The translations under genes were made by a program, and so were the position numbers. From Lytechinus pictus (lineage: Eukaryota): 64,000 nucleotides of DNA. This document shows, piece after piece, positions 1-64,000 of the stretch. The DNA lies in the NCBI RefSeq assembly GCF_037042905.1, contig NC_087251.1, forward strand, positions 35,094,001 through 35,158,000, written 5' to 3'. Position 1 is the first letter of the stretch; each line of letters begins with the position of its first letter. Below the pieces are notes generated by a model that saw only the letters and a program-made list of their open reading frames with translations, was not told the DNA's origin and did not search any database.

Positions 1-3000
1 TCTTTCAAAGTGTTCAGCATGGGGACACACACCGACACAGTATATCGCAGATTCCGTTTTTTCATTTCAAACTCTCCCTAGAAAGAATAGTGATAATTAT
101 ATCAAGACATATAGTACATTTGGTCCATGAACCGTCTAAACATAGCTAAGTAGTAAACAATTTTCATGAAGCATTTAATAGAAAATTTAAAAATCAAGAA
201 GTACTGAAGATCAGATAATCGTGTAATGTAGCTTGTACACACCACCTTTATTTCAAGTACTTCCTGCTACAACCTAACTCTTTGCTGAACATATCACCTC
301 TTTCTCTCTTTTTTTTGTCAAGATATTGAGCAAGCAGTTCATTATTATTATCTGACATGCTCCTATAAAGCCACAATGGACCAACCTCCGCAATCAAAGT
401 AATGGGCTCGACCCCGGTTCCATGCCAGAGTCATGGCCGTGATACATTCTCCTCCAAAGGTCTCCCATTACTTTCCAACTACACATTAAACGCCTATCCA
501 AGGGCTAATGATAGGAGAACACACGGCGTGATAAGAAAGGCGCCGCTGGTCCGTTCCCACAACAATTGGAACGTGCTCTTGGTACATCAAGACATGCAGC
601 TAAAGAGCGCAGTCTGTGTACTTCAGGCGTGCACATCCTTTTAGTGAATGATGTATAGGTAGGAAACATTGCAATGGAAACTGACACTGATCTTAGTCGC
701 AACTGTCCTTGATAGCGAGGATGAACGTGTCATTACGACTGAAGCTGACGGCGGTGTCTAATATAGCTCCTAGACGTAGGACGGTATCAACGTTTACCTT
801 AAATGCGAAAGAGTCGGCAAATCTCTGACATAAGGGCTAATTGGTTTCTTAACCATATTTCATTAGTTTACGTCCAAGATTGCTATGCTGACATTGCTAT
901 CATTATTGGGGGGAAAATATATAACAGGCGTGGCGTAAACACGCACACAACATATAAAACAACTTTCAGTAGTACTTGTCAAAGACTGAATATCGATGTG
1001 ATATCAATCTCTGTTGTTACACAACATTCAGTTAACTTCACAAATAAACCCAACTTTCAGGATTAAAGACCAAGTAATCGCACTTAATACTCTATTTTCA
1101 CACCAAACAGCGTCAACATCAACCCCTTTTAAACGTTCAATTGTACCTTGAATAACGTGTCCAGACAATGATGTTGGAAAAAATACTGCTGAATGTTCAG
1201 TTAGTCTTCACGATCCTGTTAGAAACTCAATTACTAGATGCGATGCTCGTTATGTAATCGGCATCAACATGTGAAACATATTGAAGGATGCCCTTAGAAA
1301 ATCAAATTGTATTTGTAACTAATTAGGTACCGAGGGCGTGGTCTTCTAAACCTATGCTCAGAAGTATGGCCGAAGCATTGGAATTTATCAGAAGCTGCAT
1401 TTGTTTTGCCAGTACATCTATAAAATGTTTGTATTTCACTGAAAATAAACTCTTCAACACGTCTGAACAAGGGTTGTTTTCTGGTTATATTTGCAATAGG
1501 TCAGTACCACAACCAACAAGTATGAAAGGTGAAATCTCGTGTAATATTATTCACGTCCTGGACGTGGTATCTACATGATGTATCAAGGCATGGGGTTGGA
1601 TATTTTTCTCACGCCATGAACTGTCAAAATTTTGATTGTCAGCTACCTTAAGGCAAAATCTAAATATTAGATCCAAACAATGAAATCTTATTAAGATACT
1701 GGGTGGCTAGAGAGCCCCTGTGCATGTAGACACACGACACTTACATACAAAGAGTTTTCAATGGAGTCGTGTGTACCAAGTCAATTTGGAAAAGCGGGGC
1801 AAAATATATCATAAAATTGCTAAGGTATCTTTAAAGTGAAATACCTCAACACAATATCATATGATTATATAGTGGAATCTTATTTTTACTATGTATACCT
1901 GTATTTTTTTGAGCGTCGATGATGAATTTTAGTCACTAAAGCGTCGGGTACCACTCCTGACATGCCTGAGAAGAAAATAATGTACCAAATTCAAATATCT
2001 CCTAAAATACCCCCAAAAGCGAGGGAATACTTATTAAATTTAAATCAGAATATTTCTGGTTGTGATTCATTGTCTTTTTTTATTTGTGTTTTAAGCCATA
2101 TACATGTGGGAGAATCGGAATCGTGAATGAAATGTAAAATGCGTTGATATAATACCGTTTTTACGCTCATTAAAACAGTACTAAAGAACTTATTCCGGGG
2201 TGCCTATAAAATGGTTTATGTTCGATGAACTTGGGTGTCTTCAGACGTGTTAGTAGTGACATGATGCAAATCAATCACATTTTCTCTCTTTTTTGACGCA
2301 CATGATTCACATTATTAAATATCGTGTGAAGAATTGTCAGAGAGATAATGGAAGACGATCATAAGAGCCCGGTGATTCTTCAGAAAAGATCGATAGCGGC
2401 TGGTCCAGGCATCACCCATGACATATACCGATGATCGAAGGGTATTAGACTTATCCAACTTCAAAAGCATCCATCAAATACCGACACGAGATCGAGATCT
2501 TGAAATAAAAATACCGATTTCGACAAGAAGCTATTTCTGAGTATCGCTGAACTGTGGTATCAACATCCCATATCTTTCTAAACCACTTAGGCATGTTAGG
2601 TGTGTATATATTCAATGCTACTAAGCTTTCAGGGCGATAGCAACTACCCCATTGAAATTTGAATATTTTTCTTAAAGGATTCATAATGATGTTATTGTAG
2701 GGAAGCAGTTCTGTCAGCCGATTTACACTAAATACGTTTTTATTTCATTTTGACATAAAGGTGCAACCAATCCCATAAGGAAGAATTTATAGCCTATATC
2801 TCATTGCAGAAAATGGGTCGATTAAAAACGACTTTGTACCTCCGAATACCAGCACGAGTCACGAATCGACTGATAGCGGCCATTTAGTGGCTTTTCGACT
2901 CCCTAACAATGTCACCCGATCTCCAAAGAAGGATGATATAACAATGGTTTACGACTGTAAATATGTTAGCTTGCGACGAACTTGGTACGTGGACCGAACA

Positions 3001-5431
3001 AAAATGAAAAGTGACATTTTATTTCTGAGCAGTGGTGTGGTATTAGATGAGCGTTTCACTCAAGATGACCGATCAGTTACAGGGGTTGGGTTTCCTACCA
3101 GTTTGGAGCTTTCAATCAGTTGCGAAGATAAATCTTGTGATTGCTGGAGATCAGGGTTCACCAGCTATGAAAGGCCCACCAGAAAGGGGACATCAAGTCC
3201 AATTTTAATACCAGTCAGTAAGAATAAATAGGAGTGGTATACTGGAATGGCAGTGTATCGTAAGAAGGGGGGGGGGGGGTGGGGTGGTAATTTGAAAAAT
3301 GGAAGCACTGTTTCTCTTGTCGCTCCGTGTTCAAGAAGCAGATAGCGTACTTGAAATCCAATTTTAATACAAATCATTAAAAGTCTTAAGAAGTGGTTAC
3401 GAAACGGAAGAATTCGCGAGGCGGTTTTGGGAGGGGTGGTAATTCGGAAAAACTGTTTTACTGTCTTTTTCGCTTACTTCCGTGATAAAAACAAAAGTAA
3501 ACTTTGTGAGAGGCGATATCGTGTACGAAAGTTAGGGCAGGAGCTATTGATTCATAAGTTTTTGTAAGGATCAGATGTCAATCATCGTATCCCTTAAGAA
3601 TCGAATCATATGTTTCCTTATTTGATTCCACCCTGACGAAGCTATCTGGACGATCTTTGAAATTGAATAAAAGAAGAAAAGTTGCAATGTCATTTCAGAG
3701 ATTTTTTTCATGGTCGTGCCTTGTCACTCAGAGTATAACACAGGCCTATAGAATTTACCTTCAGAAATGACATCAGACTTCTTCTAGTTTGAATTAGGCC
3801 TATTTTAAACGATGAAAAGGTCCTATTTGTCTATCGGGTAGGTCTTTCCAATCCTCAAAGACACGTAACATTCAGGAAATCAACCAAATAAATCAATGAA
3901 ACTGTCGTTTCTTTGCTTTACCACAAAGTCCTATGACCAAACAATGGTTTTTGGACTTGGGGGAAAAAAGGAATCATCAAACTTTTCATGTCGGTTTTTT
4001 GTACTTTTGGCATTTATCATTGAGACATGTTTACGGATTGAATTTTCGTGACGGACTAAGTTCATTAAGATATCGTGCATCTGAGACAAAAGTCGCCCAG
4101 ATGGTGCGCAGAACGCACAGTCCTGGTGTCCGACTTCCATGAAGAAGGGAGTCAAACACAACAATGCCAACCAACCACCCATGCTTTAATATCATATACA
4201 TGTCATCAGCAAATCTCACTTGTTATCAATTACCCAAACACTGCTCATATGTTTTAATCGCCGTGCCTGATGGATATACGGCTGTATTATATCAGTCAAG
4301 GTCACCATGTGATCATCCCCAACATGCTATCAAGGCGTCTCCGTGTGGGTAACAGACGTGTAAAGCGTGACAGTTGAACATGAGGTGGTAAATTTAAACC
4401 AACTAAATCATATAAGCGCTTGATTCTTTGCATTTATTTCACCACAAAGCCCTGTCACCGATTTTGGACTTCAAACATCACCACGGTGACGGTATTTGTT
4501 TATCTCGAATCAAATGCTCTTCCCATATAACTGCTATTGAATTTCACAGAAAAAATGGAATATATTTCAATCCTCATCTTTGCGATATAGTTTTTTTTTT
4601 AAGGTAGCAAGTTCGTACATTCCAACAGAAATAGTTGTTATTGCAAATGATTAGTATGATTATTCTAATGTGATATAATATTAATACCACAATATTTGAA
4701 ATGTTTGATTAGAATGTGAGCGCGTCCTCCTCGAATTGCGATTCTTGGTATCAAGAGGTCTATGTCTTTTAAGATTAGTTCCAGAATATGTCCATCATAT
4801 TCGTATAGCGTGGGTCTTTATATTTCTAGTTATATGAATGTTTGTATTACAAATCAGGCTGTACCGAATTACTAATGACAGTGATTAATGAAACACGATT
4901 AGTAAATGATGTGCGAGTCAGACGAGCGCCTCCCTACTCAAAAAGACCTTGACAATGTGACTTGGTATCTTCCGGCATAAGGGGAAGAGGAGGGGGCAGT
5001 ATACGGCCCCATTTAATCAATCCAATGCGTGACATTCTTGTGAGTCATTCATAATATTTTCTGAATGACACGAGAATTGATCCAATTTGTTTTTCAAATG
5101 ATTCGAACTGTTCTTGTAACAGTGTAACATCAAACATGTCCAAGATGGCACGCACACTGGGCACGAGTGAAAGCCTACACTGAATAGAATATACTAGGAA
5201 AACAGGGTAGTTTTAAAAACAAATATATTCTTTGTTTGTTTTGGAATGAAGAATACAAATCACACAAACGAATAAGGATTTGGTTTGGGTTGTTTTCTTT
5301 TTGCTTTTCAATATTTCTTTCGACTCTGACTTCGTATGAAATTTATATAGTGAATTGATGTCAAGTGATGATTCGGTAGACTTGTCTTTGATTACGAAAC
5401 TAAATCCTTGAAATCATGTTGAAGAAGTCAG

Positions 5432-6512
5432 CTATGTGTGCAGGTTGTGTGTTTGTGGGTTGTGTGGCGGGTGTGTCTTTGAATCTTATGTGCGCGTGTG
5501 TTGAACAAGTCAGGTAGGAATTTGTATGTGTGCAGGGTGTGCGTTTGTGGGTTGTGTGAGCGGATGTGTCTTTGAATCTTGTGTGCGCGTATGTTGAACA
5601 AGTCAGGTAGGAATTTGTATGTGTACAGGGTGTGCGTTTGTGGGTTGTGTGAGCGGGTGTGTCTTTGAATCTTGTGTGCGCGTGTGTTGAACAAGTCAGG
5701 TAGGAATTTGTATGTGTGCAGGGTGTGCGTTTGTGGGTTGTGTGAGCGGGTGTGTCTTTGAATCTTGTGTGCGCGTGTGTTGAACAAGTCAGGTAGGAAT
5801 TTGTATGTGTGCAGGGTGTGCGTTTGTGGGTTGTGTGAGCGGGTGTGTCTTTGAATCTTATGTGCGCGTGTGTTGAACAAGTCAGGTAGGAATTTGTATG
5901 TGTGCAGGGTGTGCGTTTGTGGGTTGTGTGAGCGGGTGTGTCTTTGAATCTTGTGTGCGCGTGTGTTGAACAAGTCAGGTAGGAATTTGTATGTGTACAG
6001 GGTGTGCGTTTGTGGGTTGTGTGAGCGGGTGTGTCTTTGAATCTTGTGTGCGCGTGTGTTGAACAAGTCAGGTAGGAATTTGTATGTGTGCAGGGTGTGC
6101 GTTTGTGGGTTGTGTGAGCGGGTGTGTCTTTGAATCTTATGTGCGCGTGTGTTGAACAAGTCAGGTAGGAATTTGTATGTGTACAGGGTGTGCGTTTGTG
6201 GGTTGTGTGAGCGGGTGTGTCTTTGAATCTTGTGTGCGCGTGTGTTGAACAAGTCAGGTAGGAATTTGTATGTGTGCAGGGTGTGCGTTTGTGGGTTGTG
6301 TGAGCGGGTGTGTCTTTGAATCTTGTGTGCGCGTGTGTTGAACAAGTCAGGTAGGAATTTGTATGTGTGCAGGGTGTGCGTTTGTGGGTTGTGTGAGCGG
6401 GTGTGTCTTTGAATCTTGTGTGCGCGTGTGTTGAACAAGTCAGGTAGGAATTTGTATGTGTGCAGGGTGTGCGTTTGTGGGTTGTGTGGCGGATGTGCCT
6501 TTGAATCTTGTG
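5432..6512. repeat. 93-bp minisatellite, about 12 near-identical copies, GT-rich
   Basis: Marker gtcaggtaggaa recurs at an exact 93-bp period from 5509 to 6439 (11 times); flanks decay into (GT)n-like sequence. Confidence 0.97.
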
Positions 6513-9500
6513 TGTGGGGGTGGGTGAGGGTGAGTGTGTGTGTGTATTGGTTCCAGAGATACACTTATTACTTCACATCTCAATGAAGCAAATTGGTTTT
6601 ACTGCTAGATGAAGTCTTGTGATATTGCCATCATAGTCATGATGGTTCAGAGCTGAATTTACGTGACAGCTATAGATCTTTGATAAATGGCCAAATTTAC
6701 TTCTCAAAGTAAAATGTGAAAATGTGTAAAAGGTGAATTTGCAATTCCTTCATTTTCATTCGACTGTTTCTCTTTAATCCCATACACAATCAAATTTGTA
6801 GGGGGAACCTCTTGCTATCCACGAATATCCCTGTGGTTATTACATCGTCACGCTGTATGGCCTTTCGTAACATTTGGCACGAAATTCAAGAAGGGCATAG
6901 CCAGAAACCTATCATTACCTCTGCCTCCTGGCTTTCAAGATGTCCATGATGATATATGAAATTATTATAAAATAATGGTTAGAATCATTCCCTGTTCGTA
7001 ATAATGATGTCTACGACTCTATGTTACCCCATCGTTTCAGCTATGCAAACATAAAAATAGTTTGCAGTCAGTCAACAGTTGGGTTTACAAAGTGATATTC
7101 TCATCATTTCCCCCTTTTTTGTTATAGATAGTATTGGGGCCAGGATGATTCGCAACAAATTAACGACGAACGTGCATTGTGTGAAAGGCAAAGTGCCAAT
7201 TCAAAAACATAATGCCCTATTGAAATAACTGGAGGGGTTTACGCGTCCTTTCGAGAATCTAAGCTAATTTGCATAATCTTTGGTCGTTCACGTAATAAAA
7301 TTGACTGATTGATATCGGCATTCACCGTCCACTGTCTATCACAAATGTTTAAATGTCTATTTTGTCTTTTGCACAAAGTTTAACCTTTTCATTCGATAAA
7401 ACATGTTCTTTGATTCAACTCAAATCGATGCTCAAGTTTGATATCCATAATGGGGAAAGATCTTATTGCGTCTTTTTATAGTTCACATGACCAGTATACA
7501 GCCATAATCATAAATCAAAGAGCATCATTGTTTAGCGTATAGGGAACATATGAAAGTAAAGATATCAACCTCATTTGAACGATGAGGGCTTGTCTTAGAT
7601 TTAGGATATCGATTTAAAGAATGGGAAGGATTTTTTTTTCATTGTCAATTTTCTTTGTGACTTCGTTTTCATACTGAAGACAATACAAAATTGACCCCTT
7701 TTAAAATTACATCCTATTTCACTTCTCTTTTCAGAGGGGACATTTATCGCTCATGACATTTTTAAAAGATTTTAATGAATGTGGGGCGCCAGACAACCTA
7801 TGTGAAAAAAATAGTTGCGAAAACTTTCGTTGTGTAGTCATTGTGTTTGAATTGATCAGTGTTGATGTTAAAATGACACATTTATTATGACGTATTAAGC
7901 ATGAAATATACCCTCATTTCTTAGCTATAAATTATGACAGACTACATACATGTGATTTATGGCAATGTCGCTGGTGTTGTAAAAACATATACATAAACGC
8001 AGAGATTATTGCCAATAGAAATAAAGGATGCCTTGTGATGATGGAGGAGGAAGGTGAGAAGGACACGAGTCAAAGAGGAAAGGGAGTTAGAGAGGGAGAA
8101 GAGGAGGTAGAGATGTCTGGAGAGAGGGGGATGGTGAAGATAGAAGGGGCGGGGCTCCAGAATCCTCAGTATGAGGAAAAGTACTTTATATGAAATACAC
8201 CCCCAAAAAAAGAGTAAGCGAGGGAAAGTTAGAGAAGGAAAACAAAAACGACACATAGACATTCACACCCACACCCAAACATACGCACACAAAAACCCAC
8301 ACCCATCCAACCACACTCACATCAGCCACATAATATGTCATTATGTAAATATATGGGCAGACAGTTGAATTGAAAAACGAGAGAAACAGAGACAGACAGA
8401 CATAGAGAAAGAGAGAGAGAGAGAGAGAGAAATAGGAAAAAATAAGATATTTTCGAACCATAAGTTATGTTCAGTGTCATGATACTTTTGTTTTCAATGA
8501 AGACACATGATGGTATTTCTAGTGGGTCACAAAATATACCCAAATAAACAACTTTCATGGGCTGTCCATTGAGCTATCAGTAGCTCCGTGGGCTGTCGAT
8601 CAAAACATATACGCGAATCCCCCCCCCCCCCCACTGAAGAATTAAGCTATATCATAAACTAATGCTGTGTGAAGTTTCATGAAAATAAGGCAAAATTAGA
8701 GGTTATGAGGTTCGTCACTACTTAATTTCAACAACGTTAAAAAAATTATTTATATTCTTAAACAAAAAATCACAGAAATTCTCACATAATTACGGTGATA
8801 GATAAATATTAAAACGAGGAATTCCAGGTATTGAAACCCATTGCATCAGGTGAATTGTAGTATACAACACCTTCCTAATAAGGATATAAATATATCGTGT
8901 TTTGAACGTTAACTACGTCCGTTTTCAAAGTTGTTATCATCCATTGACGGGTACAAGGAAACAGATGAGAATAAAAAAAATATTAGGAAATGGGAGCCAG
9001 CTGAGCTACAATAAAAACATCCTATAGGAAGCAAATTATCATAAAGGAAGCCAGCCGGGTATACACATTATATCCGATTTTTTTATGAACAGACAAGAGC
9101 CCCCTAACAAAGAGGATTGCATTCGATTGCTCATTTTATTTTGCATGCTCCTATTGTTTAGGTTACCTGCTTATAACCAATCAAAATTTGTTTGGAATTA
9201 TTTTGCAATTGCAATTTTAAGTTTAGCATGTTAACGACATATGTATATATGTTTTTTTTAAGATCCTTTACCTTGATGTATTTTGTATTTAATATTGTTA
9301 ATATGGATTAAAAAACAAACCACCTCCCGGAAAAAAAAGAAAGATGCTCTTGGCAAAGCTCTTGACCACGGCGAGTCTTCCTCTGCTTTGGGGCGTGAAG
9401 TCAGCATTTACCAGGCCATTGAAATCACCGCTATCTTCTCCAAGGGAATACACATTCCCATTCCCCCAATCTGATAAATTACATTTTAAACTTTTACACC

Positions 9501-10047
9501 GAGCCTGCATTACCTATATTCCATCGTGTCCATTGTTTAGGTAGGTGCATATGCGTTGTGGTTTCCCGAGGTAATTTGATTAGTATTTTTGTTTTGGTAA
9601 AAATAAAAAAATAAGCAAAGAAAGCTTTCCAGAGTTTTTCAATCTTGGACGATGCTATCCTTGACCATCTCTCTACTTCAAAGATGGAACCGATAGGTCT
9701 AATTCAGCCAATGGTAATGCTTTTTGAGTGTCTCGTTTGGAACTGGCCGCCTTTTTAGAGTGTAGTGTGGTTTGACTCGAGTATAACATTTCTATGACGT
9801 CATGGCTGTGTCATGTGATGGTTGGAACGAGCCAATCAGGTTGCTCGCCGAGTTTAAGGCATGGTGAATGTCACGGCAGGTCTGCTTAGTAATTCAACTC
9901 AAATCGATGTTCCAGTTTAGTATTGGTCATTTTGGCCGAAGGCTCTGACGTCGCTATGGTTGGAAAGAAGTGTTTACCTAAAATGCGGGTAAGGATATGG
10001 TCATCATATATGTTAAGGCGAGGAATAGGCCCGCAGAATGAACAAGT

Positions 10048-10433
10048 GGAAGAGCTGTGGTGTATTGGTTCTGACTCTTGCCTTGTAAACAGAGGGTCAT
10101 GTGTTCGAATCCCACCGCAGTCTAGCGTCCTTTGGCAAGGCGTTAATCCAAGCTTTGCCACTCTCGACCCAGGTGCTAAATGGGTACCCGGTATGATGCG
10201 AAAGTTATTGTATGCTTGAATTTACCAGCGCCATTATGAGGCTGCAATGAATGCAAGGAACACTCCCCAGGGAGTGGAAATAGTGCACTTTTTTATGCGG
10301 GATTGAAATGAATCCAATGACCGGGGTAATAATATGCTGTAAAGCGCTTTGAGCCGTTATTGAAAAAACGCTATATAAAACTATTATTATTATTATTATT
10401 TATTATTATTATTATGATTATATTATATTATTA
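10048..10433 (+). mobile_element. tRNA-derived SINE with central core and L2-like 3' end, (TAT)n tail
   Basis: Box A tggtgtattgg (10058), box B gttcgaatc (10103), core ccactctcgacccaggtgctaaatgggtacc, 3' ctgtaaagcgctttgag...cgctatataaa followed by (tat)n. Confidence 0.88.
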
Positions 10434-13400
10434 TAAACTTGAATAAAAGCAGGGTAAAATACAGGTATTCGAGATTGTGATATTTTTATAGAGACCAATT
10501 AAAACTTTTTTGTTTGAATTTCCTCACTGTATTGCACAGAGGCATAGCCAAATGTTTCACTATTTTATGATTTTTATGGTTTGTGTTCTGGGGTATGAAC
10601 ACAAAGAGTTGAATGGGTATGACACGGTTTATCAACTCTCCAATGCAATAAGTTAAAAAAATACAATTGATGAAATTTGCCATAATCTGATCACATCAGG
10701 ATTCTTTCTGAAGCACGGTGGTATCTTCAATACAGAAGACGAGAGTCTAGCACAGGCCTGGTCAAGCATGTGCGTTTTTGCGACATCACCTCGATTACGC
10801 GTAATTCGTTGTGAAACAAGACTAAGCAGTGGTCTATGTCACTGGAACCTATTAATAGATTGAGTTTAAATTCAATTTATTACCATTTCACGGGTGGGAA
10901 AATAGTGTAATTGTACCCGACTCCCCACGTGAACCTACCTGCCAGATGTCAGTAGTCTACTGACAAATATCAACCCAGATTGATAATAGGGAAGGTTGGA
11001 CGATGCCATGCAGGACGGAGATGGAACTGGAACATGGCATTTTATAACATTCATGGGACTGTAGTCAAAGGAGCTATTCATGTCAAAAGTCTCCATACTG
11101 ATTCAATAAAACGTTTTACACACCCACACAGGGAGGTCAGTGACATGAAGGAACAAACACGTTCCTCTTGATCAGGGTGGTAGTATGTTTGAATCCAGCC
11201 GATTGTTGCGATTGACTTGACAGCTAACTCGTCCAGGTTTAGGCATTATCTGGCGCCTTCTCCCTAAAACGCTATTTACAGTCACATCAACGATACCCAT
11301 TTCAAACCGATTGATGGTACGCCATCGGAAATAATGTGGTTATAGCTTATTCAGTCTGGAGTCGTTTTCCCTGGTGGGACTGTGACAATAAGCACACAAT
11401 GTTTCTACATCAGACACTGTACCTGATGCAGAGATCATCGCATCTTAGTCTTACTGAGGGAATGTATCGGAGGGGTATCATGAAAAGTCCACGGAATCTG
11501 AGTCAATTAAATTGTTTTTAAAATCCCCTAAACTGCATTTAAAAAATACGAAGAAATGTCTTATAGTTGTTGGAAACACAAATATATTTCCAACTTAATT
11601 AATAATGCCCAGAAAGCGTCCATAAATAATAATTATAGTGATAAAAACAATGAAAATATCAATATTAACAGCATTTACATAATTTTGTATAAGAGCTTCA
11701 TGTATGACACCATTAAAAAACGAAGAATGAAATTGAATTTCAAGAATTATCAGTGTCCAATTTGAATCAGACCACTTTATCCTTTGCATGAATCCTAATT
11801 CATCGCCTGTATGTATGTGTTGACATTGTTTGATTATGATATTGATTATCTGCGTGATCTAGTTACAGAAAATATCAAATTCATGTTATTACAGTTGTCA
11901 AACGAGCAGGTGAGCTCACCCTTTAAGCACATTGCGTTTGACATTCAGACGTTCGGACGTTGTTGATTTAACAAGTCATGTTGATAAAGAATGATGTCAT
12001 CAAAATGAGCAATTTGTTAAGGTAACAAACACAGCGATGCCTCGAGTATAAACATTGATCAGCAAGATTGACAGTATAATGTGCCAATGATTGTCAGGAG
12101 CTCATTATCACTCCCTCCAAACACGACATATCCCGTTCACATCTGATTCGACAAACCATAGTAGGTCCATGGACAAACCGACCGCTGATAGTAGGCCATT
12201 CGAAATAACGTAATAGCTTTGATCGGTCTGGAGTCGGTTTTGTTAGCCTGAGAGTAGCACAAAAATGTCGAACTTTAGTTTGATTTCACAATGGAAAACA
12301 TCTGATGTTGAAAATGAAAAGTTGTTACAGGGTATTTACTCATCTCCAAACAATTGCAAAACATTGATGAAAACGTTTTCACTTTAGAGTATTTTGATGT
12401 GTCAGTTGTATGAAAGCCTTACAGTGTTACAATTTATAATAATTACATAAATTTAAACTTAACACAATACATTTGTTTCTGAATTAAAAGAAACATAAAA
12501 TCAAATGACGGTGAAACTATTAGCTAAATTAGATTCCCCCTGTCTTCGTGGTCTTTGCAAAATTACATTCAAACTTATTTAACGGCGTAAGGGTATGTAG
12601 CTCATAAAATTAAGACAAATCTAAGTCGCGCGAGAAAAAAGAAATGCTTGATGATACTGTCATTTTCCCTCTACTTTGGACACTGTCAACCATGACTTAT
12701 CTTTTACCAGATCTGTCAAACTTCTAGTGAACTAGAAATCGGAAACGAATCCGCATGATATAAGTATGTTACTTGTCCCATTTCATTAAATTTTCGGAAC
12801 TTAACTAGGATGCAGGGGTATCGCCCCAAGAGGGGCAGTTTGTCACCAAGATACTCCCCTCCCTTCTTCCTAAAATAAATCGTTATCTCCGTGGATTTGG
12901 CGGGAAAACGTGAACATTAGCATGGCTGCTGTTCTGCAACTCCTGGCCATGATCTTCAAAAAAGGGCACCAACTGTGGCAACGGATTATCTGTTATTCTG
13001 TTGATTTGGGTTCCGAAAATGGCGTGTCGGAAATTGCTCTCTCTTCGGAAGAGAGAACTAGGTTCCGCAGGGCGATGAGTGACGGCACTTAATTGCAGAC
13101 CGATGTGAACCTATTTTTCAAAGCTTTCTTGGTTTTTAAGTAACACCTAAAAGGGATCATTTTAGTTGAATACTCACTCATGTTCCAATACGAAAATTGC
13201 TGGTATCGAGGGTACACGTGAAAAGGAAGGATATTGAGAAAAGATGTTTCAACGAAGTTTGTGATAAGGGAGATGACGAAGACGTGGAATAAGGGCGAGG
13301 ATGTGACGAAAGAAATACAGAAAAAGAAAGCGAGGGGGAGATCAGCCAGAGTTGAAAAAAAGTTTAGAAAGTTATTACAATGTAATATACACACACTTTT

Positions 13401-13900
13401 TGATATTCAAATCCCAATTTTTACAAGTTGAGTTGACGAGAGTGGATGTGATAGGGTCGATAGGAGGGAATTGAATAATGATAACGTGTGGGATATTATG
13501 GGGGACAAAAGTGAAGGGTAAAGAGGGCCGTGGTGGGGATGGAACGAGGAGGGGGATGGGGGTAAAGACGAGCAGAAGGATGAGGAGGAACAGGAGCAGG
13601 AATGGGAGCAGGAGGAGGAGGAGGGGGAGGCGGAGAGGAGGGAAAGAGGGAGAGAGCAAATGAAAGTAATTTCAAAGAGATAACAAGAATGGGATATAAA
13701 GAAGAGATCAAAATATAAAACTCGATCAATGCCGAATGGTGGTTAAAATTGAAATTAGTTGCCTAATATGTCATGATAAACTAACTGGAAAAATTAAACA
13801 AAAATATAAACAAATTTGCAGTGCATGATATAGCAAACCTCCTTTGTCAATATCACAGTAATGTCATTTTGGTAATCATTTTGTTCTTTTTTCTCCTCAG

Positions 13901-13971
13901 GCCCAACGTTTGCAAGTCTACATGCTGTCCAGGCTGGCAACTGAATGCATATACAGGAAGATGCACAATAC
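13901..13971 (+). CDS. Exon a: 4-Cys / FUN-like N-terminal motif, PNVCKSTCCPGWQLNAYTGRCTI
   Basis: Acceptor ttttttctcctcag, donor c|gtaagt; 71 bp, phase 2 in and phase 1 out. The NVC..CCPGW..C motif is characteristic of LTBP and fibrillin N-termini. Confidence 0.88.
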
Positions 13972-16756
13972 GTAAGTTTGTAGTAGTTCTTATTTTTATA
14001 TTCTTGTAAAAAATAAGTGGTACATTGCTTCATGCAGCAAATAATTGACTCGGTCTTTGCAAACATGGTGTCACAGGACTTTGGTTTATTTAGGAAATAA
14101 ATAACATGTCATTCATTCATTCGTAGTTTGCATTAGTTCTAACTAATATGCCAACCAGATATTCCCATTTCAATTATTGCCTGTGATCATGCGCGGCGAT
14201 TTCATGAGTTTTTCGCTTCGGCGGGGGGGGGGGGGGGGGGGGGTTAAAGATTAATATATGATAATTTTCCCAACTTAAAAAAAGATTTAAATTTCATATG
14301 CTTAAACTGGCTGTTGGTCAGTGGTGAACTCTTGAATTAACGGGAAAAAACCCCAAACATTATTAAGCGCGCAAAAATGCGATGGCCTCTGAACTTCACG
14401 TTGGCTAACCTTTAATCACCACGAATGTTTTGTATAAAGCACGGACTCGGTTAGCTTTAAGATAGATTTTGTTCCTCCAAATAAGTCCTCACCACACATC
14501 TATATTTTGCCTTCTTCCGATCCAACCCGTCATTGATATGCTGTTCCAAGCAACTTCCCGATCCCGTAGGTGATCCATTTCTTAAAGACTTTAAACCCAT
14601 GAGGGACACTCTGTTCATTCTTAGGTAAATCTCCCTCGAGTTGACTAAGTCAGATGTCTCACCTGCATCAAGCAGAAATCCGCCTTCTTTTGGAAAGTTT
14701 TTACCACGATGATGGATGGACGGTTAGCACATAGAGTCAGTGGAATTTGTATTTGGTTGGGAAGAGAACTTGGTGTTTAAATCAACTCCTTGAAGTTGAA
14801 TGTCTTCGTTAGGGAATTTGTGAAATTTAGTTGTTAACTTGTTGTTGTACAATATGCATAATCATTTAAAGTATAGTAGGTTTATATGCACGGTGCTATG
14901 AGATCTTAATATTTATAGGGCGGCTCAATAATACTTGGATTGATTTTATGTCTGAGTGAGTGTGCGCGCACATATCATGTGTGAGATTTATCTTGGGTGT
15001 GGGTGAGAATGGGTGTGTGTACTTATGTGTAAATGCCAATACGTTGGATTGTTAATAGTGCATTCATTGAACACATAGTACGCACTGAATGTATTGAACA
15101 TGCCCGTCAATTGCCAATGTACAGCTGGGGGGGGGGGGGGGGCTTTGTAGAAAACGGGTGAACCGGAACAGCAGTTTCGTCCTAAGTTTCACAGCCGACG
15201 AAATATTGCACATGTGGTGTCTGTCCAGAGTTCGGGACAAAACTGCTATTCATCAATTTTCGACAAAGACTTCTTGGTAGCACTTTGTCATGAAGGGCAT
15301 TTGACAATACATTTTCTATGTTGTTGAAAGCGTTCTGTATTGTGATGTGAAATCTGCCTACTTGATCAATACGAACCTTTGGATAATCTTTAGAGTCCAA
15401 TGTCAGATGTTCGCCAAGATAAAGCTGATATTGCCGATGTGAATTGCTCCTGAGATGAATCGTAATCAATCCAATCCTAAGACCAGAAGTACTGAGTGTG
15501 TCTGTCAGATGGAAGAAATTTGCGTCTTTAATTTCATAGCGTTATCTCTAGGGCTCGCGTGCCAGACATAACCCCCTAATCTCTAGTGTCTATTTGAGAT
15601 CAAAACGTCTTGGTCTAAAATCCTGGTCTAGCTTGACCTTTTCTGGTTTAACTCTATCGTACGGTGTCCTCATCTGGGTGTTTTATGTCTTAGATGCACA
15701 TCCTTGTAGATAAGATATCGGCACTTAGTGTAGAGATACCTTTCTAAAAGATCTTACCGCTCTCTCTATTAAGAGTTTCTTCAAAGCCTTTTTTAGATGT
15801 ACAGTGTATATATATATAGAGAGAGTACTTCCATTAGGGAATACAAAAGTGTTGTCACATTTATGATTAAAATTTCATGTGAAATAAGCACCACATTTTT
15901 ATGTTTTCATGTGAAGAGAAAATGTTTTCATACAGTTGACGATATTCTTATGAAATGATTTGAATTATTTAGCAAGGCACAGAGAAAACAACAACACTGA
16001 ATTATTAATTTGTATTAGATTGAAACAATACAGGGACGACCATAATTATTTGAATAGGATGCGGGGTTTAAAAAAACTATAATTGTTCTCTTTCCCGGGG
16101 TATTCCGGCAGTTTAGTCAGATGGCCCATTGGAAAAAAGAAACGTTTGGAGATTAAACACACCTTATATTATCAAACGCAACTTGATCAAATCCAATCAC
16201 ATCCTCATCCAATCAGATAGGCTTAATAATTGGGGGTTCTGTTTAATTTTTTGAGTTGCATTTGATTGCACTTGAAGAGGCTCCTGTAGGCCTACTGATT
16301 GTTTTTTTTTTAATCTTTAAGAAAGAACTGATTAAAATATTAAAGCAATATCCGAAATGATAAAACCAAAGAGGTAAAAAAGTTTCTCAAAGGAATCATC
16401 AAATCGAGATCAAAATAAAAGTTTGAATGATTGTCATGATTGTGGATGGATGATGTTTGCGAAGGAGGCGATTCGAGTATAATCGCGTAATCGCGTTTGG
16501 ATCGAAGGCAATTTAAAAGAACCGGTGAAGATTAGAAGGAAGAGATGCCGGAGCAGGTGACGATGATATTGTTTTACAAAGTGAATCTCACCATATTCAT
16601 CATATCCATTTATGTCTGTTCCCATGCAGTTGCAGAAAGAGTTGAATTTGATCGCATCTCATAAAATCAAGCACAAGTCCTGAATAAGTGTCTTTGATTG
16701 GCACAAATTTTAGTTGCGTCTGATTTTTTTTATTTGATCGTAACTTGGGCAATTTA

Positions 16757-17037
16757 GCAATCACTTCGCAGACGCTTTCTATAACGCTGATAATCATTTG
16801 TCAGAAACCCTTCATAAGAAAGCAGCCTTTGTCGAAAATCGTTGAATCAAAACAGCAGTATCGTCCTGGGCTCTGGACAAACGACATATCTGCAATATTT
16901 TGTCCGGTCCAAATCTTAAGACGATGTGCTGTCCCGGTCAACCAACTTTCGACGATGACCTCTAATCTGTCCATTGTGATTTGACGGGCATTTTCACTAG
17001 ATTCTCAACGTTCAAAAAGCGTCTGCGAAGTGGATGC
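16757..17037. mobile_element. MITE with about 40-bp imperfect TIRs flanked by TA
   Basis: Left gcaatcacttcgcagacgctttctataacgctgataatc versus reverse complement of right end gcatccacttcgcagacgctttttgaacgttgagaatc. Confidence 0.8.
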
Positions 17038-18198
17038 TAAAATACGTTACACTCTCTTCAACGGGCTCCTGGAAAAAAGGCGATGATTTCTTAAAAAAGG
17101 TCGATGGCACGGTTTCCACCATGTTTGTTAGCATCATAATTTTTTTTAAAATATATTTTTAGCAAGAAGGCATTAGGTCTTTACCTTATACAACGCCATA
17201 TAACGACCTCCTTGCAGGCTATTTCTGTGATAATGCACAGTAAGTTGTTTGCTCATTATGAGATCAGTGTGGGTGAGGAGGGATGTTTTCGTTCCAAAGA
17301 TATTAATTTCTGGAGAAAAGGGACAATAAATGCGTGGAACATAGCGATTAGGTATATTCATCTCCTTTTCATCAAACTTAAAGTGAAGAAAATCTGCAAT
17401 AGTTTTGATATATGGTCGATTATATTATTTTGACAACTTGGATAGGGTGTACTCGGAATGGTGGTAGGCGTGGATCTATTTAGTCATCCAAAGGGGTGGA
17501 ATAAATTTAAAACTTAAGTTTTGTTTGAAAGATTACTACCGTGGGATGTACTGCTTATCTAAAATGAAATGTGGAATGTTTTCATCAGGGAATTAAAATG
17601 CAGAGAGTGCAATATAATTAAAAGAAATAAAAAACATGACTTAGATTTTTGATTAATTATTTCATGAAGTTTTGAAACTTTGATAATTCATTATGTCTAC
17701 TTTAACATGTCAAAGTTAAATAATGATGATAATAAGCTGTTTGAGAAGATTTAAAACAGAAGACAAGCATGGAAATTAAACCTGGTGCATTAAAATAGAG
17801 ATTACAGCAAGTAGTATGAGGGGAGGTGACACGAAAGGGGAAACAAACAACTGTTGCTTTCATACAAAGGGTTAATGAAAAAGGGAATAATTTTTACTTT
17901 CTTTTCTTGTAAATTTCATTAATTAGTACAGGAAGACCAGATAATTCAAACAAATTTTCAAAATGCTACCCAACTGTGATATTTAGTAGTCAGTTGCATC
18001 GAACAAACCAGTTGAGTCTTTCATTTTTAGACCTCTCCCCGCTTCCTTTCATACTCCCTCTTGCATCCACTGGGTAGCTTGTGATGTAGTTACAGTAATT
18101 ATTTACATGCATATACCTTCCAAATGGCGTAATGGAATAGAGAGTATTAGCCGGCCAATCAGTGTTTATTGTATACCAGTCACTCTAACTGTGTTCAA

Positions 18199-18323
18199 GT
18201 CTTATGCTACCGTCACACCGACGAAAGAGACTCCGAATCGATCAATGATATGCCATATGGTAATAACGTAATAACTTTGATCGGTCTGGAATCGGTTTCG
18301 CCGTTGTGACTGGGGCATAAGAC
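18199..18323. mobile_element. Short hairpin MITE (about 125 bp)
   Basis: gtcttatgctaccgtcacaccgacgaaagagactccgaatcgatcaa pairs with the reverse complement of the right arm gtcttatgccccagtcacaacggcgaaaccgattccagaccgatcaa; related fragments occur elsewhere in the window. Confidence 0.8.
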
Positions 18324-18759
18324 CTCTGTCATGATGTCCAGGGTTCAATGTTCTTGACACCATCAGCAAGGGATATCAAATGTTTGTTGTAATGGTATCC
18401 ATGTGCTTACCGTTCAAATAAAAACTGAGGCTTGTTATAGTGAGCAAATGTGTCCATACATCTCAGGCACGCTCTGTCAGTGGGATCAAGAGGTTAAATG
18501 CAGTATCTCTCGAATTGCAACTTTATTAGGACAGATATCCCTTCGAAAGTAAACTTATTGCTTCCCGGGTGTATTTCCAGAGATATAACGACATTGCACA
18601 AGCCCTACAATCGAGCACGGTGATTATTGACATTGTCAAGGTTTGGTTTCAGACGTTGAGACTCTATATGAACCTTCAAAATGGAATTAGGTATTAAAGT
18701 CCTCGTATTTCGTGGAATTATTTTTTTCACACGTGTGTGTATATCAGATATGATTACTT

Positions 18760-18885
18760 TTACATCTGGAACCGACCTTTAATGACATCAGGCGAAGACG
18801 TCACCAGAGCTCGAATCTCGAACCTCTGCACCTAGTTTAACCTTCTCCGGTAGTTTGGATTATAGGCGCACACCACAACACCTAA
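18760..18885 (-). mobile_element. Degenerate tRNA-derived SINE fragment (tentative)
   Basis: Minus strand reads ggtgttgtggtgtg... and later gaggttcgagattcgagctc, resembling box A and box B. Confidence 0.4.
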
Positions 18886-19698
18886 ATCCCCCATTCTCTC
18901 TATATATATATTGCACAAAATAATGCACAGTAAACACTAGTATATAACCCATCCGCAAAACAACAGCAACAACTTAGCAACGTGAAAAGACTCGAGGTTC
19001 AAGTGCGGCAAATACAAATAAAGAAAGCAAAATGGAGCAGTTTGTAATAATTATTGATCTGTATATTTCGCAAAGTGCCGTCACTTGTTGAAAGATAAGA
19101 ACATTCCCAGCGGGTCGACTCTAAACCATCTGTTTGACATACTGCACACTTGCAGTCTTTCCATTCATCAAGTTTGTTGTATAGAAACTAATACACATGG
19201 TTTTGGTTTCATGTTGCCCCTGATGTTCCAACAAAAGGAGCCGAACTTGGTTTTGGACGACAAAAACTGCATGATCTTCTTCCCAATGAATATCGTTTGT
19301 CTAAAATAGAGTGGCATTATTCATGTGCACTGTCTTGGCCATTGATTAGACGGACTGTTTAGTTTTGAAGAAGTTATGAATCATTATTCATCAGTGTGTA
19401 TGGATTTCCTAAACAAAATATCATTCGCTGTGGCCCCCAAAGAAAATTAAAAACAACGGACAAAAATAGAATTATTGGCATAAGATATTGATTTGTCCCT
19501 TGGCCCGTGTTTTGACTAGAGGGTCATTATGAGGGGTATGATTTACAGAATGCACATGATGTATATGTAATCCATCACATGGTTCTTTTACATGAATGGG
19601 AAAGCCGAAAGGCCTATAGTATTTAGCCGACGGAATTAATTAAGATTGTATGTCCTCTAAGGACCAACACATTTTAGTCCCTTGTTTTGTATCCTTTT

Positions 19699-20244
19699 GG
19701 TTACCATGTCTACTAGCAGCTAGTCTGTTTCTCATCGTTTACCGAACCTGGTCTATCAAATTGGTCTAATCGCCATTTTTTCCAGTCATCACTTGATCTA
19801 ACTGTCATTTAGTCTAATGGCCAAACGGTCTTATTTCTATTTCATTTACTTGTTATTTTGGACTTTGTCAAATGCGCGATAGCTCAGTCGGTAGAGCGGG
19901 GGTTTCGGGATCCCGGTGACCCGGGTTCAATTCCCACTCGGTGCGCTAGTGCCCTTTGATGAGGCATTAACCCTCATTGTCAGACCCCTCGGAAAGGACC
20001 TTAAGCCGTCGGTCCTCTCGTTGCTTGCTTACGAGCATTCATGCTTTCTTAGCAATGAGGTAAAAAAAATCACCACCATTTACCATTAACCAAATTCTGT
20101 TCTAAACCAAGTGGACATGAGACGAAATGGTACATGCGCTAAATGGCATTTAGAACAAATTGATAGTAGACGAACTTGCTGTAGACGAAGTTTAGACCAA
20201 ATTTAATGTAGACTTAGTAGGTGTAGACCAAGTGGCAATTTACC
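19699..20244. mobile_element. Degenerate foldback-type MITE with short internal subrepeats, interrupted by a SINE
   Basis: Left arm has repeated (t)ggtcta/agtcta units; right arm has the inverted tagacca/tagacga units and ends ggcaatttacc. Confidence 0.6.
19872..20077 (+). mobile_element. tRNA-derived SINE, about 200 bp
   Basis: Box A tagctcagtcggtagagc, box B ggttcaattcc; the 3' half is repeated at 42873-42965. Confidence 0.88.
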
Positions 20245-20364
20245 AGTCCCCAGACTGTTTCTCGTACAGTTTTCAGGATTCAATGAGCCAAAACATAAGT
20301 AATAACAATGACAATGACCATGATTAAACAATGATAATTTATTTCAATTCTTCTCATTTTTTAG

Positions 20365-20721
20365 CCATATGTCAGCCACCTTGCCAAAATGGAGGTCGAT
20401 GTCTCCGACCAGGCACTTGCGTTTGCCCGACCGGCTTCGCAGGAACCTACTGCCAGTATCAGGCCTATGTCCGAACAGGATCGGGTTCTTCAAGCACCCT
20501 CCATGCCAGTTCGTCGGGGTCCGTTAGACCAGGAACCGGTAGCTACAGTAGGATAACTTCGAGTACGTCGACCAGACCCGTCGCTGGAAGCAGTACTGCC
20601 ACCTTCAGCATCAGACCTGGGTCCTCTTCAAGTTCAAGGACGTATATTTCAAGAGTTAGACCAGGAACAGCCACTTCTGGATCCAGGACTTACGCTGTTA
20701 CGTATACGACGGGTGCTCGAG
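20365..20721 (+). CDS. Exon b: non-calcium-binding EGF domain (ICQPPCQNGGRCLRPGTCVCPTGFAGTYC) plus Ser/Thr/Gly/Arg-rich linker
   Basis: Acceptor ttctcattttttag, donor g|gtaaga; 357 bp, phase 1-1; six-Cys EGF spacing; lies inside track ORF 20331..20801. Confidence 0.92.
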
Positions 20722-22599
20722 GTAAGATCTTACAAGTGAGAGTAACAGGCCTACCAAAATGTCATTGTACGTTTACGGACGTATATGGATTCATTATTTG
20801 AGAAGATGTTCTTTTATCCACAATCATGAAAAATTCACCGTTGCTTAGTAAAATTTCGCTTGCGAGGCTACAAACCTTCCATTATCTGAAAAGATAAATG
20901 TGAATTTTCAAATGATCCGTTATAGCCTAGCTATAATACGTTTTTTGGTCAAGATGATTTGTAAAATGAGGCACAGACATATTGGAAGCGATCCCAACAT
21001 GTAGGAAGTATGAACACATAGATATAAATCAGCTCGTTTCTGAAATCCTAAAAGGAAAAGTGATGCATCTCATAAACGATTTTTTTTCTCTGGAGCCCAT
21101 GGAGGCCCCTGATAACATCTTCATCTTTGGAGTGTGCAATCGAGATATGAATACCAGCCTCTCGTTCCCTTGGTTTTTGGCGGGTTATTCATGACGATGT
21201 CGTCTGCTTCAAATTACAGAAGTTCATATTAAGTTGATGAACCTTCTGCTTTAACTAATCCACACGTTTTCCAATTAGATTACAATGTCCGTCGTATCAA
21301 ATTGTATATTTCCTTCTTGATTTGCCGAGTAATTTGGACAATACACAGATTACCATGGTCACAGAAATAGAGGTATCTGATAAAGATTATCTTAGATAGG
21401 ATCAAGTCAATCCGATATCCAGTGTGCAAAAAATAAATCACGAAACATATGTAGAAACACTTTGGTTTCCACGAAGTAATATTGCAAAAATAAGTTAAGA
21501 ATTCAAAGTTATTGCTGATCTTGCGAAATGCCCTTTATTAGACGATTGGGTAAAGTGTCGAATGTTATTATTTCTTTTATTATGATAAAACAGCTTTGTT
21601 TATAAAATATTTCCTCTGGTCTTGATAAACATTACAAATGTTAGACTTTGTCGTCTTTCGACGAGTATACATGTATACTGAATAAGCGACGTTATCAAAT
21701 GTTTGATGAGTTATATGATGTAAGAGAAAGTCGAACTTTACATTTAATCTAGAAGACTGGTCTTTCCAGTAAACATTCGAGGTATCAAAATGGAAATTAT
21801 ATTATATTATACGAAAAAGAACCAGACCGTTTTACTAGGAAGTTATTTGGACGTGTTTCATTATATTATGAGGTAAAAGGTCTTGCATTTGAAATCATTG
21901 ACAAATAGTTTCATTGCTTTCATCATTAGCAGTTTAAGGGCTTTTCGAAGGGCTTCAGTATCCGAACTTGAATATCGTCATTGCGATGGGTTTCATTACT
22001 TGAAATTAAATCAATTGATTAAGAATAATTTCTAATTATGAGGTTGGTAGAGGTTTCACGATGGCATGATTACAGCAAATTAAATGACTGCTTTAGGTCA
22101 AGGTTTTTGGCGCCAAACCGTGAGTACGAAAATACTCTTCTTTATTTGTTAAAGCCTAGGCCATTTTTGGGCCGAGTCAAGGATTTCAGAGGTGAAAGCA
22201 TCCGATTTGGAAGATGGTAATCTTGATCGCGCTAACTAGATGAGAGAAAGTAATTGAAGACCAGTAACCAGATGTAACCTAACAATCTGTAGACTTAAAT
22301 GTCATACTCCATTTTATGTAGCAAGAGTCGACGACCTTTTTATGGGAAAAAAGGTTTTACTGACAGTGATTTTAAAAAATGCTGCGCCATATTTTCAAAG
22401 CTAATCCTGAATTTGGTCTAGTACGAAAAAGAACCAGACCGTGTTCCTAGGAAGTTAATTGTACTTGTTTCATGCGTTATTTCATTTCTGATTCATGAAC
22501 TATGTAGATATTCCATGCACGGAACTAAATCTTCCTAAACAGTTATGCAATTTTTCTCATTACACCGCCAGATTGTTTGCCGTCAGATATGAGTGTGTC

Positions 22600-23578
22600 C
22601 AATGATATTCACACTGTGTTTACAGTTTGGAAGACAATGTGAACATAATTTATATTCACCTTCGCATGAAATTATGAAATTATCTTCACCCTGTTGAATT
22701 TGAAAATGTTAGCAGTGTGAATCATATGTTCACTTTGCGAATACACTGTGAATACACTGAGAACACACTGTGAATATACGGCGAATACACTGACCACACT
22801 GTGAATACACTGTGAATACATTGTCAACACACTGTGAATGCACTGCGAATACACTGACCACATTGTGAACACACTGTGAACACACTATGAACACGATGTG
22901 AATATACTGTCAACACACTGTGAATACATTGTGAACACACTGTGAATATACTGTGAACACTCTGCGAATACCTGACCGCACTGTGAACACATGGTGAACA
23001 CATTATGAGCACACTGTGAATACTCTTTAAATACACTGTCAACACACTGTGAATACTGTGCGAATACACTGTCCGCACTGTGAATACACTGGAAATACAT
23101 TGGCCACACTTTGAACACACTGTGAATACACTGTAGATACACTGAAGACACTGTGAATACACTGTGAATACACTGTGAACACACTGTGAACACTCTGTGA
23201 ATACACTGAAGACACTGTGAATACATTGTGAACACACTGTGAGCATACAGTGAATACATTGTGAACACACTATGAACACGCTGTGAATATGCTGTCAACA
23301 CACTGTGAATACACTGTGAACACACTGTGAATACTCTGCGAATACACTGACCGCACTGTGAATACACTGGAAATACATTGGCCACACTTTGAACACACTG
23401 TGAATACACTGTAGATACACTGAAGACACTGTGAATACACTGTGAATACACTGTGAACACACTGTGAACACTCTGTGAATACACTGAAGACACTGTGAAT
23501 ACATTGTGAACACACTGTGAGCATACAGTGAATACATTGTGAATACAATGTGAACACACTGTGTTCTTTCCTGTAGGG
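22600..23578. repeat. 10-bp-unit satellite (acactgtgaa) with about 278-bp higher-order duplication, embedded in a dispersed repeat
   Basis: acactgtgaat/acactgtgaac reiterated from about 22735 to 23562; marker ggaaatacattggccacactttg at 23091 and 23369. Confidence 0.93.
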
Positions 23579-26500
23579 ATGATAATATAATTTTCTTGAA
23601 ACGCAATTGAGAAATAAACAAAAAGTAAGAATGAATACCTAATTATTGATATTTTTCAGTTTGAAACGAAATATGGCAATCGTTAGACATGTTAGATGTG
23701 TTCTTCTATCAGATCACGTCCGGTTTCTTTCCATTTCATTCACTCTTATTCCAAACGACCAAAAGACGAGCAATTTCTCCCCCGAGAATGAAGATAGACC
23801 AGAAAATAGAGAGCAGGATATAAATGGAGTTGTCGTTGAGCACAAAAGTCATATATCACTGAGTGCTTTGGGACTTGCCAATTGATCTCGATTTCCTGCA
23901 AGGGTCATGTTTTAACATAACCTTTACATGTTAAATGTTAAAAACAATCCCGTTCTGATTTTGATTGGTTCTTTCCATGATGATGAATTGCTTCTTTATT
24001 TTAAATAAATGCAAATGGTATGCGATTCTATTTATTGTTTAATCTCATTTCCTTTCTTTCTTAAGTCATTCCTTTATTACGCGTTTTTAAAGAAATTTGA
24101 AAAGGAATAGAATATAATGCCTTGTTTTTACATGTCTTTTTCACGTTTTCCTTCATATAAGATAAGCCCTATATGTATTAACTTAAAAGACCGCCGATTG
24201 CGCTGTTTGACTTGCTTTGTCAGTAGCATTTGAATCACATCTCTTACTTTCGGATTATACAACTGCTTTATGCGTGTCCCATCCCCTTTAGGAAAAAAAA
24301 TGAATTTGCAAATTTTGAATTTCTCCCATTTACGGAATTCGAGATGCAGGACCCTATTGCATGGAACACCTCCATGCATGGAATGAACTAAACATTTATA
24401 GTATTAGACATCTCCAACAAAATACAGTCCACCTCCTGTTAGAATTATGAAATTTTAAAGTAAGATCATGAATCATATGTAGGGATAACCATAGCAATTA
24501 TATTTCCCACGCAACGTTGCAACAAATAAACCGATTGTGGAAAGATAAATGATATATGAAGTTTTCGTGCATCATTTTCTAAATTCTAGGTATGTTGATA
24601 GTTCTGTCGGTTTATGTACAGGCTATAAGACAAACTTGATACTGGGGTAAAGTTCACTTGGGAAGTCTAGCTCGGTAGTGCCTAAAAACTATCCCTTGCA
24701 AAATAAAAAAATTTTCCAATAAACACCTGAACATAAATGTTTTCAGTAAACCCGAATTGTGTATCTTCCACTGAAAGCTAGAAATCATCAATTGAATGAT
24801 ATCAAGAATCCCGATCTGGAATCATCTAACCTTCTTTCCAGGAAAGAGCGTCGTTCTACTACTATGATATCATTGTTATGGCACCCTTGATTCATAAACA
24901 TAAGGATCAGGACACCAAGGAAGAATTGGGCCGTGTTTCATGGAAAGATATATTCAATGGTTAATTCAATTTTTTGTTTTGAACACAAACAAAGTGGTAA
25001 AATCTGACTGGCTCGGAGGCTTTCTTCTACGTGAATATCTTAGATCGCGTTTCTTATCATTGATGTATTTTATGAACCAGGCGCCTGTATTTTCCGTATA
25101 TAAGGGTTGTTAACCGACTTAGCCACTCCATGTTCGGAAATGGTTGGTTTTACTTTAATTCCACCAATATTCCGGTTCTACATCGGTAATTTAAGTCACA
25201 TTATTATAAGCATAGTTTCACGATTCTTCCCCTGTTACAGGCACCGAATCTGTCAATTTTCCGCCACCTGTTTGGCAGAGAGGTCGTTGTTCCGTCTGAC
25301 ACCAAGATCCCTTTTTTTTCTTGGTTTTGCTCTCCTTTTCTATAACCCTGATACCCCAATATCATTTTCTATTTGGAACCAAGTTCAAGATGGGTTGAAG
25401 AGGACGTTGTGAAGTTTCAACTTTTATTGAAGTGTAATTGATTGCCTCCGAGGAGGATGAAAGCCAACCATAATATTGAGTGTGGCATGTCTGTTGGTGT
25501 TGAGGTTTTCCTAGACAATATTTCCTGAAGCATGTAGAATCCTATCGAAACAGAAATATTTGAAAAAGGATGAAATTGGGCTTTAAAATCGAGAGAATTT
25601 GTTGATAAGACCCTCTAACTGTTTTCAGGATTTACCTGTCTTTGACTGAATTGAGAAAGCTCTTGATTTCTAGTAAATAAAAAAGTCACCCTTTTCACGA
25701 AACCATGCGCTTGAAAGAGTTCTGTCTGGAAGCAGGAGTTTGAAATCACGTAAAACACAAAGATATTTAATCTTGCTCATCTTGCTCATCTTGCAAATTT
25801 TAGATTTGCTAGGGCAGGTCACGTTTTTAAAGACGCCTTCCTTTTTAAAGTAGATATATCGAATTCAAGATTGGTGATGTGAACCCTTTTCACTTCCGTA
25901 ACTGCACACCATCTTTGCTTCTTCCTTGACTTAACGTAGGGTAAGTCATCTCATCGTTATCTTCATCTTTTATGACATAAAGAGTTTATTGTTTGTGAAA
26001 TTACACTCATTGGTGCAAAACGGATATTGACATCAAAGCGGCTTCAAGACAAATGATGGCAGATGGCGTGGTTAAAATATATAATTCTTAGGTTTCCTGT
26101 ATCTCATGTTCAACATGGGATTAAAAACGTAAGACAAACCAGAATGAAACAACTTTTATCTGTTATTATCAAGCACTTGATAATAATGAAGGCCACCATT
26201 TCTTTGAACACATAAACTGATTGTTAGTACCTCACTGTTAAACTAGGGCTTTTTCATATACATAACAAGATCCCATTGAAAGGTTTATCCATCTAAATTG
26301 GTTTACGTAGATATTCATTTTCGTTCATTCATATCTCTCAATGAATTTAGGGCCTACCAAATAATAATTGTGTACATTCTATATTTTGATCAGTTTTGAC
26401 GTACGTCGGTAAGACAAAATTGGTAATTTCTTTCCACCAAAGGTATTATTGTGTTGCTAAAGTAGCTATGGATAAAATATTTCACTTCATTCTTATTGTG

Positions 26501-29500
26501 CATACTCGTTTATTAACTTGGATATTTCAAGCCGAAGAAAAGAAAGCACTCGTATCGCTATGTACAAATTATTCAGTATAGTGATTCAGTGTAGAGAATA
26601 AAGACTTTGATGAGCCGTCATCGAGGAATCATCATATATCTTTTCAAGCTTTGTGTCCTTATTCTCACCTTTCATTGATTGAAATAGGTGTGAATTAAGA
26701 AAGAAGCACAAACCAGGCTTCTTTTGTCGTCGATTACATCTGCTTTTCTATCTATTCCTCTCGGCTTCCGCGTTGAAGGTCATAACCGTAGAAAGGAGGG
26801 GGAAAAGCTGAGTAAACGGTTTAATTGTCATAGAAGAACGGTTCCAACGTTAAAGGTCTGGTCAAAAGGCTTATTTGCAATCATTTAGGATTTCGAACGA
26901 AGGAGACTCTTAAATATTGCCTTAAGAACATGTAGATCAAAATTTACAAGTGAATCGGAAATTGTATTGTTTAAAATTGTTTTGAGAGTTCTGGGATGAG
27001 TCGAGAAGATTAGCATGAATGTTACTTTAAAAATTGCTTGGCGATGCTCCCTCGATCTGTAAGCCCTCAAAATTGTGATTGTTGGCGCTCATACTTTTTA
27101 ATTACCCCCCCCCCATATCGACTTGAGCAAGTTTGCTATATATTTCGTTCTTCGTTTCACTTTAATTAGTATAAAGAGTAAACTCTCGGAATGTTTTCGT
27201 TTGTTCTGATAAATGGCCCATTCTTGCTTATGTTAAACATAGGTTTGTCCTTTATTTACTCCCTGAGGAGCTTCGATAATTAGTTAACCACTTAATACCC
27301 AGGGCTTAAAACTTTCATGGCCTCTTATTTTCACCTATTACTTTAGTCTACCAAAGATACTCTCTTGTCGACCATGAAACAAATCTGTCTATGAATGAAA
27401 TTAATAGGAGATGTCCTTTAAGACTGTTTTGATCAGAATTGGAAATATGGGTGACCAGATTAGGAAGGTTTAGCCCCGATTTAACATATTTAAATGATCA
27501 GATTAGAAATTCGGGATATTCTGCGAATGAGCACAAGATCCGATGCAATTGAATAAACACAAATGGAATAAAAGCATCCGGGTATACCTGGTCATACTAT
27601 TATATTGATACACGGTTGGTCCAGATGGAATTGATTTGAAGGACATTGGGATATACAATATATTTCTTATGCGACAAGAATTTCCTTTATCCATATAATA
27701 GGTAAAAGAGTTTATGGGGTTTTGCACTGAATTCAGGGTGAATTTGGAATGAAAAAGGTCTATATACGCCCTTTTTCATTTACTTTAGAGAGTTTCTGTT
27801 TAAAATTATTCTAAAATGGGCGAAAATACACATTTTCACCTAAAGTTGTAAATGTGTTTTCTAAAAAGTGAATATTTTCAGTTTTTATTTCAAATTAACA
27901 GTCCAAATCACAGAGGCAGTAAAATATTGAGCAAATGGATCGTAAGCTTCATATTTTAAGTGATTTGTATATATATTTTTTTAATATGAACGCCTAAAAG
28001 TTTATGAAACATTACGAATTAAGGTGGAAAATTAGTTGGGAAACCAACGGATGTTTTGGATCGAATATATGAAGTACGTAGACAGAATCGTAATTATTCA
28101 TCAGAATTTGCAGGAAAGGAATTTACGTTAAAGAGGTTCATTCTCTTTCTAAACGTAGTGACATCCGTGAACGCTACAAATTCCCTTGATTTTTAAAGAT
28201 TTTTCTCGAAATTGTTCACTGCGTCTTCTTGAGTTTGGCTTTAAAAAGGAAGTTGAAGCAGGATGTAGAGGAGAGACTTGGGGTGCTGGCAGTTCACTCA
28301 CATTCGACATCTTCAGGTGAGGAAAGGGGGTTAAGCTTTGATCCATATATCAAACCTATCAGTCTATCGCAGCCCGCATCTTCCTGCTGTGATGAAAGTA
28401 CAAGGGCAAGGATTTTACCCCTATCCAAAACGAATCATTACCAATCAAGATATATGCCTTATTGATGGATTAAACTACATGTATACATTGTTTTGCAGAA
28501 ATTGTTTTGAAAGTTTGGATATCAAGTGTGTTGCCTTCAGTTTGGGTTTCATACATCTCAATGGAAATATTTTCGAATATCTCCAGCCTCAAAACCACCA
28601 TGCTTAGAGAGCATTAAAAAGTATATTATAGAATGTTTTTGGTTGCTAAAGACATGCCATTATTGTCTCGATTTTCTTTGTGCAATTCCGGTAAATTTGC
28701 AAAAAAAAAAAGAGTCTTCAAATTTATCATTCTTTGAAATAATTGACGGGATGTTCAATTATCATTTTCTTACGAGTAACATTTTAGATGACTCAGAGTT
28801 TTTTTTTTTTGATGAGAGAATGGGCATTGCTTGCCAGATTGCCAATAATGTATTAGCTTACATCACAAAACCTGACATGGCGCCCGCCTCGTCAAGCTTC
28901 TCGTGCTGGTGCATGAGGTCAAAGAAGATGATCAAAATAGTAACCGTTTTTTAAGACTGTAATACAGGGCAGTGACAGGCTATTTGCGACACTGTCCATG
29001 TGGAACTTCTTAAAATGTTCCATATTCGAAAGTTAAATCTAATAATAAATTTCAAGGTTAGGATATTTTGCATCATTGCAGTGGATGTGTCTGTCAGATC
29101 TTCCAGGCAGGTGTCTCCATTCGGCTCAACGGCGCGGCGTCCAACTTCGACGCGAGCCGTGTCCCGCCGTTTGCTGCCCCCGCTCCATTTCAATCCCATA
29201 TGCATTTAGATGTAATTTGTAGATATTTGAGGGCATCAACAAAACTTTGTGAACGTCGAGGTTAATGTCCTGTACCTTAGCTTGTACTTGCGCCCGAGAA
29301 CCAGACTTTCATCCGAAGTGCATCTCTTCCAGGGAGTCTTGGGGTTTTTCCAAAATGCCACGATCCTTCTTTCATTCTCCTCTATTTCGTGTCATCCTTG
29401 AGCTGTGGCTGCAGTGATTGAGTCTATTAATATTTGCCAATGCAGACTTCTCCAATCATTTATGAAGGCTTTCCACATGTTACATCCTGTGCCAGAATGG

Positions 29501-31555
29501 GGTATAGGAGGATCTAACAAATTTTGTCCAACGATAATTCATATGAAGATGAAACGAAAAAAAAAAGAGAGAGACAGAATTGTAATAATCTTCATATTAG
29601 CTTGTCTCGCTGTTTGACCAATGGCAACTTTCTGTAAATTGAAAATCTCCATGGTTTCGTTACATGTTATGAGCAATATGTGTATGGGGCTGGAGTGGAA
29701 TGTGTGGAGAGAGAGGGAGAGGGAGGGAGGGGGCAATATGTAGTTTTGATATGGATGCAAATAGAAGAAATTTTACCTTCTATTTGTTCTTATCTCTTTA
29801 TTATCTCTCTTTTGTATTAGGCAAAGGTTTTAGTTTTCAGATAATGCAATGAATTCATATGTTCTATTTATATTCTCAAACTGCACTAGCTCAATCAAAG
29901 AGAGAATACAAATATATGTATCTTCATCGACTCGACTCTATCATTAGCGTGATAAGTCTCAAGGATACAATGGATATTGAGTGTTCCCAGGAAACCCTTT
30001 TCTGAGATTTCAGGAGAAGTGTTATTTCATATACACTCAACCCTGTAATCTTTATATCTATTCTTTAATGATTGTGCTCCATTCAGACCATCAGTTAAAG
30101 TAGGATTTCTTTAGGGATTCACCAAGGCGTTTCATTAAAGCATTCAACGCCAATAAAACAGCAAGATGCCTACTAAAAGCTTTTGTTCGTCATACCTTTC
30201 AGAATATTTCAGCGTTTACCGTTATTCTTTGTAGAAGTCGTTTTCAATACATCTTCTTTTATCGGTCTTCCTTTCGCTAATGCATGCTCACCCACGCAAA
30301 CATTTCAAGGAAGCCTTTAAAAGTGACCACAGGTCAATCATATATCTTGAAATGGGTGGTCAATTAACCTAAAATTGCGAAGTCCAATTTTCGATTTTAT
30401 CCTTTCTTTTGTCTCTTGGGAGGAATATGAATTAACAATTCTTTGAATACGTTTGCCTTTTGCATAATAGATGGGTTGAAAATGAAATAATCGTCCTCAA
30501 AAGATAATTAAATTACCTAGTATTGACATGTCGTCACCCTGCAGCGCAGTGAGTACAATGACATCGCATTTTTATAGATTAGTTCCTTTCAAAAACAATA
30601 ACGTTCTCATTGCCTTCTCAGTGTCCTTGACAGAACATGGAATTCAGTTGTAATGTAGCCAATTGTTCTTCATGGAAACCAAGCCCGAATTAACTTTCGT
30701 AAAAGAACATTTGGCAATATATATAAATTCGAAGAAATCAATAACCGTTCAACTCGATTTAGTTTGTAATGTTATCATTAATCCGCTCAGCGCATTACCT
30801 TATGCAGTACAGGTATGTCGTCACCTATTTCAAGTAGTTATCTTATGCAGTTAGGATTGCATGGCACGGTGCTTTCGCTAATGTCGCAAATCCATGATCG
30901 TACATCCTATACGGGCTAACTGGATCCCTATAAAACCTTGGTAGATAGTAGCAAAATGTAGACTTACCTACCTAAGCAGCTTAAAAAAAGGCTCCTTGTT
31001 TATTTTTAAGACGAAAGTGCTCCAGTGGCTTCGAACCAGGGACCTGATGGTAAAGTCAGCACAAAATAATTTTCTAGGTCCTCGTATTCTAATCTTTTAA
31101 TGGGTTCATTGTACTTTAAAAAAATAAAGATGCCATGATCATGATGATCTTGAATACATTTTCTTTAGCGGATTGAGCTTAGTCATAAAACAAACCAAAT
31201 CAAGTTTCAGATTCTATGACGGGGATTTCCCGTTTTGACAACGTCCCTGGGCATTTGCTTCCAGAGGTCGGATAACTATCATTGAAAAAATACGATCGTC
31301 TTAGATTTTTTTTTCGGGGTGGGGGGGAGGGGGGGGGTTGAAGCGTTTTAAATCGACTCGACTATTATAGTCTGCCTAACTATTCCACATGTCTTACTAT
31401 GTATATACTATATCTATGTTTCCAGGGTTAATGTCATGATTGAGCTTCTCATTTACATGATTTAACTAACCTCCCATTAACCACTTCTCTTCTTTTATCA
31501 ACTCTCACTAATCACTTGTATTTCTTCCATTTTGCCAAACTCCTTTATTTCTTTC

Positions 31556-31704
31556 ACTGGTGGGAAGAACACGGTGTTCACAGTGTGTTCACATAGTGGA
31601 ATATATCAAGATGTGATTCTCACCGTTAAAATGCCTTTATTAAACAGGTTGAAGATGCTTATTTTTCACACTGTGGACACACTGTGAGACTCACCTTTCC
31701 AGCC
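31556..31704 (-). repeat. Short unexpanded copy of the 22.6-23.6 kb repeat element, inverted
   Basis: Reverse complement contains atcttcaacctgtt...gaatca...gtgaacacactgtgaacaccgtgttcttccc, matching atcttcaccctgtt...gaatca (about 22682) and gtgaacacactgtgttctttcc (about 23550). Confidence 0.65.
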
Positions 31705-33614
31705 GAGATACTTTAAATGAAAGCCCAAACTGAATGTTTAATTTCGTACAAACGGGAGCAAACGTTATGCTTGACCTCTAGTTTTGTTCATGATTGTACA
31801 AACTCTGACGTCATCACGGTCAAGAGGGGAGTCTGCTTCGACGAAATTCTAAAGATGGACCCACCTCAAACTCCCAGGACACTCAGAGTAATTTTATTTC
31901 TCACTCTTATCGAATTCGATGCCGTTCCTCGGGTCAATTACTGTGCCTTATTCTAATGAGGTCATTACAGGTGATTAGAACCATAAATGGTAAGACTTGT
32001 CTGGTCCCGATTATTGCGGATTAGTATTTTCAAGCATGCTCTCTTTGGGATGACACACCATTTCCCGCCCCTTTTCCGCCTTCTTCATCCCTCTTCAAGT
32101 TCTAGATAGGAGACCCGTGACAACATCCAGGTACAAGTCAATGCCCTTGAAGACACCACTGGGATTTCCAACCAATGAAGTGTATTAACAGAATTCACTT
32201 CTGCAGGATCCTGCAAAACGAGACAAAATATGCGCTAGGTCATCTTTGTGCGCTCCTGAACGGAAAGACTCGTCACAATTTAATCCTATGAAATACTATA
32301 TCTGTACATACTTCACCGAAGCAGATTTTAATTGATTCAGGAATTCGATAAAATTTGCTGGAAATGAACGAAGGATTAATCTCAGACAAAGAACAATTTA
32401 TTGTAATCAAATTGGTAAATTGGACTACTCAGTCAAGACTTTGAAAGGGTTCTTTTTGGAGATATTATTTCAAATCTCAATTTTAGGTCATTAACTTGTT
32501 AATTAGTGTTCGTATTTTTTTGAATTGCACTCAGATAATCTGTCACCACATACTAGTAATTATTCCTGATGTATTCCTCGAATTCTCTGAGCATTGAGTT
32601 GTTTTGAGATGCCACTTCTTTTTAAAATTCTTTCCAAAATACCATCCACCATTTCCTTTGCAACTGCAGTTTGTCTTTCATATCTCAGCTCTTGCAAACT
32701 CTTCATCATCTTGACCATCACCTGAGCGCTTTGCCTGTTGAACTCTTTACATCCAACAGCCAGTAGGCCACATTGACAGGGCGAGAGTTCCTTCCAAACC
32801 TTCCAGGCCAGTCTTTCTCTCGTTCACTGCTCTCCTTACCAGGCAGCTCCCGCCCTACTTCCCCTGATACCTTCATCATCCCAAATCCCTATACACCATT
32901 TTAAAATCACTTAACATTTATCTCTCTGATACCACCCTCCATCCGCTATTAATTTTAATCTTCCAATGACGTCATGGAAATGCCTTTGTAATCCATGCGT
33001 GTTACTTCTAAAGCATGAAGGATTTTTCTTGCATGTATTTTTAACTTTCATAAATCATAATGTCTTGTTGACAATTTATTAAAATATTTCGTTGGAGAGA
33101 TACTCGGAAAAAGATTAGATATGCTGTCAAAAAAATTGATTGTTTGGTTTGGTTTGCAGATGAATCGCATTGGTCAGTCTCCGCGGAAATTAAAATAAAG
33201 AGTCACTTTTGACGGTTTGCACCATACATGTACATGTTTTTACCCAGATTTTGTGACTTAAAATAACAAGACCTTTGAAATAAATTCATTTCATCTTTGA
33301 AATGAGGGGAAATATATTAGTCATTTTCTCTAATACTATGGCAACTTTATTGTAGGACACGGTACGGTGGGGTGGGAGGGGGGTTAAGAAATAAGATAGA
33401 AAGCAAGAAAAGGCTATATTGGAGTGAACGTCAGATAATAAGTGATAGGATTTCGGGGGGAAAATGCGGCAGGGGGGGGGGTCACTTAATTCACCATGCC
33501 TGAATGCATAAAAACTAAAAGGTTTAGTTAATAGACAATGTTAGTTTTTCTCGTGTTTATTATGGTGCTAGTCTCAAGGTTACAATCTATCTCCCTATAA
33601 GATTGAACTTTTAA

Positions 33615-34201
33615 AGGTCAAGTCCACCTCAAAAAAAAAAGTTGATTTAAATCGATAGAAGAAAATCAGACAAGAATAATGCTGAAAATTCTATCAAAAT
33701 CTGATGGAAAATAAGAAAGTTATGACATTTTAAAATTTTCTTATTTTTCACAAAATATATGCGAAATTTAGTCACATGCAAATGTGAGAATCGATGATGT
33801 CCCTCACTCATTATTTCTTTCGTTTTTTATTGTTTGAATTATACAATATTTCAATTTTTACAGATTTGACAATAAGGACAAACTTGACTGAACCATTACA
33901 TGTTAAACAATAGTAATTCCACATGTTCAGGGATAAATAAACCTTTGTTTCACAGGACAATGGGAAGAAAATTAGGATATTTCATATAATAAAATACAAG
34001 AGAAATAGTGCGTGATGTAATCAGTTCCCTCATTTGCATACCGACAGGGATGTGCACATAACTGTTGTGATATTAAGCGAAACTTAAAACTGTCATAACT
34101 TTCTTATTTTACATCCGATTTTGATAAGATTTTCAGTGTTTTCCTCGTTGGATTTTTCTCTTTTTATTCAAATCAACTCTGTGTTGGAGTGGACTTGTCC
34201 T
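33615..34201. mobile_element. TTAA-targeting MITE (Kolobok/piggyBac-like non-autonomous DNA transposon), 587 bp
   Basis: TTAA at 33611-33614 and 34202-34205; ends aggtcaagtccac / gtggacttgtcct; over 100 bp of imperfect TIR (aaaataagaaagttatgaca / tgtcataactttcttatttt). Confidence 0.9.
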
Positions 34202-36287
34202 TTAAGTGAGGCTGACATTAGATGTTACCTTCTAGAATGCCATTCTTTCTTTTTTATTTGTTATTTCCATCACTTCTTTTTTATTTATTTTTTTGTTATA
34301 TTACTAATCTTATTGGTAATGGTTGATGAAATATATTTTCAGAAATAGCTTTAAAAGCGGACATACTGATTTATTTCGAATTACACTCATCGGAGTAAAA
34401 TTGAATTAATGAACAGAGCGCCAAAATGAAACAATGTGTACTACAACTGAAAGAGATCCTGGACGCTAAATTTTCCTGCAGTAGAAGTGATTTTCTACCA
34501 CAGCTTTTATTCATTGAAATCCATTGGAGTCAGACGAAGTCCATTACACAAGATCCAGAAGATTATTTACCCATATCAAAAGATGATTAATTAGAACACA
34601 GAAATCAGCCATATTGGATCAAAATCAATTCAAGTCACCCAATCGTGTTTTACAAATGTGGTCGGTATAATAATTTAGATTAATTAAAATTATTTTCTTG
34701 TTTTAATCTATATTGTCCGAAAATCTCTTCTTCTTCTACCCTCACATTTGCTATCAAAGAGAATTGGTTTTTTATTCGATAGCTTACGTCATTGGTCAAA
34801 AGTTGTGACTGCTTAAATGAAGATGCGAGCATTGGCTCTGTATTAAAGCTAGAGATATTGGCGCATTTAGTCATTACTTTTTTAATCGGTAACGAATAAA
34901 TATGTTTCTTTTTAAAATTTCAAATTGAAATTACAAAATTAAAATTCAGAAATGAAAATAAAATTGTAAGAAAGGGGGGGGGGGGGGATAAGGCGAGTGG
35001 GACATGCGTGTTAGACAATGAGACACTGATTTTGTTACTTGCTTTTTTCCAGAGTTCATGACGTTTTTTTTAAGCAATCAAACACTGAATATAATTTCCC
35101 AATACAGAATAATTGAAAGGAAAATCGAATTCTTTGTGGGTTGGAGTTGCATGTGACCCTTCGACCAAGCCACACATAAATATAGATGCTGCTACTGGCA
35201 AATAGTAGGATCAAATGGATTGAACTATGACAAAAGCCTACCACACAATACCCTTGAAGTCACATAAACTCAGGAAATTACACATTCTTGGTAATAGCTT
35301 TACACAATGTCAACTATGTGACTTATTTACTTTGACCTGTTAGCAATGTGAGACTTGGTGTCCCCGGCCCCTCGACGAGCGACCCTTTCCTATGTCGTAC
35401 TTTTATTTGTCTATGTTTAATGATGTTAACTTGCCTTTAAAGAAATTCCTCGATTCAGCATGATTCCTCAACACCAGAATACATCTCAATTTAATCTTGC
35501 TCCTATAAATTTCACCCATGATCTTGATGTAAATATTACATATCCCACCTGTTAAGGGGAAAGACCTTGTTCAGAAGACAGCCTTTTGGGAGCTGTCATA
35601 CCATTTCTAGCAACAGTAGCTTGCTCCGTCTGCAAATTGGCCATGTTTACAGTCTCGAGCAATTATGACGCATGTGTCATGATAAGTGTAAATCTCTTTA
35701 ATACTTTAGGTATCTCTTTCATCTTGTTAATGTTAATCAATGAAGCTGTCATCGTTATGATTGATTGGAGCATATGAGATTTTGGATCGTTGTAATGCAA
35801 GGGATCTTTTCGTGCACTGTGAGAGGCTTAATGAGAATGAAATGATGGAATTCTCGTCCTTTGTCTTTTATTTGAGTGAATCCAAACCATGTCTCCAAAG
35901 ATCGTATAGGCCTAAAAGAATCTCTGATCTATTAGAACTGCAAATTAGGTTTAATACAGGCTGCTTTTATGTAACATGACTGTATTCATTGATGCATTGT
36001 TTGTTTATTTTCTGACTATTTTATTCTTTGGAATGTTTGGAAATAGATATTTGTAATTCTTTTTTTTTCTCTTATTTTTTTGTTCATTATTCAAAATAAA
36101 GAGAAAAATGAATAGTTATCTACTCGATTATCTCACGAAAGTTCATTTAAGTATTATTTTGAACTGAATTAAACCTTTACATTTTTGAAAAAAAATTATT
36201 TAACGTTCTTTCTTTTATCCCCGAAATTTCGTCAATACATTTTTCTTTTATTAGAAAGTAACATTAAATGAATTTATTTCATTGCAG

Positions 36288-36560
36288 GTAACGTAGTATC
36301 AACGAACGGTCAGCGACCCTACACGTCATCGCACCTATCGCCTTCATCATCGGGGTCGTCGTCGTACTCGACAGGCGCTGTTAGTCTGCCGTCGTCCCAC
36401 ACCCTGGCACGTTTCACCATGAGGGGTCCGTGCTTCCGACGAGTGAGCTCCTCGCATTGTATGGCTCCATTGAGTGACGTCACTACCCTCCACGATGATT
36501 GCTGCTCTTCCGTTGGGCAGGGGTGGGGTAATGGATGTTACGCCTGTCCGCAGATGTTAG
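36288..36560 (+). CDS. Exon c: Ser-rich linker plus first part of the hybrid domain (RGPCFRRVSSSHCMAPLSDVTTLHDDCCSSVGQGWGNGCYACPQML)
   Basis: Acceptor tttatttcattgcag, donor g|gtaaga; 273 bp, phase 1-1; CC..G..WG..C..CP signature of TB/hybrid domains. Confidence 0.9.
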
Positions 36561-36580
36561 GTAAGACTTTGATCAGGGTA

Positions 36581-36756
36581 CACTCTTTAAAAAAAATGGC
36601 CAAAGTAAGCATAATGTTGGTGAATGTGTCCGTCCGACAAAAAATTGTCAAAACCAACCATCTACCAGACAGAATATTGCTTGATATCGATCATTTTTAT
36701 CGGTCGGACACACGTTCCAATAAATTAGTTACTTTGACAAATCCCTTTCAAGAGTG
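36581..36756. mobile_element. Small degenerate MITE 20 bp downstream of the exon c donor
   Basis: Ends cactctt / aagagtg; internal inverted gtgtccgtccga / tcggtcggacac. Confidence 0.6.
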
Positions 36757-37715
36757 AAATTTAAACTAGAAAAACATATTAAACCCAATAACAAGAGAAA
36801 CAAAGAGTTATGGTGATTTTAGTTGATATGTTGACTTTTTTTCTGTTTAATTCTGCTTTGGCAATAACATGACTGCGATTGTAAAGATAACGTATAAGTT
36901 CGCCAAAACTCGGCTGAGTTGAAGTAGGAGGCTGTGGCCAGGGAGGGTAAAAAAAAAATGGAGTGACACCCCTGTGTAAAAAGATAACCAATTTCGGAAA
37001 GAAATAATAGACATATGGTGTTTTGGGGTTTGCATTATTTCTTTTTATCATTGAAATTAAACATTATTACACCAAACTGGCAGAAAGGTGAATATTTTGT
37101 TGTTCACAGCTTTTGTGGTATAAATGGGATTTCGTAATCTTATCGTGATTTTATGGATACCTCCATCGTCAATTCTTCACCCTTGATAATAAGGCATTCT
37201 ATATAGCTTCCATTATTGGTATGAAAACAAATCGGATTACCAAAAACAGGAAGAGGGGATAGGGCTGGGGGTAACGGTGGTCTCCTGTAATTTACCAATG
37301 ACACGAATGAGTCCACTCCATCGACACTCTTAAATTTAATGTCAAAGTCTTTGCGATGTTTAAAAACAGAACTGGACGAAAAAAAACGAAACTTTGATAT
37401 ACTGTTGGATACGCTCATGTGAGATTATCAAGTCATGACATAAAGACCACCCGCTTAATGAGAGATTGGTTGACAAATCTTCATTGACATATTAAACCCC
37501 TTTCAACCTGTCATGAAGTGTTTGTCAAATGATAAAACAAGCGTGTCGCACGCCGAAGAAAAACCTGTCTGAAACAGATGAAAGGAAGAACATTAAAGCA
37601 CATGAATAACGTTTGTTAAATTGAAGATAGTTTTATGGATGATCTATACGCTTCATCAGCTGATGATTAAGACATTTGATTTTTACTGTTTAACTGGATA
37701 ATTGGAACCTACAAT

Positions 37716-37873
37716 CAGGGGCGTTGTGAGGCAAATTTTTTGAGGGGACCAAACGTTTCTTATCGGGCAGCAAGCGAAGTGAGCGAGCAAAATATTGACC
37801 TCTTTTCTCCCTTTCTTTTCTTGGTCGCGAATTTTTTTGCGGGTCCATGGCCCCCAACTCCCGTACGCCAGTG
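37716..37873. mobile_element. Old hAT-like MITE
   Basis: Ends caggggcgt / acgccagtg; the putative 8-bp TSD is only partly conserved (cctacaat / ccttcggt). Confidence 0.5.
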
Positions 37874-40061
37874 CCTTCGGTCAAGTTAAGCTGATTTAAT
37901 AATAAATACCATAATGCCGAATGCATATCAATATTTACGAAACGTTATATATAATATCATAATCTTGCAGAATATTTATTCAAACTATTAAAACAATATG
38001 AAAAAAAATATATATATATTTTTTCAAATCCACCTCGTATTATTTGCTCGAAATAAAATACAATAAAAATGCACAGGGGTTAACGAACGCATAAGTTTCA
38101 TGGCCGAATTTCTACTATGTCATATCCAAAATATCAAGCGACGTCTCTTTCATTCTTTACACTTTTTTTTCACATTTTAACAAACTAGTAAGTAGTTTAG
38201 TCAGGTGACATAGCTGAAAGCTACACAAAGCCCTATAATTGTCCAGCATTTTTGTGCTTCGTACTAGCATTATAATAGCTTTTTTTCTTTTGTTGCCCGT
38301 ATATCGAAATTTGGAGAGATTTTGTGTTTTGACCCTTACGGGCAACGGCATATTTATAAACACTTCCATATTATCGTTTCTCGGTGAAAGGGAAGTGGGA
38401 ATTTATCATACGGCCGACAGATTGTCGTACCTTTTGTCATAATCCATATAACTCCATGTAACCAATTGTGTTTGTATTTCTTTATCAAAGAATGTGTGAA
38501 CTCGGTCAAAATTGTCACATTAAATCCTTCCAAATGCCTCACAAACATTTTGAAAGCCTGTAGGGTTCAACTTATCAAAACGGTTGCCTGTACGCTGTCT
38601 CCAAACAATATTCTGCTTCCATGCTGGTGCGTTTTTAGTCTAATATTTTCTCCTATTTGACATCTCCCTTGAAGCTGCAAGGGTTATCCCAAAAATAAAT
38701 GCCCCTTGTTCCAAAAATATTTTAATCGATAATTGCACACTCGAATCTGTATCGAATTTGATCTTAGCCAATCAAATCGAGGGATTCCAGTAGCTTATAA
38801 CACTATCACTTGCTATAATGATGTAACAAGATATGTGAATGAGAGCCCCTGGATTCCAGTTACAGGCAATGTAATCTCGATCATGGGTGAATTTTTCACA
38901 TTTGATATTTGTTTCTCTCTTTTTTTAAATCAAGATATGAAAAAATATTAATCAGCCATAATGATGTGTTTTTCTAGTGTGATTTAGGCATTTGATTAAT
39001 GTTTACATTGTTGCATGTAGCCTCGGGACTTTCAGCAGTAGATGTGAAAACATTTATAAGCTATCTTATGCAATTATAATGATTGCATCAATTTATATTA
39101 CGTAATTATTGCCTGCTTACGAGGGCAAAAGTAAAAAGTATCACCCAAAGTAGTCTTGATATATAGACCTACTGTTTTTCCCCAAGACTGAAGGTCGAGG
39201 GAAAAACAATCGGCTTCTTATCTCAAGATAAATGGAAGGAAACAATTATTACTATTGCCCGAATAAAAATGTTTGTTTTATACACCATTTTTTTTTAGCA
39301 GGGCGATAGTAAAAATTATTTCTCTGCTCAAATCATGCCATTCGGTAAATAAAGAAAAATATGATGTGGAATGAATTCTGTAATGTACTTCATTCAGATT
39401 TGGTTTTTTCTTTGCATATTTCTTTGAAAATGATATCACTTATTGATCTCATTCGAGCGAATGAATGAAACGGCGCTGTCTCACTGAAGGTGATAAACGA
39501 TAAATTTTCCGTGTTTTTTTTTTTTTGCGAATCCGATTATTAGATGCATTCAGCAGTATTCTATCGTGTATGTTCTATGCTGATACAGATATGTATTTGG
39601 AGAATTGCTTACAAGATTTTTTATGTTATGTGTCATGCAATAAACCGATAGATTCTATGCATTTTCGGTCCGTGTAAAATTATGTTATCAAAACAACTAG
39701 AATTTAAACTGACACAAAACAGAAAAGTTAACTAAAGATAATAAAGAAAATAATACGAAGTTCCCTGGATAATTTGATTTGACTACGAATTTTTTTTAAA
39801 ATCACCACTTTTATATCCCTGTTTATATCCTATTCATGGATTGACGTGGCTTGTCGCCGTTTTCCCTTGCTCGCTAGGGATACCCTGTATCTAGCAACGA
39901 AATGGGTATTTTTCAAAACATTCAGATTAAGATCATGTTGAATCGAACAATACATTATGTTTTAATGCGATTGTTATTTGTTCACATTTCATGGGGTGTT
40001 CGTTGTCGGTGAGACTATGACGTCAAATAAGTTGTTGATTTGATTTTGGTTCTCCCAACAG

Positions 40062-40121
40062 GGCAGGAACTGCATTGTCCCCGTGGATTCAAGAAATCAC
40101 CGGATACTGGAAAGTGTATCG
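40062..40121 (+). CDS. Exon d: C-terminal EGF-like half of the hybrid domain (GQELHCPRGFKKSPDTGKCI)
   Basis: Acceptor ttggttctcccaacag, donor g|gtaagt; 60 bp, phase 1-1; supplies the last two Cys of the hybrid domain. Not in the ORF track. Confidence 0.88.
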
Positions 40122-40746
40122 GTAAGTTCATCAAGACATCTCCTTAAGGTTCTGAACTCCCTCTTTAAGTAATTAATATCGGTACTACCGTAGTACTTCA
40201 AACGTATTTTTATTTTAGGTAAATAAGGATATTCATTTTCTTTCTTATAAATATCTCGTTGCCATATTCGTGCAATCCGTTACCAACGCCGCGATTGGCT
40301 ATTCGTAGCTGTTCACGAGCAAACATTTTGAACCGTCCAAATTTTGTCTTCGGTCAATACGATCGCCACGACTGATGTTATACGATGTGCCACGATCACT
40401 ACGATTACTCTACGATTAAGAACACGGTTTCATGACGCAAATCGTGTCCTTGGCAACTAGTTATAAACGTTAACACATTTAACGATGTAGTTTGATAACC
40501 ATCGTAGACTCGCTAGTATGGGTTAGAATCGCTTAATCAATCGAATCAATATACCTCTGGAAGAATATCGATTATGCTTGATACAGTTTTAGTGCACGAA
40601 ACTTTGGTTGAAGTAAGTGGAAATAAAATAAGTAGGAAACAGCTTTTCAACGAATGTAACGTAGTAGTAAAAGAGTTGTAGAGTTTGTAGGAATCCACGT
40701 CTATGTCATTTTATGATATAAAGTTATTTTCATGTTTTCAACATCT

Positions 40747-40924
40747 GGCATGGTGACACAGTGGTAGAGCATCTACCTCATGAACGGAGGACCCATGGGT
40801 TCGATCCCCGGCAAAGTCATGCCAAAGAAATTGAAACTGTCTTCAAGCTCAGCATAGGGCCCGCTTGAAGAGCCGTGTACTAACCAAAATGACTAACATC
40901 GGTTAATAAAATGTTTTATTATAA
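40747..40924 (+). mobile_element. Degenerate tRNA-derived SINE immediately upstream of exon e
   Basis: Box A-like tggtgacacagtggtagagc, box B ggttcgatccc, body aagtcatgccaaaga...gctcagca, AT-rich end. Confidence 0.7.
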
Positions 40925-40948
40925 CACCCCTTCTCATTTTTTTTATAG

Positions 40949-41074
40949 ATGTGGATGAATGCACTGCATTTGACAACATCTGCATGCACGGTACTTGTCT
41001 GAACTCACAGGGTAGCTACAGGTGTCGTTGTGATGAGGGCTACATGTCGGATACATCAGGAACACAGTGTGTAG
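40949..41074 (+). CDS. Exon e: calcium-binding EGF domain ([42 protein letters not shown])
   Basis: Acceptor ttctcattttttttatag, donor g|gtgagt; 126 bp, phase 1-1; D-x-D-E-C and C-x-N-x-x-G-S-Y-x-C cbEGF consensus. Not in the ORF track on this strand. Confidence 0.95.
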
Positions 41075-42654
41075 GTGAGTACTGCACTTTGAGCTTGTGG
41101 ATATAGCATTGGTGTGGCAACTATAGCCAACGGACAGTATTTGCAATTTTTCTTACCACCATGTGGTGTATTGGTATTGTGTCAGACACGCAGGTGTGTA
41201 CTGCACTTGTGGTTGTGGATACTGCAAAAACTGCAAGGCCGTAGATGCAGGGAGTTAACTCCCTGGTAGATGAAACGACTTGGGTAAAGTTTGTCGAATG
41301 CTCATTTTCCCGTTGGCTGTTAATTCACATATATTGGCTTCATACAGGGGCCATGCTGTTCCAGATAGCAGCGGCTTATAACTAGTGATGTAGGCCAATT
41401 TAGGCCTACATGATTTTTATTAGGTGCTATTAGGTGTTAAGCGACTGTGGTTACTCCCCTTTCAGTGCAATTTTCGTTGTGTAAAATACATACCACCAGT
41501 CCCTCGGTGGTCTTTTAATGGCGTATGTAATGTAGGATAATCCAGGTTTAAGATAAGAGGCGTGTCAGAACCGTCTCTTGCAAATCTTGATGATACAATT
41601 CAGACATTTCGGACCACATTAACTTACAATGCTTTATTGCAGGATTAACGGAGACCATTTAACTTTTAGTACCTATCTCACAATCTACCTATTCATCCGT
41701 ATACACTTTCCAATAAACGGAAAAGTAGATGTCGGCGATGATTTACCCTCTTTTATCTATTCACCGTCTTCTATCGTTCTGTATAATTATTATTCTCGTT
41801 TTTAAATAAGCACATTCCTCTTCTTTTAAACATTATATTTTGTTAGGCCTACATGAAGTAAAAAAACCATGTCCCTCTTCAGGCTCTTGAACGCCACAAT
41901 TGTCTATTATTGCTACGTGCGAAATTATATGAAATGGTAAGGGGTTTGCTAAACGTTAAAGGCCTCGCAACCTTTTCAAATCATGAGACGCAGTCCTTGA
42001 AATAAGCAGTCTTTTTTAACGCATTCACTTGATGATCAAAACAAGATTTTCCCTCTCTTAAAGAGGTGTTTATGCGGTAAGTACTTTCTATATCCACCAT
42101 TTAAGGAGATGTTTTTAACAAAAATCCCTGGCAGAAAACGATAAAAACTGTTTGGCGTTCTTGGTTTGTTTCAATCGATAGCGATCGTTTTTACTGTTTT
42201 TACATATTTTAGAGTAATATTGGTGAGGTCTATACGCTAGAACTTGGAAATACACTAGTGAATTGATGAGGGACATGCGAAGTTTTGACGTGTGTCTCGT
42301 ATTTATTTTTCAACAAACTGTTATTATCGCCAAGAATAATTATGTCAATTACGTATTGGTGAGGCATCGAGGCGTTTCGTGTTTCGTGTCTTTACGGACC
42401 ACCTTGTTTATGAGATAACTTGTGTGTGGTCTTAATGGCGGCACGTACCTTTATTCTTGTATTTTCTTCTTTTGTTATCTAGCGTGCTTTTATATAGATG
42501 AATCATTAGTGTGTCAAAAACATAGTGGAAATAATTTTTGACGAAAGACACTTTGTGTACGTGCAAATTCTTGTTCTTGAGTGCGTTATGTGCAAAAACG
42601 ATATAAAACATTTGAGGATTCTTCATTGTTAATATCTTATGTCCTGATTATCCC

Positions 42655-42845
42655 TCTCCTCTTCTTCTTAACTTTCTTTCTTTCTTTTTTCCTTTTTCTT
42701 TCTTATTCTTCTTCATCTTCTTCTTCTACTTCTTGTAACGTCGTCGTCATCGTCATCATCTTCTTATTCTTATTATTATTATTCGTCTTCTTCGTTTCCC
42801 TTTTCCATTTTCTTCTCCTTGTTTTTATTTTTAAATTATTCTTCA
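42655..42845. repeat. (TTC/TCG/TTA)n low-complexity tract
   Basis: Direct reading. Confidence 0.85.
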
Positions 42846-42872
42846 ACTTCTCTACCAATACTATACCATCTT

Positions 42873-42965
42873 TGGAGAGGACCTTAAGCCGTCGGTCCTC
42901 TGGTTGCTTGCTTACAAGCATTCATGCTTTCTTAGCAATCAGGTAAAAAATCACCACCAATCACC
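42873..42965 (+). mobile_element. 5'-truncated copy of the SINE at 19872
   Basis: aggaccttaagccgtcggtcctc..gttgcttgcttac.agcattcatgctttcttagcaat.aggtaaaaaa is near identical to about 19995-20077. Confidence 0.9.
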
Positions 42966-43082
42966 AATTTTTGCTTTATCCTCGATGTTAATGACTATAA
43001 GCTTTCTTTCCATTTCATCTACATTCTTCCCTAATAGACTGATACACATGTAGGAGAAGGCGGAAATTATTACATGAGAAGA

Positions 43083-43590
43083 GGAAAATTGACCACCATC
43101 CGAAGCAAAATGTAACCCCCCGCAGAAAACTCTCTTTGGAACACGATTACGAAATAATTGTAATTATAGTCATTATAGTGACAACAGGAGTACTAGTAGG
43201 AAAATTAACTGTCATCCGAAGCAAATTGTAAAAGAAAAACCCGCAGAAAACCTTCTTTGGAGCACAATGATTATGAAATGAATGTAATTGTAATCATTAT
43301 ACACTGTTATAGTGACAGCAGAAGTATAGTAGGAAAATTAACCATCATCCGAAGCAATATGTAAAAAAAACACCGCAGAAAACCTTCGTTGGAACACAAT
43401 GATTACGAAATAAATGTGTTTCATATTCATTATAGTGACAGAAGGAGTACTAATACGAAAATTTACCATCATCCGAAGCAAAATGTAGAAAAAAAAAACC
43501 CGCAGAAAACCCTCTTTGGAACACAATGATTGCGAAATAAATATGTTTTTATATTCATTACGGTGAAAGCAGGAGTATAACAGGAGTAAA
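43083..43590. repeat. Diverged tandem repeat, 4 copies of about 115-135 bp
   Basis: catccgaagcaa...ccgcagaaaac...ttgga.cac recurs near 43097, 43213, 43346 and 43470. Confidence 0.9.
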
Positions 43591-43599
43591 ACTTTCTGT

Positions 43600-43860
43600 T
43601 GTTATTAGTGATTTTGATTTATTTTTACTATTATGTATTGCATTTTTTCTTTCTCATTGATTATTATGTTCATTTTGTTGACTATTTTGATGTAATATTG
43701 TTTTGTTATGTTTTTAATTCTATTGATACAGGGCCCCTTGGTCGAGCAGTTTTTGTAACTGAAAGGGCTACCCTGTTAGAATAAAACGACAAATAAATAA
43801 ATAAATACAAAAATAAATAGATGAATAAATAGATAAATGAATAAATAAATAAATAAATAA
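43600..43860 (+). mobile_element. Isolated LINE-type 3' end: T-rich UTR, stem-loop and (AATA)n tail
   Basis: Stem-loop cagggccccttg...cagtt/aactg...aagggctaccctg (43729-43775), AATAAA at 43780, then (aata)n. Confidence 0.65.
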
Positions 43861-44847
43861 TATGTTTGTTATTGATCTCAAACTGAAAAACGTATTGATT
43901 TCAGATTATGGTTTATGATTTTCCTTCCCTGTTTATACTTAAAAAAGCGTGAATTTAAAAAGTTATTTTCTTGTACCCATCTTCACATTTTTTTTATTCA
44001 CCCAGACTTCGTTGAATATGTCATCGAGGAATATTGTGACTCTCAGTGGCATTCCTTCAAGTACGATAATGTTTATTGTTTTGCGGATATTTTTTTTTGG
44101 TGCCGTACCTCACGTAGTTTCCCTTCTGATATTGCGATAACATGAATTCACTTTCAACAGGTTTATATAGGTATAAAGGTAGGGAGTAAAAATGAGAAGA
44201 GGAAGGGAGAGAGAGGCAAACAGACAGTGAGGATAAGGAGATAAATGGGGAGATGGAGGGAGCCTGAGAGAGAAAGAGAGGGGGGAGGGGGGCATAGACG
44301 AGATCATTTCTAATCCGGCATTCGAAGCATTCTATTCAATGCGAATTAATCTTTAGTTTATTTTAGCAATCACATGATATTGCTCATTTGATATAGCTTT
44401 GAATCTAGGATGGTCTGAATATCTAAAGTAATTCCATGTTTTATGAACATGTAGGCCTACTGGAGCAGAACTCGTCTTCATTTCTTTCTGTGATATCGGA
44501 CGATATCACATCTTTCAGTAAGCACTTTAGCGTTAATCTCATCCCGTGTATACCTAGCACTGATTGTGTGTTTGTTTTTCAAACACCTAGAGAAATGGGA
44601 CTTCTTATCCGTCGTCGTTGCCTCACATATCAACACCCCACCCTGTAGTGCGTGCTTGACCTCTTGAAGTGACCCGAATCCGGCATCTCTCTTCAAGCGC
44701 GATATCCAATCGTGTCCAGCGAGTGTGACCGTCAGCGGTTGCATGTTTACGCTTCGATGTGTGCCACGCCCATCCATATTTTTGCCATTGGAAATGGGGA
44801 GGGGCTCATTTTGTGAACAGACATACTAGTGAATCTTGCATGGAGTG

Positions 44848-45067
44848 CAGTAGCGTAATGATTTATTATCTTTCAGGGGGGCAGACATGCTGTATGGGAC
44901 AATATTTGTTAAAATCGGCGAGCGACCGAAGCGAAAAAATGACCATCTTGATACGAAAATATAATTTTGTGATTGATTTCAAGGCCATATTTCACCCTCT
45001 TTCCTTTCTTTTTTCTCTCTCCATTTTTTTTGTTCGTGATACTTTTTTCTTGGGGGGGGGGGGGGGT
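44848..45067 (+). mobile_element. Left part of a hAT-like MITE, cut off at its poly-G by the satellite-bearing element
   Basis: Starts cagtagcgtaatga; shares gtatggga..gcgagcg..catatttcaccc..pyrimidine tract with the complete copy at 54248-54662. Confidence 0.6.
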
Positions 45068-48010
45068 GTGTTGCACCCACAAATGTAATAACGCCCACAA
45101 ATGTAATAACGCCCACAAATGTAATAACACTTTACCCACAAATGTAATAACGCCCACAAATGTAATAACACTTTACCCACAAATGTAATAATTTCACCCA
45201 CAAATGTAATAATGCACTTTACCCACAAATGTAATAATTTTTGATCGCCCACAAATGTAATAATGACTTTACCCACAAATGTAATAAATTTGAAGGGATT
45301 TTTGGCGAATCCGTTCTAAACTAAAATCTTATAGTAATGCCTTCATAAAGCACAAATGTGCAAAGTCTTTTTTCCAGACCCGGTTAATAAGACATTATAG
45401 TACAAGTCCAAAGTCTTTTTCCAAACCCGGTTGTTTCAAAATTAAAATATACATCCAAAGTCTTTCTTCCAGACCCACTTGTTACAAAAATTACAATATA
45501 AGTCCAAAGTCTTTTTTTCAGACCCGGTTGTTTCAATAATTAAAATATAAGTCCAAAGTGTTTTTTCAGACCCGGTTGTTTAAAAAATTATAATATATGT
45601 CCAAAGTCTTTTTTTCCAGACCCGGTTGTTTCAAAAATAATAACATAAGTCCAAAGTCTTTTTTTTAGACCCGGTTGTTTAAAAAATTATTATAAGTCCA
45701 AAGTCTTTTTCCAGACCCGGTTGTTTCAAAAATTATAATATATGTCCAAAGTCTTTTTTTCCAGACCCGGTTGTTTCAAAAATAATAATATAAGTCCAAA
45801 GTCTTTTTCCAGACCCGGTTGTTTCAAAAATTATAATATATGTCCAAAGTCTTTTTTTCCAGACCCGGTTGTTTCAAAAATAATAATATAAGTCCAAAGT
45901 CTTTTTTCCAGACCCGGTTGTTTCCAAAATTATAATATAAGTCCAAAGTCTTTTTTTCAGACCTGGTTGTTTCAAAAATCTTAATATAAGTCCAAACTAA
46001 GATACAATAATGATATTCCAGTGGGGAAAAAAATGAGAATCGAGCTTAGTCTTTTCTCCAGACCTAGTTAATTAAAACTGGTGGAATTAATGTCTTTGTT
46101 GTTCTTTCAACTTATATGGCATATATTGTGAATATATGCGCTAAGAGTAAATTGAGAATCAAGCATAGTCTTTTCTCCAGACCCAGTTACTTAAAATTAA
46201 AACTAAACCCTATAGCACTGCGTTTATATAGCACAAAAGTGCAGTCTTTTTTCCAGACCTGGATAATTAAACAATTACAATACAAGTCCAAAGTCTTTTT
46301 TCCAGACCCGGTTGTAAAAAAAATTATAATATAAGTCCAAGTCTTTTTCCAGACCCGGTTGTTTCAAAAATAATAATATAAGTCCAAAGTCTTTTTCCAG
46401 ACCCGGTTGTTTCAAAAATTATAATATATGTCCAAAGTCTTTTTTTCCAGACCCGGTTGTTTCAAAAATAATAATATAAGTCCAAAGTCTTTTTTCCAGA
46501 CCCGGTTGTTTCAAAAATTATAATATAAGTCCAAAGTCTTTTTTTCAGACCTGGTTGTTTCAAAAATTATAATATAAGTCCAAAGTCTTTTTTTCAGACC
46601 TGGTTGTTTCAAAAATCTTAATATAAGTCGAAACTAAGATACAATAATGATATTCCAGTGGGAAAAAAAATTAGAATCGAGCTTAGTCTTTTCTCCAGAC
46701 CTAGTTAATTAAAACTGGTGGAATTAATGTCTTTGTTGTTCTTTCAACTTATATGGCATATATTGTGAATATATGCGCTAAGAGTAAATTGAGAATCAAG
46801 CATAGTCTTTTCTCCAGACCCGGTTACTTAAAATTAAAACTAAACCCTATAGCACTGCGTTCATATAGCACAAAAGTGCAGTCTTTTTTCCAGACCTGGA
46901 TAATTAAACAATTACAATACAAGTCCAAAGTCTTTTTTCCAGACCCGGTTGTTTAAAAAATGTTAATATAAGTCCAAAGTCTTTTTCCAGACCTGTTTAT
47001 TTCAAAAATTTTAATATAAGTCCATACTAAGATACGATAATGATATTCCAGTGGAATAAAAAATGAGAATCGAGCTTAGTCTTTTCTCCAGACCCAGTTA
47101 ATTAAAACTAGTGGAATTAATGTCTTTGTTGTTGTTTTAACTTATACGGCGTATATTGTGAATATATGCGCTAAGGGTAAATTGAGAATCAAGCGTACTC
47201 TTTCCTCCAGACCCGGCTATTCAAAAAATGAATTAAAAAACTCCAAATCTAAGACCAATTTTCCAAAGTTTCACCCAGTAAAAAAATATGTCTTTACCCC
47301 ACACCCATTTTTTTTTTAATAATACTACGACCAGGGCCGAAAATTTCTCCCAAAAGGTAGGGGGACAAGGGTCTGGAAAATTTGACAAGCAAAAAAAAAA
47401 AAAGGGTTATCACCCGAAAGTAAGGTCATCTCGTCCTAAAATACATGTTTTATTTCGATTTTGAATGATGAATTTCTTACCATCATAGAAGACCAGAAAT
47501 AGTAGGGGGAACATTTGATAGTGTGTCCCCCTACTATTTTGAGTAGGGGGGACACGTCCCCCTGTCCCCCTGGGATTTCCGCCCATGACTACGACCCCTA
47601 CAAAACATTGTAATAATGCATGGGTTAAGCAAACCTCCTTTCTCCAGACTTGGTTATTATTTAAAAAAAATAAAATAGTTTTTACAAATATTCTAAAACG
47701 AATACCCAATAATAAAATTACTGTGGAATAACATGAAGGCCGACTGTCGAAGATCGACTTTCCTCCAGACACAATTATTTCAAGAATAAAAAATCAATAA
47801 AACCCAACCCCCAACAACGAATCTGAGAACCAACAATCCTCCAAATTAAGACCATGCATGTAGAAAAGCACATGTTTAGAGCGTTGTCTTTATTCCAGAC
47901 CCAGTAATTTAAAATTGATTTTAACAATCTTAAAAACAGAAGACTTTGTCATATTCTTATTCTTGTGGAATAACACGAGTATTATGCTTAGTCTTTCGTC
48001 TAGACTCGGC
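45068..48010. repeat. Complex satellite-bearing element: terminal cccacaaatgtaataa arrays, about 48-bp subrepeats and higher-order blocks
   Basis: About 10 copies of cccacaaatgtaataa (45076-45287); many ccagacccggttgtttcaaaa..aatataagtccaaagtc units; a spacer block starting actaagatac recurs near 45996, 46633 and 47026. Confidence 0.9.
47332..47587. mobile_element. hAT-like MITE with perfect 8-bp TSD
   Basis: TSD actacgac at 47324-47331 and 47588-47595; imperfect TIRs cagggccgaaaat / atttccgcccatg. Confidence 0.88.
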
Positions 48011-48383
48011 TCCTCAAAGCCTGATTTAGAGATTAGAGATCGTAGAGGTTGGACGTGTTTTGCAGGTGCTCTGACATTTTGTGCGATTTTGCCGTGTTTC
48101 GAGACATTTTGTGAAAACGATTTATATGGTTGCATCAGGGACGGAATAGTGAATATCAAGGATATACTCGTTTTTCGATTGGATAACTTATTTGGATGTT
48201 ATCGAACGTTTTTTGCTTGAAATTTTGATCATTTTGGAAAGGAAGGTGTCAAAAAACTTCTAAAAATAACATCATTTACGCGTCATTGCCTAGCAACGCA
48301 CCTTACTTACGCACCTAGCTGACACGCGCTGTTATCTCTACGAAACCTGAAACATTACGTAACAATACAAACTGGGCCTACTG

Positions 48384-49181
48384 ATGCCAGCGCCACCGAA
48401 GAAATCTAAGCAGCAAGCTGCTAATGAAGGAGATGATCTCCTTGATGTAATAAAGAACTTAAGAGATGAAGTTTCGATGCTTTCCAGCTCTATGAATAAT
48501 AAATTCTCGGTTCTGGAATCTGCCATCAGTGATGTACGAGGAGGCCAGCAAGACATCGTTAGGTCTCTCTCTTTCTTGGAAGAAAAGTACGAAGAGATGA
48601 AAGTAACAACGGAGCGACTTGAGAGAGAGAATAAGGGACTACAGAATGAGAACCAGGCACTTAAGAAAAGGGTAGATGTCCTTGATCGTCAAGTTCAGGA
48701 CCTCGACCAGTATCATAGGAGGCAAAACCTTGAGATCGCTGGGATTCCAGAAGAGAAGCAGGAGAACCCAGCAGATGTAGCATTGATCATCTCCAAAAGG
48801 ATCGACCCAGATATCACCGCTGGCGACATCGATATTGCACACCGCCTCGGAGCACCGAAACCGTCTGCCAAGCACCCAAGACCAATAATTGTCAGGTTTA
48901 CCAATCGAAGGGCTAGGAATGCTGTCTATGATGGTAGGAAGCATCTACGGGGCACAACTTCTGCGGATCTTGGAATCAACCTTCGCAGCACTTTGAAGAT
49001 CTTCGTCAACGAGAACCTCGTCGGTGCAACAAGAGAGCTGCTAGGACTCGCCAATGGAGCTAGAAAAAATGCTGGGTACAAGTTCTTATGGACTTACAAT
49101 GGAAAAATATATGTCAGGAAGGACGAGAAATCAGCTCCTGTCATCATATTCTCGAAAGAAGATATTTCGAAGCTGAAATAA
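48384..49181 (+). CDS. LINE ORF1 protein, 265 aa: coiled coil + L1-ORF1-type RRM + C-terminal domain
   Basis: Heptad-rich region (LEEKYEEMKVTTERLERENKGLQNENQALKKRVDVL) followed by motifs LDQYHRRQNLEIAGIPE, IDIAHRLG, RPIIVRF, IFVNENL, GYKFLWTYNGKIYVRK. Confidence 0.9.
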   Translation: MPAPPKKSKQQAANEGDDLLDVIKNLRDEVSMLSSSMNNKFSVLESAISDVRGGQQDIVRSLSFLEEKYEEMKVTTERLERENKGLQNENQALKKRVDVLDRQVQDLDQYHRRQNLEIAGIPEEKQENPADVALIISKRIDPDITAGDIDIAHRLGAPKPSAKHPRPIIVRFTNRRARNAVYDGRKHLRGTTSADLGINLRSTLKIFVNENLVGATRELLGLANGARKNAGYKFLWTYNGKIYVRKDEKSAPVIIFSKEDISKLK

Positions 49182-49225
49182 CTGTAAATATGTAATGTCT
49201 TTATTTTTTCTTTTACGTAATACTT

Positions 49226-52222
49226 ATGAACGTAATGGATACTACACTTATCAACAGAATTTCGCTTAATGATAACGAAGAACTTGACCCATTTCAAATA
49301 ACAACAGCATCACTTTCTCCTGAAAATTTTTCCTCGACAAAAGCTTTTTCTCAGCCATTCTCCATTTCGCACGTGAATGTGAGATCTTTGAATCGCAATT
49401 TTGAAATGTTGAAAGAAGTATATGAAGATGAATTGAAATCATTTTTTGATATAGTCGCATTATCAGAAGTTTGGAATGTTAAAGACGTAAATCATTTTTT
49501 AATGCCAGGGTATAATCTTGAATTACAATGTAGAAATACTACAAGAGGAGGAGGAGTTGGTGCTTATATTCATTCAGGACTTAATTACAAACGAATGCCT
49601 AATTTGTCCTTGCACAATGCTGAATCATTATGGCTGAAAATTCTCATTCAGGATGTGAGTATCATATTTGGGGTAATTTATAGAAAACCAGACAGTAACT
49701 TTGAAGAATTTAGTCTTGATCTCAACGAGCAATTGCATAACTTGAATCTAGACAGAAACCATTGCATTATTGTAGGAGATTTCAATATAAATCTTTTATC
49801 TCCAACTGAAAGTTGTCGTGATTTTATTCACATGACAGAATGTTATGGCTTACGTCAGTTGATAACAAGTCCAACAAGAATAACAAGTTCTAGCATATCT
49901 CTCATTGACCATTTTTATACTAATATATATGCCTATCCTATTCAAGCAGGGTGTATTGAAGTAGATATTTCTGACCATCTCCCAGTTTACTCCGTTTTTA
50001 AGAACTTCAAGTGTGTTAAACAAAGAAAAAATAGTGTAACACGGAGAAACTTTCATAATTTTTCAATAGATTCATTTTGTAATGATCTACATGTTACTAC
50101 TAATTTTTGGGAAAGCGTTTTAGAATGTATGGATCCTAATGAAGCTTATAATATTTTCCAAAGACAGTTCTTATTTGTTTGTAATAAACATGCTCCTATT
50201 GAGACAAAATGTGTTAAACAGAAAAAGAAAAATAAACCCTGGATAACACGGTGTATTAAGCGTTCAATATCGACAAAGCACAGACTTTTTTCTCAAGTTA
50301 TAAAATCAAATTATAATAAAGATTGTTTGAGTAAATATAAAAAATACAGAAATCAGTTAACAGCCGTCTTAAGGAAAGCAAAGCAAATGCATTATGAACA
50401 TAAGTTTGAGGCAGACAAAAAAGATTCAAAGAAAACTTGGAATCATATCAATGAACTTTTGAATAAAAATAGTGGCTCGAATCTGAATTCAAAAATTAAC
50501 AAATTAGTTGTTAACCAAGAAAATGAACCTTCCGAAATTACTTCATCTATTGATATAGCAAATTCACTCAACAATTATTTCTCTACTATTGGGAAAAATC
50601 TAGCTGAGAAAATTGAGCAGCCAAATGTTAATTACCGAGAGTTCATGGGTCCATACATTAGTCAAACATTTTTCTTCCTGCCAATAACAAGTTCAGAAGT
50701 TAAAGAAATGTTATACACTCTTGATCAATCTAAAGCAAGTGGCTATGATGACATATCAGTTCGACTGTTGAAATATGCTATGAATTGCATTAGCAAACCT
50801 CTTTCGCATATATTCAATCTATCATTTACCACAGGCATTTTTCCAGATAAATTAAAAGTTGCAAGAGTTATACCAGTTTTCAAAAAGGGAGATAAAGAAT
50901 TACCTGGAAATTATAGACCAATATCGATTTTACCCGCGATTAGCAAAATATTTGAAAAACTAGTGAATGTACGATTGATGAAATTCATAGAAAAGAATGA
51001 AATATTGTATAAACACCAATATGGTTTTAGAAATGGATACAGTACGAAACTTTCCCTGATAAATCTGATTAATCAAATTACAAGATATACCGATGAAGGA
51101 AAGGTGACAGTAGGAATATTCATCGATTTTGCTAAAGCTTTTGATACAATTAATCATTCTATTCTCATTAAGAAACTAGAACACTATGGCATTCGTGGTA
51201 AGGCAGTAGAATGGTTTAATGATTATTTACGAAACAGAAAGCAATTTGTTAATTATGATGGTGTAAATTCCGAATACAGGTCGATTTCATGCGGTATTCC
51301 ACAAGGATCCGTTTTGGGTCCTACTATGTTCTTGTTGTATATAAACGATCTGGCAAACTCATCAAATTATTTCAATTTCCGTCTTTTTGCGGATGACTCA
51401 AATTTATTTCATACTTTCAATTGTGATGAACAACATATTGATTTATCAGAAATTAGTCTCAATTTAAACAATATAATAGCATGGTGCAATGCCAACAAAT
51501 TGACAATCAATGTTACGAAAACTAAATATATGTTGTTTAAAAATAGACGAAAAAATATTATGATATCAGGACAATTGTCACTGAAAGGAACTTTATTAGA
51601 GTGTGTTGAATCAACATTATTTCTTGGTATATGTATCGACAAAAACCTTACATGGAAGAAACAGGTTGACATTGTCTGCAATGTGCTAAGCAAAAAAATT
51701 GGAATACTTTATAGATTGAGGAATTATGTAACAAAGAGAATCTTAGTTATGTTATACAACTCATTTATTTTACCACATATAACGTATGGTCTGGAAGTAT
51801 GGGGTGGGACGTGCAAAACAACCCTGAACCCTATATTATTACTTCAAAAACGAATAGCTAGAATAATGACGTTCAACCATCATACTTATCACTCTGCTCC
51901 TTTATTTTATGATCTAAATATTCTCGATATTTTCAAACAATACCAATATTTGATAGGAGTATTTATGCACGATTTAATTAATAATCGGTTGCCGCATAGT
52001 TTTATTGATTATTTTTCATTTATAAACCATCCTTACAATACAAGAAATAGAGAAAAGCGAAATGTTAATCTTGACAAAAATAATACCAATTTGGGAAAAC
52101 AATCAATTTCATTTTCTGGTCCTACTTTATGGAATCTTCTGCCAAGTAATGTTAGAAACACCCCCAGTCGTAAGATATTTAGCAAATCGTTAAAATTAAT
52201 GCTACTGGAAGATTATAATTAA
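49226..52222 (+). CDS. LINE ORF2 protein, 998 aa: APE-type endonuclease + reverse transcriptase
   Basis: Endonuclease motifs NVRSL, LSEVW, GGGVG, IYRKP, VGDFN, IDH, SDHLPV; RT motifs NYRPISIL, QYGFR, DFAKAFD, GIPQGSVLGP, FADD. No stops or frameshifts. Confidence 0.96.
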   Translation: MNVMDTTLINRISLNDNEELDPFQITTASLSPENFSSTKAFSQPFSISHVNVRSLNRNFEMLKEVYEDELKSFFDIVALSEVWNVKDVNHFLMPGYNLELQCRNTTRGGGVGAYIHSGLNYKRMPNLSLHNAESLWLKILIQDVSIIFGVIYRKPDSNFEEFSLDLNEQLHNLNLDRNHCIIVGDFNINLLSPTESCRDFIHMTECYGLRQLITSPTRITSSSISLIDHFYTNIYAYPIQAGCIEVDISDHLPVYSVFKNFKCVKQRKNSVTRRNFHNFSIDSFCNDLHVTTNFWESVLECMDPNEAYNIFQRQFLFVCNKHAPIETKCVKQKKKNKPWITRCIKRSISTKHRLFSQVIKSNYNKDCLSKYKKYRNQLTAVLRKAKQMHYEHKFEADKKDSKKTWNHINELLNKNSGSNLNSKINKLVVNQENEPSEITSSIDIANSLNNYFSTIGKNLAEKIEQPNVNYREFMGPYISQTFFFLPITSSEVKEMLYTLDQSKASGYDDISVRLLKYAMNCISKPLSHIFNLSFTTGIFPDKLKVARVIPVFKKGDKELPGNYRPISILPAISKIFEKLVNVRLMKFIEKNEILYKHQYGFRNGYSTKLSLINLINQITRYTDEGKVTVGIFIDFAKAFDTINHSILIKKLEHYGIRGKAVEWFNDYLRNRKQFVNYDGVNSEYRSISCGIPQGSVLGPTMFLLYINDLANSSNYFNFRLFADDSNLFHTFNCDEQHIDLSEISLNLNNIIAWCNANKLTINVTKTKYMLFKNRRKNIMISGQLSLKGTLLECVESTLFLGICIDKNLTWKKQVDIVCNVLSKKIGILYRLRNYVTKRILVMLYNSFILPHITYGLEVWGGTCKTTLNPILLLQKRIARIMTFNHHTYHSAPLFYDLNILDIFKQYQYLIGVFMHDLINNRLPHSFIDYFSFINHPYNTRNREKRNVNLDKNNTNLGKQSISFSGPTLWNLLPSNVRNTPSRKIFSKSLKLMLLEDYN

Positions 52223-54247
52223 TTAGGTATGGTAAAATACTGCCTGAAAACAAATAATTCTATATAAAGATTTTGTGAATAATTACGATATTTTTTTCTT
52301 GTAAATAGTGTAAATATGTTCATTGAAAATGATCGAAATTTTCTGCAACAGTATAAGTAGAATTAGTATTGATTTTGATGTACAATATTGAGATTTAGTT
52401 AGAATCGGTTATAATGTTATTAGTTGATGATTTAAGCAATGAAGCCTGTGGCATTTTTAATTATAATTTTGCGTTTTATATCAATCTTCCCAAACAAACC
52501 CCCCTCCCACGCTTTAGAACATCCATGTTTAATGATTTCATATAATTGAATGATTTCGTTTTTCTCCCAAAATAATCTTCCTCGCCCGATGGAAACACAC
52601 TCAGGAACATTCATGTTTGTCGATTACAAGGTTATATTCCTTGCGCATGTTCTGCTGTTTGCATACGAAAATAGTCCGATGAAAACCCCTCTTTGCCCAT
52701 TCTAAAGTATAATTGCTGCTTGTTTTTAACCTTACTGGACAATACGCTTCCCGCATTGGTTAAAATACTGCCCAAAATTGGTAGGACACATAATTACCCT
52801 CGTGCTGGTTAAAATTATACCCAATCTTTTTTTGAAAGCCAAACCCCTATATCCCATTAAAAATGATCCCAGGCACGCTTACTCTTCCTATATAGGGTTG
52901 AACTTGAATACGAATATTCCACCCATGCACTTAAATACGTCATCAAGACTTAAGGGATTCATTCATTCAATTTCGTTTGGATTACAAGAAAATGGCCATC
53001 GGCCTATTATTGATTAGTTAGACAAAGCCCCACATCACAATGCTACTATATATAGCTGTCGCTGTTATCACAAGTAATCTGAGACCCTGCCTCTGCCTTT
53101 ATTCGTCCTCCCCATCACTTAAGCCTTCATTAGATAAAACTGACATCATTAATGAAGCAATCGATATTGACGTAATACGTGAAAACCATGTTTGGGAAGT
53201 TCGAGTTGGTCAAGGTCAGGGATCGGTTAATGCTGCTTTTATAAACAAGTTTTATATTTTCAGCACCATTTTGTTTTATCGTGAGGACGTGCAATTAATT
53301 ATACTGAAGGATAAGGATTCATGGAAAAATGCAAGTGTCCCGTTCTGTTCTTCCGGGAAAATGTCCGTTCCAAGTTCACAGTTTTCAGGTAATTCAATTA
53401 AAACTCAGTCAAAGCTACGGAGGCGGGGCATTATTTTTAAAACAAATTCATTTATTTGTTTTCGTACACATCAGTTATCTGATAGTCGCTTCTTTTAATT
53501 TTCGTGTTTGATTGGGAACGGCGAATGGCGGAAATTATCAATTTACAACTAAACCAGACTGGCCGTGAGCGAGGGAGCTTGTGTTCCCGATAACAGATAT
53601 CATGCAGGGAACGAAATATATTATCAAGTATATTTGTAGGTTTCCATTATATACTCTCTCTGATCATCTCTACAGCTAGAAAATGATAACATCTCTTTCG
53701 TATGAAGTTTCGCAAATATTGTATATCGGGCGTTTCATTATATCAGGGAATTGAGAGTAGAATGTGGTCTCGGGCAATTTTTAGTTCGAATTCTTCATTA
53801 TTCTTCAGTTGCCATCCATGAGCTATAGCGTGCAGGGTCGGGGAGGGGGGTGGGATGGGTGCCCCCGGCAAAATTTTGATGACTTTTTAGGGGTACTTGT
53901 CAGAAATATTTGGAGGGATGTTTCGGAAAATGACGGCGACCTTTTACTCATATATACTTTCCTTCATTATCAGAAGAAAAAAATGTGGCTCCCTTTCAGA
54001 TATACCCATGCATCCATGTCTCCCCTCTTAGTTCAATACACGTCAGCTGAATCGAAATTAAAGAAATATAAAAACCTACAAATGGATGTGTCAGTGGGTG
54101 GGAGATATACAAAGTATTAGAATAAGACAAAATTGGGTACATTGTGCAGAAGAAAATGTAGATCGAGGTCGAGAGAAAATAGAAGATGGATTGAATGGAT
54201 TGAATGGATTGAATATAGCGTACAGACAGGAGCTATACCATTCAAAC

Positions 54248-54662
54248 CAGTGGCATAATGAGCAAAAATATTTTAGGTGGCAAATAATGGCATATGGGAA
54301 AAAAAGTCGCGAGCGGGTAAATTTGTTTTGGTCATTTTGAAAGGAAAATCAAGATTTTGACATAATATTCCAAAAAATGATATCATATTTCACCCGTTCT
54401 CTTCTTTTTTTTCTTCCTTTCTCCTTTTTTATTTTTATTTTATTTAATCTGTTGATTTATTTCCACTGTTATTTATTGATAGATTGATTTATCTATTTAT
54501 TTGTTTATTTATTTATTTATTTGTTTATTTATTTATTTATTCAGTCATTAACTTATTTATTTATTATTGATTGATTTATTCATTCATTCATTTGTATTTT
54601 GTCATTATTATCATTTGGGGGAGGTGGTCAAGTGCCCCATGCACCCAATCTTTACGCCCGTG
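54248..54662 (+). mobile_element. Old hAT-like MITE containing a (TTTA)n expansion
   Basis: Ends cagtggcata / tacgcccgtg; similar to 44848-45067; no clear TSD. Confidence 0.55.
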
Positions 54663-56159
54663 ATAACTAAACAAAATAAAAATCAGACTTTCTCGCCGTG
54701 TTAATAATAGGTGATGGTCAAACTCGATCCGATCGGACCTCTTTTTATTTATCTCTCGCTCTCATGGCGTCCTCTTCTAATTCTATCTTTATTACCAAGT
54801 CAAAGGCCAATGCCATTTTAATAGAGGGATGGCTACCCCCAGATGTTTCTCATTATCTTCCAATTATCCGTCAATATTTAGATTGACTTATGAACACGTA
54901 CATCCATAGAGTTGTCAAATATGCGGAATATTTTTAATGCGTTGTCAAGTGCTGCGGAGCACGTTCAGAGAAGTGAGATATAGGACGGTAATCTCTTTAA
55001 TTTTTTAGATTAAACGATGGAATCAAAGCAGGGTAGTTATAACAAACATGTGAAACTTGTATTTAGAGGAAATTCGAGCTCTTTATGTTGTTATTTTAGT
55101 TGCTAATAGGTCCTTCTATTTTATTTTGATACCAAATTAACCATCAAGAATTTCCCGTGTTAAACTTCACCAAAAACTCAAAACTTCTAATGAGGTACCT
55201 TGGATGTTGTCTTGTTAAATCTTGCGATGACGCATGGCACCACCCTATAAATGCAAAGGACTGCCAAACTTGAAGAATTATCTCACATATACCGGCATGG
55301 ATTGAAATTGGAGGGGACACCTTTGTACTGGTTCCTGTCTTTTCTAAGTTCAATAACTATTTTACATCTACCAACTCCTGTCTCCATCTCTTATCAAGGC
55401 TGTCTGCCCCTTACACTATCGAACAAGTTCCCGTCACGATACCCACGTCACCCCCTGAAACGCATTTTTCTTAAGCTCTCGACTGTGTTCTATAAAAAAA
55501 TTCTTAACTTGCTTCATGTCATATCTCACAATCCTTTGAAACGCCAGAAGCAATCGATGCTCAATAAACATGACAGTAGACAATCGCTTGTGTAAAGAAG
55601 AAAAATAAAGTGAAAAAGACACTGTCCTTGTTACACGTGCGTTATGTCGCAGCTACACAAACAAAACCCACCCCAGACCGATCAAAAGCTAATATTATTT
55701 TCAGTGACATCCCATTGTCCGGTTTTTAAGTTAGTTCCATTGGTGTGACTGTGACATTATGACGTAGTAATTATTACAAGGCAAGAAGTATTTCATCACT
55801 TGGGAGGCAGGCAAACCCATTTTCTTCTTCCTTCAAACATGTTCGTAGCCGGCGGCGAACTATATGAGATGTGACCCCCGGAGAGAGAGATGCGCATCAT
55901 TCAAGGTAGAGTTACGGTGTAGTTCCGTCGTTTTCCTCTGGGTGAATTGCCATGTCTGGCAATTTGGTTCTAAACAAAATAGTTTGGCTGGTTTCGAGCA
56001 GGATGCACTTCTTGTAGTCACATTTGTGTTTGGATCATCAACCCCGCATAAAACCCATTTATTTGTCCTTGAAGTACGGTACTTTTTTAGGTATCTGGTA
56101 GCCTGTTTTTTTCACAGGACATGTGAAAATAAACCATTGTTAAGACGTAGCTTGGCACT

Positions 56160-56284
56160 TCTTCTTTCATCCGACAATTAGCAAAGTAACAGTCCAACAC
56201 CTGTGCGTCTCAGCCAATCAAAAGCAAGGAAAGTTATCTGAGCTGACAACTGATCAAAACACATCGATGAAAGGCTTCCCAGGT
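56160..56284 (-). repeat. Dispersed repeat fragment, inverted relative to the copy near 58675-58812
   Basis: ccaatcaaaagcaaggaaagtt here is the reverse complement of aactttccttgatttttgattgg at about 58721. Confidence 0.55.
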
Positions 56285-58372
56285 CCTCCATAAGACTTCG
56301 GTCCTTTTGCTGCTTACCACCAAACAGTGTACCCTAGCAGCATGGACCCTACTAAGAATGTGTAATTTGTTATCCTCAGTCCTGGCTCTATTTTTTCTTG
56401 TTGTCCGTCCTTCGACCTTTTACTTAGAGACTCCAAATACGTATAAGATCATCGGTAAATTTATATGCATACCTGCATCAAATTTTAATCAATCCATCAA
56501 ACGACTCTTTAGTTATAGCGAGAACGGACGGACGCCGGGACAGAAGTCGAAGGTTACGTAGGTCATGCGGGTATTGGAGTCACAAGGGCTAAGACCAATG
56601 GTCAGGGTGGTAATAGTGGCCGTTCTTTACGTATGGGGTGTGGGTCACCTGACAAATCTCTATGAAAAACCTACTAGTTTTGAAAAATGACTTCATCATT
56701 GGTCTTCGGTTAGTCCAGAACATACAGGTGGAATACCGAAGGTATTATGTAGGTATGAAGACAGCATTGTCTGACCAAACATGACTCAAAGGGAATAGTT
56801 TTCAGTTGATCCTGTCGCTCCTCGGTCCAATTGTTTTCACGTTGGAGTGAAAGTATACAGTTACACCGACAAGACCGGCTCCAGGCCGACCAAATGCACT
56901 ACATTTATTTCCAGTGACATACCGTCGGTCGATCTGGAGCCGGCCTCGTTTGTTTTTCTGTAGCATCAAGGTCTACTGCCGGATCAATCATCTGTACAGG
57001 TCGATGACGTGTACATGGATTCTTGGTTATATTTTTCGACCATGATGCGGGTTTGCAGACGTCATTAGATTTCTAAATACCACTCCATCGACTGCAGGAG
57101 AATAAAACAAGAAGACAAATTCCCGACTAATGATGATATCATCAAATGAAACTATCATCCCGACTCGCGAGGGTATTCTCATTTCCTTGCCAGACTGCGT
57201 GGAGATGCTTGTCAAGGAAGACGTTCGAACACCGTGGGGGTAACACGGTGTCTCTCCTACAGCGAGGATGTGTATAATGTTAACAACAAACTCGACTGGG
57301 ACGGATTTAGGACTTAAGACTTGAGGTGGGGGAGGGGGGCATGGGCAATTTTTTGACCCAAAAAAGAAGAAAAGAAAAAAGGCCATCAGTTCAAAATCGA
57401 TGACTAATCTATTTTTAAAAAATTACAAAAAAATAAAAATAAAATAAATAAAGATTGTACGTGACATACGGATAATAGCACAGTTGGCATTCCATACTCA
57501 TGTGCAGTTTTTATTGCATGATTATCCTATTTAAATTTTTAAAATGGCCAAAAGTGTTTCGAAACATGAAATTCTAACTTTTCGTACATTGTCCTCCTAT
57601 AGTCCCCAATAAAAAAAAATTTTTGCATGCGATTGTAGAAACCTTTGCGTTTCATTGAATACAACTATCTGCAACCCTTCGATTTTTAGAAGAGTGAATG
57701 ACTGTTTAAATCATTTTCTTAGATGTGGGAATAGAAATGGCTTGCTGTTATTTTCTTTGCAAGGATTCTCCCTACTGTTGTTTCCACCATGTCCACGCCC
57801 TTCTTAATAACCTACATGCCCCACCTCTATACCGATAGCACATTTTTCTCTCATGTTCCTTTTCCCTCTTGTAAGTCCATGGTAATGACCCTTGTTTTAG
57901 GATGACGTGTAATTGGAGGGAGTAAGACAGAATGAGGTGTGAACATAGTGATTAGTAACACTGTGAATCAGCTCCCTCGTTCGCTTCCGTTCAAATCAGA
58001 ATCAACTCGCCAGGTCGGTGGCTTTTAAAGGGACTTTCGCTACGATTGATATCAATATTGGGAATTGGCATGTTACTTTATTGAATACATATGGAATACT
58101 TGAGGCGAAATTCCGACTCTTTATTTTTTACTTTTTGTGGAGGTGGGGGGGGGGGGGGCGCAGCAAAACGCTGCGAGAGGGAAAGAGAGTGTAGTAGGGG
58201 ATGGAGCGAGATTGGAGGATGACGGACGAAGGAGAGGTTGTGTGGAGTGTTTGTGTGTAGACAAAGAGAATATATATCGGGACCCGTTTTTTTGTAAAAC
58301 TTGTTATAGTAACATTGGCAATAACAGTTAAAAGCTATACTGAAATCCTGCGATCTGATTATTACATAAATT

Positions 58373-58406
<34 letters not shown>

Positions 58407-58430
58407 GGAGTTTGGATAGAGAGAGAGTGT
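58373..58430. repeat. (GA)n microsatellite
   Basis: Direct reading; a similar tract lies at about 8378-8430. Confidence 0.9.
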
Positions 58431-59472
58431 GGAAGATTGAAGAGAGGAAAGAGAAGCCGTAGGGAATGCATCTCCTATCACAAATCATCAACCACGCAAC
58501 GATTTTGAAAGTGGGGTCGATGACCATGCAATTTTTACGTTTTTAAACATTGTTTAAAAAAAAGTGTGTGTGTGCGTGTGTGTGTGTCTGTATAGGGGGA
58601 GGGGTGTCAGTAGGTTCCGCGACCCCTGCAAGTGGTCACATCATGTTCAGATTCTGGATTTGAGTTTTAGAGAATTTCATCAACTTTTTTCGGCTGACAA
58701 ATAATGTCTCGTATCTGAAAACTTTCCTTGATTTTTGATTGGTCACGTGACAGGTGTTACTCTGGTAACTGTCAAGGTGAAATATCTAATGAGTCTTTAT
58801 GAAACGCCCCCAGAAATTACACACGTAATGTGTACTGCAAACTTCGTCTCTTATACATGGAAATATTATTTTGGCTATCAACGTGTGGCGTTGAGAAAAC
58901 ATGTTTCCATATTTTTTGCGGCATTTTTTGGAACCATCTGATCTAGAAGATACTAATAGGGCAAAACGATTATTTGAATGTGGTGAAAGACTTGTCTCTA
59001 TTGTCTACAGACCACCCCTCTTGACTTCACCAAATTGATATAATTGAATTTTTAAATTATTATTATTAGTTGAGGTCTAAAAGGATAAGAGGGAAATGCA
59101 CGCAGTATATTCATCTTCATGCTTGTGCGATTATCAGTTATAGAATGAAAGAACATGTGATATGATCATCATGAAAATTAAGAATATACAACAATAACGA
59201 TTAGAAAAAGAAAACCCATGGGGACGGCTGTAGTCTGTCAGTAGTCACAGCCAAGCATGCGTGCAGCCATTTACTGCCATGACTTGGTCTGGTTGTTTCA
59301 TGAGCAGACAACAATAACATCTGAAGATTAGAGGGACAGAGCCGACAGACTACCCCGAGCCCCTTGGGGGCCACTTCATGGTTCACCCGTAAAAGCGACA
59401 TTGATACGACTGGTGGTAGTCGATTCTGTACTTGGCAATCAAGAATGCTATGAGAGCTACAAGTCATGTACC

Positions 59473-59735
59473 CATTGGCGGCGGAAGCCCAAAAATTTAG
59501 GGGGGCCAACTGAAATTTTGGGATGGACACAGATAAAAAAAAATTGATAAGCAAAAAAAAAAAAAAGGTAACCAACCAAAATTTTAATGGGGGGGGGGGG
59601 GGTGACAGCCAAAAATTGTTGACAAGCAAAAAAAAAAAAAGTTATCAACCAAAATTTTAGGGGGGACCGTCCCCCCACCTCAAAATTAGCGGGGACATGA
59701 CCCCCCGCCCCCCCCCCCCATTTCCGCCGCCTATG
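59473..59735. mobile_element. hAT-like MITE with 14-bp TIR and perfect 8-bp TSD
   Basis: TSD catgtacc at 59465-59472 and 59736-59743; TIR cattggcggcggaa / ttccgccgcctatg (1 mismatch). Confidence 0.92.
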
Positions 59736-59799
59736 CATGTACCTCTTTTGTACACAATCAATACGTTAAATTATAGATCATGTTAATCTACTGCACCTT

Positions 59800-59910
59800 T
59801 CATCATCATCACCACCACCACCGCCTCCATCATCATCATCATCACCACCATCATCCTCATCAACATCATCATCATCACTACAACATCATTATCGTTGCAT
59901 CATCATCGTT
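59800..59910. repeat. (CAT/CAC)n microsatellite upstream of exon f
   Basis: Direct reading. Confidence 0.9.
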
Positions 59911-59972
59911 GCTGTTGTTAATTGTATATCAAATGTATTTACTTTGAAAGTGACAATAATTTTTTGTTGCAG

Positions 59973-60125
59973 TTTCCGTGAAACAGATGTGCTACACCCG
60001 GGTAATCAATGGACAATGTTACGGAGGCAGTGGATCTCGGATGCCTACCACTCAGATGCAATGTTGTTGTAGTCTAGGAGCTGCATGGGGTTCTTCATGC
60101 GAACGATGTCCACAACACGGCTCTT
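59973..60125 (+). CDS. Exon f: TB (8-Cys) domain, Cys1-7 (VSVKQMCYTRVINGQCYGGSGSRMPTTQMQCCCSLGAAWGSSCERCPQHGS)
   Basis: Acceptor tttttgttgcag, donor t|gtgagt; 153 bp, phase 1-1; diagnostic CCC..G.AWG..CE.CP motif. Confidence 0.93.
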
Positions 60126-60997
60126 GTGAGTTCAAAAGTTGTCGGTTATTGCCCTTATACAGCGGGGGATCGAGAAGGAGGGGGGTGGGTCATTTTGTTT
60201 TAAGATGTCTTTTTATTCGTTTCTTACAGTGGCATCAGTATTCACAAACTTCGCAATCGAATAATTATAATAAAAAACAAGAAGTAATTGATATACATGT
60301 ACATAATAGATAGACTTGTATAGATCATCCATTTCAGTAAATATGTCTGGACCTGGGACAAATGCCTCCAGTAAGAACCCCCACCGGCCCAGCCCCCCTC
60401 CATATTTTTTTGCCTTATCCACCCCTGCTACAATATTTTTCTACCCCCCCCCCCGGTGACCTGCACGTATAAAAATCCAGTGCTGCCACTGCCGATATGA
60501 TTATCTTGATCGTTGATAGCAAACAATCATGTGCAGTTTCCATCGTTCCGGAATAATCTTTATTGATGCTTTCTTATATTTACTTTGTAGGCCATGTTTG
60601 AAGTGAAAAAGAACTACAATAACAGCAATGTTTCATTTTGTCGCTTATTATACATGTCAAGGTTTCAAAGTATTTAATTGTACTTTCTTCATTATTTTTT
60701 CTTTATAACTTGCTGACTATACAGATGCAACATAACATCTCTTGGCCAAATTTACTTATTCATAAGCCATTGTTGCTCATACATGAACCCATATTGTGTG
60801 TAATCTATATCCCAGAATTCCGGCCAAGTGTGCCCAAAATGAATTTAAAAAAAATGAAAAAGTGTACGGAATTTTTTTTCTCGAATTACTCGAAATTAAT
60901 TATTGGGTTTTTCTTGTATTCATAAAATCAAATGTATATGATTTTTTTTATTAGGCATATAATTCCTTATGTTTCTATGTTTCTTCTTTTCTTGCAG

Positions 60998-61066
60998 CTG
61001 AGTTCCGTGCTATGTGCCCACAAGGTACAGGGTACCATTATAAGCCGTCCAACGGATATAATCACG
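60998..61066 (+). CDS. Exon g: TB domain C-terminal part with Cys8 (SEFRAMCPQGTGYHYKPSNGYNH)
   Basis: Acceptor ttcttcttttcttgcag; EFxxxCPxGxGY is the canonical TB-domain end; 69 bp, phase 1-1 using donor g|gtagga (donor less certain). Confidence 0.85.
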
Positions 61067-64000
61067 GTAGGACACACCCCTTCTGGTTTCCAACTCACAA
61101 ATAAGCCTCCACACCATCTCCATTCCTCTCGAAATTAAACCAAACTTGACAACAACAACAACAAAATCGCACCCTAAAATCCACCTCCAATTTCACCCGC
61201 CATCCTCATTTTCTATAAGTTTTCCAAACTGAGATTAACACATCCTCTATTATTATTTCATTAACTAGATAACCAGATGTGCAAATCATCAAAGAATGAC
61301 TTTCATCCATATCTCAGCAGTTGAGGTATTGGAAGTACCAAGGCGCAGTCGAAAAAAATGTATAAATAGAATAAAATAATAAAAACCCCACTAACATTCA
61401 GTCTGAGCGCTCCATGCAAAAATTAAATAAAGTTACATAATACCATTTTTTACCCAATTATTAAGATTTGACATCGATAGTGACAAATACAGTGTGCAAA
61501 ATATACTTTCTCTTTTGGTCGTAGGTTAAGTAAACAAAACTGGCTACCAAATTATCCTCTCCCCTAAGAATAGGTGTATCGCACTGTTCGTGTATACAGT
61601 ATGTTTTTCTTTTGTTGCACATCTCACTTAAATAATATTGCATAAGTATAGTGATTGTTGATAAACTGTAGAATACATTGAAATGAAGAGTGTTTTTTTA
61701 TTTTTCATTGTTTCCCTTTCACGGCATCATCTTAAAGAAATATTTCTGCATTTTAGTTATTGATAAAAATGTGAACAATGACGTAAAGAGTGTTATCATC
61801 AATACAATGATGTCATAATAAATTGATTAATGGAGAGCCATTTCGATTAAATTTGATTGAATAACGAGGTAAACAGATTAAATAAGCTATATATCACAAT
61901 ACTTAATCGTTCATTCAATTATATATGGCGTCTGAAACATAGGTCCAATTAGAGACAATTAACTCCTCTGAAGGACAATATTATATTAGAAGTGTATTTT
62001 TATGATATCAGGGCTCTACGTGTATACTTGACCCTGTAAACGGAGGAAGCATTAAGGCAAATTAATGTCAAAGTTGTTTCAAATGTGAAGGGGGTGATTA
62101 CCGTGATAAATCCGTTGTTTAATCATTTTATATATCTGATTTTAAACAATTTCATATCTTTTATTTTGTTAATCAGCCTTCAACCAAGGTTTTGCTTTTT
62201 GACGTCAATGTGTCAACAATAATGGCTTCTCTTTGGATTGATCGCTAATTAATCATCCTTGCTTATATTCCTGAATTTTATTGATTGAATTCGTTATTAT
62301 AACCATTATAATCAAACGTGAATTTAGAAGTAGGTGAATGCTGGCTCTTTGTGATACTTATTGAAATTGAAATGACCGTGAGATTATTTGTTTTATTGCC
62401 TTGATTATCAAAATTATGCACACTGCACACTGTATATAGCACACACATCGCGTGGCAGGCGACCAGTATTGCATCGTGAGTTGTTTAAAACAAAATTGTT
62501 TGGGGTGCTGTGGCGTCATGTAATATCCAGGGTTGCCGTGAGTTCCGGTGGTTTTTTTTCCAGTTAATTGAATTATCCTTGTTTGTTTATGCATTTGATG
62601 TGTATATATTATGCTAGTATGCTATGCAATTGTTACTGCTCTCATCTGTGTTACACGAATATGCTGGGGTATACCAATGAATGTAATTTTGATGCATAAT
62701 TTTGCCAAGTGCGTATTGCTAAATCGTAACTCTAAATTAAGTTCATGGACCTGGCCATGGATGATTATGTATTGTTACTGGGGGGGGGGGGGGGGGGGGT
62801 GCTGTGACAATGCTTATCACCCCAGTAACAATCCTCCGTGGTCAGGTCTCGGAATAAGTCGTAGAAAAGAATAAAAAAGCCCCCCTCTAAACAAAAAACT
62901 AAAAAAAACGTAAACTGAATAGTGTGATAAAACCAGTGAATAAATCCTAAATATATTTACCCTTTGAGATTAAACAGCCATGAAAATACCTGTGCCATTA
63001 TGAACTTAAGATCTGAATTGAATTTATTACCAAATCTCAATCTCAAGATTAATCGTACAGTAAATGCATAACGTTTTGGAGGAGACTGATGAGGGGCTAG
63101 GTCTATATGGATAAAAAAAAAATCCAGATCGGCGGAGAATAATGATCAGTTGAACTCTGGATTTCATTTTAAATCCTATAGGTGTATTTTTAAATCTCAA
63201 ATGATTAGATTTAATATTGAAGTCTTAAATTCAAATATCCAAGGTTTCAAAGTTATTCGGTTTTTAATTAAAAAGGCATGCAATATAGAGTATTATAAGC
63301 TCTCTCATATCCATGTAATAATGTCCCGACGTGATTCTTAAAAGAAGTTATTCACAATTATGATAACTGTACTGAATGAATTATGGTCTCTTATTTTTAT
63401 CACTGTTGCAAGCAGATCACATATTGTCAAAATTTTTAAATGAAGTACAAGGAACATTAAATAAAACCTGATTCACACAATATGGAGAGAATTATGATCC
63501 CGATGTTTGCTCTATCACGATTTAAAATATATAATATATATTTCTTATATTTGAATGTCTGGTTTGCACTCCTTTTTCATACTAACGCATTCATTGTCAG
63601 CATGGCTGAATTGATTAGTATACAATAATTGTCACACTCATTTGCACGCATTTCTCTCTACATCTCTTCTCTTTTATGCTCTGTCGCTCATACTCACCAG
63701 CACCTGTCTCTTTCTTGCCATTGGCTTTTTATCATGTTTATTTATATATAAAAAACTGTCATATTCCATCGGCACTTTTATATTCATTTAGTTCAGCATG
63801 GTATATTTTACTTGTGAAGAACATTATTTTATATTTTCTGCCTTCTTTTCTATCTGAAGACGTAGCTATCCAGATGAAGTAAGGAAATGCTGAATGACTT
63901 AAATCTATTTAAGACATATTATAATACTTTATAATTATTACTATGTAGATCTCACACTCTCATAAGATAAAATGTAGTGGTTATTAATAAGAGCCGATCA

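What the first reader, a model, noticed from the sequence alone, without database searches (positions are those of the whole stretch)
13901..61066. Hidden 7-exon gene with LTBP-like rather than fibrillin-like domain order in an invertebrate-looking genome
Seen: the spliced exons give 4-Cys motif - EGF - long linker - hybrid - one cbEGF - TB. Known: fibrillins have FUN, three tandem EGFs, hybrid, two cbEGFs, then TB1, whereas LTBPs have 4-Cys/EGF, unstructured linkers, hybrid, one cbEGF, then TB. The short NVC-xxx-CC spacing and PPCQNGGxCLRP resemble human LTBP1/2 as I recall them. Inference: an invertebrate LTBP-like gene, relevant to the origin of extracellular latent TGF-beta storage and likely to be auto-annotated as fibrillin.
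Basis: partly seen in the sequence, partly recalled or inferred. Interest (0 to 1): 0.7.

Follow-up and report, generated by a model that had tools for sequence, protein, structure and literature searches.

The report
Sea-urchin latent TGF-beta binding protein
These are seven internal exons of the sea-urchin version of the matrix protein that stores the growth factor TGF-beta; invertebrate versions were already known, but the echinoderm one, long mislabelled as a second fibrillin, has an unusually long spacer after its predicted TGF-beta-binding domain and in sea urchins lacks the usual tail.

Summary
All seven exons are real: AG/GT ends, one open frame of 369 aa, 90% identical and collinear with a 1,658-aa Strongylocentrotus model. 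Two assembled transcript contigs join exon 2 directly to exon 3, and no hidden EGF exon was found. The species is most likely Lytechinus pictus. It is the 5' part of an LTBP orthologue: short FUN loop, 8-Cys hybrid, one cbEGF, LTBP side of the tree (100/99; grouping with echinoderm fibrillin rejected, p=0.002). Orthologues carry the TGF-beta-binding TB with the two-residue insertion, matching human LTBP1 without gaps. Deuterostome LTBPs are published, and the S. purpuratus gene matches 'Sp-Fibrillin B', dismissed as a fibrillin in 2012. New in what I could search: echinoderm orthologues have 15-18 EGF units after that TB (12 of 77 rows; the other 65 have at most 3.5), and four urchin species end without the EGF-cbEGF pair. 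Those features lie outside the window. The binding TB has not been seen in L. pictus itself; one model skips it.

The parts
13901..13971 (+). Exon 1 of 7 seen: FUN-type four-cysteine module with the short LTBP loop (3 residues between Cys1 and the Cys-Cys pair; 7 in fibrillins)
   Evidence: weak Fibrillin_U_N match, E 0.17; 96% identical to S. purpuratus residues 48-70; spacing table
20365..20721 (+). Exon 2: non-calcium-binding EGF domain plus first part of a Ser/Thr/Arg-rich linker
   Evidence: Pfam EGF E 1.9e-5; covered by contigs of runs X1 and X15 with 0 differences
36288..36560 (+). Exon 3: rest of the linker (135 aa in all, 13 basic and 0 acidic residues, 43% Ser/Thr) and TB-like half of the hybrid domain
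   Evidence: Pfam TB E 8e-10; joined directly to exon 2 in two contigs; composition; 100% match to L. pictus XP_063957555.1
40062..40121 (+). Exon 4: EGF-like half of the hybrid domain (hybrid has 8 cysteines, no unpaired ninth)
   Evidence: 100% match in L. pictus and L. variegatus models; cysteine count
40949..41074 (+). Exon 5: the single calcium-binding EGF domain between hybrid and TB1
   Evidence: Pfam EGF_CA E 3e-11; HMM scan of all six frames
59973..60125 (+). Exon 6: most of TB1 (ordinary two residues between Cys6 and Cys7, so not the TGF-beta-binding TB)
   Evidence: Pfam TB E 2e-9; domain tree
60998..61066 (+). Exon 7: end of TB1 and start of the following linker; internal alternative donor at 61024/61025 would remove 14 residues, as in two S. 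purpuratus isoform models
   Evidence: P0002 versus P0008
35227..35290 (+). First coding exon of the two NCBI L. pictus models; no signal peptide, probably a prediction artefact, not part of the chain described here
   Evidence: its bin has depth 0 in run X1 and 2.35 in X15
48363..52219 (+). LINE retrotransposon (ORF1 and endonuclease-reverse transcriptase ORF2, both open) inside intron 5; a passenger, not part of the protein

Best explanation
The seven exons are the 5' coding part of the sea-urchin LTBP gene (orthologue of S. purpuratus 'Sp-Fibrillin B'). The product is a secreted matrix glycoprotein of about 1,650 aa: signal peptide, FUN-EGF pair, basic Ser/Thr-rich linker, hybrid, cbEGF, TB1, five EGF units, TB2 with the two-residue insertion, 18 EGF units, TB3, short tail. 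SHOWN: exons, splicing of exon 2 to 3, domain order in the window, LTBP ancestry, and the insertion, the two exchange cysteines and the interface tryptophan in TB2 of four other urchin species. INFERRED from vertebrate LTBP1: in the secretory pathway TB2 Cys2 and Cys6 swap their disulphide for bonds to the prodomain cysteines of the single urchin pro-TGF-beta; the complex is secreted and anchored in the matrix through the N-terminal region encoded here (the arginine-rich, acid-free linker is a plausible polyanion-binding site) and perhaps weakly to fibrillin through TB3; integrin pull on the prodomain RGD releases TGF-beta. INFERRED difference: the latent cytokine sits mid-molecule, 15-18 EGF units from TB3 instead of 2, and urchins lack one of the two fibrillin-binding sites.
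For: Collinear 90% match to the full S. purpuratus model. Direct exon 2-3 join in 2 of 4 runs laid; remaining contig lengths equal exons 4-7 (408 nt) and exons 4-5 (186 nt) exactly. Window modules fall on the LTBP side of a 100/99 split and with crinoid and acorn-worm LTBP-like proteins (92/93); union with echinoderm fibrillin rejected, p-AU 0.0018. L. variegatus TB2 aligns to human LTBP1 TB2 over 62 columns without gaps, 84 bits, against 41 and 34 bits for fibrillin TBs. 0 of 21 fibrillin TB matches have the insertion. Key LTBP1 residues C1359, C1384, W1380 from PMC13443091 (passages) are kept. Echinoderms have one TGF-beta with RGD (PMC10268255, PMC8931421; passages). A separate true fibrillin exists in sea urchin (PMC3306419 Text S1).
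Against: TB2 and all that follows lie outside the window and rest on gene models of other species. The one long L. pictus model (XP_054759206.1) skips most of TB2, and two searches found no L. pictus protein with it (representatives only). The urchin insertion (DLIV, DLMI) lacks the Phe and Pro of human EIFP; the F1387A change lowers complex formation. Only 1 of 6 junctions was seen directly. The two raw-read runs, from a related species, listed no joint for this gene. Whether urchin pro-TGF-beta has the Cys33 equivalent was not checked. TB1 alone is not resolved with vertebrate TB1 in the single-domain tree, and the lancelet hybrid and TB2 fall outside their classes there. The tree has only three fibrillins.
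Confidence: 0.72

Rival explanations
1. It is the LTBP orthologue by descent but works mainly as a structural matrix adaptor that binds TGF-beta poorly or not at all, either because the DLIV insertion is inefficient or because L. pictus skips or has lost the TB2 exon. The long EGF array with many N-glycosylation sequons would then serve as a rod or spacer in connective tissue.
For: XP_054759206.1 skips most of TB2. No L. pictus TB2 found. No Phe or Pro in the insertion. 13 sequons and 8 CGN[AG][TS]C repeats in the S. purpuratus protein. Sequence-level insertion does not guarantee strong binding in LTBP4 (recalled, not from a call).
Against: TB2 is strongly conserved (50 of 53 identical between L. 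variegatus and S. purpuratus, 41 of 53 to Diadema) with net charge -6 like vertebrate TB2. PMC13443091 says F1387 is not conserved across LTBPs and is not essential. The same L. pictus model is wrong at its 5' end, so its skip may be an annotation or assembly error.
Confidence: 0.2
2. In L. pictus the locus gives a short or broken product ending after exon 5, perhaps through the LINE in intron 5, so that exons 6-7 are not used in the main transcript.
For: The newer NCBI model (184 aa) reads into intron 5 and stops. The X15 contig length ends exactly at the end of exon 5. An open LINE lies in sense orientation in intron 5.
Against: The X1 contig length runs exactly to the end of exon 7. Exons 6-7 are intact and the exon 3-7 peptide is 99.5% identical to L. 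variegatus. The older NCBI model includes exons 6-7 and continues for about 900 aa more. Contigs of this kind end at graph branches for many reasons.
Confidence: 0.05
3. It is a divergent second fibrillin ('Fibrillin B') that builds microfibrils.
For: Named fibrillin-1 or fibrillin-1-like in S. purpuratus and L. variegatus. The best solved-structure match of the hybrid is fibrillin-1 hybrid 1 (33 bits), though no LTBP hybrid appeared among the matches. The long EGF array is superficially fibrillin-like.
Against: 8-Cys hybrid against 9 in 3 of 3 fibrillins; no EGF2-EGF3; one cbEGF before TB1; short FUN loop. Three TBs, no fibrillin C-terminal domain, no furin site, no RGD in the orthologues. 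AU test p 0.0018. PMC3306419 Text S1 already rejected it as a fibrillin.
Confidence: 0.03

Closest known systems
Vertebrate LTBP1 (long form) and LTBP2-4; human LTBP1 TB2 structures 1KSQ and 9R3S
   Same: FUN-EGF start with short loop, low-complexity linker, 8-Cys hybrid, one cbEGF, TB1 (window); insertion-type TB2 and LTBP-type last TB in orthologues.
   Different: No 4-Cys domain or second EGF before the hybrid (0 cysteines against 6-10); short stretch after TB1 (34 aa against 90 in hagfish); 5 EGF units before TB2 and 17-18 after it, against mostly 8-14 and 2-3; no EGF-cbEGF pair after the last TB.
Sp-Fibrillin B of S. purpuratus (Whittaker et al. 2006, not seen; as described in PMC3306419 Text S1, read in full)
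   Same: Printed domain string cbEGF-TB-(1+4 EGF)-TB-(6+5+1+2+2+1 EGF)-TB matches the orthologue XP_011666113.1 except for one unit (17 against 18). The identity of the two is my inference from this match.
   Different: That text had no FUN-EGF-linker-hybrid N-terminus, rejected the gene as a fibrillin and did not call it an LTBP.
LTBP-like proteins of acorn worm (Glandiceps, XP_077996106.1) and lancelet (XP_035673025.1, XP_078593157.1)
   Same: Same N-terminal order as the window, one FUN-EGF pair then linker then hybrid; the acorn-worm protein also has five EGF units before TB2 and is the nearest non-urchin row in the tree.
   Different: Both keep two cbEGFs after TB2 and the terminal EGF-cbEGF pair; linker of 29 and 228 aa against 135.
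Crinoid protein XP_071962422.1 (Antedon mediterranea, 'uncharacterized')
   Same: Same N-terminus, insertion-type TB2 and a 15-16-unit EGF array of the same repeat type with matching first two and last two units.
   Different: 10-11 EGF units before TB2; keeps one EGF after the last TB; inner units are not collinear with the urchin array.
Fibrillins (frog fibrillin-1, sea-cucumber fibrillin, moth fibrillin-like)
   Same: Share FUN, EGF, hybrid, cbEGF and TB domain types.
   Different: Seven-residue FUN loop, EGF2-EGF3, 9-Cys hybrid 1, at least two cbEGFs before TB1, seven TBs, no insertion.

Membership tests
LTBP | FUN-EGF pair lacking the four-residue fibrillin loop motif (PMC3794157) | tested here: met
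   3 residues between Cys1 and Cys-Cys in the window; 3-4 in 12 of 12 other LTBP rows, 7 in 3 of 3 fibrillins (paper passages)
LTBP | One hybrid domain with 8 cysteines (no unpaired cysteine) | tested here: met
   8 in the window and 12 of 12 LTBP rows; 9 in 3 of 3 fibrillins
LTBP | Hybrid - single cbEGF - TB1 | tested here: met
LTBP | Penultimate TB with two-residue insertion between Cys6 and Cys7 (PMC3306419) | tested here: inconclusive
   Met in S. purpuratus, L. variegatus and two Diadema species; outside the window and skipped in the one long L. pictus model
LTBP | One hybrid plus three TB domains in all | tested here: met
   In orthologues P0008, P0007, P0009; the window holds only the first two
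LTBP | Phylogenetic placement with LTBPs | tested here: met
   16-row tree, 208 columns, split 100/99; AU p 0.0018 against union with echinoderm fibrillin; only three fibrillins sampled
LTBP | C-terminal cbEGF-TB-EGF-cbEGF arrangement (PMC3906135 calls it conserved in all complete LTBP-like sequences it found) | tested here: not met
   Urchin models of four species end 20-22 aa after the last TB with a shared tail; crinoid keeps one EGF. This is the variant feature; it does not rest on the window.
LTBP | Vertebrate 4-Cys domain and second EGF before the hybrid | tested here: not met
   0 cysteines in that stretch in window, urchins, crinoid, acorn worm and lancelet; direct exon 2-3 join. A vertebrate feature rather than a family-wide one.
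LTBP | Covalent binding to pro-TGF-beta | not testable with these tools
   Needs co-expression; no urchin pro-TGF-beta sequence was fetched
Fibrillin | FUN plus three EGFs, 9-Cys hybrid 1, two cbEGFs before TB1 | tested here: not met
Fibrillin | Seven TBs, two hybrids, furin site and conserved C-terminal domain | tested here: not met
   Orthologues have three TBs, one hybrid, no R-x-K/R-R site and a 27-29 aa tail

The most novel reading that the evidence does not exclude
Echinoderms rebuilt their LTBP early: one tandem expansion, before crinoids and urchins split, put 13-16 extra EGF units between the TGF-beta-binding TB and the fibrillin-binding end, and urchins then lost the terminal EGF-cbEGF pair that forms the stronger half of the fibrillin holdfast. 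The protein still binds pro-TGF-beta covalently, so latent TGF-beta in echinoderms hangs mid-rod on a long, weakly fibrillin-anchored tether, a natural test of how tether geometry sets force-driven activation, in animals with mutable connective tissue. The window's FUN-EGF-linker-hybrid start would be the ancestral deuterostome LTBP N-terminus, with the 4-Cys/EGF2 module a later addition.
Probability: 0.4. Interest if true: 0.6.

Novelty: new variant of a known kind. Interest (0 to 1): 0.38.

Why it matters
It corrects an annotation: the 'second fibrillin' of sea urchins is their LTBP, and the L. pictus models I saw miss its two 5' exons and one stops early. L. pictus is a tractable laboratory urchin (my knowledge), with one TGF-beta expected and apparently one LTBP, so the role of matrix storage of latent TGF-beta could be tested without vertebrate redundancy. 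The comparison also gives an order of events: single FUN-EGF start in ambulacrarians and lancelets, long post-TB2 array in echinoderms, terminal pair lost in urchins, which departs from a published statement that the C-terminal arrangement is conserved. It does not move the origin of LTBP, which is already placed at the base of deuterostomes.

Tried and rejected
No whole genome is held, so flanking exons could not be read. Hidden EGF or 4-Cys exons: four profile HMMs over 3,500 six-frame segments, with the reversed window (3,566 segments) as control; in introns 2 and 5 the best stray score was 12.0 bits on a 13-residue segment at 29466-29504 matching 9 profile positions (control maximum 8.7), rejected as too short for a domain. 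The cbEGF-trained profile scored the real exon-2 EGF only 9 bits, so a second profile was built, which scored it 45. The signal-peptide exon and exon 8 were not found in the window (best E 0.38 and 0.045 apart from cross-matches to exon 5). No listed run holder is on record as RNA: no RNA holder listed. Raw reads of the related species gave depth about 1-2 and no listed joint for this gene; the tables were swamped by a repeat at 33.6-34.2 kb. The NCBI first exon at 35227 as a short isoform start: not supported in X1, not excluded. A first concatenated tree used the wrong frog TB and dropped the crinoid; it was rebuilt with the same result. ESM Atlas gave only generic TB clusters. Three key reviews were not held: Robertson 2011, Robertson and Rifkin 2013, and a third sought by a recalled id. 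PMC13525746, PMC5897022, PMC3308698 and bioRxiv 2026.08.05.743009 (passages) had nothing on an urchin LTBP. Earlier scan notes: nothing on this gene. No structure or complex prediction was run: folds of these domains are solved and no partner sequence was in hand.


Full report
Observation. The exons are 13901-13971, 20365-20721, 36288-36560, 40062-40121, 40949-41074, 59973-60125 and 60998-61066, all on the plus strand, each with a pyrimidine tract plus AG and a GT donor. All six introns between them are phase 1 and the chain is open for 369 residues. Pfam places an EGF domain in exon 2, a TB-type domain in exon 3, a calcium-binding EGF in exon 5 and a TB domain in exon 6; exon 1 has only a sub-threshold match to the fibrillin N-terminal (FUN) model and exon 7 none. 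Because all introns share a phase, extra or skipped exons would not break the frame, so independent evidence was needed.

Independent support for the chain. The hybrid part of exon 3 found 3 proteins among 3 candidates: a Lytechinus pictus model at 100%, a Strongylocentrotus purpuratus model at 93% and a Diadema setosum model at 78%. The window is therefore sea-urchin DNA, most likely L. pictus. The whole chain aligns with S. purpuratus XP_011666113.1 residues 48-418 at 90% with 2 gap positions, and each stretch of that protein maps to one of the seven exons with nothing left over. Four of 24 listed runs were laid on 20250-40249. In X1 and X15, from different studies and of unrecorded library type, one contig each joins 20719 directly to 36286, which is the exon 2-3 junction shifted by its shared AG. 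What remains of those contigs past exon 3 is 408 and 186 bases, exactly exons 4-7 and exons 4-5. That is arithmetic, not an alignment; only one of six junctions was seen directly. The two raw-read runs, from a related species, were shallow and listed no joint for this gene.

No hidden domains. Profile HMMs for cbEGF, N-terminal EGF, TB and the vertebrate 4-Cys domain, built from fetched proteins, were run over 3,500 six-frame segments with the reversed window as control. They recover the known exons and nothing domain-sized in introns 2 or 5. The signal-peptide exon and the exon after exon 7 are not in the window, so the gene runs past both ends. The two L. pictus models I saw start at a signal-less exon at 35227 and omit exons 1-2; the newer one stops in intron 5. 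That exon's bin has no depth in X1 and 2.35 in X15.

What it is. Four characters in the window separate LTBPs from fibrillins, and all four are LTBP-type (12 LTBP rows, 3 fibrillins). The FUN loop has 3 residues, against 7 in fibrillins; PMC3794157 (passages) notes that LTBPs lack this four-residue motif. There are no EGF2-EGF3 domains before the hybrid. The hybrid has 8 cysteines, against 9; PMC3306419 (passages) reports the unpaired cysteine as conserved in fibrillins. One cbEGF precedes TB1. A 16-row tree of these modules puts the window on the LTBP side of a 100/99 split, with crinoid and acorn-worm proteins (92/93), and the AU test rejects joining the urchin rows to sea-cucumber fibrillin (p 0.0018). 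Limits: three fibrillins only, three long branches, no root. A 94-row single-domain tree agrees for the hybrid (85), TB2 (90) and last TB (87) but leaves TB1 unresolved and misplaces two lancelet domains.

The full protein, from orthologues. Models from S. purpuratus, L. variegatus and two Diadema species continue with five EGF units, a TB with four residues between Cys6 and Cys7, 17-18 EGF units, a last TB and a short tail; they have no furin site, RGD or fibrillin C-terminus. The L. variegatus TB2 aligns to human LTBP1 TB2 over 62 columns without a gap (84 bits; fibrillin TBs 41 and 34 bits with a two-residue gap). It keeps the equivalents of C1359, C1384 and W1380, which PMC13443091 (passages) shows to link to and contact latent TGF-beta, but not F1387, whose loss lowers but does not abolish the complex. 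None of 21 fibrillin TB matches has the insertion. A search of 1.84 billion representatives with this domain gave 279 hits, 150 listed; of 20 looked up, 16 are deuterostome LTBP-type proteins (named LTBP or uncharacterised) from vertebrates, lancelet, acorn worm, tunicate and crinoid, 3 are fibrillins and 1 is an unnamed fragment.

Evidence against. In L. pictus itself TB2 has not been seen. The older long model skips most of it, and two searches for it returned no L. pictus protein (2 hits of 26 candidates and 2 of 10; cluster representatives only). This may be an annotation error, since the same model is wrong at its 5' end, or a real skip. Binding to TGF-beta is inferred, and I did not check the urchin prodomain cysteine.

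Mechanism. Most likely (0.72) the protein works as LTBP1 does: TB2 exchanges a disulphide with pro-TGF-beta, the complex is secreted and tethered in the matrix, and integrin pull on the prodomain RGD releases the cytokine. Echinoderms have one TGF-beta with RGD (PMC10268255 and PMC8931421, passages). The window encodes the N-terminal region; its 135-residue linker has 13 basic and no acidic residues, conserved in Strongylocentrotus and Diadema, which suggests polyanion binding (inference). Rivals are a mainly structural LTBP that binds little TGF-beta (0.2), a truncated L. pictus product (0.05) and a second fibrillin (0.03).

What is known. PMC3906135 (section 10 and passages) states that LTBP and true TGF-beta emerged with deuterostomes and includes an acorn-worm sequence. 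Text S1 of PMC3306419 (read in full) prints the domain string of 'Sp-Fibrillin B' from Whittaker et al. 2006, which matches the orthologue to within one EGF unit, and rejects it as a fibrillin without naming it an LTBP. Databases call it fibrillin-1 in S. purpuratus, fibrillin-1-like in L. variegatus, uncharacterised in Diadema and LTBP4-like in L. pictus. Robertson et al. 2011 and Robertson and Rifkin 2013 were not held; I recall that they list invertebrate LTBP-like proteins, possibly including an urchin one, and they or their supplements may already show this architecture.

What looks new. Among 77 stored proteins of 800-2,300 aa with an insertion-type TB followed by another TB (isoforms and near-copies included; proteins without that pattern dropped), the 12 echinoderm rows from four urchin species and one crinoid have 15-18 EGF units between the two; the other 65 have at most 3.5, mostly 2 (counted as cysteines divided by six). 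The crinoid and urchin arrays share their first two and last two units and a repeat type, while inner units are not collinear, which fits one old expansion with later turnover. Urchin models of four species end shortly after the last TB with a shared ADQPVPG motif (one partial model ends within the TB), and the crinoid keeps one EGF. PMC3906135 describes the terminal EGF-cbEGF pair as conserved in all complete sequences it found, and PMC5548924 (passages) shows that LTBP1 binds fibrillin-1 through TB3 and EGF3 together about a hundredfold better than through either alone. Seven paper searches (LTBP with sea urchin, echinoderm, acorn worm, amphioxus, Strongylocentrotus; fibrillin B) showed no paper on this; I saw listings for all and passages or sections of twelve papers. 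These features rest on predicted models outside the window, and no sea star, brittle star or sea cucumber LTBP was identified among the rows named.

Verdict. It is an LTBP orthologue in a group where LTBP-like genes were expected, with an echinoderm-specific domain layout: a new variant of a known kind, interest 0.38.

Noticed in passing
window 48363-52219 (+): LINE retrotransposon in intron 5, sense to the gene, with both frames open: ORF1 (coiled coil plus Baculo_FP-like domain) and ORF2 of about 1,000 aa (endonuclease, reverse transcriptase). No clear target-site duplication found.
   Followed up: partly
window 7769-7835 (+): Decayed cbEGF-like piece upstream of exon 1: an AG directly before a DFNEC start, four cysteines only; 18 bits against a control maximum of 6.7; no Pfam match and no close source among stored proteins. 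Possibly a dead exon.
   Followed up: partly
window 33590-34256: Very high-copy element in intron 2 with opposite-strand joints and inverted ends, MITE-like.
   Followed up: no
window 61024-61025: Alternative donor inside exon 7; its use would drop 14 residues after TB1, as in S. purpuratus isoform models X2 and X3.
   Followed up: partly
window 5433-6514, 22739-23563, 43082-43577, 45361-47216: Tandem arrays with units of 93, 11, 124 and 49 bases; the first two give long false open frames.
   Followed up: no
P0004 (XP_054759206.1), near residue 495: The older L. pictus model skips the exon that encodes most of the TGF-beta-binding TB; artefact or real isoform is open.
   Followed up: partly
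P0202 (Styela clava): The tunicate LTBP-like protein has five residues (DSKEM) between Cys6 and Cys7 of TB2, net charge 0 rather than -5 to -7, and two extra EGFs before the hybrid; it may not bind TGF-beta in the usual way.
   Followed up: no
P0204 (Apostichopus japonicus fibrillin): A cysteine-rich insert of about 320 residues (30 cysteines including the second cbEGF) lies between cbEGF1 and TB1, made of short repeats with Cys-Pro-x-Gly-Tyr/Phe; not present in the frog or moth fibrillin.
   Followed up: no
P0017 (Glandiceps, acorn worm): At 845 aa, a minimal complete LTBP with all modules and short linkers; a good candidate for the ancestral layout.
   Followed up: partly
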